In this document: one piece after another, positions 1 to 64,000 of the stretch
Position numbering within the stretch: the first letter of the stretch is position 1
Layout: each line of letters opens with the position of its first letter
Source of the DNA: Candidatus Uhrbacteria bacterium
GTDB taxonomy: Bacteria > Patescibacteriota > Patescibacteriia > UBA9934
Reading direction: 5' to 3'
Assembly: GCA_963822405.1 (NCBI GenBank)
Contig: CAWGHH010000001.1
Coordinates: 227,717-291,716, forward strand
Length of the DNA stretch: 64,000 nucleotides
Notes under the pieces: generated by a model
Told to the model about the DNA's origin: nothing
The model's database searches: none
The model's input: only the letters and a program-made list of their open reading frames with translations
Program-made: the position numbers and the translations under genes

Positions 1-1446
1 TTTCCCTTCATCGTACCCGCTGCCGCTGACCCAGAGGAATTCGCCTTGTTTCGCAAAGTCAGAGATGGTGGGTGCGCCGGCGTAGCTCATGGCGGATTTG
101 AGGCCGTCGATCATGCCTTTGACTACTGACTCGACAGAGCCGGCGTAGGCGATAGGGGCGGATTCGCCTTCGGGATTCCGGATTTCGGCCAGACTGCCTT
201 TTTGGATTCTTTCTATTTGATGGTCGAGCGAGGCCGAGCCCCTATACTGTTTCCAGAGCTGATTGCCTTTTCGCATTAAGATTCCCGGACCTTCGTCAGT
301 ACCGGCCAGCAGGCTACCGAGCATGACCGCGTCAGCACCGGCTACGAGCGCTTTTGCAAAGTCATCGCTACCTTTTATTCCGCCGTCGCCGATAATGTAA
401 ATACCGAGAGATTTCGCAACCGCAGCACAAGAGGCAATGGCGTGAATTTGCGGGGTACCGACGCCAGCTACTAGCCTGGTTTTGCATCTGGCACCGGGCC
501 CAATACCAACTTTTATACAATCTGCTCCAGCGTCGGCTAACAGTTTTACGTGTTCGGGATTATCAATGTTGCCAACTACTAAAACAGCCTTTGGAAATTG
601 TTTGCGAAGCTTTTTGGTAGCGTCAACAACTATCTTGGCCCCAGCGCGGGCGGTGTCGAGTAATAGTACGTCGGCGCCAGCTGCGAGTAGATTCTTGGCT
701 TCGTCGACATAATCGCCGGTCAGTCGTAATCCAACGCCAACAGCCAGTCGACCATGTTTATCGCGTACAGCATTAGAAAATTGTTTTCGCTTTTCAATAT
801 CTTTCGCGCTAATCAAGCCTTGTAACACACCGGCTTTATCGACGAGCGGTAGTTTCTCGATCTTATGTTCTTCAAGGAGAGACATTGCTGATGTCATCGA
901 GATGTTAGACGAGCCCGTAATCAACCCTTTATCGGTCATCACTTTCGACACTAGGGTAGCCGAGTCCTTCTCGTTCTTAAACCGATAATCGCGGGAGGTG
1001 AGTATTCCCTTGAGGTGACGGGCTTTGTCGACCACAAGGACGCTCGACACGCCATGATTACGCATGAGTTCCCAGGCTTCGCCGAGCGTAGCGTCTGGCG
1101 CGATCACGAGTGGATGCTCGATTCGCTCATTATCCATGCGCTTTACCTGCTCGACGGCTGATACTCGAGTTGCGAGTGGCGCGAATTGCGGCAAAAAGCC
1201 CAAGCCTCCGAGTCGTGCGAGTGCAATAGCCATGCGCGGACCAGTCACATCCTCCATGTTTGCGGACACGAGCGGGATATTGAGTTGAAAAGTTTTCGAA
1301 AGATTAACTTTAAAATTGCGCAGATCCGAACGTTTCTCAATTTCTGAATATTTCGTAACAATGGTCACATCCGAAAACGTCAGCGCTGGCCGGAGCGGTA
1401 GTCCTTTTTTGTCGAAGTAATTCTGGACCAATTTGTCGATTTTCAT
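1..1446 (-). CDS. guaB: IMP dehydrogenase (partial; C-terminus runs off window start)
   Basis: Minus-strand translation starts MKIDKLVQNYFDKKGLPL...ANMEDVTGPRMAIALARLGGLG and continues through the CBS pair and catalytic-loop region to GGIRNPE...KQGEFLWVSGSGY; ATG complement at 1444-1446. The ORF is open to position 1, so the feature is partial. Confidence 0.9.
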   Translation of the reverse strand, partial: MKIDKLVQNYFDKKGLPLRPALTFSDVTIVTKYSEIEKRSDLRNFKVNLSKTFQLNIPLVSANMEDVTGPRMAIALARLGGLGFLPQFAPLATRVSAVEQVKRMDNERIEHPLVIAPDATLGEAWELMRNHGVSSVLVVDKARHLKGILTSRDYRFKNEKDSATLVSKVMTDKGLITGSSNISMTSAMSLLEEHKIEKLPLVDKAGVLQGLISAKDIEKRKQFSNAVRDKHGRLAVGVGLRLTGDYVDEAKNLLAAGADVLLLDTARAGAKIVVDATKKLRKQFPKAVLVVGNIDNPEHVKLLADAGADCIKVGIGPGARCKTRLVAGVGTPQIHAIASCAAVAKSLGIYIIGDGGIKGSDDFAKALVAGADAVMLGSLLAGTDEGPGILMRKGNQLWKQYRGSASLDHQIERIQKGSLAEIRNPEGESAPIAYAGSVESVVKGMIDGLKSAMSYAGAPTISDFAKQGEFLWVSGSGYDEGK

Positions 1447-1543
1447 ACTGCTTGGATGGTACTGAAGGTGAGTACTAGTGGCAAACCTAGGCTGTGCGAG
1501 GCGCGAGTTTGTTTTTAAGGTACAATGTGAGAAGAGGAAATAT

Positions 1544-1762
1544 ATGGAAAGTGTACAACCCGGCAAAAGGTACAGGCATTACAAGGGTAATGAGTACAAA
1601 ATTCTTGGGGTTGGGAAACATTCGGAGACTAACGAAGATTTCGTTGTTTATCAGTCGCCTGACGGAGGACAGATATGGCTTAGGCCAGTGCAAATGTTTT
1701 TTGAGGTTGTAGAGTGGGAGGGGAAGCAGGTACCAAGATTCATTCAACTCGAAGTTCGATAA
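1544..1762 (+). CDS. DUF1653 domain protein
   Basis: GKRYRHYKGNEYKILGVGKHSETNEDFVVYQSPDGGQIWLRPVQMF matches the DUF1653 signature. Start taken at the internal Met (MESVQPG), not the upstream ORF-track start. Confidence 0.55.
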   Translation: MESVQPGKRYRHYKGNEYKILGVGKHSETNEDFVVYQSPDGGQIWLRPVQMFFEVVEWEGKQVPRFIQLEVR

Positions 1763-1774
1763 CTTGCTGACTAT

Positions 1775-2023
1775 ATGCTCACAAGAATTTTGATCGGAAT
1801 CGCGGTTTCTATTGGCGGATTCATTATGGTTTGGAAGACGCAGATTATGCTGGACACGGTTGGCCCAATTGAATGGGCAGAAAAGAATTTTGGTGGGGGA
1901 GGATCTAGACTTTTTTACAAACTCCTTGGAACGTTGATTATAGTTATAGGTTTCTTGGTGATTACTAACTTGTTTAATGACATTGTGGGAGGCGGAATTC
2001 AATCATTGTTTGGAGCAAAATAA
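1775..2023 (+). CDS. small hydrophobic membrane protein, hypothetical
   Basis: 82-aa ORF with two predicted TM helices and Gly-rich loops; no recognisable family. Confidence 0.35.
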   Translation: MLTRILIGIAVSIGGFIMVWKTQIMLDTVGPIEWAEKNFGGGGSRLFYKLLGTLIIVIGFLVITNLFNDIVGGGIQSLFGAK

Positions 2024-2030
2024 TATTTGT

Positions 2031-2576
2031 ATGGGTGGAAGCGCTTTTCTTAATCCAGAACAATTGATGGATGCCGGTGGCGTCCGTTTTGGGCACCACG
2101 TGGCTGATATTGGTACAGGTAGAACTGGCCATCTTGTTTTTCCGCTTTCTGGTCGAGTTGGTGAGGAGGGGAAGGTGTACGCAATTGATATTGATCCTGA
2201 AGCAGTTGCGATGGTTGAAGGTCTTCGCCGAACTCGTGGAACGCAGAATTTGCATGCTCTTTGGGCTGATGTCGAATCGCCCGGAACCGTACAAGTCCCT
2301 GAAGCGTCACTTGATGTTGCCTTCCTTGTGAATACATTGTGGACAATGAAGAAGCAGGAAGAAATGGCTGATGAGGTTAGCCGGTTAATGAAGGATGATG
2401 GTCGAATTTTTGTGATGGATTGGCGACAGAATGCCTTGCATCCACTTGCGCCAGCTCTAGAATATCGCCAGCAACCAGAGTTAGTAGACATCTATTTTGC
2501 TCAGGCCGATTGGTATCCGGCTTACGAAGTTCGGATCACGCCTCATCATTGGGCTCGGGCCTACGAGAGACTTTGA
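2031..2576 (+). CDS. class I SAM-dependent methyltransferase
   Basis: Motif I-like VADIGTGRTGH followed by an acidic motif (YAIDID); ATG at 2031 chosen inside the longer ORF-track frame. Confidence 0.55.
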   Translation: MGGSAFLNPEQLMDAGGVRFGHHVADIGTGRTGHLVFPLSGRVGEEGKVYAIDIDPEAVAMVEGLRRTRGTQNLHALWADVESPGTVQVPEASLDVAFLVNTLWTMKKQEEMADEVSRLMKDDGRIFVMDWRQNALHPLAPALEYRQQPELVDIYFAQADWYPAYEVRITPHHWARAYERL

Positions 2577-2616
2577 GTTGACTAGGGTTCGCTCTCGGTT
2601 TACCATCTTGCACAAT

Positions 2617-3021
2617 ATGTCCCAACTTTTGACCCTGCATTTCTGGTTCAATTCAGCTCCGGTAGCCATGAGTAATGAATTTTCTTACGGTTTCTTCATC
2701 TTCTTTGCTCTTCTAGCTATTGGCGCAGCGTTGTTGAGAATAGTTGCTAAGCGCACGGTGCGTGACGTTTATGATAAACAAGCCATTAGAATGGCTGGCA
2801 ACTTAATTGCTTGGCTTTCGTTCTTTGGTTTTGTCTGGCTCTTCTGTACTTACGAAGAAGTCCAAATCTTTGGTGTTCGAGGCTGGTTCATTCTCTGGGT
2901 TCTTGCTTTCATAGTTGGCGCTGTCAGGATTGCTCTCTTTGTTAAAAATGCCCCAGAACTTCGTGTAAAGAACGCTTCTCGTTCATCTGTTAACCAGTAC
3001 TTGCCTCGCCGTTCACGCTAG
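2617..3021 (+). CDS. hypothetical polytopic membrane protein
   Basis: 3-4 predicted TM helices (FFIFFALLAIGAALL, LIAWLSFFGFVWLF, WFILWVLAFIVGAV); start at the first internal ATG. Confidence 0.4.
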   Translation: MSQLLTLHFWFNSAPVAMSNEFSYGFFIFFALLAIGAALLRIVAKRTVRDVYDKQAIRMAGNLIAWLSFFGFVWLFCTYEEVQIFGVRGWFILWVLAFIVGAVRIALFVKNAPELRVKNASRSSVNQYLPRRSR

Positions 3022-3022
3022 T

Positions 3023-3379
3023 GTGGTGGAAATTCGTCGCAAGAAAGGGAATGATGGTGAAGACTTGGCGGCGGAATATTTGGTTAAGAAGGGATTTGAA
3101 ATTCTGGATAGACAATATCTAACTAGGCTTGGTGAAATCGATCTTGTGACCCGAGAGGGTAGCGAGATCGTTTTTGTTGAGGTGAAGGCACGTTTTGGGT
3201 TAGAATTTGGTCACCCAGAAGAATCGGTTACGCCGAGCAAACTCCGCAAGATCGCGAACACCGCTGAGCTGTATATTCGACAAAAGGGGATGATCGACGC
3301 GCCTTTCAGAATTGATGTCATCGCAATTAGGCTCGACCTTATTCCGCCAGAAATCGTGCATTTGGAAAATGTGTACTAG
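3023..3379 (+). CDS. yraN: YraN family (UPF0102) endonuclease
   Basis: GEDLAAEYLVKKGFEILDRQY...GEIDLV...EIVFVEVKAR is the typical YraN/UPF0102 core; GTG start. Confidence 0.7.
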   Translation: MVEIRRKKGNDGEDLAAEYLVKKGFEILDRQYLTRLGEIDLVTREGSEIVFVEVKARFGLEFGHPEESVTPSKLRKIANTAELYIRQKGMIDAPFRIDVIAIRLDLIPPEIVHLENVY

Positions 3380-3381
3380 CT

Positions 3382-3714
3382 ATGAATGACTTTTCTTCTT
3401 CTTGGGAGCTTGAGCGCCTTGATAACCCCGATGCGCGGTTTGCAGAGATCGCTCGGGAACTACAGCCCGGTGGAAAGTTTTCGTTTATCACGCTGAATAA
3501 AAATAGTGTTCAAGTCTTTTTGCAACGATATAAAACACCCATGCCGTGCAAGGCCAATGACCTCAAAACCCTTCGTCGTCTCGCCCAAAAATACGGCCTC
3601 ATCCCGGTTGTGCTCCGTCTGAAGGAAGACCCATCAAGCGCCTCACTTTTTTCAAAGATTCCCTGGTCCCTCAGCAAACCGCATATTGTGGGAGTGTTTC
3701 AGAAGGTATCATGA
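3382..3714 (+). CDS. hypothetical protein (weak methyltransferase-fragment resemblance)
   Basis: 110-aa ORF; the LQPGGKFSFITL segment resembles the post-motif-II region of class I MTases, but no N-terminal SAM-binding motif is present. Confidence 0.3.
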   Translation: MNDFSSSWELERLDNPDARFAEIARELQPGGKFSFITLNKNSVQVFLQRYKTPMPCKANDLKTLRRLAQKYGLIPVVLRLKEDPSSASLFSKIPWSLSKPHIVGVFQKVS

Positions 3715-3716
3715 AC

Positions 3717-3744
3717 TTGCACGTTTTCATTCTTGTGTTATCAT
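3717..3744 (+). promoter_or_regulatory. candidate sigma70-type promoter for nusA (TTGCAC-N16-TATCAT)
   Basis: TTGCAC at 3717-3722 and TATCAT at 3739-3744, about 50 nt upstream of the nusA ATG. Confidence 0.25.
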
Positions 3745-3793
3745 CTCTGCATAAGAACTCGGCTGATGGCCGGGTTCGTTGCTTAAATAGACT

Positions 3794-5041
3794 ATGTCAT
3801 CCCCAATAGAACAAGCCATTAGACAGATTTGTGAGGAAAAGGGACTTTCTTATGAGTCAGTACTTGAAACGATCGAGTCGGCACTGGCGGCTGCGTACCG
3901 TAAGGATTTTGGTGACAAATATCATAACCTTGAAGCCGAGTTTAACCCGGAGGATGCTTCTATTCGCGTTTTTGACGTGAAGACAGTGGTTGAGGACATC
4001 TCGGAGGAAGAGCTCGAAGAAGTTAGAAAGAAAGAAGCTGAAGAGTCAGCTGCTCGTGAAGCTCGTCGCGCTTTGGGTGAATACACTCCGGCCATTGAGG
4101 AAGTTTCAACCGAAGAAAAGCCAAAGTACAATCCAAAGACTGATGTCATGCTTTCTGAGGCAAAGATTTTACGTGGTGGCTCGAAGGTTGGGGACGTTTT
4201 GCGAACTGAGTTGCCAATCCCTGGTGAATTCGGTCGTATGGCTGCCATGACTGCTAAGCAGGTTATTACCCAGAAGCTCCGTGAAGCAGAGCGTGAAATT
4301 ATTTTCAATGAATTTAAGGGTGTTGAGAATACGGTTATCACTGGCACTGTCCAGCGCCGTGAAGGTCGTATTATTTTGGTAGACATTGGCCGAACTGCTG
4401 GCATCTTGAAGCCGGAAGATCAGATGATGACGGATCGTTATCGTTCTGGAGATCACATCAAGGTATTTGTTCGCGAAGTTTCTCTTGACGATGGCGGCGC
4501 ACAGATTTTACTTTCTCGTACGCACGAGTCGCTCGTTAAATATCTATTCGAAACGGAAATTCCAGAAATTGGTGAAGGCTCGGTTATCATTAAGGCTATT
4601 GCTCGTGAAGCTGGCGCCAGAACAAAGATTGCCGTGACTTCAAGCGACGCCCAGATTGATCCTATTGGTGCATGTATCGGTCAGCGTGGAACTCGTATTC
4701 AGACGATCATTGCCGAACTTGCCGGAGAGAAGATCGACATTATTGAATGGAGTGAAAATATCGCGAAGTTCATTGAGCAATCACTTGCTCCAGCTAAGAT
4801 TCAAGGTGTGCAGGTAGATGAAGATGAAAAGTTGGCCACGGTCATGGTTGTTCCGGAACAACTTTCTTTGGCTATTGGTCGCGGTGGACAGAACGTTCGC
4901 CTAGCGGCTCGTTTGACTGGTTGGAAGGTGAACATTCAGGAAGTAACTCCTGAAGGAACGCCAGTTCCGCTTGATGTTTCTGACTACGAAATCCCTGTTG
5001 AAGGAGAGCCTGTTGGCGTTGAAACCCCAAACGTTGAATAA
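3794..5041 (+). CDS. nusA: transcription termination/antitermination factor NusA
   Basis: N-terminal domain, S1 domain (TGTVQRREGRIILVDIG), two KH domains (IDPIGACIGQRGTRIQ; LAIGRGGQNVRLAARLTGW). An acidic insertion lies in the N-terminal domain. Confidence 0.9.
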   Translation: MSSPIEQAIRQICEEKGLSYESVLETIESALAAAYRKDFGDKYHNLEAEFNPEDASIRVFDVKTVVEDISEEELEEVRKKEAEESAAREARRALGEYTPAIEEVSTEEKPKYNPKTDVMLSEAKILRGGSKVGDVLRTELPIPGEFGRMAAMTAKQVITQKLREAEREIIFNEFKGVENTVITGTVQRREGRIILVDIGRTAGILKPEDQMMTDRYRSGDHIKVFVREVSLDDGGAQILLSRTHESLVKYLFETEIPEIGEGSVIIKAIAREAGARTKIAVTSSDAQIDPIGACIGQRGTRIQTIIAELAGEKIDIIEWSENIAKFIEQSLAPAKIQGVQVDEDEKLATVMVVPEQLSLAIGRGGQNVRLAARLTGWKVNIQEVTPEGTPVPLDVSDYEIPVEGEPVGVETPNVE

Positions 5042-5044
5042 TCT

Positions 5045-5821
5045 ATGGGCGACATCTTTACTGCGGTTCTTTATCAGCCACTCTATAACTTGCTGATTTT
5101 TATCTACAGTGTGTTTCCGTGGGGAGGTCTTGGGCTCGGCATTATCATTATGACGATTATTGTGCGGTTAGCCACCATGCCGTTGACCTACAAGTCGATG
5201 CGCGCCCAGAAGGAACTACAGGAAATTCAGCCAAAGATTGAAGCGATTAAGGCTAAGTATAAGGGACTTCCTAACCAGGAAGACATGGCAAAGGAACTGA
5301 TGGCAGTTTATAAGGTTCACAACGTGAATCCATTTGCCTCATGTTTGCCGACCATTATCCAGTTAGTTGTGTTTATCTCGCTTTTCCGAGTGTTGTCGGC
5401 CGGCATGAAGACAGTTGACCTGAACATGCTCTACCCGTTTGTGCACGCTCCGGCGGTTATCAGTCACATGTTCCTTGGGATGGATTTGAGCGTCGTTTCT
5501 ATTCCGCTTGGCATCTTGTCTGCGGCTATGCAATATTTGCAGGCTAAACAGATGATTGGTAAACGTCCGCCTAAGATTGTTCGTGAGGGTGCTGAGGGCT
5601 CTGAGGCAATGGATGAGGATATGACGGCTACCATGAACCGGATGACCTTAATCATGTTACCAATCATGATGCTCGTGATGGGTGTGACCACACTGCCTGG
5701 TGGCACAACCCTCTACATCTTTGCTAGCGCACTTATCACTTACGGCATTTACGAGTATTTCCTGAAGCCACCGGCTCCGACTGGGCCAGTGATTGAACTC
5801 TTGCCTCCAGTAACGAAATAA
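5045..5821 (+). CDS. yidC: membrane protein insertase YidC/Oxa1 (short form)
   Basis: GIIIMTIIVRLATMPLTYKSMRAQKELQEIQPKIEAIKAKYKG is the conserved YidC TM2 and coiled-coil region; 5 TM helices. Confidence 0.85.
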   Translation: MGDIFTAVLYQPLYNLLIFIYSVFPWGGLGLGIIIMTIIVRLATMPLTYKSMRAQKELQEIQPKIEAIKAKYKGLPNQEDMAKELMAVYKVHNVNPFASCLPTIIQLVVFISLFRVLSAGMKTVDLNMLYPFVHAPAVISHMFLGMDLSVVSIPLGILSAAMQYLQAKQMIGKRPPKIVREGAEGSEAMDEDMTATMNRMTLIMLPIMMLVMGVTTLPGGTTLYIFASALITYGIYEYFLKPPAPTGPVIELLPPVTK

Positions 5822-5863
5822 TAAGCACAGAAAGCCCGGCTAACCCCGGGCTTTCGTGTTAGA

Positions 5864-6892
5864 ATGCGCTTGACTATGGCTGTTAAGCAAAAAATACTTA
5901 AATCGTTTTTCGTTATTCTTGGGTTTTTGTTCGGCGCTGGTATTTTTGCTTTTCTGTTGTGGAAAACCGGAATTTCAAATGTTGCGTCGAGTCTGTATGA
6001 ATTCGGCATCCTTCCACTTCTGTTATTCTTCTGTATTTCTATTCTCAACTTTGGCCTCTATTCATTACGCTGGAAGATTATTCTTGACGCCATGCTCCCG
6101 GTTGGTAAACGAGTTTCTTATTTTAAGATGTTTTTCAATCGCATGAGTGGTTTTGCGGCGGGTTACTTGACGCCGGCTGCGCAAGTAGCGGGGGAGCCAA
6201 TTCGCGTAGCTATGCTTTTAGCTGACGGTGTGCCGGTAAAAGTTGCCACTGGATCAGTAGTCCTTGATCTCGCCTTCGAGGTCACGACTTTTGTTATTTA
6301 TGTTGCCTTGGGACTTGGTTTTGCTCTTACTCATGGCATGGCCAGTGGTGCCAGCGTGACAGGGTCTATTATTTTCATTTCGACTTTACTCCTGTTTCTG
6401 ATAGGTTTCTTTGTGATGACTATTCGCGGCGGGGGATTCTTTCACCGACTCATGAGAATTTCTCAACTGAGCCGTATCAAAGCAATTAATAATCTCGAGC
6501 ACTGGTTGATTGAAACAGAAGCTTTAATGAGCGAATTCTTTGTTGGTCGAGTCAAGGTAGTGGCGGCGGTAGTTGGCTTATCGCTCATGATGGCCGCATT
6601 TAAGGCTATAGAAGCATTCTTTATTGCGCACTTTTTGGGAGTAAACATTCAGCTTTCTGACGCGTTTCTCATGAGCACCTTGCCTGGCGTTTCTCTTCTT
6701 TTGCCAGTCCCGGCCGGTCTAGGTGTGTACGAGGGGAGTAATGAAGCCATGTTTACACTTCTTGGTCTACCATTAAATGCGGTTGCCTACACGGTCATTA
6801 TTCGCATGCGAGATTTCCTCTTTATTGGTATAGGCGTTACTTATGCAGTGATGCATGGCGAGCGACTAGTAACCAAACGTTATGGCAAATGA
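5864..6892 (+). CDS. flippase-like / lysylphosphatidylglycerol-synthase-TM-family membrane protein
   Basis: ~8 TM helices with the LYSLRWKIILDAM motif typical of the UPF0104/LPG_synthase_TM family. Confidence 0.5.
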   Translation: MRLTMAVKQKILKSFFVILGFLFGAGIFAFLLWKTGISNVASSLYEFGILPLLLFFCISILNFGLYSLRWKIILDAMLPVGKRVSYFKMFFNRMSGFAAGYLTPAAQVAGEPIRVAMLLADGVPVKVATGSVVLDLAFEVTTFVIYVALGLGFALTHGMASGASVTGSIIFISTLLLFLIGFFVMTIRGGGFFHRLMRISQLSRIKAINNLEHWLIETEALMSEFFVGRVKVVAAVVGLSLMMAAFKAIEAFFIAHFLGVNIQLSDAFLMSTLPGVSLLLPVPAGLGVYEGSNEAMFTLLGLPLNAVAYTVIIRMRDFLFIGIGVTYAVMHGERLVTKRYGK

Positions 6893-7778
6893 TCTTGAGA
6901 ATGCCATTTTTCGGACCACAGCGTACTTCTCGTATTTTTCGTACCCGCTAACCGCTTTTGAACTTTGGAAGTGGCTGTTGAATCCAACGGTGCCATATTC
7001 GTATCGCGAGGTACTCGATGCACTATTGACTTCTGAATTCCTCGAGAAGAAACTTGCTCGTGAATCTGGTTTTTTTGGTCTTGGTGATATTCGTACTCAG
7101 ATTGGTGAGCGGTCGAAGCGATTGGTTGACGCCCTTAAGAAGTACGATGTGCTTTCTCGTTACTTATCGTATTTATCTCGTATTCGATCGGTTAAGGGTG
7201 TTGCGGTTTGCAACTCGTTGGCCTTTCATCACACTACGCAAGAGAGCGATATTGATCTTTTTGTTATCACCGAGCCTGGCCGGACTTGGACCGCACGATT
7301 CTTTGCGGCCGTGCCTCTCATTCTTCTTCGACGCCGCCCGGGCGAGGCCAAAGAGAATCCAATCTGTTTAAGCTTCTTTGCTGACGAGTCTGCCCTTAAG
7401 CTTGAAAATATTAAGATTTCTGAAGATGATCCTTACTTGGCGTACTGGTCAATGAGCCTTATGCCGTTGTTCGATAAGAAACAATGGCAGCGGCAGTTCG
7501 CTGATGACAATCGTTGGGTGGGCGAGTGTTTGCCCAATGCTCACGGTGTTAAGCGAGCGCGTGCTTTTAGGTTTTCAGGTAAGAAGCTTTGCCCGCCTCC
7601 GTTATTTTCAGAAAAGCTTTTGAAGAAAGTGCAGGAGGATCGGCTCCCTCGGCACATGAAAGCCATGGCAAACGTGGACACGCGAGTGATTGTGCGTGAT
7701 GATATGTTGAAGTTTCATGATCGTGACCGTAGAGAAGAGATTAAGCTCGCCCTAGAAGAGCAGATGAGTGCAATATGA
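6882..7778 (+). CDS. hypothetical protein (possible nucleotidyltransferase-like fold)
   Basis: HHTTQESDIDLFVITEPG resembles the GS...DxD motif of the nucleotidyltransferase fold. It overlaps its neighbours by a few nt, consistent with operon membership. Confidence 0.3.
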   Translation: MANDLENAIFRTTAYFSYFSYPLTAFELWKWLLNPTVPYSYREVLDALLTSEFLEKKLARESGFFGLGDIRTQIGERSKRLVDALKKYDVLSRYLSYLSRIRSVKGVAVCNSLAFHHTTQESDIDLFVITEPGRTWTARFFAAVPLILLRRRPGEAKENPICLSFFADESALKLENIKISEDDPYLAYWSMSLMPLFDKKQWQRQFADDNRWVGECLPNAHGVKRARAFRFSGKKLCPPPLFSEKLLKKVQEDRLPRHMKAMANVDTRVIVRDDMLKFHDRDRREEIKLALEEQMSAI

Positions 7779-9088
7779 TCAAACAACGATACTTCACGTT
7801 TCTTCTCTCTGTCTTCGCCCTTCTCTTGCCTTGGCAATCGCGGTATATCTTTGCCATGTTGCCAATCGGGAACGCGGTCAGCGAATATGGCGTGATGAGC
7901 GTCTACGCTATTGAGTTATTACTCGTTATTGGTTTAGTTACTGGTTACGCTTGGCTTGGGCTGCCAAAACTAAGCGAAGAAAACCGTTCTCCGGCTATTT
8001 TGGCTGTGCTGATGATTCTGGCCGCTTTGGTTAGCGTTGCGTTTTCAGCTACTGGCGAACTTTCTCTAGCACAATCAACCCACGTTCTTTGCGCATTACT
8101 ATTTTTCTTGGCCTTACTTGATCCGCGTGTTGAACTGAAGAAAGTATTGCTTGGTTTTTCTATCGGCTTAGTTCCGCCACTTCTACTTGGGGCGTTCCAA
8201 GTACTTACTGGATTTTCAGCGGCGAGCACTTACCTTGGTTTGGCTGCGCGTAATGCTGAGCATCTTGGTGACTCGGTAATCACGCTTGGTGGCGGAGTGA
8301 GAATGTTACGTGCTTACGGGAGTTTTTCTCATCCGAATATTTTTGGCGGCTATTTGGCGGTTGGTACGGTGGCCGCTGGCACACTTTGGTACAACGCCAG
8401 ATCGCCTAAATACAAAACTGCATATTTCGCTCTAGGAGCCGCGCTTCTCATTGGTTTGTTTTTGACCGCCTCACGTTCAGCTGCTCTTGGTCTAGCACTC
8501 GGTACTGGCTTATCGCTCTTAGTTGTTCGCATGAAAGACACGGCGAAGGCGCGAATGGCCGTTATTCCACTGGCAATTTTAGTGATTGGTGCCACGCTCG
8601 CCATTACTCTATTCGCTCCTGGAGTGGCTGCTGATACGCGAGGCGGGGGAGTAAATGAGGCGCGGTCAATCGAGGAGCGGACAGCGCAGTATGTTGAGTA
8701 TTCGGCGGTCGAAAAACAGGCCACACCTTTGCAGGTTCTTGTCGGTCATGGGGTTGGTTCCTATGTGTTCGAACTCGCCAAGACATTTCCCGATCGACAG
8801 GTCTTTGACTATCAACCAATTCATTCTTTGCCGTTCTTGGTTTTCTTCGAGGTTGGCATTCTCGGTTCAATCATGATCATCTTTTGGCAGACTACCGTCG
8901 ACCTGATCAACTTTGCCCGTTTCCCAAACCGTAACGCCGTCGCCGCCTTTGCCATGGGCAACGTAGTTCTCGTAATCATCTTTTTCGACCATTATATTTG
9001 GTCATCTTGGTCTGGTCTTGCGCTCATCGCGTTCGTCATGGCGTTGACCGTAAGAATGGGCGAGCCAGAGCATTCAAAATCGATCTAG
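7775..9088 (+). CDS. O-antigen ligase/polymerase-like (Wzy_C family) membrane protein
   Basis: About 10-12 TM helices with a central loop (HPNIFGGYLAVG...TASRSAALGLALG) typical of WaaL/Wzy_C proteins. Confidence 0.5.
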   Translation: MIKQRYFTFLLSVFALLLPWQSRYIFAMLPIGNAVSEYGVMSVYAIELLLVIGLVTGYAWLGLPKLSEENRSPAILAVLMILAALVSVAFSATGELSLAQSTHVLCALLFFLALLDPRVELKKVLLGFSIGLVPPLLLGAFQVLTGFSAASTYLGLAARNAEHLGDSVITLGGGVRMLRAYGSFSHPNIFGGYLAVGTVAAGTLWYNARSPKYKTAYFALGAALLIGLFLTASRSAALGLALGTGLSLLVVRMKDTAKARMAVIPLAILVIGATLAITLFAPGVAADTRGGGVNEARSIEERTAQYVEYSAVEKQATPLQVLVGHGVGSYVFELAKTFPDRQVFDYQPIHSLPFLVFFEVGILGSIMIIFWQTTVDLINFARFPNRNAVAAFAMGNVVLVIIFFDHYIWSSWSGLALIAFVMALTVRMGEPEHSKSI

Positions 9089-9240
9089 GAGTTCTTCGAG
9101 GCTCCTCGGGACTCCTTTTCTTGCTCGGGAAGTTCGAGTCGGTCGAACTATTTTCTGATAATTCGAAGGATATCGACCTCCTAAGAACTTCGTATCCTCG
9201 CGGCGAAAAGAAGTCCCTTCGGAACCTCATACGATGCAAA

Positions 9241-9267
9241 TCAGCACTAGTTGACATAGAGTGCTAA
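9241..9267 (+). promoter_or_regulatory. CIRCE element (HrcA operator) upstream of groES
   Basis: TCAGCACTA-N9-GAGTGCTAA, against the consensus TTAGCACTC-N9-GAGTGCTAA; 36 nt upstream of the groES ATG. Confidence 0.65.
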
Positions 9268-9302
9268 CTAGCGCAAAATCGGCCTGTATTAATTTACAAA
9301 CT

Positions 9303-11239
<1,937 letters not shown>

Positions 11240-11269
11240 ACCCTGACGCCAGGAAGGGTCTAGAGGTGG

Positions 11270-11602
11270 ATGTTATTGGATTCAGGAAAGGACGGGGTGA
11301 AAATCCCGTCTTTTTCGTTTGACAATAAGCCATTTTCGAAGCACTCTCTTCGTCAGGAGGTGCTTTTGCTATCTATTCTCTTCGAGGTTATTCGAGACTT
11401 CGTTCTCGGTACTGGTCTCACTGATGAGGAATTCCTCATCTTGCAGATGGGGCCAATGACCGAATGGGAGGCTCGTCACGGGTCTGAGGACGATGAGGAA
11501 GTAGATCGTCAGCTGCAACGATGGGGAGAAGAGCGGTATCAACAGATCCTTAGAAAGGTACAAAAGGGGCGTGAGGAGCGAGAGTCGTGTTGGTTGTTGT
11601 AA
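11270..11602 (+). CDS. hypothetical ORF; the N-terminal part overlaps the groEL terminator, so the true start is probably later
   Basis: Open frame with an acidic C-terminal half and no known family; the first internal ATG after the terminator is at 11444. Confidence 0.2.
   Translation: MLLDSGKDGVKIPSFSFDNKPFSKHSLRQEVLLLSILFEVIRDFVLGTGLTDEEFLILQMGPMTEWEARHGSEDDEEVDRQLQRWGEERYQQILRKVQKGREERESCWLL
11288..11320 (+). terminator. rho-independent terminator after groEL
   Basis: GGACGGGG-tgaaaat-CCCGTC followed by TTTTTC. Confidence 0.5.
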
Positions 11603-11686
11603 CGGTTGCGTTCGCGTCTTGTCCTCGTAGCCGAAAGGTTGCGGGGGCGTTTATTTTTGGGAAAAAGTGTGGTGTAATGGGGATAT

Positions 11687-11977
11687 ATGGAACTCTCCAA
11701 GCAGGATCTCATCGAAATCATCGACGGTAGACTGAAGGTTTTTAAGGGTGAAATGAAGGAGGTTATAGAGCAAACCACAGATGATAGAGCTCGTTTGATC
11801 ATTGATCAGAATCGTTCCGAGATTCTGGCTTCAGAAGCTCGACAAGACAAAAAGATGGAAGTAATGGAGAAACGAATTATTGATACTATTTCAGATGTTG
11901 TAGGCGAAGGTGTCATTCCACAAATCGAAGAACATGAGGTTCGTTTAGTTAAACTTGAGCAGAAGTTGGCGGTTTAA
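11687..11977 (+). CDS. hypothetical coiled-coil protein
   Basis: 96-aa charged, heptad-like sequence followed by a terminator-like GGACGGGGTGAAGGCTTCGTCTTTTTC at 12026-12050. Confidence 0.35.
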   Translation: MELSKQDLIEIIDGRLKVFKGEMKEVIEQTTDDRARLIIDQNRSEILASEARQDKKMEVMEKRIIDTISDVVGEGVIPQIEEHEVRLVKLEQKLAV

Positions 11978-12093
11978 GAAGTTAAAAAAGTTTAAAAAGC
12001 TGTAAAGTTGAAAAAGTAGAGAAGGGGACGGGGTGAAGGCTTCGTCTTTTTCTTTTGCGGAAACTCCTTTTAGATGTTAGACTTTGCCGAGTT

Positions 12094-13200
12094 ATGTCCC
12101 ACCTCGACAACCGTATTGCCGATCTTGAAACTCGCTTGCAACAGGCGTGGGATGCTTTGCGTTTAGAGGAAACTCGTGCCCGGGCTGCGGAGATTGACGG
12201 GATAATGGGGGAGCCGAGTTTTTGGAATGATCAGAAGCAGGCGAGAACAATTTCACAGGAGGGGAGCGAGCTCAAGAAAGAGCTCGAACTTTGGGACGGT
12301 TTCAAGAAAGAGCTAGTTGAACTCGACGAGCTGGTGAAATTGAACGAATCAGAGGGCGACGAATCGATGAAGAAGGCCGCTGACGAGATGATGGTGAAGC
12401 TCGAAAAACAATTTAGCGAGATGGAGTTTCAGATGTTGCTGTCGGGGGAGTTCGATACGCGCAATGCGATCATGTCCTTTCATGCCGGTGCCGGCGGAAC
12501 GGATGCAAATGACTGGGTGGCTATGCTTTTGCGCATGTACACCAGGTTTGCTGAGAACCATGGTTGGACGGTTGAGACGCTCGACGAATCACGTGGCGAA
12601 GAAGCAGGATTTAAGAGCATTACCATCGCTATTCGCGGTAGGTTTGCTTATGGCTGGTTGAGGAGCGAACATGGTGTGCACCGGCTTGTGCGTATTTCGC
12701 CGTTCAACGCTGACAAAATGAGGCATACTACGTTTGCTTTGGTCGAGGTCTTGCCGGAGTTTGATGAGGTTGACGAAAAAGCGATCGAGCTTGATCCGGA
12801 GGACTTGCGAATTGATACGTTTATGGCCGGCGGTAAAGGCGGACAGTCGGTCAATACTACGTACTCGGCCGTGCGCATCACGCACATCCCGACGAACACC
12901 GTGGTCACTTGTCAGAACGAGCGTTCGCAGTTGCAAAACCGCGATACGGCCATGAAAGTGTTGAAATCTCGACTATACAAGTTAATGGTCGAAGCTCGCG
13001 CGACGAAACTCTCGGACGTGAAGGGCGAGCATAAGACCGCCGCCTGGGGAAACCAAATTCGATCTTACGTCCTCCACCCGTATAAAATGGTGAATGACCA
13101 TCGGACGGACGTTGAAACAGTTGATGCGGAGAATGTACTGAATGGCGATTTGAAGATGTTTATGGAGGCGTATTTGAGAAAGTCGGTTGAGAACCGTTAG
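12094..13200 (+). CDS. prfB: peptide chain release factor 2
   Basis: SPF tripeptide (RISPFNADKMRHTTF), GGQ motif (AGGKGGQSVNTTYSAVRITHIPT) and the RF2 N-terminal helix. The frame is uninterrupted, so no programmed +1 frameshift site is needed. Confidence 0.9.
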   Translation: MSHLDNRIADLETRLQQAWDALRLEETRARAAEIDGIMGEPSFWNDQKQARTISQEGSELKKELELWDGFKKELVELDELVKLNESEGDESMKKAADEMMVKLEKQFSEMEFQMLLSGEFDTRNAIMSFHAGAGGTDANDWVAMLLRMYTRFAENHGWTVETLDESRGEEAGFKSITIAIRGRFAYGWLRSEHGVHRLVRISPFNADKMRHTTFALVEVLPEFDEVDEKAIELDPEDLRIDTFMAGGKGGQSVNTTYSAVRITHIPTNTVVTCQNERSQLQNRDTAMKVLKSRLYKLMVEARATKLSDVKGEHKTAAWGNQIRSYVLHPYKMVNDHRTDVETVDAENVLNGDLKMFMEAYLRKSVENR

Positions 13201-13208
13201 TGTCTGTC

Positions 13209-13296
13209 ATTGCGAGGGGCCCGTCCGCGGGAGCCCGAAGCAACCTTGTGAGATTGCTTCGACCCAGACGATTACGTCTGGTCTCGCAAAGACTGA
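13209..13296 (+). repeat. ~88-bp structured repeat element, copy 1 (intact; TTGCGAG...CTCGCAAAGACTGA with nested hairpins)
   Basis: Matches the sequence that flanks the GIY-YIG gene at 61739-62132 almost identically, except that the central loop here is only 8 nt (ttgtgaga). Confidence 0.5.
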
Positions 13297-13317
13297 AACA
13301 AATACAAGACTAATCTT

Positions 13318-14235
13318 ATGAAAACACTAGTCACAGGTGGTTCTGGATTCATTGGCTCTCATCTTGTTGATCGCTTGATCGCGGACGGCCACGAGGTGAC
13401 GGTGATCGACAAAGTTGCGCCGAGCGACCTGAACAAGAATGACAAGGCGAAATATGTCATCATGAATATACTCGACAAAAAAGTTGAGGATATTTTTGCA
13501 GAGGCTAAACCGGAGCTACTTTTTCACTTAGCTGCCTACATTAACGATCGAGGCAGTATTAGGGAGCCATCCGTATGTACGGACACAAATGTCTTGGGAA
13601 CACTAAATGTACTCGAGTCCGCTAGGAAGTCTGGCGTGAAGCGAATAGTTTTTACTTCAACTGGTGTTTACTACGGCGAGCAGGACAAGATGCCAATTTC
13701 TGAAACTGCAGTTCCTAAGCCTATTACCCCGTACGGCATTTCAAAACTTATTGGTGAACAGTATCTTCGCTATTACCGCGAACACTTTGGTCTTTCTTCA
13801 ATGGCTCTTCGCTTGGGTAATGTTTATGGTCCACGGCAAGATGGCAGTCAAGAATGCGGAGGTATAGCTATTTTTACTGATCGACTGCTGAATGGTGAGG
13901 ACGCGTTCATGAATAATGACGGGCTGACCACGCGTGACTATATTTTTGTTGGCGACATTGTAAACGGCCTTATGAAGGCGGGGGAGAGCAAATACGTAGG
14001 TGTAGTTAACTGCTCAACTGGAGTCGGGACAACAACCAAACAACTTTACGATTTAGTTGCTGATGCCGTTGGTTCAGGTAAGCGACCCGTCGAACGCCCG
14101 GAAGTTCTCGACCATCCCAAGCATGTGGTGCTTGATCCTGGGCTCGCGAAAAGAGAACTGGATTGGGAAGCAAAAATGACCTTAAAAGAGGGAATTGCAG
14201 AAACTGTAAAGTGGTATAAGATGCATCGAGATTGA
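13318..14235 (+). CDS. NAD-dependent epimerase/dehydratase (UDP-sugar 4-epimerase family)
   Basis: MKTLVTGGSGFIGSHLVDRL Rossmann motif and a YxxxK-type catalytic region (the YGISKLIGEQY segment contains YGISK). Confidence 0.8.
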   Translation: MKTLVTGGSGFIGSHLVDRLIADGHEVTVIDKVAPSDLNKNDKAKYVIMNILDKKVEDIFAEAKPELLFHLAAYINDRGSIREPSVCTDTNVLGTLNVLESARKSGVKRIVFTSTGVYYGEQDKMPISETAVPKPITPYGISKLIGEQYLRYYREHFGLSSMALRLGNVYGPRQDGSQECGGIAIFTDRLLNGEDAFMNNDGLTTRDYIFVGDIVNGLMKAGESKYVGVVNCSTGVGTTTKQLYDLVADAVGSGKRPVERPEVLDHPKHVVLDPGLAKRELDWEAKMTLKEGIAETVKWYKMHRD

Positions 14236-14348
14236 TGCTATCTTGTGTCGTCCCTCCCATCCTGAGCGAGAGCGAAGGATCCGACTCTCAGGCCTGAGGG
14301 TCGGACTCTTCGCATGGCTCAGAGTGGGGACACATGGATAGACCTTTT

Positions 14349-15287
14349 ATGAAAATACTAGTCACTGGTGGCGAGGGATTTCTAGGTTCCCATATAGTCG
14401 ACGCGCTCGTAGCCCGAGGTGACGATGTTATTGCGGTTGACCACCATGCGCGGGAAAAAGTGCGCTACCCAAACCTTGGCGCGCGGATGATTTACGCGCG
14501 GTTTGGCGATCCGGTTGTTCGCGATGTGCTCATAAACGAACGGCCAGACGCCATTGTTCACGTAGCTGCGCAGATTAGTGTGACTAAATCTATCCGAGAT
14601 CCGCTTTATGATGCCCAGACCAACGTCATTGATGCGGTAAATTTATTGTCATGGGCTAAAGAAGCGGGTGTGCCTAGGATTGTTTTTGCTTCTTCGGGCG
14701 GGGCTATTTACGGTGATCATCCAGTCAGGCCAACGCCGATTATTCATAACCCTTCGCCTCTTTCTCCGTACGGAATAAACAAGTTCGGGTTTGAAAAATA
14801 TCTGGAGGGTTCCCGTGTGCTTGGTGGCCCGTCTGCTATTAGTTTACGTTTTTCAAATTTCTACGGTCCACGTCAACAGATTTCTAAAGAGTCCGGCGAG
14901 GGGAACGTGGTGACGCTATTTTTGAACCGGATTCTGGTTACTGGCCAGCCAATTACTATTTTTGGTGCAGGTGACGCTAGCAGAGATTATCTTTATGTTG
15001 ATGACGCGGTTAGCGTAATTCTTAAGGGTCTGGCTAGCGAGGTTGAAGGTCCTGTGAACATCAGCACCGGTCAGGCGGCGAGCATTCATGAGCTAGTAGA
15101 TCTTCTGATGGAGATCCATGGCCAGCCTCACGTTTTGAACTACGAACCATACCGTTCCGGAGAGGTTTACCACAGTGTTCTTGACCCCGAGTCGGCTGAG
15201 AGACTTCTTGGCTGGAAAGCGAAAATAGATTTGCGAGAAGGATTACGAAGAACCTATAATTGGTACAAAGAGACGTTCGGAGTTTAG
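14349..15287 (+). CDS. NAD-dependent epimerase/dehydratase, paralog
   Basis: MKILVTGGEGFLGSHIVDAL and YGINKFGFEKY; second SDR-extended family member in tandem. Confidence 0.8.
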   Translation: MKILVTGGEGFLGSHIVDALVARGDDVIAVDHHAREKVRYPNLGARMIYARFGDPVVRDVLINERPDAIVHVAAQISVTKSIRDPLYDAQTNVIDAVNLLSWAKEAGVPRIVFASSGGAIYGDHPVRPTPIIHNPSPLSPYGINKFGFEKYLEGSRVLGGPSAISLRFSNFYGPRQQISKESGEGNVVTLFLNRILVTGQPITIFGAGDASRDYLYVDDAVSVILKGLASEVEGPVNISTGQAASIHELVDLLMEIHGQPHVLNYEPYRSGEVYHSVLDPESAERLLGWKAKIDLREGLRRTYNWYKETFGV

Positions 15288-15290
15288 TTT

Positions 15291-16085
15291 ATGCACGCCA
15301 AAAAATCATACGGTCAGCATTTTCTAAAAGACCAGTCGGTTATTGATAAAATAATTGCTGCGGCGGATATACAGCCCGGCGATATTGTGGTTGAAGTTGG
15401 TCCAGGAACTGGCGCGCTGACTAAGTCTCTTGCGCCAATTTCGTCGAAGCTCGTACTGATTGAGGCTGACGGTGAGTTGATTCCGAGCCTCACTGCTCAA
15501 TTTCCTTCCGCCGAAATCATCAAAGCCGACGCCGCGAAATTCGATTTCATGTCAGTTGCGAAAGGAGAGTGGATCTTCGTCTCAAATCTCCCCTATAACG
15601 CCGGCAACGCCATTTTGATGAACGTCCTCACTTCGAAAAATCCTCCGAAGCGTTCTGTAGTCATGTTACAAAAAGAGGTGGGGGAGCGAATGCTCTGGCT
15701 TGACCCAGGCGTTCTCTCTGTGGCTGTTCAGCTTTACGCACAGGTGGAAAAGGTGTGCATAGTTCCTCCTGGCGCGTTTTCTCCACCGCCGAAAGTTGAG
15801 TCGATTGTGCTCAGACTGATTCCATACCACCCGACCACTGACCCACTTCATGCCCTCCCCCCCGACCCCCTCCACTTCGTGGAGGGGGAGGAACTCGCTA
15901 AGCGAGTTCTAGCCATCGCGAAGGCTGGGTTTGCTAATAGACGGAAACAATTACATAAAAATCTGTCAGAGGCAGGACTTTTTACTAGTGAAGAAGTGAA
16001 ATCTAAACTTGTCGAGCTCGGACATTCGCCACTAGCACGAGCCGAAGAACTTTCATTAAAAGATTGGATTGCACTTTCCGAATAA
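15291..16085 (+). CDS. rsmA: 16S rRNA (adenine1518/1519-N6)-dimethyltransferase RsmA/KsgA
   Basis: KKSYGQHFLKDQSVIDKII...VVEVGPGTGALT and NLPYN motifs. The C-terminal part carries a GC-rich palindromic insert. Confidence 0.85.
   Translation: MHAKKSYGQHFLKDQSVIDKIIAAADIQPGDIVVEVGPGTGALTKSLAPISSKLVLIEADGELIPSLTAQFPSAEIIKADAAKFDFMSVAKGEWIFVSNLPYNAGNAILMNVLTSKNPPKRSVVMLQKEVGERMLWLDPGVLSVAVQLYAQVEKVCIVPPGAFSPPPKVESIVLRLIPYHPTTDPLHALPPDPLHFVEGEELAKRVLAIAKAGFANRRKQLHKNLSEAGLFTSEEVKSKLVELGHSPLARAEELSLKDWIALSE
15853..15890 (+). repeat. GC-rich palindromic element inside rsmA (CCCCCTCCAC-ttc-GTGGAGGGGG)
   Basis: Perfect 10-bp inverted repeat with a 3-nt loop, in frame, encoding PPDPLHFVEGE; related to the elements at 44107, 44998 and 63293. 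Confidence 0.5.
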
Positions 16086-16118
16086 AACCCAGAACCTTCC
16101 GTGTTATAATCCTGGGGT

Positions 16119-16808
16119 ATGGACGAAAAGGGTTTCGTTTTACAGGAGCCCCGGCCAGAGCTGGGGAAAGAACAAAAAGTTGGGTTATTTTTTGTTATAA
16201 TTTGTGGCGTAGGCGCTACAATTTTGGGCGTGTTCTATGTTTGGAATCACATGGCCTCGCCCTTCATCATCACTTACACGGGACCAAAGCTTTTAGTGGG
16301 GGATGAAGCCTCAGCAAATGCGATAGCTAAAGAAAAGGCTACAGATACAGATTTAGACGGTCTTTCAGATTACGATGAGAAGAATGTTTACGGCACCAGC
16401 CCGTATCTTTCCGACACAGATTCAGATGGCATTGATGACCGAACAGAAGTAACTACTGGTACAGATCCGCTTTGTAAACAAGGTTCCGTTTGTACGGCTG
16501 GTGTGGCGGATTCTGGCGCATTCATTCCAACCACAGGCGCCGGAACTTTCCTAAGTGACATTCCAAACCCAGGATCAGCCCCAGTCCCACCAAGTGGCGT
16601 GGGCGGGGACTCTACACTTTCCACAAGCGCTGTATCTGGAACTCTTACGGCTGCTGACATTGAAAGGCTGAAGTCCTTACCGATTGATCAAGTACGAACA
16701 ATCCTGATTTCCTCCGGCGCTGACCAAGCAACCGTCACTGCCCTAAGCGACGCCGATGTTCAAAAGGCTTACCTTGACCTCCTGGCCTCCTTGACCCCTA
16801 CCCAATAA
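16119..16808 (+). CDS. membrane-anchored protein with thrombospondin-type-3-like calcium-binding repeats
   Basis: N-terminal TM helix (VGLFFVIICGVGATILGVFYVW), then DTDLDGLSDYDE and DTDSDGIDDRTE (DxDxDGxxDxxE) repeats and a Gly/Ser/Pro-rich linker. Confidence 0.5.
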   Translation: MDEKGFVLQEPRPELGKEQKVGLFFVIICGVGATILGVFYVWNHMASPFIITYTGPKLLVGDEASANAIAKEKATDTDLDGLSDYDEKNVYGTSPYLSDTDSDGIDDRTEVTTGTDPLCKQGSVCTAGVADSGAFIPTTGAGTFLSDIPNPGSAPVPPSGVGGDSTLSTSAVSGTLTAADIERLKSLPIDQVRTILISSGADQATVTALSDADVQKAYLDLLASLTPTQ

Positions 16809-16811
16809 ATT

Positions 16812-19800
16812 GTGTCACAAAAGCTGAACACATCTTTGAAGTATTTATCCCGACTGACTGTCGGCATGTTGCTTTTATGGGTCATGATCATGCCAAAGGT
16901 CTCTCATGCTTTGGAGATTCCACTGCCTCCAGTTGTGAATACTGGATTAACGCAGGAAGCGGCAAATAGTATTAGTAATGCCGCGGGAGCTGTTCAGGCA
17001 CCCTCACCAATGGTGGTGACTGTAGGTGCAGATGTTCCTTCAACTCTGAAGGGTATTTTAGATTCCGTAAAAGAATACGCCAAAAGTTCGTTGACGGGAG
17101 CTATTGCGACATATCTTGTAAATCTTACTACTTTTGCGGCGGATGAAGCCGCGCGTGAGGCCGCGGTGCGTTTGGTGAACTCGGGTCCGGGCGGAACTCC
17201 GCTTGTTGATCAACATCCTTGGGATAGCTATCTGAAGGATGTGGGTGCAGCTTCTGCTGGGGAGGCGCTTGGTTTATTGAATGATGAGATTACTGGGCCT
17301 GGTAAGGTTCTTCAGAACTTTAATTTATGTGCTCCTGGTAATGCAAACGTGCTTCTGTCATTCAAATTTGGCATCAAATCTGTTTTTCAAAAGCAAACGC
17401 CAAAGTGTAAAGTTAACGAAGTTGTTTCAAATTGGAAGGGTTTTATTGCAGATGTTTCTACCCAGGTCGGTGGCGGTCAGGCACGCAATCAGCACATCTT
17501 GACGCAATTAGCCGATGCTTTTGACCCTAACACCAACGAATTCTCCGTCGGCGTATCGCTAACTTCGAATATTTTAAACAACTCACAGGAAAAGGCGACG
17601 CTTAAGGTTGAGCAGCGTTTGAGTCAAAATGGCTTTCAAGATGTCACTGATTTCATCTCTGGTCAGGTTAAGACCCCGGCGAGCATGATTGTTAATGATT
17701 ATCAGCAGAAATTTAACAAACAAGGTGAAACGCGAAATCAGCTAAGTACTGCATTGCTTTCTAATACTGATGTTCTTCTGCAGATTGGTTTGCATGCAGG
17801 TAGTGTATTCACGAACACATTGCTTTCCAAACTAACGGAGAAAATTTACAACGGGTGGTTTGACGTCAATCCTGCGTTACAAAATACGAATCCATTTGAT
17901 CCGAGTTCATTTGCGCAAAATAATTCCGATGTCGCAACGGCTCGTTTGCGATCTATTTTTACGGCCACGCCACTCGAAATCACAAATTATAGCATTTTAT
18001 CGGATTTTAGTTCTTGTCCCCAATCAAATCGGGGGATATATAACTGTGTTGCCGATAGTTCTCTTATTTCTGCTATTGCGCGGGCATCTTCTGGCGTGGC
18101 GGTAACCGTGCAAGAGGCGATGGATCAGGGTTTATTGAAGCCTGATTGGCCTCTCATTCCTAGTTCTGATCATGCTCGTAACCAGGATCCATTCTGTTAT
18201 ACATATGGATATTGTTACGCGAACCTAGTGAAGCTTCGTAAGGCACGCGTTGTTTCAGTTGGTTGGGAATTTGCCGCGGACTCAGAGTTTAACTCGTCTA
18301 CCAATCCAACTACCTTACGCAAAGTTGTAGCTGGATTCAACGATTGTGACGCCTCGGGACAGCCGGATACTAACCATCCGTGGTGCAAACTGATCGACCC
18401 TACTTGGGTGTTGAAATATCCACAGACTCAATGTCGTGCAGCTGTTAATGGTCAGCTTTTGACATCTGGTGCCGCGGATGAACGTCAAACAGAGTGCGTA
18501 GACATGCCTAGTTGTATTGCGGAAGATGAGAATGGGAATTGTACTGGGGGATACGGATATTGTGTGAAAGAGAAGAACGCTTGGCAGTTCAGGGGACAGA
18601 GCTGTCCTGCGCAGTTTGCGTCGTGTATTACGGTGAAGAATTCAGAGAAAACGGTTTCGTACTTAAGAAATACGACTGATCCAGGCCCATGTACAGAAGA
18701 TAACGCTGGTTGTCAGTGGTATGCCACACAGAAGACTAAGCAGACGGATGGTTCGTTTAAATTCCCAGCTACAAATGTTCTAGCGGATGATGTTGCAACT
18801 GACACTTATAAGAATAGAACATACTTTACTAGCAGCGTTGAAGCTTGTCAGGCTGAAAATGGGGGATGTAAGGAGCTTGTTGTGCGTGACGCCACCTTGA
18901 GTTTGAACATGCTAGTGAACCCAAACCTGGAAGATGATACAGATAATAACGCCAAGCCGGATGGTTGGATTTTTAGCGCGCCTTCTAGCTCAACATTAGA
19001 TACGGCAAGTGCGTTTAGCAGGTCAGGAAGTAAAGCTGTGAAGACTGGAACGGGAATTGTTTATGAGCCTGGAGTGGAGTTTTCTCAGGGACGTTTTTAC
19101 ACTATGTCATTTTATGCTCGGCAGACTGTTGCCGGCGGATCTGATATTGGTGACATGTTTATTGGCTTTAGCGCTGATGACGGTTCGGGTATTAATCTTG
19201 GTGGCACCAGCATAATGGCCGGTGCAAATTCGGCTTGTGTACTTAAGGATGGAAATAATGATGGAAAAATGGATGCAGTTGATGTAACCGGTAAGCCTAC
19301 TGGCACTGTGTACGAGCGTTTCTCTTGTACATTTACTTCGCCTATTCAAGCAAACTCGGCAGCTAGGTTGTTTGCCTTTGTTGACCTGATGCCTGGTAAC
19401 GCTTGGATTGATGATGTTCAAGTAGAGCAGGGGCCGAAGGTTACTAATTTCCACAGTGGCTATTCGTCGACCACGCTCGCAAAAGAAGTCGTGAAGGTTC
19501 CGCCGTCATATCTTGGTTGTACTGGCGCGTCGACTGATCCGGCAGAGTGCGCAAAATATGCCAAGGTTTGTTCTGAAAATGATAACGGCTGTAGCGCGTA
19601 TACGCCTGCAAATGGAGACCCCGTCGTTACAGGAGTTGTTGACCTCGGGCTTCCGCTCCCTATTGTTGATGGACAAGACGAATGTCCGGCCGCTTGTGTT
19701 GGCTACGATACTTATAGACAAGAAGGTTTCGACATGGCAAAGAATTCAGGATCACGATTTGAGCCAGATGGTGTTTTTCCGCTTTATTTAATTCCAAGCA

Positions 19801-22800
19801 CCGCCAAGACTTGTCGGGATCAAGACGTTGGTTGTGATGAGTTCACGAATCTTTCGGACGAGAGCAAATCGTACTTTACTTATGTCCGAGCCTGCGTGAC
19901 CCCAGCTCAAGCTGAGGCAAACACCGGTTCTGACAACTCGGCCACTTTCTATACATGGGAAGGCTCTGATAATTCCGGTTACCAGTTGAAGACCTGGGAT
20001 TTATTACAGTCGAATTTGGGCTTGTCGACGTATACCTATCAGAACTCGCTTGGAATCGACACCGCTCCAGGTAACGCCCCATGTGAGCACGGAGTAGCTA
20101 CGCCAAATGGCATGACTTGTGCTGATGCTGTTGATTCTAACGGTGACCAGAAATATGACTGGGATACGGCTAGTTGCGATGAACACTCTGACATTTTCTC
20201 GAATTCTGATTGTCGGGAATTCTATGACGCTAACGGCGTAATTCACTATCGTTTGTGGTCAAACACGGTGACTGTAGATGCGGCCTGTTCTACATATAGA
20301 AAGACAGACGTAGTTGGCGCCGATCTAACGGAGAAGCAGGCCACCTGTACAAGTTCGGGCGGTTTCTTTGATGTTCAAGCTGGTACTTGTAGATATTACG
20401 GGCTGGCTACTGGCAGCAAGACTTGTTCAGCGGCGGCTAACGGTTGTCGTTCCTACACTGGAGGCAGAAGCCGAAACAGTTTTGTGGCGTATCAAGATTT
20501 GGTCGAGGACGGAAATCTGACTAAGTGGACTTCGGCTGTGCCGGCATCGCTCGTTTACAGTAACGAGTCACTGGCAACTGGCGGTCATTCTATTTCCACC
20601 AGTGCTCCTTTTGCTACATTGTCGAGCTCACTTACAGGCAAGCTACCTGCCAGCCGAACTTACACCTTGTCGTTCTTAGCTAAGGGAACCGGCACGCTCC
20701 AGGCTGGATTTGATTATCAAGCAGCTGTCGCTTCACCTACGATCGACTTAGCCTTTGGTTCGGTCACTGTTTCTCAGGGTTGGCAGCAGTATTCGCTTGG
20801 CCCACTAGACATGAGCAGTGTCTCAGCTATCTTTGGTAACGGGACGGCGCTCGCTTTTGTCCCGGCTGGTAACGTATTCGTTGATAATATTATTCTTCGA
20901 GCCGGCCAAGATAACATTACGCTCATCAAGAATTCATGGTCTACGCCAGCTGCTTGTGATCTGACGCCAACCGGCGCGCCAGCTCCGCAGTATTACTTGG
21001 GTTGTCAGCAATATTCTACGCAGACCGGTACTAAAGTTAACGTGAAGAGCTTTAGCAAGCTTTGCTCTGCAGATAAAGTTGGTTGCGCTAGCTTCTTCAT
21101 GACCGAGGAGAGTGCCTCGCCTCATGCTGAGGTTCATAACGCCACTTGTGGAACTATTGGCGGAGCAATTGCTACCGTTTCTACGGCTTGTCATTACGGT
21201 GTAAATGCTACTGCGTATGACATTACTACTCCGCTTCTTTGTACCATTGGTGTCGGCTCGAACAGCTGTCCATTTAATTTGAACTGGTATGTTGCCCCGG
21301 CTAATTTGCCAGCCCATCTAAAATACGCGCCGTCTACGGTCATAACGCCAGCCGATAAAGACGTGTTCCTGGTGGTGACAGATGACAAGAAGTGCGCCTC
21401 TGACGCTGCTGGTTGTACGGAATACGGTAAGCCAACTTACAATCAAGCTCGAACTGCTACAACCGGCGCGACGAGCAAGTTCTTGAAGAATAATCCGGCT
21501 AAGTATGTAGCATCTGGAGCGGATAAATCGATTCTTTGTTCGCAAAACGCGCTTTACTGTTCTGCTTGGACGGGAACTGGTGGCACGCAGTATTACTTTA
21601 AGGATCCAATCAATCAGACTTGTGAGTACAAGACAAACGTTAGCGTTGGCACTGTTTCCTACAGCGGTTGGTTCAAGACGGGCACCTCGGAACTTTGTTA
21701 CAACACTCCAAACTACGTCATTGGCGGAAACATGAGTGGTATTTGGAAGAATGGTGATGCGAACTATGCTGGCTGGGTTGGTACTTGTTCTACTCAGTAC
21801 AACTCCTGTTCCGAGTACCAGGATCCACTCGCCATCAAGACGAATGAAATCTACGGTAACTCTGATGGCACGCCGTATTTCACTCTTTCAACGTCACTTG
21901 GTTCTTCACGTTCGTCCGTTACTGGTACAGATTGTAACGGCAAAGTTTCATTAAAAGGCGGTTGCGCTCTGTTTAATGACACTTCCGTTTCTAGAAAGAC
22001 GGCTAACGCGTCAGCTACTGAAATGGCTTCTCGCCATGCTGATAAGTTATTTAACACTGAGCCTTATTCATTAGTCGATCCAATCGACTGTGACAGTAAC
22101 GCCACCGTCATTCACACACCTTCCAGTGGCGACGTTGATCTTTGTGCAAAACGGTGTGCCTATAGAGAGGGAAGTGTAAAAGACCTTACCAAGCCTGATA
22201 GCAATACTCCTATTTACGGATCTTCTTGTTACACCTCTGAGGACTGTGCGCCAGTTGATAGTGAATATGGCGAACGCGTGAAGGCCACAGGTTGTGACGC
22301 TGCAACTGCTGCTTTGCGTCTAAAAGATGACGCTAACACTGTTTTGGCCGTAAACCGAAACCGTGAATGTTCAGAATGGCTGTCTTGCGCTAACGCTCAA
22401 ACCGTTTGGGATGACGCTTCTAGCAGCTACAAGACAATCTGTGATCAGGTAGCTCTCTGTACGGAATATTCCGCTCAGGGTAGCTCCTCTTTCTGTTCAA
22501 AATGGAACTTTGATGCGCCAAAAGTAGTTCTTACTAATGACCGTTACACTTCTCGTGATGTCAGCTGGTACGGCAGTGAATACTCCGGAATGTCTATTCC
22601 TAATCTCTTCTCCGTCGAGGCCTTAGAGCAAGCAAACGTAGCGCCCAAGTTTACTTGTGATCTTTCCAAGCTACAAGATGGAGGTTCTGACAACGTAGAT
22701 CTTGCATATTTCAATGCAAACAACGGCAAATGGTGCTCTCTTGATGCGGAGTGCGGCACGGGTGCAAAATTCGTTGGTACATGTTCCGGCCCACAGGGCA

Positions 22801-25703
22801 ATGACGTTCGCCTAATATTGAACGCTGGAACATGTACTCAGGCGTACGGTCAGGCTTGCGCGGTAGGTACATGTGCGAATACCGGTGCGGCTTGTGCTAG
22901 ACAGGATCAATGCGGCACTACCGGTGGTGCCTGTGTAGTTGGCCAGTGTTATGCGCCTTCCTTAATAGTTCAGTCTTGCTTTAGTGACTCAGATTGTGGC
23001 GGCGGAGGTAAGGTTTGTTTGGGCAGCGTTTGTGCCTCAAAAGGAAATGTAGTGGTTACAGATACCCCAGCTTCAGGTCAAAGCTTATACAAACCAACGG
23101 AGGTTAATAAAGGTTGTGGTACTACGAATAAGTTTGTCAAATCAATCAATCTCAAGGACGGCACCTGTGTAAATGAAAAGTGTTTGCTAGCCCCAGACGG
23201 AAATGCCTTTGCTTTTGGAACTACAGAGGGAAAATCTTGCAAGGCATATCCAGAAACTACCAGCCCATTCTCGTCGGAAGTTGTTACGAACTGGTTTGAT
23301 ACCCTCGAGCAAAAGGTGTTAGTGGCGGATGTGCCAACATATGACGACATTCCTTACCAAAAGAGGTATGGATTTGAGCAGGCGAATACTTGTGCTCCGG
23401 GACAGGATTGTGTCTGCAGCTACAAGAAGGTGACATATTCTCAAGTTACGGGTGCACGGTATTTTGGTAAAACAACTGCAATAAATGGTCGTGGAATTTG
23501 TAGTTCTGGTCCTTATGTTAATAAATCATGTGACACCTATCTAGATTGTTCTAATACCACAGCGCTTGGAGAATGTTCGAAGCCTACTCGCGAAGACATT
23601 CTTCTTGGTATGGACGGTTATTGTTTGGAGCGTGATACGTCTATTAATGTGAACGGTGATCGTAATCAAAGTGCATGTATCAATTGGCTTCCTGTTGACC
23701 AGTTAGCCGGTAGCTCTGACCTTTATGGGAAGAGTACGGAGGCGGGATACTTTAAGGATACATGGGCTTGTGCTGAAACGGATATGTATGCGCAGTTGGC
23801 GCCAAGTCAGGTGCAGGCTACCGCTACTTCTGGTTGGAATGGTTTAACTACAATTGCTTGTGCCGTGTCTAATAATGGAATAATGAGTGCAGAAAAGTCA
23901 TTCGACGCTACTACCGTAAGTAGCTGTCTTAAGAACGCTACATGTCCGGCCGGGTACTGGGCATTGATCGGGCAACCGCACTGGATTGATAGGGGAAATA
24001 ATGGACATATTGCCGACGCATGCAACGTAGGAAACAATGATTGTCCATACGAATGTATTCCTATTGGATCATTTGTTGGAACGCAGTCCTGCGATATCAC
24101 TGGATCGTTCACTACCTCGCAGGCGGTTCCTATTTCGACGGCCAGAGAATCTACAAAACCGAATAACCGTATCGTAGGAATGGATCCTGGCACTGACAAG
24201 GTGGATACCGGTTTATCAAATTTTGATAAATTAGCAAAAGCCCTGTCTCTTTGTCGCACTCCTGCCGTGCTTTGGGATGACTCGATGCCAACCTTGCTCC
24301 ACACGATCTCTACGCCACCCGATCTGTCAAAATATTACAATCTAACCTTCACTCAGAAAAATCCTGACCCAGACGGCTACGAAATTATAGATGCTGTACG
24401 TTTCCCAGCTTGTAAGCAGGTGGTAAAAGTCAGTGACGGTAATATTTTTGCAGGTGCCGCTTGGACTGATCGTATGTTGAATCCGACTTCTGGTTTCGCG
24501 ATTGATAGTTCAGAGGGATCGGTGCGTTACACGTTGGATACTGCTAAACAGCCATATGGTCTTATTTTGGACGATGCGACCACACGTAAGGCACCTTTAT
24601 CTCCTTATGCGGTAGCGAGCTGTCAAAATAAGCAAACCGGGTCATTAATTTCAACGCCTTTGGGTACTGCGCCGTTTAATGTTTGCTATCCGTCAGGCCG
24701 ATGGATGCCGTATTCATCCGTTCCGGCAACTGATCCGGTTGCTCCAGAGGCTCGGTCATTTGTTGGGTTCGATATCAATACTAATGGTAACGGTTACGCT
24801 GGTCAGTGGCTTCCAAAGGGGACCTATTCGAATGCAGTAACGAATATTACACAACTATTCGCTAATCTGAATATTGGAGTCACTGGATCTTGGCGAAAGT
24901 GGACAAGCTGGGTTCCTTCGGGGTCTGTTAGTGGGGCAAACTTGAAGTATGAAACTGTATCTCCGCCAACGGCAGCTCTTGATGTCCGCGCCACGGAAGG
25001 CAATCCGCCAAAAATTTGGGCCATTGATCCGGCTACTTGTAACGGTTCTGAGTGTGAAGAGGGGCCATTAAATGCGATAACGGTTAATGACCAGAATACG
25101 GGGAATGTTTCTTCTTCAGACTTCCTCCGTGCCAGTGTAAAATTCTACGCGGCCGCAGATAAGAATCAGTTGCCATTGCGCCGTGTAATCATGGATTGGG
25201 GAGATGGTAACGAATCCGGTTCCGCCGCCGATGACAACTTCTATAAGAATCACCGCGGTCTTGAGCCAAACAGCACCGTCAGTAAGTGTGACGGCACCTC
25301 CGGCGAATGGGGTCTGACCGCAGAAAGCTGTGATCCAAATTACATCACCTACAGCCATATTTACACCTGTTCGTCTTCTACGCTTCTCAGCACACATGAT
25401 TGTACGGACACTAATAATGACGGCAAATTCGATAACGCGCCATGTATCAAAGAGCCCCGCACCATCGGCGCATCCTGCGTCTACCAGCCACGCGTGCATA
25501 CGAGAGATAATTGGGGGTGGTGTACGGGAGTTTGTACATTGGGAACTGATGGGAAGAGCGGATGTTATGCGGGAAATACCTATAGTGTGAATAGTGCTAA
25601 TGATGTAATAGATAGTGAGTGTTCGTACGGAATATATCCAGATCAAAATTCTACGAATGATCCATGGGTCTATTACAACGGACAGATAGTCGTGAAGCCA
25701 TAA
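16812..25703 (+). CDS. giant (2963 aa) secreted Cys-rich protein with C-terminal PKD domain
   Basis: GTG start. Signal peptide MSQKLNTSLKYLSRLTVGMLLLWVMIMPKVSHA; composition rich in T/S/G/N/D/C; recurring C-x(3-4)-[ND]-G-C-x-x-[YF] modules (CSENDNGCSAY, CRDQDVGCDEF, CASDAAGCTEY, CSAAANGCRSY); PKD-type motif MDWGDGNESGS...ITYSHIYTC near the C-terminus. Confidence 0.7.
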   Translation: MSQKLNTSLKYLSRLTVGMLLLWVMIMPKVSHALEIPLPPVVNTGLTQEAANSISNAAGAVQAPSPMVVTVGADVPSTLKGILDSVKEYAKSSLTGAIATYLVNLTTFAADEAAREAAVRLVNSGPGGTPLVDQHPWDSYLKDVGAASAGEALGLLNDEITGPGKVLQNFNLCAPGNANVLLSFKFGIKSVFQKQTPKCKVNEVVSNWKGFIADVSTQVGGGQARNQHILTQLADAFDPNTNEFSVGVSLTSNILNNSQEKATLKVEQRLSQNGFQDVTDFISGQVKTPASMIVNDYQQKFNKQGETRNQLSTALLSNTDVLLQIGLHAGSVFTNTLLSKLTEKIYNGWFDVNPALQNTNPFDPSSFAQNNSDVATARLRSIFTATPLEITNYSILSDFSSCPQSNRGIYNCVADSSLISAIARASSGVAVTVQEAMDQGLLKPDWPLIPSSDHARNQDPFCYTYGYCYANLVKLRKARVVSVGWEFAADSEFNSSTNPTTLRKVVAGFNDCDASGQPDTNHPWCKLIDPTWVLKYPQTQCRAAVNGQLLTSGAADERQTECVDMPSCIAEDENGNCTGGYGYCVKEKNAWQFRGQSCPAQFASCITVKNSEKTVSYLRNTTDPGPCTEDNAGCQWYATQKTKQTDGSFKFPATNVLADDVATDTYKNRTYFTSSVEACQAENGGCKELVVRDATLSLNMLVNPNLEDDTDNNAKPDGWIFSAPSSSTLDTASAFSRSGSKAVKTGTGIVYEPGVEFSQGRFYTMSFYARQTVAGGSDIGDMFIGFSADDGSGINLGGTSIMAGANSACVLKDGNNDGKMDAVDVTGKPTGTVYERFSCTFTSPIQANSAARLFAFVDLMPGNAWIDDVQVEQGPKVTNFHSGYSSTTLAKEVVKVPPSYLGCTGASTDPAECAKYAKVCSENDNGCSAYTPANGDPVVTGVVDLGLPLPIVDGQDECPAACVGYDTYRQEGFDMAKNSGSRFEPDGVFPLYLIPSTAKTCRDQDVGCDEFTNLSDESKSYFTYVRACVTPAQAEANTGSDNSATFYTWEGSDNSGYQLKTWDLLQSNLGLSTYTYQNSLGIDTAPGNAPCEHGVATPNGMTCADAVDSNGDQKYDWDTASCDEHSDIFSNSDCREFYDANGVIHYRLWSNTVTVDAACSTYRKTDVVGADLTEKQATCTSSGGFFDVQAGTCRYYGLATGSKTCSAAANGCRSYTGGRSRNSFVAYQDLVEDGNLTKWTSAVPASLVYSNESLATGGHSISTSAPFATLSSSLTGKLPASRTYTLSFLAKGTGTLQAGFDYQAAVASPTIDLAFGSVTVSQGWQQYSLGPLDMSSVSAIFGNGTALAFVPAGNVFVDNIILRAGQDNITLIKNSWSTPAACDLTPTGAPAPQYYLGCQQYSTQTGTKVNVKSFSKLCSADKVGCASFFMTEESASPHAEVHNATCGTIGGAIATVSTACHYGVNATAYDITTPLLCTIGVGSNSCPFNLNWYVAPANLPAHLKYAPSTVITPADKDVFLVVTDDKKCASDAAGCTEYGKPTYNQARTATTGATSKFLKNNPAKYVASGADKSILCSQNALYCSAWTGTGGTQYYFKDPINQTCEYKTNVSVGTVSYSGWFKTGTSELCYNTPNYVIGGNMSGIWKNGDANYAGWVGTCSTQYNSCSEYQDPLAIKTNEIYGNSDGTPYFTLSTSLGSSRSSVTGTDCNGKVSLKGGCALFNDTSVSRKTANASATEMASRHADKLFNTEPYSLVDPIDCDSNATVIHTPSSGDVDLCAKRCAYREGSVKDLTKPDSNTPIYGSSCYTSEDCAPVDSEYGERVKATGCDAATAALRLKDDANTVLAVNRNRECSEWLSCANAQTVWDDASSSYKTICDQVALCTEYSAQGSSSFCSKWNFDAPKVVLTNDRYTSRDVSWYGSEYSGMSIPNLFSVEALEQANVAPKFTCDLSKLQDGGSDNVDLAYFNANNGKWCSLDAECGTGAKFVGTCSGPQGNDVRLILNAGTCTQAYGQACAVGTCANTGAACARQDQCGTTGGACVVGQCYAPSLIVQSCFSDSDCGGGGKVCLGSVCASKGNVVVTDTPASGQSLYKPTEVNKGCGTTNKFVKSINLKDGTCVNEKCLLAPDGNAFAFGTTEGKSCKAYPETTSPFSSEVVTNWFDTLEQKVLVADVPTYDDIPYQKRYGFEQANTCAPGQDCVCSYKKVTYSQVTGARYFGKTTAINGRGICSSGPYVNKSCDTYLDCSNTTALGECSKPTREDILLGMDGYCLERDTSINVNGDRNQSACINWLPVDQLAGSSDLYGKSTEAGYFKDTWACAETDMYAQLAPSQVQATATSGWNGLTTIACAVSNNGIMSAEKSFDATTVSSCLKNATCPAGYWALIGQPHWIDRGNNGHIADACNVGNNDCPYECIPIGSFVGTQSCDITGSFTTSQAVPISTARESTKPNNRIVGMDPGTDKVDTGLSNFDKLAKALSLCRTPAVLWDDSMPTLLHTISTPPDLSKYYNLTFTQKNPDPDGYEIIDAVRFPACKQVVKVSDGNIFAGAAWTDRMLNPTSGFAIDSSEGSVRYTLDTAKQPYGLILDDATTRKAPLSPYAVASCQNKQTGSLISTPLGTAPFNVCYPSGRWMPYSSVPATDPVAPEARSFVGFDINTNGNGYAGQWLPKGTYSNAVTNITQLFANLNIGVTGSWRKWTSWVPSGSVSGANLKYETVSPPTAALDVRATEGNPPKIWAIDPATCNGSECEEGPLNAITVNDQNTGNVSSSDFLRASVKFYAAADKNQLPLRRVIMDWGDGNESGSAADDNFYKNHRGLEPNSTVSKCDGTSGEWGLTAESCDPNYITYSHIYTCSSSTLLSTHDCTDTNNDGKFDNAPCIKEPRTIGASCVYQPRVHTRDNWGWCTGVCTLGTDGKSGCYAGNTYSVNSANDVIDSECSYGIYPDQNSTNDPWVYYNGQIVVKP

Positions 25704-25713
25704 GAAAAAAATC

Positions 25714-25770
25714 GAGCCCCGTGGTGATGGGTTTGGCACCGCCAAACCCTTACGTCACGGGGCTTTTGCG
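25714..25770 (+). terminator. nested hairpin/terminator after the giant gene
   Basis: GAGCCCCGTG ... CACGGGGCT followed by TTTTG; the inner palindrome GGGTTTGGCaccGCCAAACCC occupies 25729-25749. Confidence 0.45.
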
Positions 25771-26490
25771 TTACGTGATATTTGGATGGGGATTGGGATT
25801 ATTCCGGTCACGTTCCCATTTGGCGGGGTTTTCGCGGATGTATTCCTGGATTCGTTTTAAATCACTCTTTCCTCTGATAATATGTTCGTAATAATCCCGT
25901 TGCCATAATTTTCCGATTCTTCCAACCTTTCCGAATCGATGACCTTTGGCGTATTCATTATAAAATGCGTTCGTGGTCATCGTCTTGAACCATTGGACGA
26001 AATCCGGAATTCCTTTAAACGCGCTCGCGTCCTCTCCATAACCGGCCGTCCCGGCCGCCGTTGGGGTCGACCCATGCGTCGACCCTTTCCCATCCTCCGA
26101 ACCGTTTTCGGATTTTAACGTCGACCTCTTTTCATTTCTTACCCGCGAAACGATTTCTATAATCCCGTGAAAATGATTGGGCATGGTTACGAATTCATGG
26201 ATACGAATTCCCGGAAATTTCTCCGGTAATTTATTCCAAAATTTATCCACGATCATTCCGTATTCATTTAATTCCATTATCGAAGGTGGATTTGTGCGAG
26301 GGTCGACGCATGGGTCGACCCCAACCTCGCGGATCACGCCGAACCATTCGATTCGGTCTTCGGTGACGGGATTAATAAAATAATATCCGGGTTGGGAGTA
26401 ATCGTATCCCTTTAAACGTAATTCCTTCCTACCGATTTCTTTCCATGAAAACATAAAACCCCATTTGTTTGGCCGATATGCGTCGGTCAT
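25771..26490 (-). CDS. IS200/IS605 family Y1 (HUH) transposase, RAYT-like
   Basis: HUH motif MPNHFHGIIEI and a C-terminal LWQRDYYEHIIR catalytic Tyr region. An insertion-like Gly/Ser-rich segment is present, and a 23-bp inverted repeat pair lies inside the coding sequence. Confidence 0.7.
   Translation of the reverse strand: MTDAYRPNKWGFMFSWKEIGRKELRLKGYDYSQPGYYFINPVTEDRIEWFGVIREVGVDPCVDPRTNPPSIMELNEYGMIVDKFWNKLPEKFPGIRIHEFVTMPNHFHGIIEIVSRVRNEKRSTLKSENGSEDGKGSTHGSTPTAAGTAGYGEDASAFKGIPDFVQWFKTMTTNAFYNEYAKGHRFGKVGRIGKLWQRDYYEHIIRGKSDLKRIQEYIRENPAKWERDRNNPNPHPNIT
26060..26082 (+). repeat. 23-bp palindromic repeat GGGGTCGACCCATGCGTCGACCC (left copy) inside the transposase gene
   Basis: The exact reverse complement is present at 26300-26322; each copy contains the self-complementary GGGTCGACCC. 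Confidence 0.55.
26300..26322 (+). repeat. 23-bp palindromic repeat (right copy, inverted)
   Basis: GGGTCGACGCATGGGTCGACCCC, the reverse complement of 26060-26082; the pair brackets the HUH core of the transposase ORF. Confidence 0.55.
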
Positions 26491-26633
26491 TTACGCCTGG
26501 GGAGTTATCTATATTGCACCATGGATTTTCCTGTGTTGTACGTGCCGTGTGGATATATAAGAAAACCCCGCCATCTCTCCAGAGGGCGGGGCTTGCGTCA
26601 AGCGTGAACTGACGTTCAGTCCTGATTTCCGTT

Positions 26634-27428
26634 TCAGTACTGCCAGTCACACTGGACGTCGGCGACGTATTGGTACGGGCTGTTGTCAACAACCGTCACC
26701 GAGAAACTTTTTCCGAGCACGACCACCGTATTTTCCAGGTAATAGGGGGCGGGTGGGTTACTAGTCTCAGAGGCCTCAACCCCGTTCACCAGAAGAACAA
26801 TTTGATCGTTTTTCAATTGCATTTCATCGCCAGCATGTCCGACGACGCTCATGTTCGGATTATCCTGCGGATGGATTTTTCCATCCTGATCGATCTTGAT
26901 TACCTGATTATCGAGATCGTGATGACCAAAGGATTCACCTTTGTGGCCATCCGCTGACGTGCTGTACCGCCACTTGTCGTACCCGCACGCGTACGTGCCG
27001 GGTTCGATGGTCTTGTGGAGATCGATGCGGACGGGGGCGGGGACGTTCAGCTGAACGGAGAAGTCCACGGGCATGGCGGCCCAGGGGTTTCCTTCGCCGT
27101 CCATGTACACGGGGTAGCCGAACTGGCCGGCTAGCGTCGGATCTCCCGCTTCCGCCGTGTAGTCGCCGGGGGCGTCCACGGGCTGCGTGTCACCGCTCGT
27201 CAGGGAGTAGTCCTTCGTCGGACCATAGAGGTACACGAGGGCATCGTCCGTGACGGAGGTGAGCTTGAAGACGTCCACGGTCACGGGCGCGAAGCCGGTG
27301 ACGGAAGTGTCTCCAGTGTCGCTCGTGTCGCAGGTCTGGCAGGAGTCCGTATCGGTCTCCTGACAGTCTTTGCACGGGTGGCAGGCGGTGAGGAGGGCGA
27401 GGATGCTGATGAAAGGAACGATGCGCAT
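26634..27428 (-). CDS. hypothetical lipoprotein (GC-rich)
   Basis: Lipobox ILALLTAC, then a Cys/Asp/Thr-rich linker (CKDCQETDTDSCQTCDTSDTGDT) and a beta-rich domain. A terminator hairpin lies at 26566-26600 on the coding strand. Confidence 0.5.
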   Translation of the reverse strand: MRIVPFISILALLTACHPCKDCQETDTDSCQTCDTSDTGDTSVTGFAPVTVDVFKLTSVTDDALVYLYGPTKDYSLTSGDTQPVDAPGDYTAEAGDPTLAGQFGYPVYMDGEGNPWAAMPVDFSVQLNVPAPVRIDLHKTIEPGTYACGYDKWRYSTSADGHKGESFGHHDLDNQVIKIDQDGKIHPQDNPNMSVVGHAGDEMQLKNDQIVLLVNGVEASETSNPPAPYYLENTVVVLGKSFSVTVVDNSPYQYVADVQCDWQY

Positions 27429-27693
27429 TGGCGTGTCTCCTGAAAGAAGTGAAGGCTGGGTTTTACCCCGCCCTGGTGAGAACTACGGCCAGGCACTCGC
27501 CCGGCTGGTATGCTGAGATTAGCAGAAAAATGGGAAAAAGTCAACGGATGTGTACAAATAGTGGATTTGGTCGGACAAAAAGGCCTATTTAGAGAAAATA
27601 TCCACAGGATTACAGAGCGGTAGTTTTTAGCTATTTTGTTTGACCTGGCCACGTTGTCCGTATATCGTTACCTGATCATTCTTTATAGAGAGT

Positions 27694-28152
27694 ATGGCCT
27701 GTATTTTTTGTGACATCGTATCGGGGCATGTTCAGTCTTATAAAGTTTGGGAAGATGAAAAGCATCTTGCTTTTTTATCCATTTTTCCTAATACAGTGGG
27801 TGCTACTGTGGTTATACCAAAGAGCCATCACCCGAGTTATGCTTTTGATCTCCAAGATGATGTTTTATGTGATCTAGTGAAGGCTACAAAGCAGGTTGCC
27901 CAGCTTCTTGATAAAAGTTTCGAAGATGTTGGTCGTACGGGCATGGTGTTTGAAGGATTTGGTGTGGACCACGTACACGCGAAACTATTCCCGATGCATG
28001 GCACGAAGATTGCTTCATGGAAAGCTATTCATTCGACGCTGCGTACATTCTATGCAACGTATCCAGGGTATATCGCTTCACACGACGGCGATCGGATGAG
28101 TGACGAGCTCCTTGCGGATACTGCAAAAAAGATAACCGACCTCAATAAATAA
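27694..28152 (+). CDS. HIT family (histidine triad) hydrolase
   Basis: CIFCDIVSG N-terminus and histidine triad VDHVHAKLFP. Confidence 0.8.
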   Translation: MACIFCDIVSGHVQSYKVWEDEKHLAFLSIFPNTVGATVVIPKSHHPSYAFDLQDDVLCDLVKATKQVAQLLDKSFEDVGRTGMVFEGFGVDHVHAKLFPMHGTKIASWKAIHSTLRTFYATYPGYIASHDGDRMSDELLADTAKKITDLNK

Positions 28153-28154
28153 AA

Positions 28155-28192
28155 GGACGGGCCGCACCACTAGGGTACGGCCCGTTTTGTTA
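28155..28192. terminator. bidirectional hairpin terminator between convergent HIT and aaRS genes
   Basis: ACGGGCCG-13 nt-CGGCCCGT followed by TTTTGTT; the complement gives a T-rich run on the other strand. Confidence 0.5.
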
Positions 28193-29506
28193 CGGAGTAA
28201 GCCGATTCACACCTCGGTAAAGGTAGGTCACCTCGCGCACGTTGCCGAGTCCGGTGAGGAGCATTAGCATGCGCGTGAGGCCAAAGCCGAAGCCACCGTG
28301 TGGAGGCATTCCGTACCGGAAGAAGTCGAGATAGAACTGAATGCTTGAGGGGTCCAATCCTTTTTCTATCGCCTGCTCTCGCAGGATGTCGTAGCGATGT
28401 TCGCGCTGTGCACCGCTCGTCACCTCCAAGCCGTTCCAGAGCAGGTCGAAGCTCTTGGTTAGGCTCGGATCGTGGGTGTGTCGCATGTGGTAGAAGGGTC
28501 GGACGCCAATTGGCCAGTCTGTCACGAACACGAACTCGTGTCCATGCTGTTCTTTTACCCATTTGCAGATTAGTTTTTCGCCTTCCGGATCGAGATCGCC
28601 ACCCGCTTCGGGTGGAATCACGTGCCCGAGCCCTTCCAGGATTTCGTAGGCCTTGGCCATGGTGATCCTGGGGAACGGAACTGCGGGTACCACGACTTCT
28701 TTGCCGTAGATCTTTCTGATTTTTTCCCCATGTATTTCAGCCACACGGGCGATAGTATGTGCAATCCACCGTTCTTCGATCGACATGACGTCTTCGTGGG
28801 AATCGACCCAGGCCACTTCGACGTCAACGGAAGTGAATTCCGTATCGTGTCGGATAGTGTGCGATTTGTTCGCGCGGAACACGGGTCCGATCTCGAACAC
28901 GCGGTCGAAACCTGCCGCGATTCCCATCTGCTTGTAGAACTGTGGCGATTGCGCAAGGTACGCAGTACCGCCGAAGTACGGCAGGGAGAACAGTTCGGCT
29001 CCGGATTCGCTGCCGTGGCCCATGAGCTTCGGCGAGTGGATCTCGAGGAAGCCATTCATGGTCCACCATTCGCGCATGGCGTGCTCGGCCGTCGTTTGGA
29101 TCTCGAAGACCAGACGGTTTGCTGGGTTCCGCAGATCCAGAAAGCGCCAGTTCAGGCGATCCTGGAGCTGGGGGTTGATTCCGAGCGGGAGCGGCTTTTC
29201 GGCCGGTCCGACCACCGTGATTTGCTCGGGGATGATCTCCACCCCACCGAGTTTCACCTGGGGGTTGGCTACGAGCCGGCCAGTGATGTCCACGGCGGCC
29301 TCAGGTACCAGCTGGCTCAAGATGGTGGCGAGCTCACTGCCGGCTTCCGGCTTGAAGTACGTCACCTGTACCCAACCGGTATGATCACGCACGACCAGGA
29401 AGGTCATGCGTTTTTTGTCGCGCAGGTGTTCCACCCACCCGCACACCCGTACGATCTGTTCTCCACCGACAAGGGAAAGAGTCCCGATGAGATTCCGCTG
29501 TAACAT
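28190..29506 (-). CDS. class IIb aminoacyl-tRNA synthetase, archaeal/eukaryal-type AspRS/AsnRS-like (aspartate--tRNA ligase likely)
   Basis: N-terminal OB anticodon-binding fold (VRVCGWVEHLRDKKRMTFLVVRD), motif 2 FRANKSHTIRHDTEFTSVDVE, motif 3 GGFGFGLTRMLM. Start set at ATG 29504-29506; the longer ORF-track N-extension is Ser/Cys-rich and unlikely. Confidence 0.7.
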   Translation of the reverse strand: MLQRNLIGTLSLVGGEQIVRVCGWVEHLRDKKRMTFLVVRDHTGWVQVTYFKPEAGSELATILSQLVPEAAVDITGRLVANPQVKLGGVEIIPEQITVVGPAEKPLPLGINPQLQDRLNWRFLDLRNPANRLVFEIQTTAEHAMREWWTMNGFLEIHSPKLMGHGSESGAELFSLPYFGGTAYLAQSPQFYKQMGIAAGFDRVFEIGPVFRANKSHTIRHDTEFTSVDVEVAWVDSHEDVMSIEERWIAHTIARVAEIHGEKIRKIYGKEVVVPAVPFPRITMAKAYEILEGLGHVIPPEAGGDLDPEGEKLICKWVKEQHGHEFVFVTDWPIGVRPFYHMRHTHDPSLTKSFDLLWNGLEVTSGAQREHRYDILREQAIEKGLDPSSIQFYLDFFRYGMPPHGGFGFGLTRMLMLLTGLGNVREVTYLYRGVNRLTP

Positions 29507-29531
29507 TGTGCCTCCTAGAGTTGTACTGATG

Positions 29532-30851
29532 CTACGGATAGACCGAGCGTCGGAAGGTACGAGGGAAGGGGATTGCATCCCGCACATGGTTGATGTTGAG
29601 GAGCCATCGCATGAGGCGTTCGACCCCCATGCCGAAGGCAATATGAGGCACGGGTCCGAATCCGCGCAGGTCTCGAATCCACTCGTACCGGGCGTCGCCC
29701 AGTTTCCCTTTTTCCGCCATTCGTTCGTCAAGCATCGGAAGTCCTACGATCTTTTCAGCTACACCGAGCAGCTCACCATATCCACGTGGAGCAATCAGGT
29801 CAGCAGTTCGCGTTACCTCCGGGTCGTCCGGATCGATAACGTACGGAAAGGGTTCCACCACGCGTGGAATGCCCATGATCCAGAAGGGACCGGTGTAGTT
29901 CTTTGAGAGGATGTCTTCCTCGGCAGAGCTGAGCCCTTTACCAAAGGAGATATCACAGCCCTTAGCCTGCAACTGGCTGATCGCATCGCGATAACGCAGG
30001 CGCGGGAAGGGTCCGTTCAGGCCCTCGGTGGAGTAGGAAGTACCGAGTACTTTGGTCGTCTCTTCTCCACATTCGCGACAGGCATGAGTGAGGCCCGCAA
30101 TGATGTTTTCCACGAGGGCGATAATGTCCTCGAGATCGCCGAACGTGGCTTCTGCCTTGATGTGCCAGTATTCCATGAGGTGCCGCTTGCTCCGGCTTTC
30201 CTCCCCGCGAAAACTGGGACCGATGTTGTAGACTCGCTCGAGCGCATGTGCCGCGCTCTCGAGGTAGTAACCCACGCACTGCGTGAGCAAAACCTTCTCG
30301 CCATTGATTTCGAGTCCGAGCGCGCTATTATCTTCGTAAAGTGGCACCGGCGTCAGGATAGGCGCAGTGATCTCTACGAAGCGATGATCGCGGAACCAGC
30401 GTCGTGCTTCCCAGAGAAGGGAGTCGCGAAACCGCATGATCGCAGCGATTTTCGGATGGCGAAGGTATAGGTGGCGATGCGCGAGCAGGTGATCGCTCAG
30501 ATTAGGATCGAACACGTCGAAGTCCTCCCTGAGCTGTGGCGAGATCTGTTTTGTGGCAGCTGAGATGATGGATAGTGAATCGGCCTTCACTTCCAGGTCC
30601 CGCGTATGTGGGTTCTCTTGTAAGTGACCATCGACTCGTACCGAGCTCTCAACTAGAGCGCGTTTTGCGGCCTCGAAGTCAGCTTCTGGCACTATCGATT
30701 TGTCCATTATGACCTGGATTTTGCCGGTGCTATCCGACACGTCCAGAAAGATTGCTTGTCCATGTCTCCGGCGTGCGGTGAGCCAGCCAAGAAGCGTGAC
30801 AGGCGTCCCGACACCGAGATATTTAAGGTCCTTGACGTAAATACTTTTCAC
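29532..30851 (-). CDS. class IIb aminoacyl-tRNA synthetase paralog (asparagine--tRNA ligase likely)
   Basis: OB fold VTLLGWLTARRRHGQAIFLDV, motif 2 FRGEESRSKRHLMEYWHIKAE, and a C-terminal GMGVERLMRWLL...IPFPR typical of AsnRS/archaeal AspRS. Confidence 0.7.
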   Translation of the reverse strand: MKSIYVKDLKYLGVGTPVTLLGWLTARRRHGQAIFLDVSDSTGKIQVIMDKSIVPEADFEAAKRALVESSVRVDGHLQENPHTRDLEVKADSLSIISAATKQISPQLREDFDVFDPNLSDHLLAHRHLYLRHPKIAAIMRFRDSLLWEARRWFRDHRFVEITAPILTPVPLYEDNSALGLEINGEKVLLTQCVGYYLESAAHALERVYNIGPSFRGEESRSKRHLMEYWHIKAEATFGDLEDIIALVENIIAGLTHACRECGEETTKVLGTSYSTEGLNGPFPRLRYRDAISQLQAKGCDISFGKGLSSAEEDILSKNYTGPFWIMGIPRVVEPFPYVIDPDDPEVTRTADLIAPRGYGELLGVAEKIVGLPMLDERMAEKGKLGDARYEWIRDLRGFGPVPHIAFGMGVERLMRWLLNINHVRDAIPFPRTFRRSVYP

Positions 30852-30959
30852 AACGCACCACCAAGCTTGATTGGTTCATCCAATGCTCCCCTGTGAAGCA
30901 TTCGGACCCTTGATCTTGGCTAAAATGAGAGATTCTGTCAAGCTATCGGAGGAGGTCTC

Positions 30960-31987
30960 ATGGTTCCCATCGATATTCGTGCTTATATGGCGTATACGTT
31001 GGCTTTTACTCCCGAGGAGAATACGCTCCGTGCTGAACTGATGGACTGGCTGCCGGTCGAGATCGTTGATAGTCATGCACACAGCAATATGCCTGAGCAT
31101 GTGTCTTCGGTCGATTCCCGGGCGTACGCCCACATGCTTTCGACGTTCCCCTTTTCTCTTTGGAGGATTCGAAGGCTATGCATCAGCGATTTTTTCCGGG
31201 AAAGAAGGTTCGTGCCTTGCGCTTCTCTCATGTGTTTCGTGGCATTGATCATCGGATCGTGAATTCGTATCTAATTGCCGAAAGTGCATCGACAGATCGC
31301 GTCGCCCTGTACGGGCTGCCGGACGACGAAGAGTATACGGTGGAGGAGTTGCGGACTGGCAGGTACTCGGCTCTTAAAATGTACTACTTGTATCTTGAGC
31401 CTCCGGGTACGGAGATCTATCAGTATTTTCCACCCCGAATCCTCAGGGAGGCAGAGCGTCTAGGAGTGCCGATCATTCTTCATCTGCCGAGGCGCATCAC
31501 GCAGTGTCTGCCGGATCTTCTTCGTCTGATCTCAGACTTCCCTCGTCTCACAGTGGTGCTCGCGCATCTGGGTCTTACCAAGATGCCCGTTCCTGGCCTC
31601 GCGGAGGCGTATGCATCTGTAGCCGTGCACGACAATATCTTCATGGATACAGCAATGGTGCCGAGTGCCGAAGTCGTAAAGATGGCACTCGCCGCTTTTG
31701 GGAGTAAGCGCATCCTTTTTGGTTCTGACGAACCTGTGAGTATGGTTCGTGCAGTTGTGTATGCCCATCCAGATTTGGGTCAGCGCCTGATCACAGAATA
31801 CCCATATCACTGGGTAAATCCAGAAGAGCATCGGAGTTTCAGGCATTTGGCTAAAGGAGCAATGCACGGTCTGTGGCCTGCACTGCGAGCCATCAAAGAA
31901 GCAGTCGAATCATTGGATGAGGAAGAGCGGTCTAAAGCTAGACAACGCATCTTTCACAACAACGCGGTCAAAGTGTTTGGCTTCTAA
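30960..31987 (+). pseudogene. amidohydrolase-2 family metal-dependent hydrolase, reading frame broken near 31150-31200
   Basis: The N-terminal IVDSHAH metal-binding motif is in frame 0 (30960-31262). The TIM-barrel remainder (PIILHLPRR...VLAHLG...LFGSDEP) is in frame 2 (31160-31987), and a T6 run lies at 31190-31195. Confidence 0.5.
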
Positions 31988-32040
31988 GTAAGTACAACGA
32001 TAAAGACCCCGGACACGTCGTGCTCCGGGGTCACCTTTTT

Positions 32041-33039
32041 ATGAAGAGTTTAAAGTATCTAATAATTTTTGGAGCCTCACTAGTCGTTTTAATCACGATC
32101 GGTACTTTTGTGTATTCAGAATTGCACGCCCCATCTCTTGAAAGAGACTTGATATCGACCGGAGTGCACGCCGATATCGGGGTTATTGGTTACGACGGGG
32201 AAGGTGACATGACCGCTAGTGACGGCGCTCGTATTCATTATTGGTTTTATAACAGAGGTAGTAAGCTGGTTACGGTATTTTTCCATGGAGGCCCCGGTCA
32301 TGGTTCTGAGGATTTTAGAGTTTGGCAGGCGGAGGCTCATGCAGATGAGATCGGTTCTATATTGGTATTTGATCAGCGGGGGAGTGGCGAATCGGAAATG
32401 CGAAAGGAATTTGAAAATACAATTACCTTTGATCGCTATATTCAAGACATTGATGAATTACGAAATTATGTTATTCCGAACAACGAGGTGGTCATTTTTG
32501 GTCGATCATTTGGTGGACTTTTGGCTATGAACTACGCCAACTCGCAGCCGATCGGTGTTAAGGGCTACATGATTGTTGCCCCTGAACCAATGAACATGTA
32601 TGGAGATGAAGATCTAGATGAAGCTTTTACTAAAAAATACACAGAAAAGTATTTATGGGATCAGTTTGTGGCGGATTCCAATCTCATCTATAAGAGAGTT
32701 AACGATAGTGGGTACGTTGAGCCGGTAGTGAAAGAGCTAACTCATGAGGAGATTAGAATTGAGGAAGAAACTCAGCTTGATTTTAATAAAGCGATTGAGC
32801 AAAACATGCCGGAATTAAAGGATGATAATTATCATTTAGTTGCCGCATTGGCAGATGTACCAACTTTGGTGGTATTCGGATCATACGATTTTATGGTTCC
32901 GCCATTTGTGATTGAAAAAATGAAACCATATTTACCGCACGCCACATTTCTTGAACTCGAAGGTAGCCATTTTGTGGCCTATGCACTTCAGGACGAATTT
33001 TTTGCTGGGGTAAAAACATTTTTCGAAAGCTTAAAATAA
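32041..33039 (+). CDS. alpha/beta hydrolase, proline iminopeptidase (S33)-like
   Basis: N-terminal signal/anchor, HGGPG oxyanion motif (VFFHGGPGHGS) and GRSFGG nucleophile elbow. Confidence 0.7.
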   Translation: MKSLKYLIIFGASLVVLITIGTFVYSELHAPSLERDLISTGVHADIGVIGYDGEGDMTASDGARIHYWFYNRGSKLVTVFFHGGPGHGSEDFRVWQAEAHADEIGSILVFDQRGSGESEMRKEFENTITFDRYIQDIDELRNYVIPNNEVVIFGRSFGGLLAMNYANSQPIGVKGYMIVAPEPMNMYGDEDLDEAFTKKYTEKYLWDQFVADSNLIYKRVNDSGYVEPVVKELTHEEIRIEEETQLDFNKAIEQNMPELKDDNYHLVAALADVPTLVVFGSYDFMVPPFVIEKMKPYLPHATFLELEGSHFVAYALQDEFFAGVKTFFESLK

Positions 33040-33086
33040 TCCCATTAACAGGCTATTTTTCTGTTTTTGCCTAAACTAAACCGCAC

Positions 33087-33407
33087 CTATGAGAGGTGCG
33101 GGGCGACGGCGAGCGCGGAAGGCTGCCGATTTACGTGGTTGTAGTAGTGTACTTGGCCGATCGCGTAAAGTGCGAAAGCGATGCAGGGGATTTGCGGGTA
33201 CACGATGTAGTAGGTCCCGTCATGGAGGCCGGCGAGGATCCAGAGGATGCAGGCGCCAACCGTCCAGTACTGCTTACGGGCGGACATGCCCTTTGTTGAT
33301 CCGAGTTTGCGGTTGATCTTGATTTGATCGACCATGCCGTCGAAGATGATGCCAAGTTGGAATGCGCTAGCCAGATTACCAATGGTCAGCAGATCGATGA
33401 GATGCAT
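33087..33407 (-). CDS. hypothetical small membrane protein
   Basis: 106-aa ORF with 3 predicted TM helices. The overlapping + strand ORFs are GC-driven and regarded as spurious. Confidence 0.35.
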   Translation of the reverse strand: MHLIDLLTIGNLASAFQLGIIFDGMVDQIKINRKLGSTKGMSARKQYWTVGACILWILAGLHDGTYYIVYPQIPCIAFALYAIGQVHYYNHVNRQPSALAVAPHLS

Positions 33408-33569
33408 GAGTTACTCCTGTTTAAACATTTCATGATAGCACAAAATGAGGGTTTTGTCAACCAAAAAAGCTGTAATTTTCGCTGTTATTAGCGATTATAT
33501 GAGTGCTCCGGAATAACCGGTACCATTATTTTATTGTGTTTGGTATCTTATGGTCGCGAATAACACATA

Positions 33570-33905
33570 ATGAGGGGGTGGCCTGTGATTTCAGCATTGG
33601 TGTTGTTTGTTATGACGTTCGTTGGGATAGCGTGGAACTCATTTGACGTGTATTTGCTGTCCTATCGTCTGGTTAAGCTGGGACCCAGCCAGTATATCGA
33701 AACAAATCGTGTACAGGTGATGCTCGGTGGAATGTTTGTTATATGGTCCTACCAGTGGGGCGTAGTTTATGAACATTCCATCGGTGCTAGTCCGTATTTT
33801 CTGATGATGCGGGCTATTCTGCTCATTGCATCCATCGTACAGATGATTGGTATTGTCACGTATTTCCTTCTCTTGCGAAAGTTTAAGATAGAGAATAAGT
33901 CTTAA
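33570..33905 (+). CDS. hypothetical small membrane protein
   Basis: 111-aa ORF with 3 predicted TM helices (ISALVLFVMTFVGIAW; MLGGMFVIWSYQW; AILLIASIVQMIGIVTYFLLL). Confidence 0.35.
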   Translation: MRGWPVISALVLFVMTFVGIAWNSFDVYLLSYRLVKLGPSQYIETNRVQVMLGGMFVIWSYQWGVVYEHSIGASPYFLMMRAILLIASIVQMIGIVTYFLLLRKFKIENKS

Positions 33906-33971
33906 AGTTACGTCACGGGCGTCAGCCTCGAGATACACTCGGGGCTTTTCTTTTTCTTATCCCCAGACTCT

Positions 33972-33985
33972 GTCGGTGGTCACCG
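33972..33985 (+). promoter_or_regulatory. palindromic site GTCGGTG-gt-CACCG (copy 1) upstream of the M23 peptidase gene
   Basis: A near-identical 16-bp palindrome recurs at 34027-34042, 55 bp downstream. Confidence 0.3.
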
Positions 33986-34026
33986 GCAGGCTATTGTCAT
34001 GGTCGAATTGAGGATTTGAAATAGTT

Positions 34027-34042
34027 GTCGGTGGTCACCGAC
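34027..34042 (+). promoter_or_regulatory. palindromic site GTCGGTG-gt-CACCGAC (copy 2)
   Basis: Perfect 7-bp arms around a GT centre; direct repeat of 33972-33985. Confidence 0.3.
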
Positions 34043-34419
34043 ATGTATTGGTTCTGCGCTCGTTGAGCGTATTTTTGTTTCAAGGCTTAATGGCTTTAGA
34101 ACGTTCTACGCCAGCCGGCCAGCTGGCAACACGCCTGGCATAGCCGGGCAAGCAACTGAACATCTAATGCGTCCTAACTGAACAAAAGGGAAGGACACCT
34201 TGGAGAGCAGAAGCGATTATGACTTGTAGATGACTGCCGGGAATGGAGCTTTAACTGGGGAGTTTGGCTCTATTCCCGTTCTCGATAGGAGGAAATACCG
34301 ACCTCTATCTCCTCTCTCTCCTCGTGTCGGCATTGGATTCTTCTCTCCGAACGTTAGTTCGTACTCCCATATCGTTCGGGGTGGAATAATCTTCCCCAAT
34401 TACTTGTTTGGAGGATCTC

Positions 34420-36174
34420 ATGGATCGTCAGTATCGTCCGGTGTTCTTCCTGGTCAGTGTATTCCTTCAGGGTTGTGGCCCTCAGTATGCGCTCGACCAA
34501 GCGTTGGACGAGCAGAACGGAACGGCCGAAAACAATGGAGAAGGCGGTGGTACGGATGTGATCGTGGCTAATATGCCCTTTGCGAAGGGCTATGGCAGCC
34601 GGTGTGTGCAGGGCGCGAATGGCTCCTACTCGCATCAGTACACGAGCACGAAGTACGACCTCGACTTCGATACGCCGAACGACACGAAGGACCTCATCTA
34701 CGCGCCTATGAGCGGAACCGCGTATGTCCACGATGACGGAACGCACGGCTTCGGCCGGCACGTGAACCTGGATCTGCACGACGGCACGTACCTCATCATG
34801 GGGCACATGTCTGACGTGTTCATTCAAAACGGGACTGACGTGGCTGCGGGACAGATCCTGGGGTTTGAAGGAACCACGGGAAACTCGACCGGCGATCACG
34901 TGCACTTTGGACGGCATTCGGGCGACGCCAAGAAGGCGGGTAGCTACGGCGCCAGTTTGTCTGGGCTGAAGGTCAGAATGTTCGACGTGAACACGAACGT
35001 GGACGCGGACGTCATGACAAGTGACGCGACGTGCTCGCTCTCCGGCGGCCATCTGTATAAGTCGGAACTGCCGACTGCGCACTGGCATCCGGTGGGTACG
35101 TTCCTCAAGCGTCCGGGCGATTCGCTCGTGTTCGAGCGGGTGACGGGAAACGGCGTGCTCGCCTACATGAACGAGAACGCGTTTCTCTCCCGGGGTTACA
35201 GCTTTACGGACGTGGCCCTCATGTCCGATGAGGAGCTGGCCTGTTACTCCAGGGCGGTGACCGTTTCCAGCGCGGGTTACGTGCGGGCGCTACGGGATTC
35301 CAGTGGCGACGCCTGGATTCTCATTGGCCAGACGAACGACTCTGGGCGAAAGCGTCTTCGGGTGGACGAGACTGGCGTGGTGGGGATTCTGCAGAGCTAC
35401 GGTATCAGGGCGAGTTCGTATGACGACATCGATCACGGCGCTGACTCGGAAATCAGTTCGTACCCGAGCGCGGGGCGGGCGAGTTACCGGGACGGAACGC
35501 TGGTCTCCCAAGAAGGGAAGAGCGACGTGTACATCATGAACGCTGGCGTGGCCATGCCCATTCGGGACTGGAATACGCTACTCCTCATGGGGTTCAGCGG
35601 TCGGGACATTATTCGGGTGACCGGCGACGAGCTCCTGACGAACGTCACGTCAAAGGGCAACTGCAGTACGGACACGTATTGCATCACGAAAGAAGATATT
35701 ACCGAGTGCGCTCACACAGAGGAGGTTGACGATGCGAACGAATTCGAAACGGATTCAGGAACTGGTGCGCAGGGGAATGATGATTCGGGAGGGAACCAAG
35801 ATTCGGCAGTGGCAGATCAAGCGTTTACGCTTCAGTGGGTCACGCCGAATCGGCTGCTGGCTGATTGGATCACGGTAGCTGGTACCTGGACCCCGGCGTC
35901 CGGGGAAACCATCGGCTGGGATCCTATGCTGGCCGGCGTGCACAACGCGAACTCCGTCATCTACAGCAAACACAGCGTGAGTCACGGCGACAAATTCCGT
36001 TTCTCCATGGCCTACGGCTTGGGGAGCGCAGAATCCTGGTCATGCTTGGCACCTTTTCCGCCGGGCATCACTCGGGGCTCGCTCGTGACCGAAGTGGACG
36101 GTGTCTCCGTTTCCGTGCACACCGTGGCGGATCCAAATTCCGCCGGGTGTCAGCTTGAACTCGTCATTCCGTAG
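34420..36174 (+). CDS. M23 family metallopeptidase lipoprotein with long C-terminal extension
   Basis: Lipobox FLQGC. LytM-type catalytic motifs: HDGTHGFGRH.N.D (HxxxD; last D inferred from the translation) and GDHVHFG (HxH). An ~350-aa C-terminal domain of unknown function follows. Confidence 0.7.
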   Translation: MDRQYRPVFFLVSVFLQGCGPQYALDQALDEQNGTAENNGEGGGTDVIVANMPFAKGYGSRCVQGANGSYSHQYTSTKYDLDFDTPNDTKDLIYAPMSGTAYVHDDGTHGFGRHVNLDLHDGTYLIMGHMSDVFIQNGTDVAAGQILGFEGTTGNSTGDHVHFGRHSGDAKKAGSYGASLSGLKVRMFDVNTNVDADVMTSDATCSLSGGHLYKSELPTAHWHPVGTFLKRPGDSLVFERVTGNGVLAYMNENAFLSRGYSFTDVALMSDEELACYSRAVTVSSAGYVRALRDSSGDAWILIGQTNDSGRKRLRVDETGVVGILQSYGIRASSYDDIDHGADSEISSYPSAGRASYRDGTLVSQEGKSDVYIMNAGVAMPIRDWNTLLLMGFSGRDIIRVTGDELLTNVTSKGNCSTDTYCITKEDITECAHTEEVDDANEFETDSGTGAQGNDDSGGNQDSAVADQAFTLQWVTPNRLLADWITVAGTWTPASGETIGWDPMLAGVHNANSVIYSKHSVSHGDKFRFSMAYGLGSAESWSCLAPFPPGITRGSLVTEVDGVSVSVHTVADPNSAGCQLELVIP

Positions 36175-36242
36175 AACTCGTGGGACGCTCATGGAATATC
36201 CGTGAGCGTCCTAACTTTTTTTCATGATATAATTCACTCGCT

Positions 36243-39194
36243 ATGCACATTAGACCGTTCCTGCGGTCACTACTAAGTTTCTTTTCTCGTCACAAGGGAG
36301 CAATAATGATTGCGTCTCTATTTTTGGTCGTCGGTATTTCATTGTTCGGCGGGGCTCACATGGTTTCGGCGCAGGACTTGGGTACATCTGATCCAACAAC
36401 CGGCGAGTCCTCGTCAGCGGTTGGCACTGCCGCGAAGACAGCGGCGGCAATATTTTCTGGTGCGACTTTTGTGAACACCGTTTTAAGTGCCTTGACCTAT
36501 ATTCTTAACTATATAGTCATTGCTCTTGGAAAAATTACCATCTTGCTGATTGAGATAATCATCATTCCAATTTTAAACTACAATTCTTTTTCTTCAAGCC
36601 CGATTATTGGTCTTGGCTGGTCACTAGTACGTGACGTGATGAACATGTTTGTGATTGTGGCTTTGATTGCAATTGCCGTTTTAACCATCGTCGGCAATCA
36701 CAAAGCTCACTGGGAGCAACAGCTACCACAATTACTTATTGCGGTTGTGCTCATGAATTTTAGTCGAACAATCTGTGGACTATTTATTGATGTCAGTCAG
36801 GTGATCATGTTTACATTCGTTAATGCTTTGCTCGATATTGCTTCCGGCAACTTTATTCAGCTCTTCCAGCTTCAGGATTTTGGTAAGTTAAATCCCGTCA
36901 CTATCACCGCCTCTATAGTTGACGGCAATGGTTTTGATCCGTTCAGGCAATTCATTGAGGCATTTCTACAGATTCCTCTGTATGGTTCCATTGTTGCCAT
37001 CTTGTTCTTACTCGCTCTCGCGTTTCTTTACCGTATCGTTCTCCTCTGGATCCTGGTCATCTTGTCACCAATGGCCTTTTTCATGGGTGGTATTAAGGGA
37101 ATTTTTCATGGCGCAGAAAAATCTGCTGGTGACTGGTGGGGCAAGTTCACCGGCGCTCTCATGATGGGGCCTATTCTTACTTTCTTCCTCTGGCTTGCTC
37201 TGGCCGCTGCTTCAAGCGGTTCTATGGCCACGGCCGAGCATTTTGATGCTGCCACAGCCGGTGACACTACATTCTTCGTAGCCGCTCTTGACTCTAGTCA
37301 CGTAACTAGTCTTCTTCTTGCTCTCATTCTCCTCACAGTCGGCATGCAAATTGCCGGCGAACAGGCCAGCAAAGTTGGTGGCGCCGCCGCTTCACTTATT
37401 AATGAAGGTATGGGCAAGAAAGTTGTGGGCGGCGCGCTTAGGATGTCTACTGCTCCTATGCGATATGCGGCCACTGAAGGTGCGGCTAGAGCTAATATTG
37501 CGCTTGCTCCGACCGGATCAAAGTCGCTCATGGAAGGTGTCGGTAAGAAGATCGTTGGCGCAGGCGCGGCCGTTGGTGGAGTTCCATTGCTTGGTGCAGG
37601 TTTAGCTTCCATGGGCGGTGCAGCTGAAACATATGGAGCCAGTGTCCGTAAGGGACGTGAAGAGGCTGCTGTTAAGGCTTTCGCCGGTCAGAGTGAATCG
37701 CAAAAAATGGCTACGGTTGACATGATGGAGAAGAATCCTGGTCGATCTTCGGTAGAGGATCAGAAAGCCGTACAGAAGTCTTATCTTGATGATAAATTTA
37801 GAAAAGACAGAGAGAAGCATCTTGTTGACGGCGGTATGAATCCGGATGTTGCCAAGAAGAACGTTGAAGATAAATTCATTTCTACACTTTCCGGAGATCT
37901 TGAAAAGGTAGACACCTTGCCGGAAGCTGAGCAGACAAAGGTTTACGGCATGGCAAGCAAGAATATTGCTAAGATTTATAATAGCGGACCAAAGGGTGAA
38001 GAGATGGCCAAGAAGCTTATTGCTGGTGACAAGTTTGTGACCAGTAAGTTATACGATCAGGCTGAGGCTTTTGACGAAGTAAAAAATCCTGGAGTAGCTA
38101 AGCTTATTAAGGGCAAGCCAACCGACAAGATGAAACGCAATAAGGACGGCGAAATAATCGGAGCATATACGCAGGGAGAATTGGCCGCAACTGGTCAGTA
38201 TGGGCAGAAAGTTAAGGACATGGTTAATCCAACCGTCGCGCCAACTGTCCGTCAGCAGGCACATTTTGAAGAGCTCAAAACACAGGGCAGTGATGCGGGT
38301 GCATTTAAAGAGGCATTTGATAAAGAGAAAATTAGTGTTGCTGACGTTAAGGCTGGGGATTTTGCGGGCGACAGGGGAAATCAATTAACACAAGCGCTTG
38401 TGAGCGCAAAAGTTAATGTCGATAATCTTGGAGCTGGATCGTTCGATCCTTCCGTAGCTACCAATCCAGTTAGACAAGAGTTCGTAAAGAATGTTGTTTC
38501 TCAGCAAAAGGCCCAGGTTATCACTAGTGCGCTATCAAGCGGGAAAGTTACTTTGGCCGAGGTTAAGGAGTCTGACTTCACAGGTGCTACTACAGCTCAG
38601 AAATTTGAGCTAACGCGTGGCATTGTTGGAGCTGACGATACTTTGAAGGAGGAATACATGGATCCGCAGGTTCGTGACGCATTTGCGACTTCCGTGTCTG
38701 AGATGGGGTCTTTGGGTGTTCTCGGTCAGGAAGATGTGGCAGTAGCACAAGGAATGCTTCTTAGAGCTGGTAAGCCGGTGGAGGAGGTATTGCCAACGAT
38801 CCACTTGAGTCCAGTTGCTCTACCATCGTCATCTCAAGATCTTAGTCGCTTAGGTCAGCTTGTAAAGAATGATGCTGGAACTGCTAGGCATTTTGCTCCG
38901 GCGGTACCAGCAGATCTTGCAGCTCCAAATGAGATTACTAAGGTTATTTCTGAAAACATCAAGCCTGCTCAACTCAAGAAGTTAGTAGAGCAGATTTTGT
39001 CGGCTAAGGATGATCAAATGAAGGCTCAATCACGGGCGAGTCTTGAGACTATTGCTAAAGCGGTTGAAGTCCAGCATGCAGCGGCTCAAAGGCAGGCTTA
39101 TCTTCCTGGTGCTGGGAATGCCACAAAGCGTCAGCGTCTTAATGATTTGCACGATCAACTTTCTGAAACGATGCACACTGTGCGTTCGCTGTAA
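36243..39194 (+). CDS. large polytopic membrane protein, VirB6/TrbL/PrgH-like (T4SS channel component candidate)
   Basis: Signal sequence plus ~7 TM helices in the first 380 aa, then an ~600-aa Lys/Ala-rich hydrophilic C-terminal region. It lies upstream of PrgI-like and VirB4-like genes. Confidence 0.4.
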   Translation: MHIRPFLRSLLSFFSRHKGAIMIASLFLVVGISLFGGAHMVSAQDLGTSDPTTGESSSAVGTAAKTAAAIFSGATFVNTVLSALTYILNYIVIALGKITILLIEIIIIPILNYNSFSSSPIIGLGWSLVRDVMNMFVIVALIAIAVLTIVGNHKAHWEQQLPQLLIAVVLMNFSRTICGLFIDVSQVIMFTFVNALLDIASGNFIQLFQLQDFGKLNPVTITASIVDGNGFDPFRQFIEAFLQIPLYGSIVAILFLLALAFLYRIVLLWILVILSPMAFFMGGIKGIFHGAEKSAGDWWGKFTGALMMGPILTFFLWLALAAASSGSMATAEHFDAATAGDTTFFVAALDSSHVTSLLLALILLTVGMQIAGEQASKVGGAAASLINEGMGKKVVGGALRMSTAPMRYAATEGAARANIALAPTGSKSLMEGVGKKIVGAGAAVGGVPLLGAGLASMGGAAETYGASVRKGREEAAVKAFAGQSESQKMATVDMMEKNPGRSSVEDQKAVQKSYLDDKFRKDREKHLVDGGMNPDVAKKNVEDKFISTLSGDLEKVDTLPEAEQTKVYGMASKNIAKIYNSGPKGEEMAKKLIAGDKFVTSKLYDQAEAFDEVKNPGVAKLIKGKPTDKMKRNKDGEIIGAYTQGELAATGQYGQKVKDMVNPTVAPTVRQQAHFEELKTQGSDAGAFKEAFDKEKISVADVKAGDFAGDRGNQLTQALVSAKVNVDNLGAGSFDPSVATNPVRQEFVKNVVSQQKAQVITSALSSGKVTLAEVKESDFTGATTAQKFELTRGIVGADDTLKEEYMDPQVRDAFATSVSEMGSLGVLGQEDVAVAQGMLLRAGKPVEEVLPTIHLSPVALPSSSQDLSRLGQLVKNDAGTARHFAPAVPADLAAPNEITKVISENIKPAQLKKLVEQILSAKDDQMKAQSRASLETIAKAVEVQHAAAQRQAYLPGAGNATKRQRLNDLHDQLSETMHTVRSL

Positions 39195-39212
39195 TTGTGA
39201 GGGACTAACCGT

Positions 39213-40859
39213 ATGGCTATTGCTGACCTGCTCAAAATTCCACCGGTCCGTTCCTTTCTGTTGGGAGGCAAGAGCCTTGCTGAATTTAGGGTTGTCGCTA
39301 AAAACAATGATTTACCAGTTGAGCGCGCAGTTGAATTCCTTGATTTGTGTAATGCAGTAATTGATGGGGCGTTGCCAATGGCGGAGGTGCCGGGGATTAT
39401 TGCGCAGGCGTTTGGGAAGGATGAGGAGACGGCTAAAAAGATTTCGGCGGATATTTTTGGGTATCGAATTTTGCCACTTGAACCGTTTATTCCTGGGATT
39501 GGTGCGCAGATCACGGCTTGGGGCGGAAAATTGGAAGACTATCCAGCTAGACCGATTAGCAAAGAGCAAATTACCGCCTTTTCATGGGCGCAGAGGATGA
39601 ATGAGCTTGCTAATCTTGGATTTTCAGATGTGCTTGTGAAGCGTTTAGCCTTACTTCTTGATGGTCGAATTAGAGGCGAGAAAAATGCTGAAGCACTAAG
39701 AACATTTTTCGGTAGGCCGTTGACTATTGGTGGTTTAGCTTTATTGAAGGAAAAAGTTGAAGCTTTGTTGGCAGAAGTAGAGCGTGAGGCACCGTATATT
39801 GAAACAGTATCTGAAGAAGAATGGCAGAAGATAGAAATTGCAAAGGCTGAGGCGGAGGCTGCGGAAGAGGTGGAGGAATCGGCGGAGGGGTTTGGCGACG
39901 CCAAACCCGTACAACAGGAGGTGGCATTGTCGCAGGCTATAGAAATCGCCCCGCCAAAAGAATTAGCAGCAGAGGTGCCGTCAACGGTTGGTTTTGTGCC
40001 GGATAATTTAAAAGAAGTTGTTGATGAAGCTATAGATGCAGTAAAAGAAATACTTTTAGCAGAGAATATTTCTTTGGATAAATTCCGGTCACTAGCTCAG
40101 ATGAATATTAGAGGTGTTCGCGAACCAGGCCAGACGCGGGATATTCTTGAGAAAGAATACAAGTTAGCTGGCGCTGATTTGCGTGTAGTGTTGGATGCGC
40201 TAGCCGCCGGCAAGAAGAGATTTGATTTGGCGAAGGGGTTTGGCGGCGCCAAACCCGTACATAGCGAGGTGCCCGAAGGGCATAATCAGAATGAGTCCAA
40301 GGAATCGAGTGCCCTCGACCAAAAATTTGCGCAACTCACTAAGACCTTGCCGGAAGAATCCATTGAACCAATCATGCCGGGGTCAAGAGTATCGGCGGCG
40401 CGGGACACTCAATCACCCTCGACCAAGAAAATCATTCCTCTTAAGCCTAGGCCAGCCAAGGCTGAGTTAACTGTTGGTAGCGTTGCTCCAGGGGCTGTTG
40501 ATCGAAAGATGACTGACATAGTTCAGGCCTCGCGTTTAATGGGGCCAGTTGATCAGATTCAGAGCTTGTCGACAACTGAGTTTAGGCGCATGTCCAGTGA
40601 TCCCGCTGAGGCTGCGCGGAAAGTGGAAGATTTAATTATTGCGCTGTTAGCTACTGGCTATGAAGAGCGAGTGAGCGGTATTAATGCTTGGCGTAAGAGT
40701 CCTTTGAACCAGATGTATCTAGAGATTTCTGAAGAAGCACTAGGTGCCGGCATGACCATTCCGGATATTTGCAGCAAGCGCCGTAAAGAAAAAAGAGACT
40801 GTTTGAGCCCGGCGGAAATTAAAGCGATTATTGGACTTAATGCCAAGCTGAGATTTTAA
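39213..40859 (+). CDS. hypothetical acidic soluble protein (T4SS-cluster associated)
   Basis: 548 aa, no TM helices. Contains an internal ~44-bp direct repeat, each copy holding the GGGTTTGGCGnCGCCAAACCC palindrome (encoding GFGDAKPV and GFGGAKPV). Confidence 0.4.
   Translation: MAIADLLKIPPVRSFLLGGKSLAEFRVVAKNNDLPVERAVEFLDLCNAVIDGALPMAEVPGIIAQAFGKDEETAKKISADIFGYRILPLEPFIPGIGAQITAWGGKLEDYPARPISKEQITAFSWAQRMNELANLGFSDVLVKRLALLLDGRIRGEKNAEALRTFFGRPLTIGGLALLKEKVEALLAEVEREAPYIETVSEEEWQKIEIAKAEAEAAEEVEESAEGFGDAKPVQQEVALSQAIEIAPPKELAAEVPSTVGFVPDNLKEVVDEAIDAVKEILLAENISLDKFRSLAQMNIRGVREPGQTRDILEKEYKLAGADLRVVLDALAAGKKRFDLAKGFGGAKPVHSEVPEGHNQNESKESSALDQKFAQLTKTLPEESIEPIMPGSRVSAARDTQSPSTKKIIPLKPRPAKAELTVGSVAPGAVDRKMTDIVQASRLMGPVDQIQSLSTTEFRRMSSDPAEAARKVEDLIIALLATGYEERVSGINAWRKSPLNQMYLEISEEALGAGMTIPDICSKRRKEKRDCLSPAEIKAIIGLNAKLRF
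39888..39908 (+). repeat. palindrome GGGTTTGGCGaCGCCAAACCC (in frame inside CDS)
   Basis: Perfect 10-bp arms; the same core is found at 25729-25749 and 40236-40256. Confidence 0.5.
40236..40256 (+). repeat. palindrome GGGTTTGGCGgCGCCAAACCC (in frame inside CDS)
   Basis: Second intragenic copy, 348 bp downstream of the first. Confidence 0.5.
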
Positions 40860-40882
40860 TTTTGGCATGGTAGAATGGTGCT

Positions 40883-41323
40883 ATGCCGCGGAATCAATTT
40901 GTCGTTCCTCAGTTTCTTGATATCGAGCCGAGAATCATCGGTCCGATTACGGCTAGACAATTTATTATCATGTTAGTGGTAGTGTTAGTTGATTTTGCTG
41001 TTTATAGAATTTTCGCCAATAACATTCCCGTACTTCTCTTGCTCGCACTGCCAATTACTGGTCTTGGTGGAATCTTTGCCTTTGGAAAAGTTAATGGACA
41101 GCCGTTTCATGTTATTTTCTTGAACGTTATTCAAACAATTCGTCGACCCGGAAAACGCGTGTGGGATAAGACAATTTCTGACGCTGAGTTAAAAGTGCTG
41201 ATGTCGCTTGAAACGCTTCCGCCACCTGTTGTTAAGACGCGCAAAGGGCCGCTTGAAGGGTCCAGACTGTCAGAGTTGACCCTGATTGTGAATACTGGCG
41301 GCGTTTACGGTGGGGACGAATAA
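40883..41323 (+). CDS. PrgI/VirB3-like small membrane protein
   Basis: 146 aa with two TM helices (FIIMLVVVLVDFAVYRIF; VLLLLALPITGLGGIFAF); positioned directly upstream of the VirB4-like ATPase, as in Gram-positive-type T4SS loci. Confidence 0.4.
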   Translation: MPRNQFVVPQFLDIEPRIIGPITARQFIIMLVVVLVDFAVYRIFANNIPVLLLLALPITGLGGIFAFGKVNGQPFHVIFLNVIQTIRRPGKRVWDKTISDAELKVLMSLETLPPPVVKTRKGPLEGSRLSELTLIVNTGGVYGGDE

Positions 41324-41334
41324 TAAAACGGTTT

Positions 41335-42030
41335 ATGGCTATCCCAAAAAATAAACTCGCTAAGCCTAAAGTTGGACCTCCGACTCAAAGATTTCTTGAT
41401 ATTGCGGAAATTCGGGAAGATACAGTGGTGATGAAGGATGGAACCTTGAGAGCAGTGTTATTAGTGTCGAGCATTAACTTTGCCCTGAAAAGTGAAGACG
41501 AACAGCAGGCAACTATCCAAGGCTACATGCAATTTTTGAACGGTCTTGAGCATCCTATTCAGATTTCCATTCAATCTCGTAAGATGAATGTTGATGCGTA
41601 CATGCAGAAGATGAAGACCCAGGAGGAGACTATTAGCAATGAATTATTGAAGGGGCAAATTCGTGACTACATGTCATTTGTGTCAGAGCTGGTTGAGCTT
41701 GGCGAGATTATGCAGAAGCGCTTTTTCTGCATTATTCCGTATGATCCAATTGAGGCCGGACAGAAAAGCGGGTTTGTTCAGAGATTAACTGCGGCTATCT
41801 CGCCAGCAGCCATGTTGAAACTAAACGCTAAGCAGTTCCGAGACCGTCGGGATGTGCTTGTTCAGCGTGTAGGAAACATTGCTGGCGGTTTGCAGAGCAT
41901 GGGTTTGCAGGTAGTCCAGCTTGATACGCAGGGACTGATTGAACTTTATTACAATTCCTATAATCCAGGAGCGGCGGATGAGCAAAAGCTCGCCCCGATT
42001 GAAAAGCTCCAGGTTGAGACTCGCTTTTAA
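41335..42030 (+). CDS. hypothetical protein, T4SS-associated (VirB4 N-terminal-like motif)
   Basis: FLDIAEIREDTVVMKDGTLRAVLLVSSINFALKSEDEQ resembles the N-terminal motif of VirB4/TrbE proteins. It is a separate ORF; frame 0 of the next gene has a TGA at 42015-42017 upstream of its ATG. Confidence 0.4.
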   Translation: MAIPKNKLAKPKVGPPTQRFLDIAEIREDTVVMKDGTLRAVLLVSSINFALKSEDEQQATIQGYMQFLNGLEHPIQISIQSRKMNVDAYMQKMKTQEETISNELLKGQIRDYMSFVSELVELGEIMQKRFFCIIPYDPIEAGQKSGFVQRLTAAISPAAMLKLNAKQFRDRRDVLVQRVGNIAGGLQSMGLQVVQLDTQGLIELYYNSYNPGAADEQKLAPIEKLQVETRF

Positions 42031-42032
42031 GT

Positions 42033-43952
42033 ATGGCTTTTAACGTCGAAGACCTAAAAAAACAGCCTACTAGCGTGGCCACTAAAGCCCGCAAGCTTTC
42101 CGTTCAAGAAATGAAGGCTACAGAAGAGCGAGCGACCCTTGAGGAGGAACGGTCTTTTAGGCGAGGCACGGTTAGCGTTCGTGATCTAATTGCGCCAGCG
42201 TCTTTTGAGGTGCAGTCAACATATTTGGTAGTTGGTGATCGGTTTTGCCGGACACTATTTGTGACCACTTATCCACGTTACGTTGGTATTGGTTGGGGCG
42301 CGCCGATCATTAACTTCAAGGGAACAATTGATATTGGCATGTTCGTGTACCCAGTGAAGAGTGAGGTAATTTTGAAGCAACTACGTGACAAAGTTGGTCA
42401 GATTGAGTCGCAGATTGTATCTGATAATGAAACGGGGAAGCCACGTGATCCTATTCAAGAAACTGCGCTGCGTGATGTTGAGCAACTTCGAGATGACCTA
42501 ACGCAGGGAATCGAGCACTTCTTTCAGTTCGCTTTTTACGTGACCATGTATTCAGATAGCAAAGAGAACTTGGATAAGCGAACAGAAGAAATCGAAGCAA
42601 TATTTGGCGGAAAACTTATTTATTCAAAGCGTGGTTTGTATCAGGCCGAGCAGGGATTCAATTCGACATTGCCGTTGTGTAATGATGAGCTAATGGTTCC
42701 GTTTAACATGAATACGAGCCCGATTGCCTCGTCATTCCCATTTATCTCGTCTGATGTATCTAGCGACAATGGAATTCTTTATGGCATTAACCGCCACAAT
42801 AACTCGTTGATTTTGTTTGATCGTTTTTCGTTGCAGAATGCAAATTCGATCGTGTTTGCTACTTCCGGTGCGGGTAAAAGCTACTGTGTGAAGCTCGAAA
42901 TTTTACGCTCGATGATGATGGGCACGGACGTCATTGTTATTGATCCAGAAATGGAATATCGCCAGCTATCAGATGCTGTTGGCGGTACTTATGTGAACGT
43001 TTCGCTTTCTTCCCAAGCTCGCATAAACCCATTTGATCTTCCAAGGCCAAAAGGCGAAGAAACTTCTGTTGAAGATATTTTGCGTAGTGCGGTTATTACG
43101 CTCAAGGGGCTTCTGCGTATCATGATTGGTAAGCCAATGGGGGAGAAGGCGGTGCTTGGTTTTACGCCGGAAGAAGATTCGTTGCTTGACCGGGCCTTGC
43201 TTGAAACTTACGCCAAGAAAGATATTACGGCTGATTTGCCAAGCATGCTCGGTATCACTGAGTACCCAACGCTGAGTGACTTGGTCGAAATCTTAGAGGG
43301 CATGGAAGGCGGAGAGAACCTGGTAGCGAGATTAACAAAGTTTACTTCGGGGACTTTTGCCGGACTGCTGAACTCGCCAACTACGGTTGAGATGAGAAAT
43401 CAGCTAGTTATTTTCTCAGTGCGTGACCTTGAGGATGAGCTGCGTCCAATGGCTATTTATACCATTGTTAACTATATCTGGAACGTGGTTCGCTCGGAGC
43501 GGAAGAAGCGCATTTTGACTATTGATGAAGCGTGGTGGTTGATGCAAAATGAGGACTCGGCTAAATTTATCTTTGCCCTGGTCAAGCGTGCGCGCAAATA
43601 TTATCTAGGCGTGACGACTATTACGCAGGACGTTAATGACTTTTTGCGCAGCCAGTATGGTCAAGCGATTGTGACTAACTCGTCCATGCAGATTTTGCTT
43701 AAGCAATCACCGGCGGGCGTAGACACAATTTGCAATACTTTTAACTTAACCCAAAGTGAAAAGTATTTGTTGCTTGAGGCTGCTATTGGCGAGGGCATCT
43801 TCTTTGCCGGTCAGAAACACGCGGCTATTAAGATCGTTGCCTCTTATACAGAAGACCAGATTATTACGACTAATCCAGAGCAGTTACTGAAGATTGAGCG
43901 CGCCCGGGAAGAATTGCAAAAGTCATTGCAGAATGACGCCGATAAGAAATAA
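42033..43952 (+). CDS. VirB4/TraC/PrgJ-like type IV secretion ATPase
   Basis: Walker A FATSGAGKSYCV, Walker B ILTIDEAWWLM, and the conserved YPRYV...GWGAPII region. Confidence 0.75.
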   Translation: MAFNVEDLKKQPTSVATKARKLSVQEMKATEERATLEEERSFRRGTVSVRDLIAPASFEVQSTYLVVGDRFCRTLFVTTYPRYVGIGWGAPIINFKGTIDIGMFVYPVKSEVILKQLRDKVGQIESQIVSDNETGKPRDPIQETALRDVEQLRDDLTQGIEHFFQFAFYVTMYSDSKENLDKRTEEIEAIFGGKLIYSKRGLYQAEQGFNSTLPLCNDELMVPFNMNTSPIASSFPFISSDVSSDNGILYGINRHNNSLILFDRFSLQNANSIVFATSGAGKSYCVKLEILRSMMMGTDVIVIDPEMEYRQLSDAVGGTYVNVSLSSQARINPFDLPRPKGEETSVEDILRSAVITLKGLLRIMIGKPMGEKAVLGFTPEEDSLLDRALLETYAKKDITADLPSMLGITEYPTLSDLVEILEGMEGGENLVARLTKFTSGTFAGLLNSPTTVEMRNQLVIFSVRDLEDELRPMAIYTIVNYIWNVVRSERKKRILTIDEAWWLMQNEDSAKFIFALVKRARKYYLGVTTITQDVNDFLRSQYGQAIVTNSSMQILLKQSPAGVDTICNTFNLTQSEKYLLLEAAIGEGIFFAGQKHAAIKIVASYTEDQIITTNPEQLLKIERAREELQKSLQNDADKK

Positions 43953-43955
43953 TTT

Positions 43956-44519
43956 ATGACCAGAAAAAGTGAAATCGGTTTAGCTGTTGGAGTTTTAGTC
44001 TTATTGATTATTGTTGTTATTGCATTCATGCTTCGTCAGCCGGTAAAGTCTGCCATCGTGAGCGACGCAAGCGTCGTGCCAATCACCACTTCGAATGGTA
44101 CGCAGCTTCCCCCTCCCGGGGGGATAGAGGGGGTCGTTCCCGCGCCCGTTGCCAATCCTCAAACCGCTACCATGATTTTCGTTGAACGGTTTTCGAGCTA
44201 TTCGTCAGAATCTAATTTTGCGAATGTGAAAGATGTGTTGTCACTTGTGACAGCTAGCTTATCTACTAAGATCCAGGCTGTAGCCACTGAACAACGTGCG
44301 AAGGGAATAGATCAAGCCTATTACGGGATATCGACTAAAGTTATTTCACAGAACGTGCAGGAACAGACGGACACAGTCGCTACTATCATAGTTAGCACCC
44401 AACGAGCTGAGTCGATCGGCAGTCCAAGTAACGCCACTGTTCGTTATCAAGATGTTACAGTTAAGCTCATAAAAGAAGGCGAAGCATGGAAAGTGGACGA
44501 TTTCACCTGGGCAATTTAG
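43956..44519 (+). CDS. membrane-anchored hypothetical protein (end of T4SS-like cluster)
   Basis: N-terminal TM anchor LAVGVLVLLIIVVIAFML. Carries a GC-rich palindromic insert encoding PPPGGIEGVVPAP. Confidence 0.4.
   Translation: MTRKSEIGLAVGVLVLLIIVVIAFMLRQPVKSAIVSDASVVPITTSNGTQLPPPGGIEGVVPAPVANPQTATMIFVERFSSYSSESNFANVKDVLSLVTASLSTKIQAVATEQRAKGIDQAYYGISTKVISQNVQEQTDTVATIIVSTQRAESIGSPSNATVRYQDVTVKLIKEGEAWKVDDFTWAI
44107..44135 (+). repeat. GC-rich palindromic element TTCCCCCTCCCGGGGGGATAGAGGGGGTC (in frame)
   Basis: CCCCCTC/GAGGGGG inverted termini; same family as 44998-45056 and (reverse complement) 63293-63322. Confidence 0.5.
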
Positions 44520-45175
44520 TCGAGCCGTTCTTAAACGCAATTTTTCCGCGTTATTGTGTTTCGTGTAAACAGGAAGGATCTTTACTCTGTTCTTCTTGTT
44601 TTGCAGATTTTGATGATCGAGTATTTAAGGTCGAGGACAGCCATTTAACAATGTTCGCCTACGGCAACCCGATTATTCGTGATCTGATCAAGGCGTATAA
44701 ATATGACTTTGATCATTCGGCCTTTAGAATCTTGCAGCGTCTGGCCGAGCCGGAGATGCAAATTTTGAAGTCTTTTATTGGTGAAGGAATTCTGACACCC
44801 ATCCCACTGGCTTCATTGCGATTCCGAGAGAGGGGATTTAACCAGGCCGAAGAAATTGGTTGATGGCTCGCGAAATCAACTGGTGCGGAGATCTCTGATC
44901 TTCTAAAAAGGGAAGAAACAAGAGGCCACCAGGCTGAGCGTACCGTGGAAGAACGCGAAACGGCCATGGAACGGAGTCCGTTCAATATGGTTGCAACTTC
45001 CCCCTCCCAGGGGCTCGCCCGTAGGGCGGTCTACGCCCGAGGGGATAGAGGGGGTCTCAGTGTGGTTCTCATCGACGACGTCTGGACCACCGGTTCAACC
45101 ATGAAGGCGGCCGAAAGAACCTTGAAAAACAGCGGAATTGAGAATGTGAAATATATAACTTTAGCCAAAGGTTAG
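44486..45175 (+). pseudogene. comFC: ComFC-like phosphoribosyltransferase (competence protein F family) interrupted by an in-frame TGA at 44861-44863
   Basis: N-terminal Cys4 zinc finger (CVSCKQEGSLLCSSC), RERGFNQAEEIG motif, and a PRTase motif VVLIDDVWTTGSTM downstream. Both parts are in the same frame, separated only by TGA (EEIG*WLAKSTG). Confidence 0.55.
44998..45056 (+). repeat. GC-rich palindromic element, long variant (TTCCCCCTCCC-31 bp-GGGGATAGAGGGGGTC), in frame in the comFC-like gene
   Basis: Shares both termini with 44107-44135 but carries an extra internal 31-bp segment with its own imperfect palindrome (CTCGCCCGTAGGGCGGTCTACGCCCGAG). Confidence 0.5.
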
Positions 45176-45202
45176 TTGTTCGTTTGGGGATGGCACCCTT
45201 GC

Positions 45203-45223
45203 TAACGCGACTGAGTCGCGTTA
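45203..45223 (+). promoter_or_regulatory. candidate Zur/Fur-family operator: TAACGCGAC-tga-GTCGCGTTA
   Basis: Perfect 9-bp inverted repeat 13 nt upstream of the Fur-family gene ATG. Confidence 0.4.
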
Positions 45224-45235
45224 AGCTAAAGGGGT

Positions 45236-45676
45236 ATGCCAGATGAAAGAGTAGAGTCAGTCATCGGAGAAATGCAATATGAAGGATTCCGGATCTCTCC
45301 TCTTCGACGAGAAATTATTGATATTTTCCTTCGATATAAACCTCCACAATCGGCCGATGAATTACAGGTTATACTTAATAAACGAAAAGTTCTATTTCAC
45401 AGGGCTTCTCTATATAGGGAGTTAGAATTCTTGATTAATTGGAAATTCTTGGAAAAGGTTTTGTTCGGTGATGGTGTTACAAGATACGAAACATCCTGGC
45501 ATAAGCATCATCATCACTTGGTTTGTACTAATTGTTCGTCTTCAGTTGATGTCGAGTTTCCAGAGTCTCCTCTTGAGAAAGTTGCTGAAGTTGCGGCAGA
45601 CAAATATTCCTTCTCTATTAAAAGTCACACTCTTGAATTTTTCGGCCTATGTCAAAAATGCCAGTCTTCGCGATAA
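45236..45676 (+). CDS. zur: Fur family transcriptional regulator (Zur-like)
   Basis: Winged-helix N-terminus, HHHHLVCTNC metal site, and C-terminal CxxC (CQKC). Confidence 0.8.
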   Translation: MPDERVESVIGEMQYEGFRISPLRREIIDIFLRYKPPQSADELQVILNKRKVLFHRASLYRELEFLINWKFLEKVLFGDGVTRYETSWHKHHHHLVCTNCSSSVDVEFPESPLEKVAEVAADKYSFSIKSHTLEFFGLCQKCQSSR

Positions 45677-46326
45677 AAAACCTTGGCTACTCAGCCGGTG
45701 GCAACGTCATTTTAGACGGGGTCACGGTTGATATTCATGAAGGCGAATATCTTGGAGTGATCGGTCCAAATGGCGGAGGCAAAACAACTTTTTTGAAAAT
45801 ATTACTTGGGTTGATTGAACCAACCGAAGGTTCTATTGGGCGTAAGGTTGACCGCGCTCGCGTGGGCTACATTCCGCAACGCAGCAACACTATTGGCGAG
45901 CATTTTCCAGCTACCGTGAGAGAGATTATTGAAAGTGGTCAGACGCCAGTGAAGAAGAACGCTAAAGCTCTCGCTAGAGCCATAGACGCTACTGGCGTTA
46001 AACATCTTTTAGCTCGACGAATCGGTACTTTGTCTGGCGGTGAACGCCAGCGAGTTTTGATTGCTCGCGCCTTGTCAGCGGAACCAAAAGTGCTCATGCT
46101 TGATGAACCGACGAGCGCGATTGACGTTAAAGGCCAAGAAGATTTCTTTCACTTTGTCCGAGAACTACGAGACAAGTTGAAGCTTACGGTTATTTTAGTG
46201 TCGCACGATGTTGATGTTGTATCACATGAAGTAGACGAAGTATTGTGTTTGAACCGTCACATGATTTGTCACGGTCCAACGGAGGAAATCATGCGTCATC
46301 CACACCTTATCCACGGACATAAATAG
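45649..46326 (+). CDS. znuC: metal (zinc/manganese) ABC transporter ATP-binding protein, ZnuC-like
   Basis: Walker A GPNGGGKTT, signature LSGGERQRV, Walker B LMLDEPTSAID. Confidence 0.8.
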   Translation: MSKMPVFAIKNLGYSAGGNVILDGVTVDIHEGEYLGVIGPNGGGKTTFLKILLGLIEPTEGSIGRKVDRARVGYIPQRSNTIGEHFPATVREIIESGQTPVKKNAKALARAIDATGVKHLLARRIGTLSGGERQRVLIARALSAEPKVLMLDEPTSAIDVKGQEDFFHFVRELRDKLKLTVILVSHDVDVVSHEVDEVLCLNRHMICHGPTEEIMRHPHLIHGHK

Positions 46327-46327
46327 T

Positions 46328-47368
46328 ATGGACAATGCTAATTACGCCCGTGCCAAGGTTTTGAACATCATCAAAGAAGGGGAGACTAATGATTCTAGTG
46401 GCTCGATGAAATTTCAGAATGTCACTCTTGAGATCCAAAGCGGAACTGAGCACGGTAAGATAGTAAATACTGAATACTCTACGGCCTCCGCCATTTTTGA
46501 TAAACAGAAATTACACACTGGTGAGCAGGTCGTTATTGCCAAGTCAACGGATTATCGCGGCGACACCTATGACGTCATGGACAGCTATAGATTGCCAATG
46601 GTTGGCGTATTCTTGTTGATTTTCTTTGTCCTGGCTGCTTTTTTTGGTAAAGGCAACGGGGCGCGCGCCGTGCTTGGACTTGGCGTCAGTTTGCTCGTCC
46701 TCATGTTATTCGTTGTCCCGCAAATCTTTGCCGGTCATAGTCCGCTTTTGATTTGTGGTCTTGGTTCGGCATTTATTGCGATCATTTCTATTCTCTTGTC
46801 GCACGGTTTGAATATCCGAAGTTACGTCGCTCTCGGGGCGACTCTATTTGCGCTCGTGGTTGCGTTCGTCTTCTCTGCGCTCGCCGTTCACTTGGCTGCG
46901 TTATCCGGGGGAGGAACCGAAGAGGCAATGTTCTTGCAACTAAACTATTTAACTAATGTCGATCTTCAAGGTCTGCTTTTGGGTGGCATGGTGATTGGTA
47001 CTCTGGGTGTACTCGACGATGTGACGACCGCGCAAGTGGCTGCCGTAGAAGAAATTCACAACGCCAATGACCGGTTTACCGCTGTTGAGTTATATCAGCG
47101 CGGGCTGTCTGTCGGGCGAGAGCATATCGCTTCACTCGTGAACACACTCGCTCTTGCCTATGTTGGCGCATCATTTCCAATTTTCCTGCTGTTCTCCATG
47201 CCAGACGCGCCACCACTATGGGTACTTCTGAATTCTGAGCAGATCATGGAGGAAATTGTCAGAGCGTTAGTTGGTGGGGGAGCTTTGATCTTGGCGGTTC
47301 CGATTTCAACTATCCTGGCCGCTTACATCTTTGCTGGACGAAAAATTAGAAAACAACACTATGATTGA
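46328..47368 (+). CDS. YibE/F family membrane protein
   Basis: N-terminal soluble region followed by 7-8 TM helices, with sequence character of PF07907. Confidence 0.55.
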   Translation: MDNANYARAKVLNIIKEGETNDSSGSMKFQNVTLEIQSGTEHGKIVNTEYSTASAIFDKQKLHTGEQVVIAKSTDYRGDTYDVMDSYRLPMVGVFLLIFFVLAAFFGKGNGARAVLGLGVSLLVLMLFVVPQIFAGHSPLLICGLGSAFIAIISILLSHGLNIRSYVALGATLFALVVAFVFSALAVHLAALSGGGTEEAMFLQLNYLTNVDLQGLLLGGMVIGTLGVLDDVTTAQVAAVEEIHNANDRFTAVELYQRGLSVGREHIASLVNTLALAYVGASFPIFLLFSMPDAPPLWVLLNSEQIMEEIVRALVGGGALILAVPISTILAAYIFAGRKIRKQHYD

Positions 47369-48167
47369 TTTTTTTAGCTCGGAATTGCTTTTAAGAGGTT
47401 TGCTGGCCGGTCTGGCTGTAGCCGCAGTCGCGCCAGTACTTGGTATCTTTTTGACGGTCAAGCGACAGTCGCTAATTGCTGATACCATTGCGCACTCTTC
47501 ATTAGCCGGTGTAGCCATTGGTATTGCTCTCGGCATTAATCCCATTATTGGCGCGGTCATGTTTGCGTTCCTAGCCGCCATTGTCATTCACTTGCTTGGA
47601 CGACGCGGGGGAATGCTGTCGAACGACGCCTCACTTGCGGTAGTTATGAGCGGTGGGTTGGCGCTAGCGGTAGTAATTTTGTCAGCGTCTGGTCAGCTTG
47701 ATACTGAGGCACTCGAATTTTTATTCGGCAATATTTCTAATGTTGGTATCCCGCAACTCACTGCAATTATTCTCGCCTCGACTACAGTATTATCATTCAT
47801 GATCCTGTTCTTCCGCGCCCTGTTCCTGATCGCCTTTGACGAAGACATTGCTCGCTCACAGGGAATGCGTGTAGACGCCTATAACCTCTTTCTAGCCCTG
47901 GCTACGGCCGTAGTGGTAGCAGTTGGCATGCAGGTAGTTGGCGTCTTGCTCATGGGTGCACTCATGATCATCCCTGTACTTGGCGCTCTAGAATTCGGTC
48001 GAAGTTTTAAGCAGACAACATTGATAGCTGTCATCATCTCTCTGTTGAGCGTTTTCATTGGCATGTATCTCGCTTTCACCTTTAATCTCGCCGCTGGAGG
48101 AACAATAGTCCTTGTAGCTATTGGTTTCTTTGTTTCTGGCCTGACCGTTAAGGCTCTTAGGCAATAG
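47361..48167 (+). CDS. znuB: metal ABC transporter permease (ABC-3 family, ZnuB-like)
   Basis: 8 TM helices with the ABC-3 family permease signature regions. Confidence 0.75.
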   Translation: MIDFFSSELLLRGLLAGLAVAAVAPVLGIFLTVKRQSLIADTIAHSSLAGVAIGIALGINPIIGAVMFAFLAAIVIHLLGRRGGMLSNDASLAVVMSGGLALAVVILSASGQLDTEALEFLFGNISNVGIPQLTAIILASTTVLSFMILFFRALFLIAFDEDIARSQGMRVDAYNLFLALATAVVVAVGMQVVGVLLMGALMIIPVLGALEFGRSFKQTTLIAVIISLLSVFIGMYLAFTFNLAAGGTIVLVAIGFFVSGLTVKALRQ

Positions 48168-48176
48168 GAAAACTAC

Positions 48177-49937
48177 TTAACTCTTGCTCTCTCTGTGTAG
48201 TAACATGTCGATCGCTTCTTTGAGCGATCCCGCTGGGATAATTTCTCCTCCGTTTACAAAGAATATTTCGTCGGCATTCTCGATCGTGTTGAGTCGATGG
48301 GCGATGATGATGCGCGTGGTTTCTTTCGGGAGTGCGTTTAATGCTTCGCCGAGTAGTTGCTCGGTGACGGTGTCGATGTTCGCGGTGGCCTCGTCGAGGA
48401 TCAAGAGTTCTGGTTCACGCAAGATGGCGCGCATGAAGGCTAGGATTTGTTTTTGACCGGCTGAAAGTGAGCCGCCAGTGTTGCCGATTTCGGTTTGCAG
48501 ACCCTTATCGAACCGCGCCACAAGTTTTGTGAGATCCATTTTCTCGAGCTGTGTTGTTAGCTCTTCGTCAGATACATCTGCCAGCTTTTCGTTTCCGTAA
48601 ATAATGTTGTCGCGCACTGTTCCATGAAAGAGGAACGGATCCTGAAGAATGAAGCCAATTTTTTGCGTGCGTTCGGCGCTAGAGTAAGAGCGAATGTCAC
48701 GGCCGTTAAGTAAAACCGTTCCCGATGTCGGGTCATATAAACGCGCCGCGAGTGACGCGGTTGTGGTCTTGCCACCGCCCGTTGGACCAACTAACGCGTA
48801 GGTTTTGCCGGTGTTGAATATGAGGTTTACATTGTGGAGTACGGATTTGCCATCGGGATAGCTGAATTGTACGTCCCTGAATTCGAGCATTGCGGCTTGG
48901 TGTAGGGGCAAGGCGCCGCCTTGCCCGTACGCCGAGGCCGCAATCACGCCCATATCTGATGACAATCCCATGATGTTCTCAATCCTGTCACCGGCGGCCA
49001 GTGCGCCTTGGAAGGACGCCCAGAATGACGCGATTTGGCGCACGGGGTCATAAAAGCGCGAGATATAGCTGAGCGAACTGACGAGGAGTCCAATGGTCAG
49101 TTGGCCGGACATAATGAGCGAGATGCCGTACGTGATAGCAATAAGCTGCGCGGCATTTCCCATGAGGCTGTAAATTGGGGAGAAGACGGTGTTCGCAATG
49201 CCTGCGCCAACAGCCGCGCCATAGTTTTTAGTATTCGCCTCGGCTAAATGTTTGCGGAAATAATCCTGGCGGTTAAAGGCGACCACAACTTTGAAGTTTT
49301 CTAGGCTTTCTTGAACCGCGCCACTGAACGCGCCGGTCATTTGCATGCTTTTCGCGTTCTGCTTCTTGATGATGCCAGAAGTTACCTGCGTAATAATTAG
49401 TAGGGCGAGGGCAGGAATAAGCGTAGCTACGCCAAGTTTCGTGTTAATCGACACGAGCGAGATAGCTGCGCCAATAATCATGAAACCGTTGCCCACAAAT
49501 TGCATGACGGCTTGAGAGAAAAATTGGTTCAGTTTGTCCGTGTCGTTGTTGATGCGTGAGATGAGATCACCGGCTTTATTCTGGTTGAAGAACGCCACTG
49601 GGAGTTCTTCCAGCTTGCCGAAGATCGCATTGCGCAATCGGAAGAGTACACGTTGTCCAACGGCGCCCATGGTGGTGGTCTGCACATAACCGGCAACGAA
49701 CGCTCCGAGGTAGATGAGGGTGAGTTGTAGGGCGACAACGTTTAGACCAGCAAGGTCATGGTGAATGATGTGCGTATCGATAGCATGCCCAATGAGCACC
49801 GGTGCTAAAAGATTTAAGCCGGAGTTCAATAGAATGGCGACGAGCGCAATGAACATTGGGAGCTTTTCGTCCTTGATAAACGGCCAGAAGAACCGGAGTT
49901 TGGCTTTGCTCGGAGTAGTATTAAGACTGTAGTTCAT
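48177..49937 (-). CDS. ABC exporter, fused permease/ATP-binding protein (type I exporter half-transporter)
   Basis: 6-TM N-domain; Walker A GPTGGGKTT, signature LSAGQKQILAFMRA, Walker B LILDEATANID. Confidence 0.85.
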   Translation of the reverse strand: MNYSLNTTPSKAKLRFFWPFIKDEKLPMFIALVAILLNSGLNLLAPVLIGHAIDTHIIHHDLAGLNVVALQLTLIYLGAFVAGYVQTTTMGAVGQRVLFRLRNAIFGKLEELPVAFFNQNKAGDLISRINNDTDKLNQFFSQAVMQFVGNGFMIIGAAISLVSINTKLGVATLIPALALLIITQVTSGIIKKQNAKSMQMTGAFSGAVQESLENFKVVVAFNRQDYFRKHLAEANTKNYGAAVGAGIANTVFSPIYSLMGNAAQLIAITYGISLIMSGQLTIGLLVSSLSYISRFYDPVRQIASFWASFQGALAAGDRIENIMGLSSDMGVIAASAYGQGGALPLHQAAMLEFRDVQFSYPDGKSVLHNVNLIFNTGKTYALVGPTGGGKTTTASLAARLYDPTSGTVLLNGRDIRSYSSAERTQKIGFILQDPFLFHGTVRDNIIYGNEKLADVSDEELTTQLEKMDLTKLVARFDKGLQTEIGNTGGSLSAGQKQILAFMRAILREPELLILDEATANIDTVTEQLLGEALNALPKETTRIIIAHRLNTIENADEIFFVNGGEIIPAGSLKEAIDMLLHRESKS

Positions 49938-51624
49938 AGGCGTGGGTGCTTTGTTGGGATTTTACAATCTGCACATATTCCGGCGAGGTTTCCATGAGTT
50001 CTGTATGCGTGCCGATGGCCAGTACTTCGCCCTCCATAAGCAAGATAATTTGGTTATACGTTTCGGCTGACGCTACTTTTTGAGTGACCGACACAAGCGT
50101 CATGAGGGGATAATTCTTTGTGATATTTTCAAGGACTTTTCGTTCCGTCTGTGCGTCGACGCGTGCAGTGAAATCATCCAGGAAGAGCACATTCGGTTTG
50201 TGCGCCAGGGCGCGAGCTAGCATGATGCGTTGCTTCTGTCCGCCGGAAAGATTCGTTCCACGCTCGGAGACGATAGTATCGAGTCCATCCGAGAGCGTTG
50301 AAACGAAGTCTTTGAGTTCCGCGGTAGCGATAGCGAGCTGTACGTCTTCCTTGCTAGCGTTTTGTCCAAAGGCAATGTTCTCGCGAAGCGTTAAGTTAAA
50401 GAGCACGCTATCTTGAAAGACGATGCCGAGGTGTGAACGGAGTTGGGTTTGGTCGTAATCAAAAAGTGGCTTGTCGTCGTACTTGATAATTCCCGTGTCT
50501 GGTTTAGTGAGGCCGGCGAGCAAATAGAGAAGCTGGGTTTTGCCGGCAGCAGTTGGTCCGATAATTGCTGTTCTCGTGTTTGGATGAATGTGAAACGAAA
50601 CGTTCTTCATGACCGCTTTGGTTTCGTACGAAAGGGAGACATCCTCGACGGACAACTCGCCCAAGAATTTACTTACTGGTTCGCCACCTTCCTTTTCTTC
50701 TGTTGCTTTGAGTACTTCTTCAATACGCGCGCAAGAAACCGCTGAGCGAGAAATTGCATTACTCATGAAACCAAGCATGAAGATAGGGAAGATGAGAATT
50801 CCGAGGTACGTCATGAAGGCAGCAAAGTCTCCAATCAACAAAGTGCCGTTAATGATGTATCGGCCGCCCAGGATCACCATCACGAGGAGTGCGCTGTTCG
50901 CAATTAGTGTGATGAGCGGAATCAAGCCAGCGAAGATTTTTAGTATCTGTAAACCAACATTTTTTGCATCTTCATTAGTTTTCAAGAAACGATCATATTC
51001 GAGTACCTGCGAGTTCAAGACGCGAATAATTGCCGCGCCAAGAATGCTCTCATTGATAACCGCGTTTAGCCGATCAATTACTTCTTGGCCTTTTTTGAAC
51101 AGTGGGCGAATATACCCAAAAAGCCCAAAGAGCGCGAACATAATAAGAGGAACAATCGACAAGACCGCTAGACCAAGTTTCCAGTTAATCGACAGCAGGA
51201 AATACGCTGCGCCAATGATGACGAAGAGGGAAGAAAGAACCGTTGGTACTGCCTGTGAGACAAACTGCTTAACTGCGTCAACATCAGACGAGAAGTAAGT
51301 AAGAAGAATAGACGGCGATTTTCTTTGCACAAAGAGGAAGTCTTGGCGCGAAATTTTTGTGGCCAGTTCGTTTCTCAGGTCTCTCGCTACTTTTTCCCCG
51401 ACCGTTGTTTGGAAAACGGCGAGTAGCGCTCCAAAGATGAAAATACCACCAGCAACCAGCGTGAACTCCGTTAAGATGGCAGACATTGAAAACACGCCCA
51501 GAGCGTACGTATTCATGGCTTTAGCAATGATTTTCGGGACAACTAGGTTCAGCATCTGCTGGCCAAGCGCCAAGCAGACAATCAGCGCTACGAGTGCTTT
51601 ATAGGATTTGAGGAGTTTGAGCAT
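49921..51624 (-). CDS. ABC exporter, fused permease/ATP-binding protein (heterodimer partner)
   Basis: 6-TM N-domain; GPTAAGKTQ, LSGGQKQRIMLARA, LFLDDFTARVD. Overlaps the downstream partner by 17 nt. Confidence 0.85.
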   Translation of the reverse strand: MLKLLKSYKALVALIVCLALGQQMLNLVVPKIIAKAMNTYALGVFSMSAILTEFTLVAGGIFIFGALLAVFQTTVGEKVARDLRNELATKISRQDFLFVQRKSPSILLTYFSSDVDAVKQFVSQAVPTVLSSLFVIIGAAYFLLSINWKLGLAVLSIVPLIMFALFGLFGYIRPLFKKGQEVIDRLNAVINESILGAAIIRVLNSQVLEYDRFLKTNEDAKNVGLQILKIFAGLIPLITLIANSALLVMVILGGRYIINGTLLIGDFAAFMTYLGILIFPIFMLGFMSNAISRSAVSCARIEEVLKATEEKEGGEPVSKFLGELSVEDVSLSYETKAVMKNVSFHIHPNTRTAIIGPTAAGKTQLLYLLAGLTKPDTGIIKYDDKPLFDYDQTQLRSHLGIVFQDSVLFNLTLRENIAFGQNASKEDVQLAIATAELKDFVSTLSDGLDTIVSERGTNLSGGQKQRIMLARALAHKPNVLFLDDFTARVDAQTERKVLENITKNYPLMTLVSVTQKVASAETYNQIILLMEGEVLAIGTHTELMETSPEYVQIVKSQQSTHAYELQS

Positions 51625-51680
51625 AGAATATGTAGGAACGAATATAATAACAAAACACCCGCCAAAAGGCGAGTGATTCG

Positions 51681-51757
51681 TGGTGCGCGCGGCAGGGTTC
51701 GAACCTGCGACCCCCAGCTCCGCAAGCTGATGCTCTATCCAGCTGAGCTACGCGCGC
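51681..51757 (-). tRNA. tRNA-Arg (anticodon GCG as read)
   Basis: Cloverleaf GCGCGCG-TA-GCTCAGCTGGATAGAGC-A-TCAGC-TTGCGGA-GCTGG-GGGTC-GCAGGTTCGAACCCTGC-CGCGCGC-A-CCA; CCA is encoded. Confidence 0.75.
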
Positions 51758-51801
51758 ACAATCTGAAACTATCTAAAGTGTCTTTTTGCGGAGAAAAAAC
51801 A

Positions 51802-52329
51802 TTATAATTTATACACTCTACGGAGGGTGTCTGTCAAACTTTCTCCTTCGCGATCAAGGTTCTCGAAGACATACGGTAAAAGGCCTTGTCTGACTTCATT
51901 TGGGTTCATGTCATCCAAATGAATGGAAAGTGTTGGCTGGAGTCTGCCCTGCATTGAAACGTAAAGATATTTGATATCTGGTGGAGCGTACGAGATAGAG
52001 AAATCTTTGATGATTTCGTAGGGGTAGAACTGGTCACCAAGGACTACGCCGGAGGTCGTTACATAGGCGCGAACCTTGGCTGGTTGCTTCAAGTCTCGCA
52101 TGAGGAGAATGACCGAGAACATTAAAAGAATGAGAGCGAACACAAAATTGGCCGTCATGAGTGCGTACAAAAGCATGGTCAGACCCAAGGCACCGGCGGC
52201 CACATACCAGCCGGTGGTCCGTTCTGACGGTGGATATTCCCAAGTTTCCCACGTAGCAATGACGTTTCCAACGTCAATATGCTCATGGGTTTCTTCTTCT
52301 TTTTGTTTTTTTACTGCCCCCTTTGCCAT
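51802..52329 (-). CDS. hypothetical membrane protein
   Basis: Two adjacent TM helices (WYVAAGALGLTMLLYALMTANFVFALILLMFSVILL) then a soluble C-terminal domain; start taken at MAKGAVKK. Confidence 0.35.
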   Translation of the reverse strand: MAKGAVKKQKEEETHEHIDVGNVIATWETWEYPPSERTTGWYVAAGALGLTMLLYALMTANFVFALILLMFSVILLMRDLKQPAKVRAYVTTSGVVLGDQFYPYEIIKDFSISYAPPDIKYLYVSMQGRLQPTLSIHLDDMNPNEVRQGLLPYVFENLDREGESLTDTLRRVYKL

Positions 52330-52409
52330 ATGCTTGCCCACAGTATAACATGAGCACGCTTGAAAAAGAGTCACAATTCAGGTAGTCTACGCCCGTTCGT
52401 CAAAACCGC

Positions 52410-52498
52410 GGAAGGGTGACCGAGTGGTTTAAGGTAACGGTCTTGAAAACCGTCGAGGTTAATAGCCTCCGCGAGTTCGAATCTCGCCCCTTCCGCCA
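52410..52498 (+). tRNA. tRNA-Ser (anticodon TGA)
   Basis: Long variable arm; anticodon stem-loop ACGGT-CTTGAAA-ACCGT; T-arm GAGTTCGAATCTC; CCA encoded. Confidence 0.8.
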
Positions 52499-52527
52499 GA
52501 AAATTGTTTGTTCCAAAAAAGCCTTGT

Positions 52528-52617
52528 GGAGAGATGGCCGAGTGGCTTAAGGCACAGGTTTGCTAAACCTGCGTACCTGAAAGGGTACCGGAGGTTCGAA
52601 TCCTCTTCTCTCCGCCA
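52528..52617 (+). tRNA. tRNA-Ser (anticodon GCT)
   Basis: Long variable arm; anticodon stem-loop CAGGT-TTGCTAA-ACCTG; T-arm GAGGTTCGAATCCTC; CCA encoded. Confidence 0.8.
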
Positions 52618-52683
52618 CAAACGCACCTTGAAAGAGGTGCTTTTGTATTATGAGGAAACTCCAGGTATTGTAGGGGGAATACT

Positions 52684-53238
52684 ATGAAGCGCGCTAAATT
52701 TCTCCAGACTTTTTTGAAGGACGTGTCGGTCGCGTCAGTAACGCCAACTTCCAGACGGGCAGTGAAAAAGATTTGTAGCAAGATCGATTTTGCTAAATCG
52801 GGAATGATTGTAGTTGAGTATGGGGCTGGTAGCGGTGTAGTGAGCGTTGAGCTATTGAAGCGGTTGCCGGCCGACGGGAAACTATTTTTGATCGAGCAGA
52901 ATACGGAGTTCGTTAATCACTTACGCGAGATACTTTTAGATCCTCGAGTAGTAATTTTCACTTCTTCGGCTGAACACGTTGAAACATTGCTGGCCGAGCA
53001 GGGAATCAATCATGCAGACGCAATTATTTCGAGCATTCCTTTTACATTTTTGCCACCGCTTGTCGCGAAATCGATTATCGAAAAATCGGCCAAGCTTTTG
53101 GGGTCAACCGGCGTCTTCGTGATGTTTCAATTCAATCCGCAGGCTAAGAAATTACTTAAGCAGTTTTTTGGAAAGATTGATTCTGGACTTGTCCTCTTGA
53201 ACATCCCGCCACTTTTAACTTGGAAAGCTAGAGCGTAA
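52684..53238 (+). CDS. class I SAM-dependent methyltransferase (small rRNA/lipid MTase-like)
   Basis: Motif I VVEYGAGSGVVS, acidic motif LFLIEQN. Confidence 0.55.
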   Translation: MKRAKFLQTFLKDVSVASVTPTSRRAVKKICSKIDFAKSGMIVVEYGAGSGVVSVELLKRLPADGKLFLIEQNTEFVNHLREILLDPRVVIFTSSAEHVETLLAEQGINHADAIISSIPFTFLPPLVAKSIIEKSAKLLGSTGVFVMFQFNPQAKKLLKQFFGKIDSGLVLLNIPPLLTWKARA

Positions 53239-53824
53239 CTGCGCCTCGACGAAGAACTGAAATTCGACCATCTTTTTCGTGTACCATGGTTGACGGTAAA
53301 TTGTGGGGGAGTGGACCGGCATTAATGATGGCGTCTGGTTTGAAGGCTTGTTTGCTAAAAGCCGCAATCAGACTCTCAAGGTCATAGAGTTCCGGTTCGC
53401 CGGAGATATTGGCACTTGTGGATACAATGGGGACGCCGAGTTGGTCGGCCAGAGCTTGAGCAATCGGGTGGCTTGATTGGCGCACCGAAATGGTCGAACC
53501 GGTCAGACATTGTTGGGCGATTTGATTGTTCTCTTTGACCGGCAACACAATGTTCAATGGTCCTGGCCAGTGTTTTTCGGCCAGCATCTTCAGTTGAGGT
53601 GACCAAGCGACATACTTCTCGCCGTAAGGGTCGGCGGACGGTAAAAGAATAGTTACACCTTTGTCCTCTGGCCTACCTTTGATCAAGAAAATTCTTTTTA
53701 CGGCTTCGGCATTCGTTGCGTCGCAGCCAATTCCGTAAGAGGTTTCGGTTGGATAAATAATCACTTTGCCGGTTTTGAGAAGTTCAACAGCTTCCTTGAT
53801 TTGGGTTGAAGAAAGGATTTTCAT
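53228..53824 (-). CDS. tsaC: L-threonylcarbamoyladenylate synthase TsaC/YrdC
   Basis: KVIIYPTETSYGIGCDATN...IFLIKGRP YrdC signature. Confidence 0.8.
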   Translation of the reverse strand: MKILSSTQIKEAVELLKTGKVIIYPTETSYGIGCDATNAEAVKRIFLIKGRPEDKGVTILLPSADPYGEKYVAWSPQLKMLAEKHWPGPLNIVLPVKENNQIAQQCLTGSTISVRQSSHPIAQALADQLGVPIVSTSANISGEPELYDLESLIAAFSKQAFKPDAIINAGPLPHNLPSTMVHEKDGRISVLRRGAVTL

Positions 53825-53893
53825 ACAGTTTTATTTTACACCATAGATCAGCACTTGCGTTTTTGCCAAGGCTTGGTATAATCCGCGGAACTT

Positions 53894-55968
53894 ATGGCAA
53901 TTCATTTGAAGGACTCGATCGCTTCTATTGCAACAATTGGCGCGGCCAAGGCGAAAGACTTTGCTAGGCTGGGCATCACAAATTTACACGAAGCACTTTT
54001 TGATTTTCCTTTTCGCTACGATGATTTGTCTCACGCAGTAGTGATTGCGGATGTAAAAGCCGGTCAGAAAGTGACGGTCGAGGGACCATCATGAATATTG
54101 AGAATCGTCAGAGTGCTAAGTCTAGAAAGATGATCATGACCGAGGCGATCATTGAAGACGGTACCGGCGCAATCAAGGCCGTTTGGTTTCACCAGGGCTT
54201 TTTGACTAAGGTTCTTAAGTCAGGACAGATTATTTCTTTGGCTGGCAAGGTCGATGACCGTTACGGTCTGTCCCTCGTGAATCCAGCGTATGAGGTAGTC
54301 GGCAGCGGAAAGATTGGCAAGGAAACTGGTCGAATTGTTCCGATTTATAAACTTACCGGTGCCTTGACTCAGAAGGTCCGCCGAAGAGTCGCTGAGGCTT
54401 CTCTTGGTTCAGTCAAAGAAGTTGAGGAATGGATGCCAGATAGAATTGTTTCAGAGGTTGAACTGATGGGACTTCACGGCGCTATCACTGAGCTACACTT
54501 TCCGTCGACGACTGAAGAAAAAGACAAGGCGTTGCGTCGTCTAAAATTTGACGAGTTTTTCTTGCACCAACTGTTGCACGCCAAGAGTCGTCGCGAGCTT
54601 AAGATGCGTAAGGCGCCAAAGGTTCCGTTTGACGAGGCCTACATGAAAGAGCTCGTAGCTGGCTTGCCTTTTGAATTAACTGGCGCGCAAAAGAAAGCTG
54701 TTTGGGCGATTATTAAGGATATGAATCGTCCGGAACCAATGAACCGGTTGCTTGAAGGTGACGTTGGTAGTGGTAAGACTGTTGTGGCGGCGTTAGTAGC
54801 TTGCAATGCATCAAAAGACGGTTGGCAGACGGCCATGTTGGCACCGACCGAGATCCTGGCCGAGCAACACGCTCAAACTTTGCAGAAACTATTTGGCTCT
54901 AGATTAACGATTGCGCTTTACACTCGAACAAAACGACGCGTGGGTGGCAAAGAGGTGACTAAGGCTCAGCTACTTTCCGCGCTTAAAAACGGCGCCGCTC
55001 AATTTGTCGTTGGCACACATGCGTTGCTGACACAGGATGTGTTGTTCGACCGTCTAGGATTGATTGTAGTGGACGAACAACACCGTTTTGGTGTGAAGCA
55101 ACGCCAGGCACTTAAGGACAAGCAGGGCGATCAGGACGGTATCCCCCACTTGCTGTCGATGACCGCTACGCCGATTCCTCGCTCGCTCGCACTCGTGCTT
55201 TACGGTGACCTCGACCGCTCAATTTTGAACGAATACCCAGCTGGTAGAAAACCAATTTTGACTGAGATGGTCGAGCTTGGCCGGGAAGAGCCAATTTACG
55301 AAATGATGCGCGAGCAAATGGCTTCTGGTCGGCAGATTTTTGTGGTCTGTCCTTTGATCGACGAGTCTGACGCGCTTGGTGTGAACTCTGTGCACGAGGT
55401 GTATCAGGAGTTTATGCTTGAGGCTTTCCGTGGCTTCAAAGTTTCCATGTTGCATGGTCGCATGAAGACTAAGGAGAAGGACGACGTCATGCGTGAATTT
55501 GCTGAGGGCAGATCGAACATGCTCATCTCGACAACGGTAGTCGAGGTTGGCGTTGACGTACCAAACGCAACAGTTATGTACGTTGAAGGTGCCGAGCGTT
55601 TCGGTCTGGCGCAGCTTCACCAGCTTCGCGGACGTGTTGGCCGTGGCGAACACCAGAGCTATTGTTATTTGCATCCCTCCGGCATCTTGGGTGAGGTTGC
55701 TTATGAGCGCATGAAGGCCATTGAAAACAGCCAGGACGGTTTTGACTTGGCCGAGCGTGATCTCCAGCTCCGTGGTCCAGGTAGTGTCTTCGGCACAAAC
55801 CAGTCCGGCTTCGACCAGTTCAAGCTCGGTACCATGAATGACATTGATCTCATGTCTCACGCTAAGGATTTCTCAAAAGAAGTCCTCGACGAAAGCCCCG
55901 ACCTCACTAACTATCCCAAACTCCGCGCCCGTTTGTACGAATACGTTGACGAAGTGCACTTCGAATAA
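53894..55968 (+). CDS. recG: ATP-dependent DNA helicase RecG (frame break at GGG run 54082-54084 between wedge domain and helicase core)
   Basis: The N-terminal segment (FDFPFRYDD...KVTVEG) is in frame 2 and ends at TGA 54092. The helicase core (GDVGSGKT, DEQHRFG, QLRGRVGRG) is in frame 1, starting at ATG 54091. Confidence 0.8.
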
Positions 55969-55975
55969 GGAAACT

Positions 55976-56059
55976 AAAAAGTCAGTATTGTCTCGAAAAT
56001 GGAGTCGGCCAGTAATGTACGGCGCCCTCCTGGCATTTTCTCGACAACACTGACTTTTT
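55976..56059. terminator. long hairpin (bidirectional terminator) between convergent recG and DUF4325 genes
   Basis: AAAAAGTCAGTATTGTC...GACAACACTGACTTTTT, ~17-bp stem with a 37-nt loop; a compact paralog is at 57176-57215. Confidence 0.45.
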
Positions 56060-56067
56060 GTTTTCCT

Positions 56068-56355
56068 TTACTTGTTGAACGTGAAACCGTGTACCTCTTC
56101 AAGAATTTGTAGAGTAGCCTTAACAGATGGATTCTCAGTATTGGCCAGAAGGAGGTTGGCTCCGTACATTTCGTGGAGCGGTTTGAGGAATTCATCGCCC
56201 CACGAGGGAGAGAAAGTGATGACGCCAGTAAAGTCGATGGTAATAATTTGATCGGTTGAGACCTCTGGTAGGCTTGGTCTGAAAGCGGCGAATGCTTCGC
56301 GACCAGCCTGACGAGAGGTGAGAGTGGTTCCAAATTTGCTGAGAGCGATAGTCAT
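56068..56355 (-). CDS. DUF4325 / STAS-like domain protein (candidate antagonist partner of the upstream GHKL ATPase)
   Basis: MTIALSKFGTTLTSRQAGREAFAAF...QIITIDFTGVITFSPSWGDEF resembles the STAS-like DUF4325 family; start taken at the internal Met. Confidence 0.45.
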   Translation of the reverse strand: MTIALSKFGTTLTSRQAGREAFAAFRPSLPEVSTDQIITIDFTGVITFSPSWGDEFLKPLHEMYGANLLLANTENPSVKATLQILEEVHGFTFNK

Positions 56356-56365
56356 ATAGGGATAT

Positions 56366-57091
56366 TTAATACTGAATATACACAAACGTTCCATTTATTG
56401 GGTGCGATGAAGTTAGTATTTCAAGCGATCGGTTTCCTTGTGCGAGATGAACGATGGCATTACCAGATTGAAATGATAGTTTGATGGGGTTATGATTTAC
56501 GACTGAGCGTACGAACTTTAGTCCGTTGCCTCTGTTTTCTGGAGCTCGACCGGTCACCACCTCGGTAAAAGCTGTTTGCAGTGCTTCTGAATCATTAGTT
56601 AGGTTTTGTCTGACACGTTTGAGTGTAGCTAGAATTCCTTGCCCTCGGTCCGCTAGAACGATATATTTTTTGTTAAGGTCGAAGGCAAAGAAAATACCCG
56701 GAACATCTGGCCAGTTGCCAAGGTTATGATCAAATGAGTTATTTCCAATTTCGCCGGCAATTGCAACCCAGAGTGGGAAGTCTTGGGAAATGCCCGGAGT
56801 CTGTTGCAGGGCAGTTTGAAATCTATTTAGTCGAGTTTGGAACGTGCCGCTGTTTGGGCAATACTGAGCCATGGGTGGTGGCTCGCTTTGGGCGCTGGTT
56901 GCCCAGTCTTGAGCGATTTTAGCCAAATCCTTTGAGAATATATCTATAGTCCACTGATGATATCTTCGGTGCCCGCCAGGAGATACAAAATCCGCTCGGA
57001 GTTTGCCTGATTTGTCCCATCTTCGGAGTGTTTGGAGATTGACCCCCAGGAGCTCTGCAGCCTCTGAAATACTGAGCATTTCGGTATCCAT
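56366..57091 (-). CDS. MerR-type HTH fused to GHKL (HATPase_c) ATPase, anti-sigma-factor/RsbW-like kinase
   Basis: N-terminal HTH LSISEAAELLGVNLQTLRRWDKSGKL; C-terminal N-box EIGNNSFDHN, G1 DRGQGI, G2 GNGLKF. Confidence 0.55.
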   Translation of the reverse strand: MDTEMLSISEAAELLGVNLQTLRRWDKSGKLRADFVSPGGHRRYHQWTIDIFSKDLAKIAQDWATSAQSEPPPMAQYCPNSGTFQTRLNRFQTALQQTPGISQDFPLWVAIAGEIGNNSFDHNLGNWPDVPGIFFAFDLNKKYIVLADRGQGILATLKRVRQNLTNDSEALQTAFTEVVTGRAPENRGNGLKFVRSVVNHNPIKLSFQSGNAIVHLAQGNRSLEILTSSHPINGTFVYIQY

Positions 57092-57107
57092 ATAGATAAA
57101 ATCTATA
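57091..57107 (+). promoter_or_regulatory. palindrome TATAGAT-aaa-ATCTATA abutting the MerR-HTH gene start
   Basis: Perfect 7-bp inverted repeat at -17..-1 relative to the start codon; AT-rich CTATACA-type direct repeats follow upstream. Confidence 0.3.
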
Positions 57108-57175
57108 CATTTATAGTAAAAACCTATACAAAACTATACATAAACATACAAAATCTGTCAACGGTCAACGAAAAC

Positions 57176-57215
57176 AAAAAGTCAGTATTGTCTTTTCTCG
57201 ACAACACCGACTTTT
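57176..57215 (-). terminator. hairpin terminator after surface-protein operon (compact copy of the 55976 hairpin)
   Basis: AAAAAGTCAGTATTGTC-ttttc-TCGACAACACCGACTTTTT. Confidence 0.45.
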
Positions 57216-57229
57216 TGGTTTCGTTTGGC

Positions 57230-58922
57230 CTAGAACGCGAGCGTACCACCGTTGGCGGTAAGATGCTTTACATACATTCCGTCAATGTTGACACCCGTGT
57301 TCGTTGAATCAGACCAGTTCATGCCCTTGAGGAGGGGTTTGGATGGGACAAGTGGTTCGGCTGGGAGGTCGAAGCGAATGACGTCGTCATCAGCTGAGCT
57401 GGCACCCGTTGCGTCGAAGTAAAGGGCAAACGTGTGGCTAGTGCCCTTTGTAATTACTGATGCAGTTGGGAGATTGATCCTTATGAAAGTTACGTTACCA
57501 GACGAAACGCAGGCTACTCCATTGCTATCCATGAGCGTCCAGTTGGTGTCTGCAGTATCAAGTGAGGTGCTTGAGTCCTGGTATAGGTCATAGATGTCGA
57601 AGTCTGCAGCCACAGTGTTGCCGCAGAGGTTCCAGCCAGTATTTGCGTTATCATTTGAGCTCATCTTAAAAGTGAGTGCATTAAGAACTACATCATCGCC
57701 TGCACTGGCTGCTACGTTAAAGCGAATCACTTCATTTCGACCGACAACTGCAGAACCCGATGGGCTGGAAGATGCGATGGAAATTGTGGGGCGAGTTTCG
57801 CGGAGAGTGAACGTTCCTCCCTGATAACCAACCCCCATTTCAACTTCTGTGATTACATTTCCTGAGGTCATGCCAATAGCTTTGAAGACACCGCCAGGTA
57901 AGAAGCCGAATGCTTCGCTGAAGGTCATGCCTGAGGCTCCGTTTCCTGTATTGCTGATATCGGCAGTATCTACGAACACTTCAATCACGGCTGCATTTGA
58001 AGCGCCGGTAGGAACGAAAAGGGTCAGGCCAGTGAATTTGACGAGATGATTTGAGACCGCTCCGATGCTGGTAACGGTCGCTCCGGTTGCATCTTTGTAG
58101 GAGATCTTCACGGTTTTAACAGCTGCATCATCGCCAACATTTTTAATGGTCAACGTTTGAACTGTATACGGCTCGTTAGTAGCGGTGAGTTTGAATACGC
58201 CGGCTTTGACAGTGCTATTCGCAAGAGCGATGTTGTTCGGGGTATTTGGATCAACGGAAAGACTGAGATTGCCGTGATCTTTAACTGTTATAGCAACTGA
58301 TTGTGAGGCGTTAACTCCTGGATCTTTTGGTCTCGCCAATATAGATACGGGCACCGGGTAGTGCACTCCCTTGGCCGTTTTCTGCGGATACATCAGTGTC
58401 GCTGTTAACAGAAAAGGCATAAATATCTGGGCTTGATCCATCTGGAGGAACGTTCGCAAAAGTACAATGAAGTGAATAGCCTCTTCCGGCATTAGCAGGA
58501 ATGGTAAGGTCTAGGTTTTCAAAAATTGCCCGTCCCAAATTATCAACTAGCACTGGAGCGGTAAGCGAATGACCTTGAAGATCCCAAAGCTGACAATTCG
58601 AGATGTGATCAGCTGGAGTTACGTTATTTTCTACACTCGCAAAGGTTCCGTCAGAATCGCCGATGACGTTAAATATAAGGCGCTTAACTCTGACGGGTTT
58701 GTTTTGTGCTTGAAGACTTATCGCTAGAACAGGATCAAGTCCAGTGCCAACAACTACTGCATGAGAAATAGTTTGAGGAACAGTTTTAACAACTAGAATT
58801 GGCAAAGCATTATTCGCCGCAATCACAAACCCCGCCGCTGCGGCGAGTAAGCCGGTGCCCATGATGGCAATGCCGACTAGGGCACTGGTTGTTGTTTGAA
58901 CTGCTGTTGATGTTTGTTGCAT
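57230..58922 (-). pseudogene. surface-protein paralog B, frameshifted near 58340-58390
   Basis: The ORF 58311-58949 (N-terminal part, frame 2) and the ORF 57230-58492 (C-terminal part, frame 1) together give 573 codons, against 572 for intact paralog A. They are collinear with A on both sides of the overlap. Confidence 0.5.
58830..58922 (-). repeat. 93-bp exact repeat (5' end of paralog B coding region), identical to 60556-60648
   Basis: Encodes the shared MQQTSTAVQTTTSALVGIAIMGTGLLAAAAGFVIAA signal anchor. Confidence 0.7.
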
Positions 58923-58929
58923 ATTGTAT

Positions 58930-60648
58930 TTAGAAGACGAGCGTGCCACCGGTTATTGGCAGATTTTTGATGAAATTACCGTTTATGAGGTCTAGTCCAT
59001 TCACACCTTCGCGCCATTGGATAGTGTGTAGCAATGGGGAAAATTGGTGAGCTGGCTCGGAAACAATTTCAACTTTGATGGCGTCGTCCTGCGCTGAATC
59101 AGCGCCAGTTGAATCTACGATGAGTGAAAATGTATGAGAAGTTCCTGCTGAGATATTGCCATGAACAAGATTTACTAACGCATATCCCACAACTGCCTGT
59201 TCACGATCAGCCGGACCGCACTGATTACCATCAGCATTCATGATTATCCATGACGAATTGTTATTGCTAAGAACCTCTCCTGTTGTGAGGTCCTTAAGTT
59301 CCCACTTCGATGTGTCCCCGAGTCCGCTAACCGTGGAGGATCCGCACGACGCCCATGGGTGTTCAATGTGAGAGAAAGTATCGATCTTGAAAGTCATTTG
59401 TGACATGCTTAGATCACCAGCTGGATCTGCCGCTACATTGAACCGTAGGACTTCTGAACGGCCAGGAATTGCGGCTCCTGAAGGGGTTGAAGAGGATAGA
59501 GTGATGGTCGGGCGAGTCTTGCGGATTTCTAATCCGGCAGGGCTAGGAATATCACCGTTCATGTTCGCTTCGGTGATAACTTTGCCGGAAGTGTTGCCAC
59601 GCGCCATGAAGCTGCCTGGAGTTGTGAGATCAAGTGTCGCGCTCATGCCCCAGCCTGAACGAACAGGGCTGGTGGAGTTGATTGGTGCAGCTTCAAATGT
59701 TACATCGATCGGTAGGGCATTAGTCGCACCTGCTGGAACGTTAATAGCTAGTCCGGTGAAGTCGGCTACGCCGTTTACAAAAGCTACACCATTAGTCATG
59801 AGTCGGCCATCTGGAAGTTTGTAACCAAGGAAGGCGAAGTTTGCACCTCCAAGTTCACCGTATTGCTTGATGCGAAGTTTTTGGATGGTGAACGCTTCGT
59901 TAGTGCTTGAGAATTTGTATGTAGCAATCTTTGCTTGAGTACCAGCGATGATAATGTCGTCCTTCGGAGAGGTTGGGTCGATGCTGGCGGAAAGTTTTCC
60001 GCTACTTCTAACTGTCACGGTTACCGGTCCACCCATGTTTACACCGACATCCGCTGGACTTCCTACGTTGATTCGATCGGCGCCTAGGATATTGTTCGCG
60101 ATAGTCGCTCTGGCTACGACGTTGGCAGGATTGCCTCCAAGCTCGAACGCCATGATGTACTTATCGTTCGCAGAACTGCCTGCGAGGTCGCAGTTAATAG
60201 TGAACTGGGTAACCGTGTTAGCCGGCAATGTGAATGTGTCAGCAAAGGTTATTATGTTTCCGTTTTCAATGTATGACGGCCCGGCAAAGACAGAGCCGGT
60301 TTGCTTATTTTTGATTACGCACGAGGTTACTAAATCAGCGCCCGAAAGATCGTTTTCAATTGTATTAAAGTTGCCGTCGCTATCTGCCAGCACATCAAAA
60401 ACAAGTTTATTTATAGTTATGCCTTTATTTTTAGCTTCTAAGCTAAAGCCGAGCATTTGTTCATCTCGTGCACCTTGCACAGCACTATGTGCGGTTGGCT
60501 TTGGGGTTGCTCTGATATTCAGAATAGGACCAGTGTTACTAGCCGCGATTACGAATCCCGCCGCTGCGGCGAGTAAGCCGGTGCCCATGATGGCAATGCC
60601 GACTAGGGCACTGGTTGTTGTTTGAACTGCTGTTGATGTTTGTTGCAT
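58930..60648 (-). CDS. surface/cell-envelope protein paralog A (signal-anchored, beta-rich, 572 aa)
   Basis: N-terminal hydrophobic anchor, Thr/Ser/Asn/Gly-rich beta-type domains, conserved C-terminal ...TGGTLVF. A TATAAT sits 7 nt upstream of the ATG, with a G9 tract in the -35/spacer region. Confidence 0.55.
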   Translation of the reverse strand: MQQTSTAVQTTTSALVGIAIMGTGLLAAAAGFVIAASNTGPILNIRATPKPTAHSAVQGARDEQMLGFSLEAKNKGITINKLVFDVLADSDGNFNTIENDLSGADLVTSCVIKNKQTGSVFAGPSYIENGNIITFADTFTLPANTVTQFTINCDLAGSSANDKYIMAFELGGNPANVVARATIANNILGADRINVGSPADVGVNMGGPVTVTVRSSGKLSASIDPTSPKDDIIIAGTQAKIATYKFSSTNEAFTIQKLRIKQYGELGGANFAFLGYKLPDGRLMTNGVAFVNGVADFTGLAINVPAGATNALPIDVTFEAAPINSTSPVRSGWGMSATLDLTTPGSFMARGNTSGKVITEANMNGDIPSPAGLEIRKTRPTITLSSSTPSGAAIPGRSEVLRFNVAADPAGDLSMSQMTFKIDTFSHIEHPWASCGSSTVSGLGDTSKWELKDLTTGEVLSNNNSSWIIMNADGNQCGPADREQAVVGYALVNLVHGNISAGTSHTFSLIVDSTGADSAQDDAIKVEIVSEPAHQFSPLLHTIQWREGVNGLDLINGNFIKNLPITGGTLVF

Positions 60649-60655
60649 ATGGGTA

Positions 60656-60689
60656 ATTATAACTTGTTTAGTTGTGTGTTGGGGGGGGG
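60656..60689 (-). promoter_or_regulatory. candidate promoter with homopolymeric G9 (C9 on coding strand) tract in the -35/spacer region
   Basis: -10 TATAAT (complement of 60656-60661); poly-G at 60681-60689 lies 19 nt further upstream and 2 nt past the stop of the AAA+ gene. Confidence 0.35.
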
Positions 60690-60691
60690 TG

Positions 60692-61702
60692 TTAAGAAGT
60701 TTTATTTCTAGCAGATGCTGCGTCCATATGTTCTCGCCACTGATTGACTACGTCCTCAATGTCTTCTTTGCGAACTGCAGGATGTTTGGTCTGTTTAGCG
60801 GCGCCGTGGACAAGGCCAAGATGCTTGCCGTGACTTTTATCTTCAAACTCGATGGAAACTTTGGCGGCGGCTTCGTCGATCAAATCAATTGCTTTGTCTG
60901 GAAGGAATCGACCGCGGATATATTTATCTGACAGTCGAACCGCCTCTTTCAGCACGTCGTCTGGAATAGTTACTTTGTGAAACGCTTCGTATTCTGGTCG
61001 TAGAGTTTTGAGCATTCTCACTGCCTGTTCCGGCTCAGGTTCGTCGACGAGTACTGGTTGGAATCGTCTATCAAGCGCGGCATCTTTCTTGATGTACTTA
61101 GCGTATTCATCCCAAGTAGTCGCGCCAATGATGTGAAGGTCGCCACGTGCAAGGGCTGGCTTGAACAAGTCGGTTACATTGAGCGAGCCTTCGCTTCCGC
61201 TCCCTTGAACAATCATGTGTACTTCGTCAATAAACAAAATAGTCTCGCGGGAATCGCCCTCGAGGTCTTTTAGAAAGTCGCTAACCCGTTTTTCGAGCTC
61301 ACCACGGAATTTAGTCTCGCCAAAAAGGGAGGCGAGGTTAATTGCGATCAAAGATTTGCCCTTGAGCGAATCTGGAACATTACCTTTCGCCATTCTGTCT
61401 GCCAGGCCATGTACAATAGCGGTTTTTCCTACTCCAGGCTCGCCAATTAACAGGGGATTATTCTTGCTGCGACGCAATAGAATGTGAATCGTCCGTTCGA
61501 TTTCTCCTTCGCGATCAGAAAACGGATCAAGCTTACCCTTCTTGGCGAGTTCGATCAGATCCGTCGAAAATGCACTCGGTTTAGTCGAGGATTTCTTACT
61601 GCCAGTGTTCGAACTTCCCGTTTTCCCTTGATACAAAATAATCGCACCAACAATACCGCAAATAATTGCTATACCCCACAAGACATTCGGATCCATAGGC
61701 AA
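60692..61702 (-). CDS. membrane-anchored AAA+ ATPase, ClpA/ClpB D1-domain-like (single domain)
   Basis: N-terminal TM helix (LWGIAIICGIVGAIILY), then LDPFSDREGEIERTIHILLRRSKNNPLLIGEPGVGKTAIVHGLA, ILFIDEVHMIV, sensor/arginine-finger region DAALDRRFQPV, and PDKAIDLIDEAAA. No N-domain, M-domain or D2. Confidence 0.7.
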   Translation of the reverse strand: MPMDPNVLWGIAIICGIVGAIILYQGKTGSSNTGSKKSSTKPSAFSTDLIELAKKGKLDPFSDREGEIERTIHILLRRSKNNPLLIGEPGVGKTAIVHGLADRMAKGNVPDSLKGKSLIAINLASLFGETKFRGELEKRVSDFLKDLEGDSRETILFIDEVHMIVQGSGSEGSLNVTDLFKPALARGDLHIIGATTWDEYAKYIKKDAALDRRFQPVLVDEPEPEQAVRMLKTLRPEYEAFHKVTIPDDVLKEAVRLSDKYIRGRFLPDKAIDLIDEAAAKVSIEFEDKSHGKHLGLVHGAAKQTKHPAVRKEDIEDVVNQWREHMDAASARNKTS

Positions 61703-61738
61703 AAGTTTGCCTAAGTATACATCGATTTTTTCCCGTCT

Positions 61739-62132
61739 TTGCGAGAGTCCCGTCCGCGGGAGCTCGAAGCAACCTCAAAAGAGCTCACTCGAAATATCAC
61801 GCCAAGTCGGATTTTCAGTCGCAATTAACAGCATTTTCTTGTTTCTCGACCCAGCCTTAATCTGCTTCTCTCTAGAAATCGCATCGTATGCTGTTGAAAA
61901 TACTTCAACATATACGAGTTTTATGCAGTTGTATTCCTTCGTAAATCCTTCGACGAGTTTATCTTTGTGTTCTTGGACTCTTCGAGAGATGTCGTTCGTG
62001 ACGCCTGTGTATAGGACAGAATTATGGGGATTTGTCATGATGTACACGTAGTAACTCCGCTCTTCCATATAAGAAATATCATTGGGGTTGCTTCGACCCA
62101 ACGGATTACCGTTGGTCTCGCAAAGACTGATA
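61739..62132 (+). repeat. structured repeat element, copy 2, with GIY-YIG ORF occupying its central loop
   Basis: Left arm 61739-61774 and right arm 62087-62132 match 13209-13296 (TTGCGAGRG.CCCGTCCGCGGGAGCYCGAAGCAACC ... TTGCTTCGACCCARACGRATTAC...GGTCTCGCAAAGACTGA). Confidence 0.45.
61775..62068 (-). CDS. GIY-YIG nuclease family protein (UPF0213-like)
   Basis: YYVYIMTNPHNSVLYTGVTNDISRRVQEH contains the GIY-YIG motif pair plus the conserved Arg and Glu. Confidence 0.7.
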   Translation of the reverse strand: MEERSYYVYIMTNPHNSVLYTGVTNDISRRVQEHKDKLVEGFTKEYNCIKLVYVEVFSTAYDAISREKQIKAGSRNKKMLLIATENPTWRDISSELF

Positions 62133-62136
62133 GGGG

Positions 62137-63414
62137 CTACTTCGCCAACTCTCTCACATGCTTAACATTCTTCGGTGTAAGCGAAGTTGCCATACCTAGC
62201 CTTTCGGCTTCTTTCAGTCGGCGTTCAAGGAAGGGGACGGAGCGGACTTCGCCGCCCAGGCCAAGTTCGCCGACGATGATTGTATCGGCGGGGAAGGTTT
62301 TGTCGTTGATCGCTGAAATAATTGCGGCAGCGACTGCGAGATCGGCGGCGTGTTCGTCGATTTTGATTCCGCCGACTACGTTTACGAAGACGTCCTGGTC
62401 GTAGACCTTGAGGCCGGCGCGTTTGGACACGATCGCGAGCACCATTTGTAACCTCGACGCGTCATAACCGGATGTGCGACGAACTGGATTTGGGAAGAAT
62501 GACTTGTCGACGAGTGCTTGAATTTCGACGAGGAACGGTCGCGATCCTTCCATGATGCAGGTGACGACAGAGCCAGGACCTGGCACGCGCTCTTTTAAGA
62601 ATCGAGCCGACGGGTTCTCGACCGCAATTAATCCCTTCTCTGTCATCTCGAAAACGCCGATTTCTTCGGTGCTACCAAAACGGTGCTTGTTCGCACGAAG
62701 AATTCTGTACGTCGAGTCTGGGTCGCCTTCAAGGGTAAGAAGGGTGTCGACCAGGTGCTCGAGCGTCTTTGGCCCCGCAATAGTTCCTTCTTTAGTCACT
62801 TGGCCAATAATTAAAACCGGCGTGTTTGTAGATTTTGCGAAGCTGATCAGCTCGGTTGTCGCCGCTCGCACCGCAGTTGGCGTTCCTGGAAATGCGTCAG
62901 CTTCTGCCACCATCATGGTCTGAATAGAATCGACGATTACGATGCTCGGTTTTGCTTCTCTCGCGGCCGCAATAATTGCGCCAACATCGACTGCATTCGA
63001 AAACAGGATCGTGCCCGGGTTAATTCCGAGGCGTTCAAAGCGTAGGCGAACCTGGCCTTCGGATTCTTCGCCAGATGCGTAATAGGCCGTTTGAAAACCC
63101 GCAATCTGGGCCACGATGGTCGACTTGCCGATTCCCGGTTCACCAGCGAGGAGCGTTACAGATCCTGGCACGATTCCTCCGCCAAGGACTCGATCGAGCT
63201 CGGAAAGCCCAGTTGGGATGGGGGAGGTGACGGTGGCGGTGGCTTCGCCTAATTTCAAAACAGGCGCAGGTTTTGCGTGGCTGGTGCCTTTTGACCCCCC
63301 TAGCCCCCCCGGGAGGGGGGAACCATCCTCGGCTAATGTTCCCCATTTTCCACACTCCGTGCATCGCCCAGACCATTTTAGAACCTGGGTATCGCAGTGA
63401 GAACAGCTGTACAT
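62137..63414 (-). CDS. radA: DNA repair protein RadA/Sms
   Basis: N-terminal C4 zinc finger (CSHCDTQ...CTECGKW), Walker A GEPGIGKST, KNRFG motif (RANKHRFG), and a Lon-protease-like C-domain. Carries a GC-rich palindromic insert after the zinc finger. Confidence 0.9.
   Translation of the reverse strand: MYSCSHCDTQVLKWSGRCTECGKWGTLAEDGSPLPGGLGGSKGTSHAKPAPVLKLGEATATVTSPIPTGLSELDRVLGGGIVPGSVTLLAGEPGIGKSTIVAQIAGFQTAYYASGEESEGQVRLRFERLGINPGTILFSNAVDVGAIIAAAREAKPSIVIVDSIQTMMVAEADAFPGTPTAVRAATTELISFAKSTNTPVLIIGQVTKEGTIAGPKTLEHLVDTLLTLEGDPDSTYRILRANKHRFGSTEEIGVFEMTEKGLIAVENPSARFLKERVPGPGSVVTCIMEGSRPFLVEIQALVDKSFFPNPVRRTSGYDASRLQMVLAIVSKRAGLKVYDQDVFVNVVGGIKIDEHAADLAVAAAIISAINDKTFPADTIIVGELGLGGEVRSVPFLERRLKEAERLGMATSLTPKNVKHVRELAK
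63293..63322 (-). repeat. GC-rich palindromic element in radA (reverse complement TTCCCCCCTCCCGGGGGGGCTAGGGGGGTC)
   Basis: Same family as 44107-44135, in gene-sense orientation; encodes the Pro/Gly-rich loop GSPLPGGLGGSKG. Confidence 0.5.
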
Positions 63415-63415
63415 A

Positions 63416-64000
63416 TTAGTTGCACATTGGAGAGTACTCCTTACTGTCAGCTGAGTCATCCTTCATGCAACAGTAGTCTTTGAAGTCGTATTCAAAGCAG
63501 CCGGCGGGATTATGACCAGAAACAATTGGTGTGCTGTTGGCTGTTGTACATGACCGTTTGCTAAGCTGTTTGCCATCAAGCTCGTAATGCCATGCTTCGC
63601 TGGTCAATCTGCAAAAACCATTGGCTGTCATGATTTGATTCATTGTGGTCATGTCTTTCACGTTGGCAATGAAATCACCCGGGCTACCTTCGGGGAAAAT
63701 ATCAACGGCTACATTTGAGGTATGAGGACAGTTTCTAGCTTGTCCGTTGGAAGTTAGAATGTTCGTTCCTGTGGCCGGATCAGTTACTCCGAGTAGCATT
63801 CCAGTTGCGGTAAAAGTTCTATTGGCATACGAAACTACGGTTGATCTGCCGTATGTACTTCCTGTTGGATCGCAGGTAGACGGTTTATGCGGTGAGCCAG
63901 GTGCCATGAAGCGCTCAAAGAATAATCTAGCTTGAACGCTAACGTCTCTGCTGGCGGAAGTAACTTGAATATTTTTTCCTGTTTGGGCGAAATATATACC
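63416..64000 (-). CDS. peptidase M15 (VanY/D-Ala-D-Ala carboxypeptidase-like) family protein, partial (N-terminus beyond window end)
   Basis: CPHTSNVAVDIF (HxxxxxxD) and LTSEAWHYEL (ExxH) zinc-binding motifs; the frame stays open to position 64000. Confidence 0.5.
   Translation of the reverse strand, partial: GIYFAQTGKNIQVTSASRDVSVQARLFFERFMAPGSPHKPSTCDPTGSTYGRSTVVSYANRTFTATGMLLGVTDPATGTNILTSNGQARNCPHTSNVAVDIFPEGSPGDFIANVKDMTTMNQIMTANGFCRLTSEAWHYELDGKQLSKRSCTTANSTPIVSGHNPAGCFEYDFKDYCCMKDDSADSKEYSPMCN

Follow-up and report, generated by a model that had tools for sequence, protein, structure and literature searches.

REPs (repetitive extragenic palindromes) are the single-stranded-DNA hairpin substrates of RAYT, also termed TnpA_REP. 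Binding and cutting of GTAG-hairpins on single-stranded DNA have been biochemically shown only for the TnpA_REP of E. coli. RAYT genes are recognised by two inverted REPs flanking the gene and by the motif NP(L/V)(R/K)xG adjoining the tyrosine (Nunvar 2010), as well as by a single-copy, vertically inherited and housekeeping-like distribution (Bertels 2017, PMC5581495). A different arrangement characterises subclass 2.4 of Quentin, Siguier, Chandler & Fichant (BMC Genomics 19:475, 2018; PMC6006769), which is Group 4 of Bertels et al. 2017. Here the REPs lie inside tnpA_REP, as a rule between HuH and Y, and leave the reading frame intact, which is described as a 'remarkable and unique feature'. 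These in-frame REPs make up a hypervariable insertion that follows beta3 (the HUH strand) and precedes alphaC, and the median distance from HuH to Y is 88 aa, as against 58–67 aa. The REPs themselves are either canonical and long, with a stem foot of three G-C pairs, or of a 'double-foot' type (PMC6006769). Nested REPs are not mentioned by Di Nocera et al. 2013 (PMC3733652), Bertels 2017, Corneloup 2021 or Nunvar 2010; the first of these describes REPs within uvrA, dnaE and other genes as well as REPs overlapping the ends of RAYT genes, and does not list REPs inside RAYT open reading frames (ORFs).

The gene studied here is located at 25771..26490 on the minus strand of the window, the 64-kb stretch of DNA that was analysed, in which it is present in one copy. 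The ORF list gives it 239 aa, but the true start is probably M13 (ATG at 26454-26452; MFSWKE...), with a product of 227 aa; the orthologs all start with MFSWKE or MLSWKE, directly after GGGG(T/A)TTTTATG. Its description in the initial annotation as a RAYT-like Y1/HUH transposase is borne out by Pfam, NCBIfam and alignment evidence. The Pfam model PF01797 (Y1_Tnp; gathering cutoff 23) scores 29.5 bits with the native protein and 38.4 bits when the REP-encoded inserts are removed. The top NCBIfam model is REP_Tyr_transpos (NF047646; 48.2 bits native, 60.6 bits without inserts), with both scores below its equivalog cutoff of 80 bits, while the NCBIfam IS200 model (NF033573) reaches 17.6-25.5 bits against a cutoff of 55. 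All of the top 30 Foldseek matches are Y1 transposases (ISDra2, IS608, IS200 or TnpA_REP), and the only solved structure found by sequence is E. coli TnpA_REP (YafM, PDB 4ER8; E = 1.7e-4), the fold of which matches (Foldseek) and the HUH, WQxxxWEH and Y..NP motifs of which align, although sequence identity is only ~14 %. The HUH codons (H106-F-H108; HFH) occupy 26167-26175 on the minus strand. Together with Y217, N221, P222 and W225, H106 and H108 are invariant in the homolog alignment (A1). Y217 (QEYIRENPAKW; codon at 25840-25842, minus strand) aligns in the HMM alignment with the catalytic Tyr115 region (DYIYINPVK) of 4er8_A. The RAYT-specific motif is not matched here, as the window protein reads NPAKWE, in which NP.K is kept and the L/V and G are absent. 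The Y1/HUH fold is shared with the IS200/IS605 elements (TnpA_IS200) and, by analogy, recognition of single-stranded-DNA hairpins may be expected, but unlike these elements the gene is a single syntenic copy without tnpB and without LE/RE ends.

The initial annotation reported a 23-bp inverted repeat inside this coding sequence. The repeat is real and longer, comprising two fully complementary arms of 27 nt at 26060-26086 and 26299-26325, separated by a 212-nt spacer. The 23-mer GGGGTCGACCCATGCGTCGACCC had been placed at 26060-26082 and actually occupies 26063-26085 on the plus strand, while its exact reverse complement is found at 26300-26322, as reported. A match of this kind occurred in none of 100 dinucleotide shuffles. 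Both arms are in frame in the one minus-strand ORF, and each folds by itself into a DNA hairpin of 8 bp (-8.4 and -8.7 kcal/mol). At site 1 (26299..26325, minus strand), which encodes VGVDPCVDP ahead of the HUH motif, the REP reads from head to tail on the gene strand GTTG-GGGTCGAC-CCATGC-GTCGACCC-T; at site 2 (26060..26086, plus strand) the same 27-mer is inverted relative to the gene and encodes GSTHGSTPT. In an AF2 model, site 1 (residues 56-69) forms the turn between the strands at residues 51-55 and 70-74, while site 2 falls in the long disordered loop from the HUH strand to the QWFKTMTT helix (residues 114-160, between the strand at 106-113 and the helix at 161-183), where block-mean pLDDT is 38-49 over residues 121-150. 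The arms enclose the HUH codons, and Y217 lies outside them. They are built as GTAG-type REPs: the head is GTNG, the stem foot is formed by GGG...CCC and the centre is not complementary. The stem, GGGTCGAC paired with GTCGACCC, has three G-C pairs at its foot, as in the canonical REPs of subclass 2.4, whereas the head is GTTG rather than GT[AG]G; in the sister clade it is GTAG. No further copy of the 23-mer or of GGGTCGACCC is present within the 64-kb window.

The surroundings of the gene contain further palindromes. Other in-frame REPs of the window are found in an ABC transporter gene and a 548-aa ORF, and GTNN-headed hairpins number nine as against 1.2 in shuffles. A decayed third copy of the REP is located in the 5' leader (26467..26489, minus strand; gene sense TGACCGACGCATATCGGCCAAAC), within the spurious N-terminal extension. 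The orthologs L001, L004, L002 and L005 have an intact leader REP at exactly this place, bounded by CTCCCCA and AATGGGG(T/A)TTTATG, while L007 has none. The frame of a leader hairpin (26455..26504, minus strand) is kept in all six orthologous leaders; its TCCCCA (within 26498-26504, plus strand) may pair with the TGGGG Shine-Dalgarno region (26459-26463), which would place the leader REP in the loop. Directly 3' of the gene, a REP of a second family (25729..25753, minus strand; GTAA-GGGTTTGGC-GGT-GCCAAACCC), which folds at -10.1 kcal/mol, is inserted in the loop of a bidirectional terminator hairpin (~25711-25768) that is common to the gene and a convergent giant gene. At this position the orthologs have only a simple hairpin (TCGAGCC....GGCTCGA) without the second-family REP. 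On the other side, a GC hairpin followed by a T-run (26566..26592, minus strand) forms the terminator-like end of the upstream gene (26634..27428, minus strand); it is not a REP, having neither a GTNN head nor similarity to the REPs. The two GC-rich hairpins between which the initial annotation placed the gene exist, but from their positions and T-runs they are read as ordinary terminators of the neighbouring genes rather than as cognate REPs. A simple terminator and promoter scan did not call them, their loops exceeding the limits of the scan, and over 25500-26800 Rfam matched only a plant miRNA model, a meaningless long-hairpin hit with 28 bits where the gathering score is 230. A perfect inverted repeat of 13 nt, with one arm in the 3' part of the gene and the other in the upstream terminator, was also set aside, being specific to the window and absent in the orthologs. 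The cognate REP pair of this gene is inside the ORF rather than flanking it.

Five syntenic orthologs (44-69 % amino acid identity) carry a REP at the same two protein loops. All five are colinear with the window gene, and in all five contigs the gene is convergent with a large downstream gene, which is full-length (2975 aa) in L005 and L006 and truncated at the contig end elsewhere. This conserved neighbourhood argues for a stationary, vertically inherited gene, in line with the distribution that Bertels 2017 gives for RAYTs. The inverted repeat is maintained with differing sequences, pairing over 27/27 nt in the window, 25/25 in L001, 28/29 in L002 and 32/33 in L005, and the REP changes among orthologs are lineage-specific and compensatory. 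Between the two clades, REP nucleotides are 81 % identical, as compared with ~55 % for the rest of the gene and 21-50 % at four-fold third positions. One arm has decayed in L004 and L007, as has the leader copy in the window, with the ORF intact in each case.

Nested REPs are widespread in the family, with in-frame GTAG-headed hairpins found in 69/74 analysable metagenomic homologs (93 %). Using the WQRxYYEH motif, ~17 aa upstream of the catalytic Tyr, as the tyrosine landmark, 116 of 136 nested REP sites lie between it and the HUH motif, 17 before HUH and three after the landmark, and REP density is 2.56 per kb in the core as compared with 0.26 per kb outside. The disordered loop after the HUH strand is the hypervariable, REP-filled region across the whole family. 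Alignment of the homologs, which had been proposed for the Gly/Ser-rich segments, places the REP-encoded segments as in-frame insertions relative to many of them, and the site 1 REP is likewise an insertion, since most homologs in A1 are without it. The nested REPs are mostly outward-facing pairs with a median identity of 0.79, identical in only 3/43 pairs, so that what is conserved is the local hairpins as opposed to a long inverted repeat. The homologs also contain double-foot forms such as GTAGGGGCACGGCATGCCGTGCCCCTAC. The encoded peptides vary with REP family, orientation and frame (VGADLRVCP, VGATLVVAQ, GEHVGSPL, GQARGPAPT and others), yet the DNA of the REP segment is palindromic in every homolog. 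No homolog was seen to encode the same peptides from non-palindromic DNA, the observation which the initial annotation had named as speaking against its reading.

The REP palindrome of the window is dispersed in sister genomes. Its consensus is GTAGGGGTCGA(C/T)CCATG(T/C)(G/A)TCGACCC, and it is multi-copy in sister Patescibacteria MAGs, Gimesia, Thermomicrobiales and other genomes. When GTDB genomes were scanned with GGGTCGAYCCRTGYRTCGACCC, at least 126 matches were obtained at no fewer than 108 loci; almost all matches are preceded by GTAG or GTAC, and 6/126 are within RAYT-like ORFs. The sister genome SO_2017_GW1_41, which carries the ortholog P0006, has ~11-12 further dispersed matches, seen as singlets, all of which are of the GAT..ATC variant, as are its two intragenic arms. 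Several of these matches fall in frame within the genes of ParB, a PfkB kinase and a PPDK-like enzyme. The same REP DNA is also read in further frames (RRGRPMCRP, RVDTWVDPY) and is present outside genes as well. Their dispersed multi-copy relatives and REP anatomy confirm that the palindromes of the window are REP-like, as had been suspected.

Among the described systems, subclass 2.4 has the following in common with the locus: the Y1/HUH core, an enlarged and hypervariable REP-filled segment that joins the HUH strand to the next helix, REPs with a GT[AG]G foot and a stem base of three G-C pairs, the occurrence of double-foot palindromes in relatives, the lack of a C-terminal extension domain and a scattered occurrence across many phyla. 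In the window protein H108 and Y217 are 109 aa apart and the loop at residues 114-160 holds a REP. The locus departs from the published description in that one REP stands ahead of HUH, so that the pair brackets the HUH codons, in the perfect 27-nt complementarity of its two inverted arms, in their GTTG head and in its Patescibacteria-like host. The GTAG-headed hairpins are also the cognate repeats of the E. coli 'REPtron' (REP/BIME), but there they flank the gene, while here they are within the ORF and leader. As stop-free palindromes in gene linkers and loops, the REPs in the ABC transporter of the window and in the ParB, PfkB and PPDK-like genes of the sister genome are comparable to intragenic REPs and the Rickettsia palindromic elements (Di Nocera et al. 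2013, PMC3733652). Like the REPIN of Bertels & Rainey, in which an inverted REP doublet is the replicating unit, the pair is inverted and outward-facing. Dimorphic REPIN-like doublets are dispersed in the Patescibacteria MAG JBMNNJ01 and found inside most homologs, but between the two REPs of the window lie 212 nt of coding sequence that is essential, and nowhere among the sequences searched did this pair occur as a repeated unit. RPE-1 elements are longer, at roughly 100-150 bp, and the REPs of the window are unrelated to them in sequence.

Taken together, it is very likely that the gene is a single, stationary and vertically inherited ('domesticated') Y1/HUH nuclease gene of subclass 2.4 / Group 4, and that both palindromes are GTAG-type REP copies lying in frame in this RAYT-like gene, in two insertion-tolerant surface loops. 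By analogy with E. coli TnpA_REP, the enzyme, made beside its own gene, would bind and cut GTAG-hairpins on single-stranded DNA, and may thereby seed or convert REP copies in and around that gene. Only stop-free insertions with a length that is a multiple of three, in permissive loops, would survive purifying selection, and VGVDPCVDP and GSTHGSTPT would arise from the DNA palindrome as by-products. The arms could be kept identical to each other and to the REPs of the genome by ongoing turnover or gene conversion, which would explain the perfect 27-nt inverted repeat. What speaks against this reading is the lack of another copy of this REP in the 64-kb window, the GTTG head, the protein score below the NCBIfam RAYT cutoff, and the near-universal, intact nested REPs of a very old family, which accord less well with tolerated passengers than with a selected role. 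The intragenic changes in the one sister genome sampled match the dispersed variant of that genome, and comparison of the sequences provides evidence of concerted evolution between the intragenic REPs and the REP population of the genome as a whole, with the codons around them becoming saturated. The suggestion in the initial annotation that REP-like elements have invaded their own transposase is thus a supported one. Its implied novelty does not hold, since Quentin et al. 2018 (PMC6006769) had already described nested REPs; the presence of REPs inside their own transposase gene is supported by the sequence data as real, but it is typical of subclass 2.4.

The initial annotation also put forward hairpin-mediated excision or inversion of the core segment. 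A switch in which recombination or hairpin extrusion between the arms would invert or excise the HUH segment and turn the transposase on or off is highly improbable. Such a reading is suggested by the perfect 27-nt arms, which flank the HUH codons and are 212 nt apart, and single-stranded DNA or RNA of this region would fold as one long hairpin. However, an inverted spacer contains two stop codons, and the loss of 239 or 266 nt puts the gene out of frame, leaving no alternative product; the five orthologs and all 80 metagenomic homologs are colinear, with none inverted, and no invertase gene adjoins the locus. Furthermore, in most homologs both REPs come after the HUH motif, 2-171 nt apart, with nothing catalytic bracketed. 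It is hardly credible that the repeat reflects selection on the peptides, for example as Gly/Pro/Ser-rich linkers, or chance similarity. The peptides are indeed rich in Gly, Pro, Ser and Thr and located in loops, but the shuffled sequences gave no such match, the DNA remains palindromic where the peptides differ, and the same DNA is found outside genes and in other frames.

More weight attaches to the view, which we nevertheless regard as unlikely, that the nested REPs serve a function in the gene instead of being passengers. They might act as a master or seed copy by which enzyme and substrate are sure to be inherited together. Alternatively, they might regulate the gene in cis, either through binding by the enzyme or through mRNA hairpins or the long-range 27-bp duplex, which would restrict translation or recruit RNase III, with a genotoxic nuclease kept at a low level as the effect. 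Intact hairpins at the same loop in 93 % of homologs, despite protein identities of 30-40 %, are consistent with such a role, and their near-universal presence in a very old family would fit selection better than passenger status. No part of the gene is as conserved as the REP DNA, and the window arms agree even in their GTTG/CAAC head, which is synonymous and non-consensus. For the mRNA, a 27-bp duplex around the HUH region is predicted (MFE -123.9 kcal/mol, z = -5.3), and in four orthologs a REP occupies the loop of the potentially Shine-Dalgarno-sequestering leader hairpin. Against this stand the decay of one arm in L004 and L007 and of the leader copy in the window, in each case with an intact ORF. 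The paired REPs of the family are also mostly dimorphic and not mutually complementary, which rules out a long-range RNA helix as the conserved feature. Homogenisation with dispersed REPs, as in SO_2017_GW1_41, explains both conservation and perfection equally well. An extension of this view, namely that the nested REPs constitute a selected built-in copy of the substrate, a minimal 'REPtron-in-a-gene' that accompanies the gene in horizontal transfer and re-seeds REPs in a new host, and/or by whose DNA or RNA hairpins the nuclease senses or limits its expression, is similarly doubtful. If true, such hairpins would in the window lineage include the perfect 27-bp duplex around the HUH codons and the REP in the loop of the leader hairpin.

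With in-frame REP copies in two surface loops as the preferred reading, the advance over the published description of subclass 2.4 is modest, and consists of the Patescibacteria lineage, the REP ahead of HUH and the evidence for concerted evolution. Its main value concerns annotation, in that the Gly/Pro-rich peptides of metagenomic proteins annotated as RayT or transposase (VGVDPCVDP, GSTHGSTPT, VGADLRVCP, GEHxGSPL) are translated REP hairpins and not protein motifs. The syntenic orthologs provide a clean natural experiment on the evolution of intragenic as compared with genome-wide REPs, and whether the nested copies are passengers, or instead a master copy or autoregulator, is testable on a small and well-defined gene. 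The subclass 2.4 phenomenon is thereby extended to Patescibacteria-like genomes, in which the REPs are largely intragenic because intergenic space is scarce.

The RAYT-like ORF (25771..26490, minus strand; 239 aa) is the one minus-strand ORF of its region, and its product passes the Pfam Y1_Tnp cutoff (29.5 versus 23 bits). The best NCBIfam model is that of the REP-associated tyrosine transposases, with 48 bits, below the cutoff of 80; removal of the two inserts raises this score to 60.6 bits, covering almost the entire profile but still below the cutoff, and the IS200 model yields only 25.5 bits. The sole solved structure found by sequence is E. coli TnpA_REP (4ER8), and the AlphaFold model (mean pLDDT 73.8) matches exclusively Y1 transposases in the PDB. 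Of the 3557 homologs retrieved by database search, several carry the label 'REP element-mobilizing transposase RayT'; an Rfam search of the RAYT region gave nothing real. Since all orthologs begin with MFSWKE or MLSWKE, preceded by GGGG(T/A)TTTTATG, the true start of the window gene is probably the ATG at 26454, with the 239-aa call placed 12 codons too early; the resulting N-terminal extension (26455-26490) is a decayed REP.

The 23-bp inverted repeat reported within this gene in the initial annotation is real, with zero matches in 100 dinucleotide-preserving shuffles. Its second arm (26300-26322) is the exact reverse complement as described, but the first lies at 26063-26085 (plus strand) rather than 26060-26082, an offset of 3 nt. 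The perfect repeat extends to 27 nt, with arms at 26299-26325 (site 1) and 26060-26086 (site 2) separated by a 212 nt spacer. Each arm is an imperfect palindrome, GGGTCGAC-CCATGC-GTCGACCC, predicted to fold as single-stranded DNA into an 8-bp hairpin (-8.4 or -8.7 kcal/mol). As had been proposed, the arms are translated in frame as VGVDPCVDP (site 1) and GSTHGSTPT (site 2) and bracket the HUH codons (26167-26175); they do not enclose the codon of Y217 (25840-25842), the residue aligned with E. coli TnpA_REP's catalytic tyrosine. No further copies of the 23-mer or of GGGTCGACCC occur within the 64-kb window. A perfect 13-nt inverted repeat (25821-25833/26561-26573; TGGCGGGGTTTTC/GAAAACCCCGCCA), formed by the ENPAK codons of the RAYT gene and the upstream terminator stem, is absent from the orthologs and is therefore probably due to chance. 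In the AlphaFold model, site 1 forms a turn between strands 51-55 and 70-74, and site 2 a disordered loop (114-160). Alignment with homologs, as suggested in the initial annotation, showed that the site 1 peptide is missing from most of them, while site 2 falls in a hypervariable segment directly after the HUH strand. Throughout the family, VGADLRVCP-, GEHxGSPL- and GQxxGxAPT-type peptides occupy this segment; they are GC-rich palindromes translated in two orientations.

When GGGTCGAYCCRTGYRTCGACCC was searched against GTDB, with each species represented by one genome, at least 108 loci were identified. Among the matches listed, GTAG or GTAC precedes nearly all of the 126, with the consensus cGTAGGGGTCGACCCATGTGTCGACCCg. 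A GT[AG]G head followed by a palindrome is the defining build of REPs (Nunvar 2010; Di Nocera 2013) and, judged by their sequence, the window palindromes are REPs. Two Patescibacteria MAGs, several Gimesia genomes, one Thermomicrobiales MAG and others contain multiple copies among these listed matches, only 6/126 of which are located in RAYT-like ORFs. The MAG SO_2017_GW1_41, which encodes the ortholog P0006, accounts for about 11-12 further listed copies, all with the variant GTAGGGGTCGATCCATGTATCGACCCC found in both arms of its RAYT gene. This variant is lineage-specific, and several copies lie in frame in ParB, a PfkB kinase and a PPDK-like enzyme. Locus L036 (JBAZWW010000003.1, 119-3234) carries four copies of its lineage's REP in 3.2 kb, in one orientation, three of them in frame in one 620-aa surface-protein-like ORF.

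Among 80 homologous metagenomic loci, recognisable HUH and WQRxYYEH motifs were present in 74 genes, 69 of which contain in-frame GTAG-headed GC hairpins. The nested sites are located between the HUH and WQRxYYEH motifs (116 sites), before HUH (17) or after WQRxYYEH (3). GTAG-headed hairpins reach a density of 2.56 per kb within the gene core, compared with 0.26 per kb outside it. In the most frequent layout, a forward REP directly follows the HUH strand and a reverse REP lies 2-171 nt further on, their heads pointing outward; a lone 'double-foot' palindrome is the second most frequent layout. Paired REPs are mostly dimorphic (median identity 0.79; identical in just 3/43 pairs); conservation thus applies to the local hairpin rather than to a long inverted repeat. 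The outward-facing dimorphic doublet is also dispersed as a unit of about 110 bp in the Patescibacteria MAG JBMNNJ01 (L014, L026, L028, L029, L041, L042, L070, L082 and L111), and occurs at L061 (Desulfotomaculum UBA9916 MAG) and L101. It comprises two different outward REPs, GTAG-GGGTCGACC... and ...GGGCGGACACATGGGTCCGCCC-CTAC, and its AT-rich spacer and flanks are conserved. MAGs assigned to unrelated phyla carry near-identical copies, which could reflect horizontal transfer or binning error.

Nine GTNN-headed hairpins occur in the window, versus 1.2 in shuffles. A second REP-like family, GGGTTTGGCNNNGCCAAACCC, of the form GTA(A/C)-GGGTTTGGC-NNN-GCCAAACCC, has three window copies versus 0.01 expected: one (25729-25753) is inserted in the loop of the hairpin terminator that directly follows the RAYT gene on its 3' side, and two (39888-39912 and 40236-40260) lie in frame, as EGFGDAKPVQ and KGFGGAKPVH, in an ORF without a Pfam match (39213..40859; 548 aa). 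An ABC transporter (48177..49937, minus strand) carries a double-foot REP, GTAGGGGCAAGGCGCCGCCTTGCCCGTAC (48902-48930), in the linker that joins its membrane and ATPase domains, where it is translated in frame as YGQGGALPLH.

Five ortholog loci with DNA (44-69% identity) were compared. In 5/5 orthologs the RAYT gene and a large gene downstream of it are convergently oriented, and this conserved neighbour indicates a single gene that is stationary and inherited vertically rather than a hopping IS. L005/L006 contain the complete partner gene (2975 aa), which in the other ortholog loci is truncated where the contig ends; the window's partner gene (16812-25703) encodes a giant 2963-aa secreted-looking protein, and none of the REPs lie inside it. 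The sequences of these syntenic orthologs provide clear evidence for concerted evolution of the nested REPs. The inverted repeat matches at 27/27 nt in the window, 25/25 in L001, 28/29 in L002 and 32/33 in L005, with one arm decayed in L004 and in L007. Two ortholog clades differ in their palindromes (GAC..GTC versus GAT..ATC; ATGC versus ATGT; GTTG versus GTAG), with corresponding changes in the two halves of each arm. Between-clade identity is 81% for REP nucleotides, about 55% for the rest of the gene and 21-50% at four-fold third positions. An additional extragenic REP copy occurs in L004; the sequence of L017 is identical to this region, so the Gammaproteobacteria label of its assembly CAYGEQ01 (L017, L019 and L043) may be wrong, or the contig mis-binned.

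Hairpin-mediated excision or inversion of the core, as initially envisaged, is unsupported: inversion of the spacer creates two stop codons, excision removes 239 or 266 nt and shifts the frame, and the inverted state occurs in none of the orthologs or homologs. The mRNA is predicted to form the 27-bp duplex (z = -5.3), which may have an effect at the RNA level. Four orthologs carry a third REP copy in their 5' leader, flanked by CTCCCCA and a Shine-Dalgarno-like TGGGG, and L007 lacks it; in the window this copy (26467-26489) is decayed and absorbed into the over-long ORF call. In the conserved leader (window 26455-26504; L001 3725-3786; L004 9942-10003; also L002 and L005), TCCCCA is complementary to the TGGGG just ahead of the start codon, with the REP of the four orthologs in the loop of this pairing, which, by analogy with IS200, may exert translational control. 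A role for the nested REPs as master copy or autoregulator is considered improbable; the reading we favour, with good confidence and including assignment to a known class, is that they are passengers.

REPs within RAYT ORFs are not mentioned by Nunvar 2010, Di Nocera 2013, Bertels 2017 or Corneloup 2021. Quentin, Siguier, Chandler and Fichant 2018 (PMC6006769) describe them as a 'unique feature of subclass 2.4', which corresponds to Bertels' RAYT Group 4. The same paper reports REPs whose stem foot consists of three G-C pairs, as well as 'double foot' forms. The window gene displays each feature of this TnpA_REP subclass that could be checked. The initial suggestion, which placed REP-like elements within their own transposase, is correct, and this is already a published property of the class. 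What is added is incremental: a Patescibacteria-like host of subclass 2.4-type nested REPs, a REP ahead of the HUH motif, whereby the pair brackets it, the evidence for concerted evolution from syntenic orthologs, and a leader-hairpin REP.

Follow-up and report, generated by a model that had tools for sequence, protein, structure and literature searches.

A 21-nt palindrome present in an intergenic hairpin and in protein linkers of a Candidatus Uhrbacteria genome is probably a small REP-type hairpin element

The stretch of DNA analysed here (64 kb; hereafter referred to as the window) contains a giant gene, whose stop codon is located at 25703, and, convergent with it on the minus strand, a gene encoding a RayT-like Y1 (HUH) transposase (25771-26490), with HFH at residues 106-108 as well as the motif WQRDYYEH. 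Translation of the transposase probably begins at the internal MFSWKE. The deduced protein matched the Pfam family Y1_Tnp (29.5 bits, cut-off 23), its best NCBIfam match was REP_Tyr_transpos (48 bits, below the cut-off of 80), and homologues of the gene carry the JGI name RayT. A second region of interest is represented by an ORF encoding a protein of 548 aa (39213-40859, plus strand; referred to below as the host ORF), which is located directly upstream of PrgI, TraC-like and VirB4/TraG-like genes in a T4SS-like cluster and for which no Pfam or NCBIfam family was matched. An ABC exporter is encoded at 48177-49937.

Three copies of a 21-nt palindrome, designated here as family 2, were identified in the window at 25729-25749 (copy 1; GGGTTTGGCACCGCCAAACCC), 39888-39908 (copy 2, plus strand; GGGTTTGGCGACGCCAAACCC) and 40236-40256 (copy 3, plus strand; GGGTTTGGCGGCGCCAAACCC), and all three sites agree with those given in a preliminary description of this DNA. 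The arrangement GGGTTTGGC-NNN-GCCAAACCC was found at these three positions, compared with 0.01 copies expected by chance, and three matches were reached in none of 100 shuffles. The wider class, scanned as GGGnnnGGCnnnGCCnnnCCC, was represented by four matches compared with 0.02 expected. The preliminary description regarded the sequence as a 21-bp perfect palindrome, which is correct for copies 2 and 3 (10+1+10), whereas copy 1 exhibits a 9+3+9 geometry with an ACC loop and carries A rather than the consensus G at position 10. With perfect arms of 9-10 bp and loops of 1-3 nt, the copies are capable of stem-loop formation, the predicted DNA folds ranging from -10 to -17 kcal/mol. The tetranucleotides flanking them in the window are GGAG, GAAG or TGAT (not GTAG) at one end, with GTAC (twice) or TTAC at the opposite end (GGAG...GTAC for copy 2 and GAAG...GTAC for copy 3). 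On the minus strand, copy 1 reads as GTAA-GGGTTTGGCGGTGCCAAACCC.

Copies 2 and 3 lie at a distance of 348 nt from each other with their flanks oriented alike, every copy is a singlet, and no inverted REP doublets (REPINs) were observed among the copies in the window. The REP/REPIN-like nature suggested previously is retained as regards a REP-type element and abandoned as regards a REPIN structure. Two of the three family-2 copies, and three of the four members of the class, are located within ORFs, i.e. they are not mainly extragenic, and the copy number of family 2 appears to be low. No target-site duplication was detected beside any copy, the whole element being a single hairpin, and classification as a MITE, which would entail the terminal inverted repeats of a parent IS together with such a duplication, was rejected. 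A DNA uptake sequence was likewise rejected, the density being far too low, as was an assembly artefact, since an independent assembly (Logan contig L001) was shown to contain copies 2 and 3 unchanged.

Copy 1 represents the inner stem of a nested hairpin (25714-25765, plus strand) that is followed by TTTT and separates the giant gene from the RayT-like gene, with a predicted RNA fold of -37.5 kcal/mol (z = -5.0). It is positioned 25 nt past the giant-gene stop and 21 nt from position 25771, where the transposase ORF ends with its stop codon; its placement inside a hairpin near that gene was described correctly before, the distance having been given as 20 bp. The hairpin, which was not flagged by a simple terminator scan, is probably a bidirectional terminator common to both genes. 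Comparison with the related loci L148 and L149 revealed that ~42 nt, including copy 1, fill the loop of an ancestral hairpin, AATCGAGCC-nnnn-GGCTCGATT, and copy 1 is missing from the orthologous intergenic hairpin in four related genomes (L148, L149, L120 and L146). By this comparison, copy 1 is a recent, lineage-specific insertion into the sole intergenic hairpin between the two convergent genes.

The position of the RayT-like gene is syntenic in L120 and L146-L149, and the gene is apparently confined to a single locus in these relatives. The palindromes that are conserved within and upstream of it belong to a different family, designated here as family 1 (GGGTCGAC...GTCGACCC), and not to family 2. 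Two of them lie inside the ORF as the arms of a perfect 27-nt inverted repeat: one (GGGTCGACCCATGCGTCGACCC; 26060-26086) encodes the peptide GSTHGSTP, which is kept in the aligned RayT homologues, and the other (26299-26325) encodes GVDPCVDP. Among the 120 best RayT homologues, neither the family-2 peptides of three frames (GFGxAKP, GLAxPNP and VWxxQT) nor the generic GxGxAxP were found, indicating that internal family-2 copies are not typical of the closest RayTs. Nested insertions were also observed in another repeat family of the window, at 44993-45056. The preliminary description had taken the proximity of copy 1 to the transposase gene as suggestive of a RayT tie. Such a tie gains from the occurrence of the palindrome class in or beside RayT genes elsewhere (see below). 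The closeness of copy 1 to the transposase gene is weak evidence in itself, copy 1 being a recent insertion; the conserved palindromes of the neighbouring RayT are of another family.

Within the host ORF, copies 2 and 3 are both positioned in frame 0, so the earlier statement that they preserve the reading frame was confirmed. Copy 2 encodes GFGDAKP (residues 226-232) in a region designated here as linker 1, and copy 3 encodes GFGGAKP (residues 342-348) in linker 2. In the AlphaFold model of the protein, pLDDT values were below 50 at residues 221-262 and 343-360, and both peptides are accordingly predicted to reside in disordered linkers. The case set against a mobile element in the preliminary description, namely an ancient internal protein repeat with divergent DNA, can be rejected: a GFGxAKPV repeat under protein-level selection, with the transposase-side copy as a coincidence, is extremely improbable. 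Although the protein of L122 (P0008, 55% identical to the host protein) contains GFDDAKPV at linker 1, GFGxAKP is missing in 22 aligned orthologues, including at both linkers of every orthologue of 62-75% identity, and P0009, which is 89% identical to P0008, holds a different palindrome at linker 1. The likeness is instead evident at the DNA level, copies 2 and 3 being alike at 20 of 21 nt with perfectly palindromic arms. Furthermore, the linkers of relatives are occupied by other palindrome families, the peptides fall in regions modelled as disordered, and the tree would require either two independent gains or a minimum of five losses. As judged from these alignments, the intragenic copies are lineage-specific and frame-keeping, and not an ancient protein repeat.

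A metagenome scan using the alignment of host-protein orthologues yielded 21 loci, most of them distant. In relatives, linker 1 harbours other palindrome families or none, and linker 2 harbours one other family or none. Some hairpin was present at linker 1 in 7 of the 13 orthologues examined. This linker contains CTCTCCCAGGATGGGAGAG in L151, CTCCCCCTTACGAAGGGGGAG in L127 and imperfect CCCCC/GGGGG-type palindromes in L124 and L152. L120 carries GCGGGGTTTTAAACCCCGC at both linkers, while in L150 linker 1 is empty and linker 2 contains a decayed copy of the L120 palindrome. Linker 2 lacks a hairpin in L152, L124, L122 and L151, and the palindrome copies of both L122 and L150 are decaying. For L122 and L151, whose proteins are 89% identical, the sole difference was a swapped segment (49 nt versus 64 nt) between near-identical flanks. 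The recurrence of several palindrome families at one linker of a conserved T4SS-like-cluster protein identifies a hot spot, with potential use both as a strain marker and as a natural experiment on RayT target choice.

Copies 2 and 3 are contained within a direct repeat (family D3) encoding GFG(D/G)AKP, as described before, the size of which was revised from ~44 bp to 48 nt, with 83% identity (40 of 48 nt, including non-palindromic flanks). This extended agreement would suit a single arrival in the host gene, followed by intragenic duplication or gene conversion of ~48 nt between similar Glu/Lys-rich linkers, as would the pattern of L120, with one identical palindrome at both linkers, and its relative L150, whose only copy, at linker 2, has decayed and whose linker 1 is empty, which is suggestive of linker-to-linker spread. 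Such a second step within the gene is nevertheless unlikely. On its left, copy 3 is flanked by GGCGAAG, which is similar to the ancestral Y-D-G-E-K codons of orthologues (GGCGAAAAG) and may represent target rather than copied DNA, and YGGYGKAG-like flanks were also observed in unrelated contexts (those of copy 1, of L122 and of the palindrome at 48906). Moreover, the host protein exceeds the palindrome-free orthologues P0003, P0005 and P0006 by exactly 7 residues in linker 2, corresponding to a net gain of 21 nt, not 48. For linker 1, the lengths of which vary irregularly among orthologues, no clean residue gain or exact insertion boundaries were apparent.

A sibling palindrome with the same architecture as family 2, absent from the preliminary description, is located at 48906-48926 (minus strand) and reads GTAG-GGGCAAGGCGCCGCCTTGCCC-GTAC. 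It is read in frame 0 within the ORF of the ABC exporter (48177-49937), where it encodes GQGGALP (residues 338-344), and an outer stem widens the hairpin to ~41 nt (DNA fold of -16.9 kcal/mol, z = -5.5). Compared with 12 orthologues, the exporter was shown to have gained exactly 7 residues at this palindrome, in a variable stretch between the transmembrane and ATPase domains. On the aligned sequences, both copy 3 in linker 2 and the sibling in the ABC exporter correspond to a clean, exact 7-codon gain. Filled and empty sites among close relatives provide unusually clean examples of a 21-nt gain.

Retention of the hairpins for host use, whether as a terminator or RNA-stabilising stem-loop, an operon pause site or a Gly/Pro hinge, would render mobility a matter of the past or irrelevant. 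Copy 1 forms the core of the sole hairpin between two convergent genes and precedes a T run, an arrangement in keeping with REPs between convergent genes near 3' ends, which are typical and thought to act as RNA elements (PMC3733652), and the occupation of linker 1 by some hairpin (7 of 13, see above) points in the same direction. However, the terminator of relatives is a plain hairpin without the family-2 element, several orthologues are hairpin-free in one or both linkers (linker 1 of L150; linker 2 of L152, L124, L122 and L151), and the decay of the L122 and L150 copies is at odds with a maintained function. Rfam searches at gathering thresholds identified three tRNAs only, with no match for the hairpins. 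Host use as the reason for their presence is therefore considered improbable.

The same palindrome occurs in more than 118 loci of other phyla (Cyanobacteria and Chloroflexota), with several copies per genome. Among the 123 copies listed from these phyla, 43 carried GTAG on the left and 51 carried CTAC on the right, with at least one of the two present in 68. In two such loci (L068 and L038), RayT homologues, which are different proteins (about 30-37% identical), contain an in-frame family-2 copy shortly downstream of their HUH motif. In ~430 kb of related Patescibacteria loci, family 2 is nearly lacking, and the class was detected only in the RayT gene of L120 (two copies), 6 nt upstream of the RayT gene of L128 and in the linker of L122. 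The palindrome class is associated with RayT genes in these other genomes, and a link of the copies in the window to RayT is plausible. We infer that transposition by a RayT placed the copies and, with regard to the enzyme, that the neighbouring RayT in particular may have been responsible; the cognate enzyme may be a different RayT or none, as the conserved palindromes of the window RayT belong to another family.

The latter possibility, i.e. mobile hairpins that are not moved by the adjacent RayT but by another RayT paralogue elsewhere in the genome, or that are copied into the loops of other hairpins during replication or repair, is rather unlikely, though less so than the alternatives discussed above. 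In addition to the family-1 identity of the palindromes in and upstream of the window RayT, and to the divergence of the RayTs of other phyla that contain family 2 internally, it draws on three copies (copy 1, the sibling at 48906 and that of L122) which are nested in outer stems of unrelated sequence, and on the nesting in the repeat family at 44993-45056. On the other hand, all families share a GGG...CCC foot and a GTAG/GTAC tag, so that one enzyme could plausibly accept them all, and neither the window nor the related loci, which cover a fraction of each genome, revealed a second RayT.

The explanation that we favour, with a probability of about 0.68, is that the 21-nt palindrome represents a small hairpin element of the REP type, which a RayT-type enzyme moves in trans and which survives at low-harm sites that include protein linkers. 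The element would have the architecture GGG-nnn-GGC-loop-GCC-nnn-CCC, with a GTAG-like or GTAC tetranucleotide as its tag; it would fold in single-stranded DNA and is thought to be mobilised in trans by a RayT-type Y1 (HUH) transposase. In a gene-dense Patescibacteria genome, surviving copies would be those that cause little harm, namely one in the loop of a terminator hairpin, two in disordered linkers of a T4SS-like-cluster protein and the sibling in the variable stretch of the ABC exporter. The 21-nt core equals 7 codons, which in frame 0 of either strand are read as Gly-x-Gly-x-Ala-x-Pro unless a variable triplet is a stop codon, and an in-frame copy in a flexible linker would for this reason be tolerated.

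A more far-reaching version, which we regard as doubtful, holds that the bare 21-nt hairpin is the unit inserted, either 3' of a GGYGRAG-like target or in a hairpin loop, that, as a coding-compatible module, it returns repeatedly to one set of disordered linkers, and that it belongs with a widespread RayT clade bearing hairpins in its own ORF and with a modular REP 'code'. If this were the case, hairpins on either side of the HUH motif in that clade would point to action of the enzyme on its own gene, or to autoregulation, and the 'code', consisting of fixed GGG/GGC clamps and variable triplets, would be common to Patescibacteria, Chloroflexota and Cyanobacteria.

The favoured reading, that of a RayT-mobilised REP-type element, would widen the range of REP/RayT-type elements to Patescibacteria, whose genomes are reduced and gene-dense and in which, given the little intergenic space, surviving copies would end as seven-residue inserts in disordered linkers. 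A literature search retrieved no description of REP/RayT systems in Patescibacteria (CPR), and a search with the palindrome sequence retrieved unrelated primer matches only. For genome annotation, such elements would account for short, lineage-specific Gly/Ala/Pro-rich inserts in otherwise conserved proteins.

Several known systems offer points of comparison. IS608 TnpA (IS200/IS605) is a Y1 HUH enzyme whose substrate in single-stranded DNA is a hairpin with a tetranucleotide next to it; insertion takes place 3' of a short, specific target, which is not duplicated. As a mechanistic model it fits the YGGYGKAG-like left flanks, which are compatible with this type of target choice; unlike IS608, the present elements carry no gene, and their tag is GTAC/GTAG as opposed to TTAC. 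The small dispersed repeats (SDRs) of Nostocales cyanobacteria, reportedly described by Elhai et al. (2008), are said to be mostly intergenic and not linked to RayT. Like the present elements, they are palindromic and look mobile; they measure roughly 21-27 nt and frequently lie nested within one another. Rickettsia palindromic elements (RPEs) were reportedly described by Ogata et al. in 2000. The classic RPE-1 type has a length of roughly 100-150 bp, its insertion extending the protein by about 30-50 residues, and RPEs are not known to have a dedicated transposase. RPEs, which are discussed in PMC3733652, are similarly palindromic repeats inserted in frame in protein-encoding genes of a small, gene-dense genome, adding an extra peptide in a tolerated region. 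The Patescibacteria element differs in its host, in its 21-nt core and in the 7 residues (codons) gained, and is analogous to RPEs in behaviour, not a member of them.

With REPIN-RAYT systems (Bertels & Rainey 2011, PMC3116915), the locus shares a RayT at one syntenic position across relatives, accompanied by short dispersed palindromes, and the single syntenic position across related genomes suggests that the window RayT is vertically inherited. In contrast to those systems, inverted doublets were not seen here, the gained unit is apparently a single 21-nt hairpin, and a population of tens to hundreds of copies is not evident.

The closest parallels are found among the GTAG-tagged REPs and REPtrons reportedly described by Nunvar et al. 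in 2010. These differ from the elements described here in that the latter reside in Patescibacteria, bear GTAC/TTAC on one side and GGAG/GAAG on the other, are seemingly present at low copy number, are mostly intragenic among the visible copies and accompany a RayT ORF that holds another palindrome family; GTAC is not included among the degenerate REP tags listed in PMC3733652. The likenesses comprise a short stem-loop, rich in GC, the loop of which measures 2-3 nt, and a terminal tetranucleotide that may be regarded as GTAG-like. In both cases, more than one family is present in a genome, RayT genes are associated with the repeats, and sites between convergent genes near their 3' ends are favoured. 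Copies are occasionally intragenic and in frame, sometimes two in a single ORF, and orthologues may carry different REPs at about one site. GTAG REPs have been described in Cyanobacteria and Chloroflexi, the phyla in which the family-2 palindrome is multi-copy, where intragenic REPs are a minority behaviour and an ORF may contain two inserts (Di Nocera et al. 2013, PMC3733652). The palindromes of this window would thus be best described as a GTAG/GTAC-tagged REP family that is tolerated in coding linkers, and hence as a known kind of selfish DNA.

The 21-nt palindrome designated family 2 represents a genuine palindrome family of the REP type, some copies of which are intragenic and in frame. 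Its motif, GGGTTTGGC-NNN-GCCAAACCC, was observed three times in the window compared with 0.01 expected from shuffles, at the sites listed in a preliminary description (25729-25749, 39888-39908 and 40236-40256; copies 1, 2 and 3, respectively). The single 21-bp consensus proposed there applies to copies 2 and 3, both of which are 10+1+10 palindromes, whereas copy 1 differs from it by one base and is composed of 9-bp arms and a 3-nt loop. As had been claimed, copies 2 and 3 preserve the reading frame, being located in frame 0 of ORF 39213-40859 and encoding GFGDAKP and GFGGAKP, respectively; the direct repeat in which they are embedded was shown to measure 48 nt (83% identity), rather than ~44 bp. 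Both were also present in an independent Logan assembly. Family 2 is not confined to the window; when a single genome was scanned for each species, the palindrome was identified in more than 118 stretches among the matches listed, mostly in MAGs of Cyanobacteria and Chloroflexota, where individual genomes contain many copies. Among 123 listed copies with readable flanks, 43 carried GTAG on the left, 51 carried CTAC on the right and 68 carried one or both. The largest super-family of REPs is the one characterised by a GTAG tag, described in Cyanobacteria and Chloroflexi among others (PMC3733652). The window copies are flanked by GTAC, GTAC and TTAC on the right and by GGAG, GAAG and TGAT on the left.

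The source names attached to homologous proteins indicate that the window derives from a Patescibacteria (CPR) genome. ORF 39213-40859, which matched no Pfam or NCBIfam family, is located immediately 5' of PrgI, TraC-like and VirB4/TraG-like genes. Its intragenic copies might represent an ancient protein repeat conserved in orthologues; comparison with 22 aligned orthologues led to the rejection of this scenario, as GFGxAKP was missing in every orthologue at 62-75% identity and linker 2 displayed an exact seven-residue gain. The protein has two hypervariable stretches (linkers 1 and 2), to which the motifs map (copies 2 and 3, respectively). The GKK-to-LDQKF interval comprises 32 residues in the window protein versus 25 in each of the palindrome-free orthologues P0003, P0005 and P0006, the seven surplus residues being exactly GFGGAKP. 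Copies 2 and 3 thus appear to be insertions. In an AlphaFold model based on the orthologue alignment, the two peptides are located in segments with pLDDT < 50 (residues 221-262 and 343-360), flanked by confident helical domains.

A sibling palindrome, GTAG-GGGCAAGGCGCCGCCTTGCCC-GTAC (48906-48926), is located in frame 0 of the minus-strand ABC-exporter ORF 48177-49937, where it encodes GQGGALP and, together with an outer stem, forms a ~41-nt hairpin. Twelve orthologues, some of which are 78-80% identical, exhibit a gap of exactly seven residues at this peptide, within the variable stretch separating the transmembrane and ATPase domains. In two independent filled-versus-empty comparisons, at linker 2 and at 48906, the net gain is thus 21 nt in each case, equal to the palindrome length. 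Family 2 and the sibling belong to a wider class, GGGnnnGGCnnnGCCnnnCCC, which in frame 0 encodes G-x-G-x-A-x-P on either strand and remains open as long as none of the variable triplets is a stop codon; the three intragenic copies of the window all use this frame, a number that is statistically weak.

The linkers of orthologous genes were shown to harbour various palindromes. In L120 (P0002, 73% identical), GCGGGGTTTTAAACCCCGC, read as GGVLNPA, is present once per linker (10671-10689 and 11016-11034), a pair paralleling that of the window with another family. Linker 1 contains CTCTCCCAGGATGGGAGAG in L151 (P0009), CTCCCCCTTACGAAGGGGGAG in L127 (a locus in which it is repeated; 10721-10741 and 15822-15844), and imperfect CCCCC/GGGGG-type palindromes, related to window repeats 44102-44135 and 63293-63319, in L124 and L152; in L150 (P0004), it is empty, and a decayed L120-type copy is present at linker 2 (about 5700-5718). 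Linker 1 of L122 (P0008, 55% identical) carries a family-2 palindrome mutated at a single arm position, GGGTTTGACGACGCCAAACCC-GTAC. A neighbour-joining tree placed the window protein beside P0002-P0004 and P0008 beside P0009 (89% identity), and the presence of family 2 at linker 1 is therefore best explained by two independent gains. On both sides of the linker, the DNA sequences of L122 and L151 are almost the same, and the segments in between (49 and 64 nt, respectively) are unrelated, which demonstrates rapid, cassette-like turnover. The linkers are hot spots for several palindrome families; a precedent is Xanthomonas recB, orthologues of which carry different REPs at roughly one site (PMC3733652).

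The eight bases to the left are alike in five class copies, namely TGGTGTAG (48906), TGGTGGAG (L122), CGGCGGAG (copy 2), TGGCGAAG (copy 3) and TGGTGAT (copy 1). Because the copy 3 flank agrees with ancestral Y-D-G-E-K codons in orthologues, these few cases suggest target preference rather than element sequence. Outer stems of mutually unrelated sequence enclose copy 1 and the copies at 48906 and in L122.

Copy 1 lies 25 nt past the stop of the giant gene (ORF 16812-25703, 2963 aa) and 21 nt from the stop-codon end of the convergent, minus-strand RayT-like ORF 25771-26490. In agreement with the preliminary description, it is located within a hairpin (25714-25765, followed by TTTT; –37.5 kcal/mol, z=–5.0), of which it forms the inner stem. 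In the related loci L148 and L149, both genes share one plain hairpin, AATCGAGCC-nnnn-GGCTCGATT, and different plain hairpins are present in L120 and L146. The window retains the left arm AATCGAGCC, with the loop occupied by ~42 nt, CCGTGGTGAT-[family 2]-TTACGTCACGG. Copy 1 is therefore also a lineage-specific insertion, and its closeness to the RayT gene is recent; this closeness, from which a REP/REPIN-like relationship had been proposed, could merely reflect a scarcity of intergenic hairpins to land in. For REPs, a location about 20 nt or less from each of the convergent 3' ends is typical (PMC3733652).

ORF 25771-26490 encodes a Y1 HUH transposase (Pfam Y1_Tnp, above cut-off), with REP_Tyr_transpos as the best NCBIfam model (48 bits, under the cut-off of 80). 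Many of its 3557 homologues are named 'REP element-mobilizing transposase RayT' by JGI. In four related genomes (L120, L146/L147, L148 and L149), the gene is found at the same position and likewise converges with the giant gene, resembling the single-locus, apparently vertically inherited behaviour of RAYTs (PMC3116915). A tblastn search with the RayT protein against palindrome-bearing loci identified homologues in L068, L038 and L041, as well as one in L128, a related Patescibacteria locus. The HUH motif is directly followed by an in-frame family-2 copy in L068 and L038 (...HIHGILIM..(D)GRGLAxPNP), and L128 carries GTAA-GGGTAGGGCCGAGCCCTACCC-TTAC 6 nt 5' of the RayT ORF. Class GGGnnnGGCnnnGCCnnnCCC was found across ~430 kb of related Patescibacteria loci only in the L120 RayT gene (two copies), beside the L128 RayT gene and in the L122 linker. 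The association of the class with RayT genes thus extends far past anything that closeness in the window could demonstrate, and to this extent the proposed relationship is supported. A simple cognate relationship between family 2 and this particular RayT is, however, disfavoured, as the palindromes conserved in its lineage belong to family 1. These families all share a GGG...CCC foot combined with a GTAG or GTAC tag.

Family 1, GGGTCGAC-n6-GTCGACCC, frequently headed by GTAG, occurs twice within the RayT ORF (26060-26086 and 26299-26325), in inverted orientation on either side of the HUH motif, and homologues with 44-69% identity conserve its peptides GVDPCVDP and GSTHGSTPT. A third copy is located directly 5' of the RayT start codon in L148 (about 3740-3775) and L149 (about 9955-9990); its window counterpart is decayed and, in translation, gives an N-terminal extension, MTDAYRPNKWGF. 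A RayT with REP-like hairpins within its own coding sequence possibly merits separate study. In the RayT alignment A2, three Patescibacteria homologues (P0046-P0048; L146 10001-10618) display FH (WQKKFHDR) versus YY in the window protein (WQRDYYEH), one of them deriving from the genome with the mutated family-2 copy of L122. Such homologues may be inactive if one replaced tyrosine is the catalytic residue.

Further repeats were observed in the window. A third family, GCAGCTTCCCCCTCCCGGGGGGATAGAGGGGGTC, is located at 44102-44135, 44993-45056 and 63293-63319, with related imperfect copies at linker 1 of L124 (about 10680-10715) and L152 (10699-10718); compared with 44102-44135, the second copy is interrupted by 22 nt (44993-45013 and 45036-45056), suggestive of a nested insertion. 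The perfect palindrome CCCCCTCCACTTCGTGGAGGGGG (15866-15888), in the C-terminal tail of the rRNA adenine dimethylase ORF 15291-16085, resembles CTCCCCCTTACGAAGGGGGAG of L127. Two adjacent units, GTCATTGCGAGGGGCCCGTCCGCGGGAGCCCGAAGCAACCT and TGAGATTGCTTCGACCCAGACGATTACGTCTGGTCTCGCAAAGACTGA, recur ~48 kb apart at 83-90% identity (13206-13296, 61735-61775 and 62083-62130) and probably correspond to the first palindrome family of the preliminary description. Inverted repeats of 29-34 nt (~90% match; 56036-56071 and 57164-57226) surround a minus-strand MerR/HTH gene (56366-57091); they may represent paired terminators or, alternatively, delimit a small mobile unit. A direct repeat of 130 nt (91% identity; 58795-58924 and 60521-60650) lies near the 5' ends of neighbouring minus-strand ORFs without a Pfam family (57230-58492/58311-58949 and 58930-60648), which may be paralogues.

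A literature search retrieved no description of REP-type elements of this sort in Patescibacteria; as far as this search showed, the host group is a new setting for an already known kind of element, as family 2 behaves in a manner previously documented both in GTAG REPs and in Rickettsia palindromic elements.

Follow-up and report, generated by a model that had tools for sequence, protein, structure and literature searches.

The gene cluster at 36243–45175 of a 64-kb stretch of a Candidatus Uhrbacteria genome (hereafter, the window) is the chromosomal type IV secretion system (T4SS) cluster carried by nearly all ultra-small Patescibacteria (CPR). We take Uhrbacteria to be a member of the GTDB class ABY1. 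The gene order, M23–VirB6–p548–PrgI–TrsD–VirB4–VirB8–ComFC, is the published Uhrbacteria/ABY1 layout with comFC joined, a genuine and already known arrangement; the cluster is not new, because the system has been published, including its comF/recG/radA neighbourhood in ABY1 (Quiñonero-Coronel et al. 2025). We consider it probable (roughly 80%) that the cluster is a clade-specific derivative of monoderm MPF-FATA conjugation machinery, in an arrangement typical of the Uhrbacteria/ABY1 lineage.

All open reading frames (ORFs) listed in a first-pass annotation of this DNA were found on the plus strand with unchanged coordinates, and its assignment of T4SS components (VirB6-like, PrgI/VirB3-like, VirB4-N-terminal-like and VirB4) held when tested. 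The genes from VirB6 to ComFC are packed like a single operon, with operon-like intergenic gaps of 2–23 nt from the gene for the 983-aa protein through that for the 187-aa protein. G+C in the cluster (0.45–0.48) is the same as in the rest of the window, where neighbours such as LysRS, AsnRS, Fur, ABC transporters, RecG and RadA form housekeeping flanks. All three members of the comF/recG/radA neighbourhood published for ABY1 are present, with recG at 54091–55968 and radA at 62137–63459 in the same window.

The 639-aa VirB4 ATPase (42033–43952, plus strand) is of the MPF-FATA type. It scored above the cut-off for NF045971, the CD1110-family VirB4 (8.9e-102, 341.6 bits, cut-off 325), and also matched Pfam P-loop_TraG (2e-27) and the VirB4 C-domain in PDB 4ag5 (1e-47). 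The Walker A and Walker B motifs noted with the original VirB4/TraC assignment were both located (ATSGAGKSY, residues 275–283, and ILTIDEAW, residues 494–501). The protein covers positions 157–730 of the 752 in NF045971 and lacks the N-terminal region to which TrsD is similar. A separate 231-aa TrsD-like protein, putatively a free-standing VirB4 N-terminal-like domain, is encoded 2 nt upstream (41335–42030, plus strand). Its NCBIfam matches were weak, namely to the N-terminal region of VirB4_plasma (4.4e-7), to TrsD/TraD (6.2e-5) and, over positions 2–86, to the CD1110 VirB4 model (6.9e-5), and its 22.9 bits fall far below the NCBIfam cut-off of 200; an identical protein in the independent Logan assembly L083 has a precomputed TraC-like match (PF26593). 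Together, the TrsD and TraC-like matches are weak but consistent with the VirB4-N-terminal-like motif first noticed in this protein. The gene is a separate ORF 5' of virB4 in 77 loci, directly adjoining it in 65, with protein identities of 51–81%. A further 11 nt separates it from the gene for a 146-aa PrgI/VirB3-like small membrane protein (40883–41323, plus strand), which matched Pfam PF12666 PrgI above the cut-off, as its first naming had anticipated (E 4e-11, 43.7 bits, cut-off 27). This protein has two to three hydrophobic segments in residues 27–68 and is 38–73% identical over related loci.

Predicted structures allowed two further components to be proposed. The TM-anchored 187-aa protein (43956–44519, plus strand) can now be named VirB8-like on the basis of its AF2 model (pLDDT 81.8) and Foldseek: it is predicted to be bitopic, with a single N-terminal TM helix, a disordered linker and an NTF2-like domain. 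The top Foldseek match in the PDB was the VirB8 homologue CagV (2.8e-5), the PrgL VirB8 domain was fifth among VirB8-family matches (7.8e-5), and R388 TrwG, TraE, TraH and TcpC also matched; scores were comparable for other NTF2-like proteins, among them ARC6, and NTF2-like folds are common outside T4SSs. The 983-aa protein (p983; 36243–39194, plus strand) is likewise recognisable as a putative VirB6 component only through its predicted structure (pLDDT 70.9), with VirB6 Foldseek E-values of only 0.09–0.19. It is polytopic, as initially described, with some 8–10 hydrophobic segments, all inside residues 20–455; a TM domain of ~430 aa is followed by a hydrophilic C-terminal half of ~550 aa that shows little conservation even between relatives. 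The same plan, a polytopic VirB6 domain plus a large hydrophilic domain, is found in the extended VirB6 proteins (Rickettsiales RvhB6 and the F-plasmid TraG N-domain) covered by a review (PMC12857230), and no sequence similarity was detected between their extensions and that of p983.

Upstream of p983, an M23 metallopeptidase lipoprotein (34408–36174, plus strand; Pfam Peptidase_M23, E 1e-14) is likely the system's cell-wall hydrolase, an analogue of VirB1. Of the 51 related loci that could be evaluated, 40 have its gene immediately 5' of the one for the VirB6-like protein, and in the window copy and most orthologues the N-terminus is hydrophobic and leads into a lipobox-like Cys (FLQGC, for instance). 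M23-containing VirB1-type proteins have been described in the published survey of Patescibacteria T4SSs (PMC12102498). Between the two genes lies a terminator-like hairpin (36181–36213, plus strand; consensus match only) whose 15-bp stem contains 8 GC pairs and has a run of T behind it; this suggests that the M23 gene may form a transcription unit of its own or an attenuated one. The M23 gene and the hairpin are additions to the list of features first drawn up for the locus.

p548 (39213–40859, plus strand) is a conserved, lineage-specific, acidic soluble protein of 548 aa (pI 5.17) in which no TM segment was found. It has a strongly conserved C-terminal domain of ~120 aa and is found at the same place in over 70 related loci. 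Searches against Pfam, NCBIfam, PHROG and PDB profiles gave no match, and all 42 of its 42 database homologues are Patescibacteria proteins without a name. The internal palindromic repeats previously seen in this gene consist of a 21-nt palindrome, GGGTTTGGCG-N-CGCCAAACCC, that occurs twice, each time inside a 48-nt direct repeat; 0.01 matches would be expected by chance. The first repeat (39876–39923) contains GGGTTTGGCGACGCCAAACCC (39888–39908) and is read in frame as part of a variable p548 linker; the second (40224–40271) lies 348 nt further 3' and contains GGGTTTGGCGGCGCCAAACCC (40236–40256). In the closest relative (L081), the same two positions hold a different palindrome, GCGGGGTTTTAAACCCCGC. 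The repeats resemble REP-type elements and not T4SS features.

Downstream, comFC (44486–45175, plus strand; TIGR00201, Pfam DZR_2 and Pribosyltran) starts within the VirB8-like gene, overlapping it by 34 nt. Its product has the N-terminal four-Cys zinc finger and C-terminal PRT-type domain of ComFC (PMC9005727), with C24, C27, C35 and C38 invariant and RGF(N/D)Q and DDVxTTG motifs present. With 69.5 bits against TIGR00201 comF (3.3e-19, cut-off 233.55) and 39.1 bits against GntX (cut-off 304), it reaches neither cut-off and is a divergent family member. The in-frame stop flagged in the first-pass annotation is a single TGA at 44861–44863 in an otherwise continuous frame, after codon 125 and ahead of the PRT domain, and it was seen again in L083. 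In all related loci examined (L081, L001 and ~70 others), comFC is intact. Both the VirB8-like gene and comFC are present in 66 of 74 evaluable loci, and in 64 of these 66 they lie no more than 50 nt apart; the median is an overlap of 31 nt.

The search for relatives returned 514 stretches in GTDB species genomes, and comparisons were made on the best 80 of these. All 80 are from Uhrbacteria or other Patescibacteria MAGs, with VirB4 identities of 68–89% and the same gene order; because the order recurs in about 80 Uhrbacteria-like species, the arrangement is not due to chance. Synteny with the housekeeping flanks is likewise kept in related genomes, so that the comparison proposed at the outset shows both order and flanks to be conserved across species. 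No relaxase or coupling protein (T4CP; VirD4/TcpA) was matched by Pfam or NCBIfam families in ORFs of at least 100 aa across the 64 kb, and no integrase or replication gene was detected in the window. Given the recurrence of the order across ~80 species at this level of VirB4 identity, the housekeeping flanks and the missing relaxase and T4CP, the cluster is a vertically inherited host-interaction machine and not a conjugative element, in line with the initial judgement against plasmid conjugation. A degraded or cryptic Gram-positive-type conjugative element, such as an ICE or plasmid remnant integrated in the chromosome, is very improbable. Such an origin would fit the VirB4, PrgI and TrsD families, which come from monoderm conjugative elements, and a RAYT/IS200-like gene 10 kb 5' of the cluster; gene content, conserved housekeeping synteny and a G+C equal to the window average largely refute it, and the published phylogeny recovers a monophyletic, class-congruent clade (PMC12102498). 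Within or near the cluster, we found no pilin-like small ORF or family match for a VirB2-like pilin, a component that is frequent but not universal in Patescibacteria T4SS loci; small ORFs at 33–34 kb are not conserved in relatives.

By homology to studied T4SSs, the M23 hydrolase would open the cell wall locally, and VirB6, VirB3 and VirB8 would make up the membrane translocon. A VirB4 hexamer, given its N-domain in trans by TrsD, would dock on this translocon and power assembly and translocation, and the machine would act at host-cell contact; in Southlakia, epibiotic growth requires the homologous system. It may serve DNA uptake or epibiont contact, the candidate function first proposed, and DNA could be imported via ComFC. 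Functional data on the T4SS of Southlakia epibionticum have reportedly been obtained by Wang et al. 2023. In Southlakia, competence and the requirement for the T4SS can be told apart genetically, a point against this account.

At somewhat below even odds, we would place the reading in which the machine is an exporter or contact device, delivering effector proteins or forming a host-directed pilus or adhesive conduit. No coupling protein would be needed, as in the Bordetella Ptl and Brucella VirB systems, and ComFC would merely be a neighbour serving a separate ComEC/type IV pilus competence pathway. T4SSs that export protein without a T4CP exist, and T4SS loci outside ABY1 are without comF linkage. 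In Southlakia, T4SS genes are essential and comEC is not (PMC12857230), so the role of the T4SS there is not transformation. In the genome studied here, comFC is broken while all T4SS genes are intact, and the link between ComFC and the T4SS is therefore either broken or dispensable; this speaks against a machine that cannot do without ComFC. However, the adjacency of comFC and the VirB8-like gene is tighter than a casual neighbourhood would produce, recG and radA are also nearby, and we saw neither an effector-like gene nor a pilin gene in the cluster.

That adjacency, with comFC overlapping the VirB8-like gene in almost all of the related species, is why our preferred guess, held tentatively, is that nucleic acid entering the cell is taken over by ComFC on the cytoplasmic side of the membrane. 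In the corresponding importer, a possible but uncertain reading, ComFC would be a built-in subunit on the cytoplasmic side that replaces the coupling protein and relaxase, and host DNA or RNA would be drawn through the VirB6/VirB8 channel. This reading is drawn by analogy, with H. pylori ComB plus ComFC and archaeal Ced as candidate functional counterparts. ComFC is a membrane-associated ssDNA-binding protein needed for DNA transport (PMC9005727), and recG and radA stand in the neighbourhood here as in the ABY1 loci surveyed (PMC12102498). Patescibacteria cannot make nucleotides themselves, and uptake of host RNA, possibly via T4SS-like tubes, is known from one cultivated member. A match of VirB4 to the DNA-import ATPase CedB also favours this reading, but it is weak (44.4 bits against an NCBIfam cut-off of 700). 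Yet ComFC elsewhere acts with ComEC, and the H. pylori protein requires the PRT domain (PMC9005727), before which comFC is truncated here. A stronger form of the importer, which we regard as unlikely, would make ComFC a dedicated T4SS subunit throughout Uhrbacteria/ABY1, its gene translationally coupled to the VirB8-like gene, and would turn the former conjugation machine into a device that takes up single-stranded host nucleic acid without ComEC and in which ComFC, perhaps with p548, replaces the coupling protein and relaxase.

Among known systems, archaeal Ced differs in that neither CedA nor CedB was recovered at family level. Like the cluster, H. pylori ComB is a T4SS that has neither relaxase nor T4CP; DNA entry in H. 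pylori also requires ComFC, which is built from a zinc finger and a PRT domain as it is here. ComB, however, is a diderm VirB2–10-type system that brings DNA only to the periplasm, from where ComEC crosses the inner membrane; its outer-membrane core proteins VirB7, VirB9 and VirB10 had no matches here, and H. pylori comFC lies outside the comB operons, whereas here it overlaps the VirB8-like gene. With monoderm MPF-FATA conjugative T4SSs (pCF10 PrgH/I/J/K/L, pGO1 TrsC/D/E and C. difficile CTn2 CD1110), the cluster shares a core of VirB6 (PrgH), VirB3 (PrgI/TrsC), TrsD and VirB4 (PrgJ/TrsE/CD1110), together with a VirB8-like protein (PrgL), a cell-wall hydrolase (PrgK/TrsG) and the absence of outer-membrane core proteins. 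Unlike them, it is without relaxase, coupling protein, adhesin and oriT and is not on a mobile element; its hydrolase is M23 rather than SLT/CHAP, its putative VirB6 has a hydrophilic extension, and ComFC is joined. The Patescibacteria T4SS clade has TrsD, PrgI, VirB6, VirB8 and M23 components and no relaxases, and in ABY1 is adjoined by comF/recG/radA (PMC12102498, Quiñonero-Coronel et al. 2025). The cluster differs from it in having no VirB2-like pilin array alongside, in p548, which is not a named component, in VirB6 and VirB8 proteins recognisable only via predicted structure and in a comFC with a stop codon, and shares with it an MPF-FATA-derived VirB4 (TrsD and PrgI/VirB3 lie directly 5'), VirB6, a VirB8-like protein, an M23-type hydrolase, the absence of a relaxase (here, within 64 kb) and a chromosomal location.

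The cluster runs, all on the plus strand, from an M23 metallopeptidase gene through genes for VirB6-like, p548 (a 548-aa protein), PrgI, TrsD-like, VirB4 and VirB8-like proteins to comFC. All eight ORFs named in the first-pass annotation were recovered on that strand, where it had placed them. From the 983-aa gene (product p983; 36243–39194) to the 187-aa gene, the intergenic gaps are 18, 23, 11, 2 and 3 nt; comFC begins inside the 187-aa gene, sharing its last 34 nt, and cluster G+C (0.45–0.48) equals the window average. Directly upstream, beyond the range of the first reading, lies the gene for a 588-aa M23 metallopeptidase (34408–36174, plus strand; Pfam E = 1e-14), followed by a strong terminator-like hairpin (36181–36213) ahead of the next gene. 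Because the window protein and most orthologues have a hydrophobic N-terminus and then a lipobox-like Cys, the M23 protein is, judged from its sequence, a lipoprotein. The M23 gene is richer in G+C than the remainder of the cluster; G+C is 0.53–0.57 at window 28000–32000 and 34000–36000 versus ~0.47 elsewhere. A LysRS/AsnRS/amidohydrolase/alpha/beta hydrolase block lies between a HIT gene and the M23 gene, and is missing from that interval in the closest relative, L081 (L numbers denote related loci in other genomes).

The VirB4 call (42033–43952, plus strand) held: the protein scores 341.6 bits against NCBIfam NF045971 (CD1110-family VirB4; cut-off 325), hits the VirB4 C-domain structure 4ag5 at 1e-47, and carries Walker A (residues 275–283) and Walker B (residues 494–501). 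Its match to NF045971 is confined to model positions 157–730. The 231-aa protein (p231; 41335–42030, plus strand), to which a VirB4-N-terminal-like motif had been attributed, resembles the missing N-terminal region. Its NCBIfam matches are weak: NF045971 at positions 2–86, the mycoplasma VirB4 model in its N-terminal part, and TrsD/TraD. An identical protein in another assembly has a precomputed match to PF26593 (TraC-like). A frameshift could in principle have produced the separate TrsD-like and VirB4 ORFs, but they are separate in 77 of 77 related loci in which both genes are visible, so we rule this out and regard the split as conserved. In PHROGs, p231 also matches the N-terminus of phrog_2666 (4.7e-10), whose label, 'terminase large subunit', probably misannotates a VirB4-like family that occurs in prophage-like elements. 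The suggested PrgI/VirB3 protein (40883–41323, plus strand) passes the Pfam PrgI cut-off.

The VirB6 and VirB8 identities were resolved solely through predicted-structure comparison. Single-sequence scans of p983, p548 and the 187-aa protein (p187) against Pfam and NCBIfam gave no match, and only one TrbL/VirB6 match was obtained among 34 p983 orthologues scanned singly. Profile searches of PDB sequences with orthologue alignments of p983, p187, p548 and p231 returned no credible match, and a PHROGs search added nothing for p548 and p983. The earlier VirB6 proposal for p983 was upheld by predicted structure, not by the profile searches. In the model of p187 (43956–44519, plus strand; pLDDT 81.8), a disordered linker joins a TM helix to an NTF2-like domain. 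The strongest PDB matches of this model are VirB8-family proteins (CagV, 2.8e-5; PrgL, 7.8e-5), with further family matches to TrwG, TraE, TraH and TcpC. Because other NTF2-like proteins, for example ARC6, score comparably, our designation of p187 as VirB8-like leans on its predicted fold, its membrane anchor and its location beside virB4 taken jointly. An exact-sequence look-up of p187 returned no recorded contig. We accepted none of the small ORFs close to the cluster as a VirB2-like pilin; the ORF at 33570–33905 has hydrophobic segments, but no family match and no counterpart in relatives.

The remaining subunit, p548 (39213–40859, plus strand), is soluble and acidic. More than 70 genomes keep it at this place in the cluster; its C-terminal domain is strongly conserved, and searches of Pfam, NCBIfam, PHROGs, PDB profiles and homologues detected no relative with known function; we flag it as a conserved subunit without assigned function. 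The palindromic repeats described in its gene are real: the 21-nt GGGTTTGGCG-N-CGCCAAACCC has two in-frame copies in the p548 linkers (39888–39908 and 40236–40256), within 48-nt repeats 348 nt apart. A third copy with one mismatch (25729–25749) is nested in a hairpin that separates a giant gene (2963 aa) from a convergent RAYT-like ORF on the minus strand (25771–26490). The best match of this ORF, 'REP-associated tyrosine transposase' NF047646, falls below cut-off (1e-12). In L081 the two corresponding linker positions (L081 10671–10689 and 11016–11034) hold another palindrome, GCGGGGTTTTAAACCCCGC, and the linkers of other orthologues hold further GC-rich palindromes, paired in L024 and L058. 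Hairpin density in the p548 gene is not above that of control genes. [quoted passage not shown] Rickettsia also has in-frame palindromic elements, of which these are reminiscent, as a lead only.

The synteny comparison suggested in the first-pass annotation found the same cluster order throughout related genomes. Scanning GTDB with each species represented by a single genome gave 514 stretches with relatives of the window VirB4; the best 80 of these are all Uhrbacteria or unnamed Patescibacteria MAGs at 68–89% identity, and the order from M23 to ComFC recurs across them. All four upstream genes are present in 51 of 56 evaluable loci, and the VirB8-like gene with ComFC in 66 of 74; comFC starts no more than 50 nt from the VirB8-like stop in 64 of these 66 (median overlap, 31 nt). 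In some more distant relatives (L064 8790–10001, L067 2320–9761, L079 1132–5990, and also L076), the trsD-like gene and virB4 are separated by 1–7 kb of extra genes. These four loci yielded no VirB8-like gene, and ten of the inserted ORFs (L064, L067 and L079) had no Pfam match. Many MAGs with the locus (L009–L012, L014, L017–L018 and others) bear the title 'uncultured Gammaproteobacteria bacterium', and one bears 'Candidatus Kapaibacterium'; these titles look like taxonomic mislabels. Directly downstream of comFC (45236–48167) are genes for a Fur-family regulator and then an ABC ATPase, a YibE/F-like membrane protein and an ABC-3 permease, a neighbourhood common to most of the closest ~17 relatives except short-contig loci and L014, which is without Fur. 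The giant ORF (16812–25703, plus strand) has a weak CBM_4_9 match, a 229-aa TSP3-repeat protein ahead of it and a 2906-aa counterpart in the same relative position in L081 (1–1317); it may be a surface or adhesion protein whose gene is conserved close to the T4SS.

A cluster of this kind might be a conjugative element or the remnant of an integrative one, a reading the first-pass annotation had argued against. Among the ORFs scanned across the 64-kb window, no relaxase, coupling protein or integrase family was matched. The sole mobile-element-like gene is the RAYT/IS200-like ORF, 10 kb upstream. The remaining window is housekeeping (NusA, YidC, GroEL, KsgA, LysRS, AsnRS, Fur, ABC transporters, RecG and RadA), and it also holds three tRNAs and a class-I release factor, with RF1 and RF2 not distinguished. 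On these grounds, a conjugative element is for practical purposes excluded, the reading as an integrative-element remnant is likewise rejected, and we put the probability that the cluster is a non-conjugative T4SS at roughly 0.8–0.9.

The in-frame stop noted in comFC is a single TGA (44861–44863) dividing one reading frame into ORFs 44486–44863 and 44945–45175. Joined, the two ORFs encode a protein of ComFC architecture, with four invariant Cys and the RGF(N/D)Q and DDVxTTG motifs, and matches TIGR00201 at 3.3e-19, well under the curated cut-off. Recoding of TGA would restore the frame; we reject it, since TGA serves as a normal stop in the window, ending 7 of 45 scored ORF calls (the interrupted comFC stop itself included), and relatives all have a sense codon there. 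Nor is an assembly artefact likely: an independent Logan assembly, built from run ERR12037365, matches window 37019–45038 (8,020 nt) at 100% identity, TGA included, so the stop is in the reads. It falls at a variable position just ahead of a conserved Trp, and comFC is intact (196–262 aa) in every relative examined. Truncation at this point would remove the PRT domain, which in Helicobacter pylori ComFC is required in vivo (PMC9005727). Further along, a GC-rich, partly palindromic in-frame insert (44995–45060; CCCCCTC...GAGGGGG), single-copy in the window, encodes SPSQGLARRAVYARGDRGG; inserts found at this site in several relatives are unrelated to it, and the Logan contig ends inside it, at 45038.

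In the non-conjugative T4SS that we favour, judged by homology, the lipoprotein M23 enzyme would open the wall, VirB6, VirB3 and VirB8 would form a membrane channel, and TrsD and VirB4 would energise it. Some connection with nucleic-acid handling is favoured by how closely and consistently comFC overlaps its neighbour and by the presence of recG and radA close by. Caution is needed over whether ComFC is essential to the machine: the broken window comFC speaks against this, as do the genetics of Southlakia, in which Tn-seq found T4SS genes essential for epibiotic growth and comEC not essential (PMC12857230). We consider import via ComFC unlikely.

Uhrbacteria are, we assume, members of the GTDB class ABY1. 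In a survey of 3,035 Patescibacteria genomes, VirB4 was found in 2,417 and formed a monophyletic clade nested in MPF-FATA; TrsD was the commonest partner, PrgI/VirB3, VirB6 and M23-containing hydrolases were also found, VirB8 was nearly restricted to ABY1, and relaxases were nearly missing (Quiñonero-Coronel et al. 2025, PMC12102498). ABY1 loci commonly include comF, recG and radA (PMC12102498), and the window likewise holds all three. A 2026 preprint reports that a cultivated member of the Patescibacteria takes up host RNA, and that tube-like structures may be T4SS pili; what this near-universal T4SS carries bears on how genome-reduced epibionts feed on hosts. Because it matches the survey, the locus is a further member of the published kind of T4SS and no new kind of system. 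The analysis contributes fold-level annotation of three formerly unnamed lineage proteins (the extended VirB6, the VirB8-like protein and the M23 lipoprotein), and the overlap of comFC with the last T4SS gene in ~65 species sharpens the published hint into a testable candidate nucleic-acid-handling partner.

Follow-up and report, generated by a model that had tools for sequence, protein, structure and literature searches.

An in-frame TGA in comFC of an Uhrbacteria-related Patescibacterium is probably a nonsense allele under the standard genetic code

In this study, we asked what is to be made of a TGA codon that stands in the middle of a comFC gene: whether it is a sense codon of an altered genetic code, a stop that is read through, a boundary between two cooperating polypeptides, an error in the consensus or an ordinary nonsense mutation. 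The gene lies in a stretch of 64,000 nucleotides (the whole of which is referred to here as the window), and by its sequence the host is a Patescibacterium of the Uhrbacteria neighbourhood. Translation of 44486-45178 (+) in a single frame gives ...RGFNQAEEIG, a stop, WLAKSTGAEISDLL...VVLIDDVWTTGSTMKAAERTLKNSGIENVKYITLAKG and the terminal stop. The complete ComF-family frame thus occupies 44486-45175 on the plus strand (229 codons counting TGA), overlaps the upstream gene by 34 nt at its 5' end and closes with its true stop, TAG, at 45173-45175. The interruption is codon 126, the TGA at 44861-44863 (+), which was placed by the frame translation and by the codons of relatives; the flanking sequence reads RGFNQAEEIG-stop-WLAKSTG. 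As the original prediction had stated, both parts share one frame and nothing but this TGA separates them, the frame being otherwise intact. In the list of open reading frames (ORFs) the N-terminal ORF has 125 aa, and the next in-frame start after it is a GTG at 44945. The truncated product (44486-44863, +) is P0008 as annotated publicly, a 125-aa protein that is 100% identical to the N-terminal ORF of the window and is present in NCBI, ENA and Logan.

When the two parts are joined, the comF profile TIGR00201 aligns with residues 24-228 in one stretch over all of its length (profile positions 1-190 of 190), so that the claim of a continuous alignment over the stop holds; the score is 69.5 bits, which is below the curated cut-off of 233.55. 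PF00156 matches the joined protein above its cut-off (30.2 against 26.3 bits), and the zinc-ribbon match is weak (DZR_2, PF18912; E 5e-4). A search of 5.8 billion proteins yielded 1,036 homologs (E<=1e-5). They are single proteins of full length, approximately 210-230 aa, and the best of them come from Patescibacteria MAGs, measure 216-226 aa and share 67-72% identity with the window protein. The closest full-length relative, P0001 (72% identity), is named ComF family protein in its source record. As the joined protein aligns across the stop, its homologs are full length and the exact 125-aa fragment was recovered, the observation is real and a chance juxtaposition of two ORFs is excluded.

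Where the TGA falls in the protein was examined with an alignment of 20 ComFC sequences and an AlphaFold2 model built from it (mean pLDDT 85, pTM 0.81). Upstream of the stop lies a four-cysteine zinc-ribbon motif (C24, C27, C35 and C38; 44555-44599, +), in which all 20 aligned homologs share C35 and C38, and nearly all of them (>=90%) C24 and C27. Downstream of it the PRPP-loop signature DDVWTTGST (45074-45100, +), located by the alignment and PF00156, is intact and conforms to DDxxTTGxT, with VVLIDDVWTTGST found in the sequence; its residues D197, D198, V199, T201, T202, G203 and T205 are invariant in the alignment. The frame that joins these two domains is the one interrupted at codon 126. 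In the PDB, the model is matched best by H. pylori ComF (7p0h_A; 219 aligned columns, E 1.5e-7), and other phosphoribosyltransferases (PRTases) are also among its structural matches; a single-sequence search of the PDB with ComFC was uninformative. In the H. pylori protein (7P0H), too, a 4-Cys zinc finger precedes a type-I PRT fold that contains DDxxTTGxT, whereas the two proteins are only about 21% identical and the window protein differs in its TGA at codon 126 and in a hairpin-encoded loop before the PRPP-loop strand. In the model, residue 126 sits in a helix (residues 120-132, with a 10-residue block at pLDDT 98) that follows a strand (residues 102-105) and a loop corresponding to the PPi loop, and in a profile search the APRT structure 1mzv was aligned from profile position 102 onwards. 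The division into a zinc-finger half and a PRTase half that had been proposed at first does not hold, as the PRT fold begins considerably upstream of the stop; judging from the model, the TGA cuts this fold after its first strand and within a confidently predicted helix.

What remains in the 125-aa product is therefore the 4-Cys zinc ribbon together with the N-terminal strands and only the first PRT strand with the PPi loop, and the flexible loop and the PRPP loop are lost from it. It has been reported that the zinc finger and the PRPP-binding domain of H. pylori ComFC are both essential in vivo (Damke et al. 2022, PMC9005727), and because both domains are needed there, we infer that the truncated product would be inactive. 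In a cultivated Saccharibacterium, transposon sequencing showed no fitness contribution of ComEC, ComF or DprA, while com genes are conserved across the phylum (PMC10633639). Since these genes are dispensable for growth in that organism, a comFC null allele in the phylum seems biologically plausible.

If UGA were a sense codon in this organism, the frame would not be broken at all. Such a reading would require either an altered code, with UGA decoded as glycine or tryptophan as in Gracilibacteria/Absconditabacteria or Mycoplasma, or the insertion of selenocysteine. The host is a member of the Patescibacteria, in some lineages of which code 25 (UGA = Gly) occurs, and the Gracilibacteria and Absconditabacteria that use it belong to the same superphylum and likewise have in-frame UGA in conserved genes. 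Unlike in code 25, however, release factor 2 (RF2) is present in the window: prfB (12094-13200, +) encodes the SPF and GGQ motifs and scores 474.2 bits against TIGR00020 (cut-off 370), and its presence had been anticipated correctly. We note that this prfB is a single uninterrupted ORF, without the RF2-autoregulating +1 frameshift site (CTT TGA C) of many bacteria. A survey of the code was based on 52 non-overlapping ORFs of at least 110 aa, chosen greedily and comprising about 18,800 codons. TAA terminates 28 of them, TAG 16 and TGA eight, one of the latter being the ORF at 3382-3714, which had been named beforehand as an example of termination by TGA. When all six frames of the 64-kb window were split at TAA and TAG only, no confident gene with an internal TGA was found besides ComFC, and a single ORF of 2,963 aa (8.9 kb; 16812-25703) runs without any in-frame stop. 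Two other TGA-joined pairs were rejected as candidates, namely 1487-2491(-), a spurious antisense frame opposite a methyltransferase gene, and 60692-62161(-), which represents two separate genes for a GIY-YIG protein and a Clp-like AAA ATPase. The tRNAs within the window are three in number and all ordinary (Arg-GCG, Ser-TGA and Ser-GCT), and neither tRNA-Sec nor a tRNA(UCA) is among them. Given RF2, the absence of TGA from the other frames and the eight ORFs that end in TGA, UGA is a stop here and the code is the standard bacterial one, as had been suspected from the outset.

The site itself argues in the same direction. Among full-length homologs the column of codon 126 is variable (R, S, K, L, G, E, T, D, H and Q), and it is therefore not a Cys/Sec or Trp position; at this column homologs carry Arg, Ser, Lys or Glu and never Cys. 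In addition, folding of the 91 nt around and after the stop is no more favourable than that of shuffled sequences (z -1.27), and no SECIS-like structure is seen downstream. With one TGA in about 18,800 sense-frame codons, we regard a reassigned UGA or selenocysteine at this site as extremely improbable.

The codon from which the TGA arose could be read in the DNA of the closest relatives, which was fetched and threaded codon by codon onto the protein alignment. The window reads GAA ATT GGT TGA TGG CTC at the site, and the loci L083 and L085 read GAA ATT GGT CGA TGG CTG and GAA ATT GGT CGA TGG CTA, respectively. These are the two nearest relatives that share the local context, and over 17 nt they are the same as the window apart from CGA/TGA. 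Elsewhere in this column L084 has CGG, L082 has TCG, and L002 and L003 have GAG. As the nearest relatives carry CGA in an identical context, the TGA is an arginine CGA altered by one C>T transition at 44861, and of the three codons that had been suggested as the original one (CGA, TGG or GGA) it is thus CGA that was found. A strain of the same species was also sought but not found: in the protein search no match other than the truncated protein was closer than 72% identity, the scan of genome contigs gave at most 55%, and the scan of metagenome contigs at most 35% among the matches listed.

Downstream of the stop, the residues that are invariant in the 20-sequence alignment are all kept in the window protein (R142, Q149, A150, R157, P165, F166, D197, D198, V199, T201, T202, G203, T205, A208, A209, G217 and G229). 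Of the sites that are invariant in the four nearest relatives, 4/86 before the stop and 2/46 after it carry window-specific changes, and both values fall within the range obtained when each relative is treated alike. As there is no extra decay downstream of the stop, the event would be young, and on this comparison the lesion appears to be isolated and young, or not real, or tolerated; the lack of decay would fit a consensus error or a tolerated leaky stop just as well. An internal stop or a split alignment was found in none of the 163 further ComFC loci of Patescibacteria, which came from genomes and metagenomes. What look like stops in L054, L065, L072, L110 and L141 precede the true start and are not genuine.

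UGA is the leakiest stop in bacteria, and it has to be considered whether it is tolerated here, or even programmed for readthrough, with near-cognate decoding (e.g. by tRNA-Trp) yielding some full-length ComFC at a reduced level. The 104 codons downstream that show no decay would fit this, and the variability of the column among homologs suggests that a substituted residue would probably be tolerated. If it were true, for example with Trp at the variable helix position, the gene would be a naturally down-tuned competence allele in a Patescibacterium. However, the stop is conserved in none of the 163 loci of relatives, RF2 is present, and the folding of the 91 nt described above offers no stimulatory structure better than shuffles. 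The tetranucleotide TGAT, moreover, is the same as that at four of the eight genuine TGA terminators of this genome, and from work in E. coli TGA-T is a strong context for UGA termination. Readthrough, one of the three options named in the original prediction, therefore found no support, and we consider it quite improbable.

Another way to retain function would be a split gene, in which termination is followed by re-initiation and the two polypeptides assemble into an active ComFC. The stop does overlap a start codon (TGATG), but this ATG (44863) is out of frame and opens a short ORF only, and the in-frame GTG at 44945 would omit the conserved segment with R142, Q149 and A150 (GHQAER). The break is within a helix of the PRT fold, and the gene is split in 0/163 other loci; a functional split gene is accordingly hardly credible.

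The remaining question is whether the base itself is correct. According to this explanation, the TGA is a consensus or sequencing error, or a minority allele chosen by the assembler, and the organism really has CGA and an intact ComFC. One base substitution would suffice, the source of the window is a MAG from one sample, the gene is otherwise perfect with no decay 3' of the stop, and ComFC is intact in 163/163 other loci. However, a Logan contig (ERR12037365_1908622; L001) equals window positions 41486-45038 at 100% identity with the TGA included, and two assemblies made with different software therefore agree over 3,553 bases, the TGA base among them. The MAG and the Logan assembly probably share the same reads and would then not be independent samples; the match makes an assembler or polishing artefact unlikely, though not a property of the reads. 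A literature search on run ERR12037365 gave no match. The window shows no other sign of a poor consensus, as it contains no other broken gene and at least 50 intact ORFs, among them the one of 8.9 kb, and to our knowledge substitution errors in short-read consensus sequences are rare. We thus consider an error unlikely, and less likely than the nonsense mutation with which it had been listed at first.

Taking these results together, the window very probably carries a real comFC nonsense allele of the sampled population, which, of the readings offered at the start, is also the simplest given the CGA in relatives. The Arg codon CGA at position 126 would have been converted to TGA by one recent C>T transition; translation would then end at this codon through the standard code and RF2, and leave a fragment of 125 residues that comprises the zinc ribbon and, of the PRT fold, no more than the first strand and PPi loop. 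Of this reading, the base, the ancestral codon, the code, the place of the break in the fold and the lack of additional decay are shown by the data, and the loss of function and the reality of the allele in the sampled population are inferred. Ordinary young pseudogenes of bacteria that arose by CGA>TGA likewise show a single C>T at an Arg CGA, intact orthologs and no further lesions, and the present case is odd only in that Patescibacteria otherwise keep the gene without exception. As an intact ComFC was seen at all other Patescibacteria loci that were examined, its loss would be unusual for the group. In annotating the window, table 11 should be used, and comFC should be recorded as a pseudogene or nonsense allele, and not as two genes or as evidence of recoding. 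If the allele is real, the population has probably lost ComFC-dependent DNA uptake. We believe, however, that the short in-frame hairpin insertions in ComFC and neighbouring genes are a more promising lead than the stop.

The GC-rich palindrome that had been described inside ComFC does exist. It is a composite, in-frame structure at 44996-45058 (+; core 45000-45054) with arms CCCCCTCCC / GAGGGGG, and its outer arms enclose a second hairpin of approximately 30 nt. In the model it encodes a surface loop of low confidence (residues 171-190, pLDDT ~55). Compared with dinucleotide-shuffled versions of the GC-rich segment in which it lies, the 59-nt palindrome gains no stability (z 0.44); it is therefore the repetition of the arm sequences, and not the energy, that argues for its reality. 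The outer arms recur as CTTCCCCCTCCC … GGGGATAGAGGGGGTC at 44104-44137 on the coding strand of the neighbouring gene (43956-44519), and the ComFC copy looks like the 25-nt unit of that gene (44109-44133) with a hairpin of about 30 nt nested in its loop. A related copy is found in radA (62137-63459) at 63290-63322 on the minus strand, which is the coding strand, and ksgA (15291-16085) contains the hairpin CCCCCTCCAC-TTC-GTGGAGGGGG at 15866-15888. In all four genes the hairpins lie in frame and in loops or linkers, and on the coding strand their pyrimidine-rich arm comes before the purine-rich one. The Logan contig L001 ends at window position 45038, inside the ComFC palindrome, which would fit a hairpin or repeat breaking the k-mer graph.

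The same ComFC loop carries different perfect hairpins in relatives, again with a pyrimidine-rich and then a purine-rich arm; they have 9-10 bp, 3-nt loops and a consensus of approximately CYCCYCCTT-N3-AAGGRGGRG. The arms CTCCTCCTT and AAGGAGGAG enclose TCC in L082 (3511-3531) and TAT in L085 (3412-3432), and the corresponding hairpins are CCCCCTTCTT-ACG-AAGAAGGGGG in L083 (3488-3510), CCCCTCCTT-CCC-AAGGAGGGG in L166 (3512-3532) and CTCCCCCTT-ACG-AAGGGGGAG in L008 (4479-4499). L009 has CCCCTCCCTTCGAAGGAGGGG, with a stem of 7, and in L002, L003 and the majority of the remaining ComFC genes the loop is short and contains no hairpin. In L083 and L084 the adjacent ABC ATPase gene contains a 30-nt in-frame insertion with CTCCCCCTT-TG[A/C]-AAGGGGGAG (hairpins at 4458-4478 in L083 and 3983-4003 in L084), and this insertion is missing from the window and L082. 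The varied hairpins at one ComFC loop, together with the presence and absence of the insertion in the ABC ATPase, point to a recurrent or mobile in-frame mini-palindrome, and from sequence and model these look like small palindromic insertions that are tolerated in surface loops. Rickettsia palindromic elements (RPEs) and REP/RAYT systems are likewise short palindromes that stand in frame in conserved genes and in surface loops; the hairpins described here are, however, shorter than RPEs (21-59 nt versus 100-150 nt) and, unlike them, have a pyrimidine-rich arm followed by a purine-rich one on the coding strand.

A candidate RAYT-like Y1 transposase gene is present at 25771-26490 (-); it scores 48 bits against NF047646, which is below the cut-off, and encodes HFH and WQRDYYEH. 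This gene holds a perfect 27-nt inverted repeat pair (26060-26086 and 26299-26325) that codes for VDPCVDP and GSTHGSTP. A second hairpin family, GGGTTTGGCGNCGCCAAACCC, occurs just downstream of the RAYT-like gene (25729-25749) and in two copies (39888-39908 and 40236-40256) within the gene at 39213-40859.

With regard to the gene neighbourhood, the window (block 40883-45175), L082-L085 and L166 have in common the order TraC-like gene, VirB4/TraG-like ATPase (639 aa), 186-aa membrane protein and ComFC, and this order is kept in relatives whose ComFC is as little as 41% identical. In the window, the TraC-like gene is preceded by a PrgI-like gene (40883-41323). Between ComFC and the genes for the ABC ATPase, YibE_F and an ABC-3 permease, the window has a Fur-family regulator (45236-45676); L082 and L084 have no Fur-family gene there, and the ABC gene directly follows ComFC.

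Two further features of the window were noted. A GIY-YIG ORF (61775-62101, -) is flanked by the structured repeats D6 and D2 (region 61735-62130), and just downstream of prfB (13206-13296) the same two repeats abut directly, with no ORF between them. The arrangement resembles a small cassette with the GIY-YIG ORF and a MITE-like copy of it that is empty. Finally, the G+C content is raised to 0.53-0.57, compared with about 0.47, in two islands. The first (28000-31000) contains two neighbouring genes for class-II aminoacyl-tRNA synthetases (tRNA-synt_2), both on the minus strand (28190-29731 and 29532-30851), and the second (34000-36000) contains an M23-peptidase protein.
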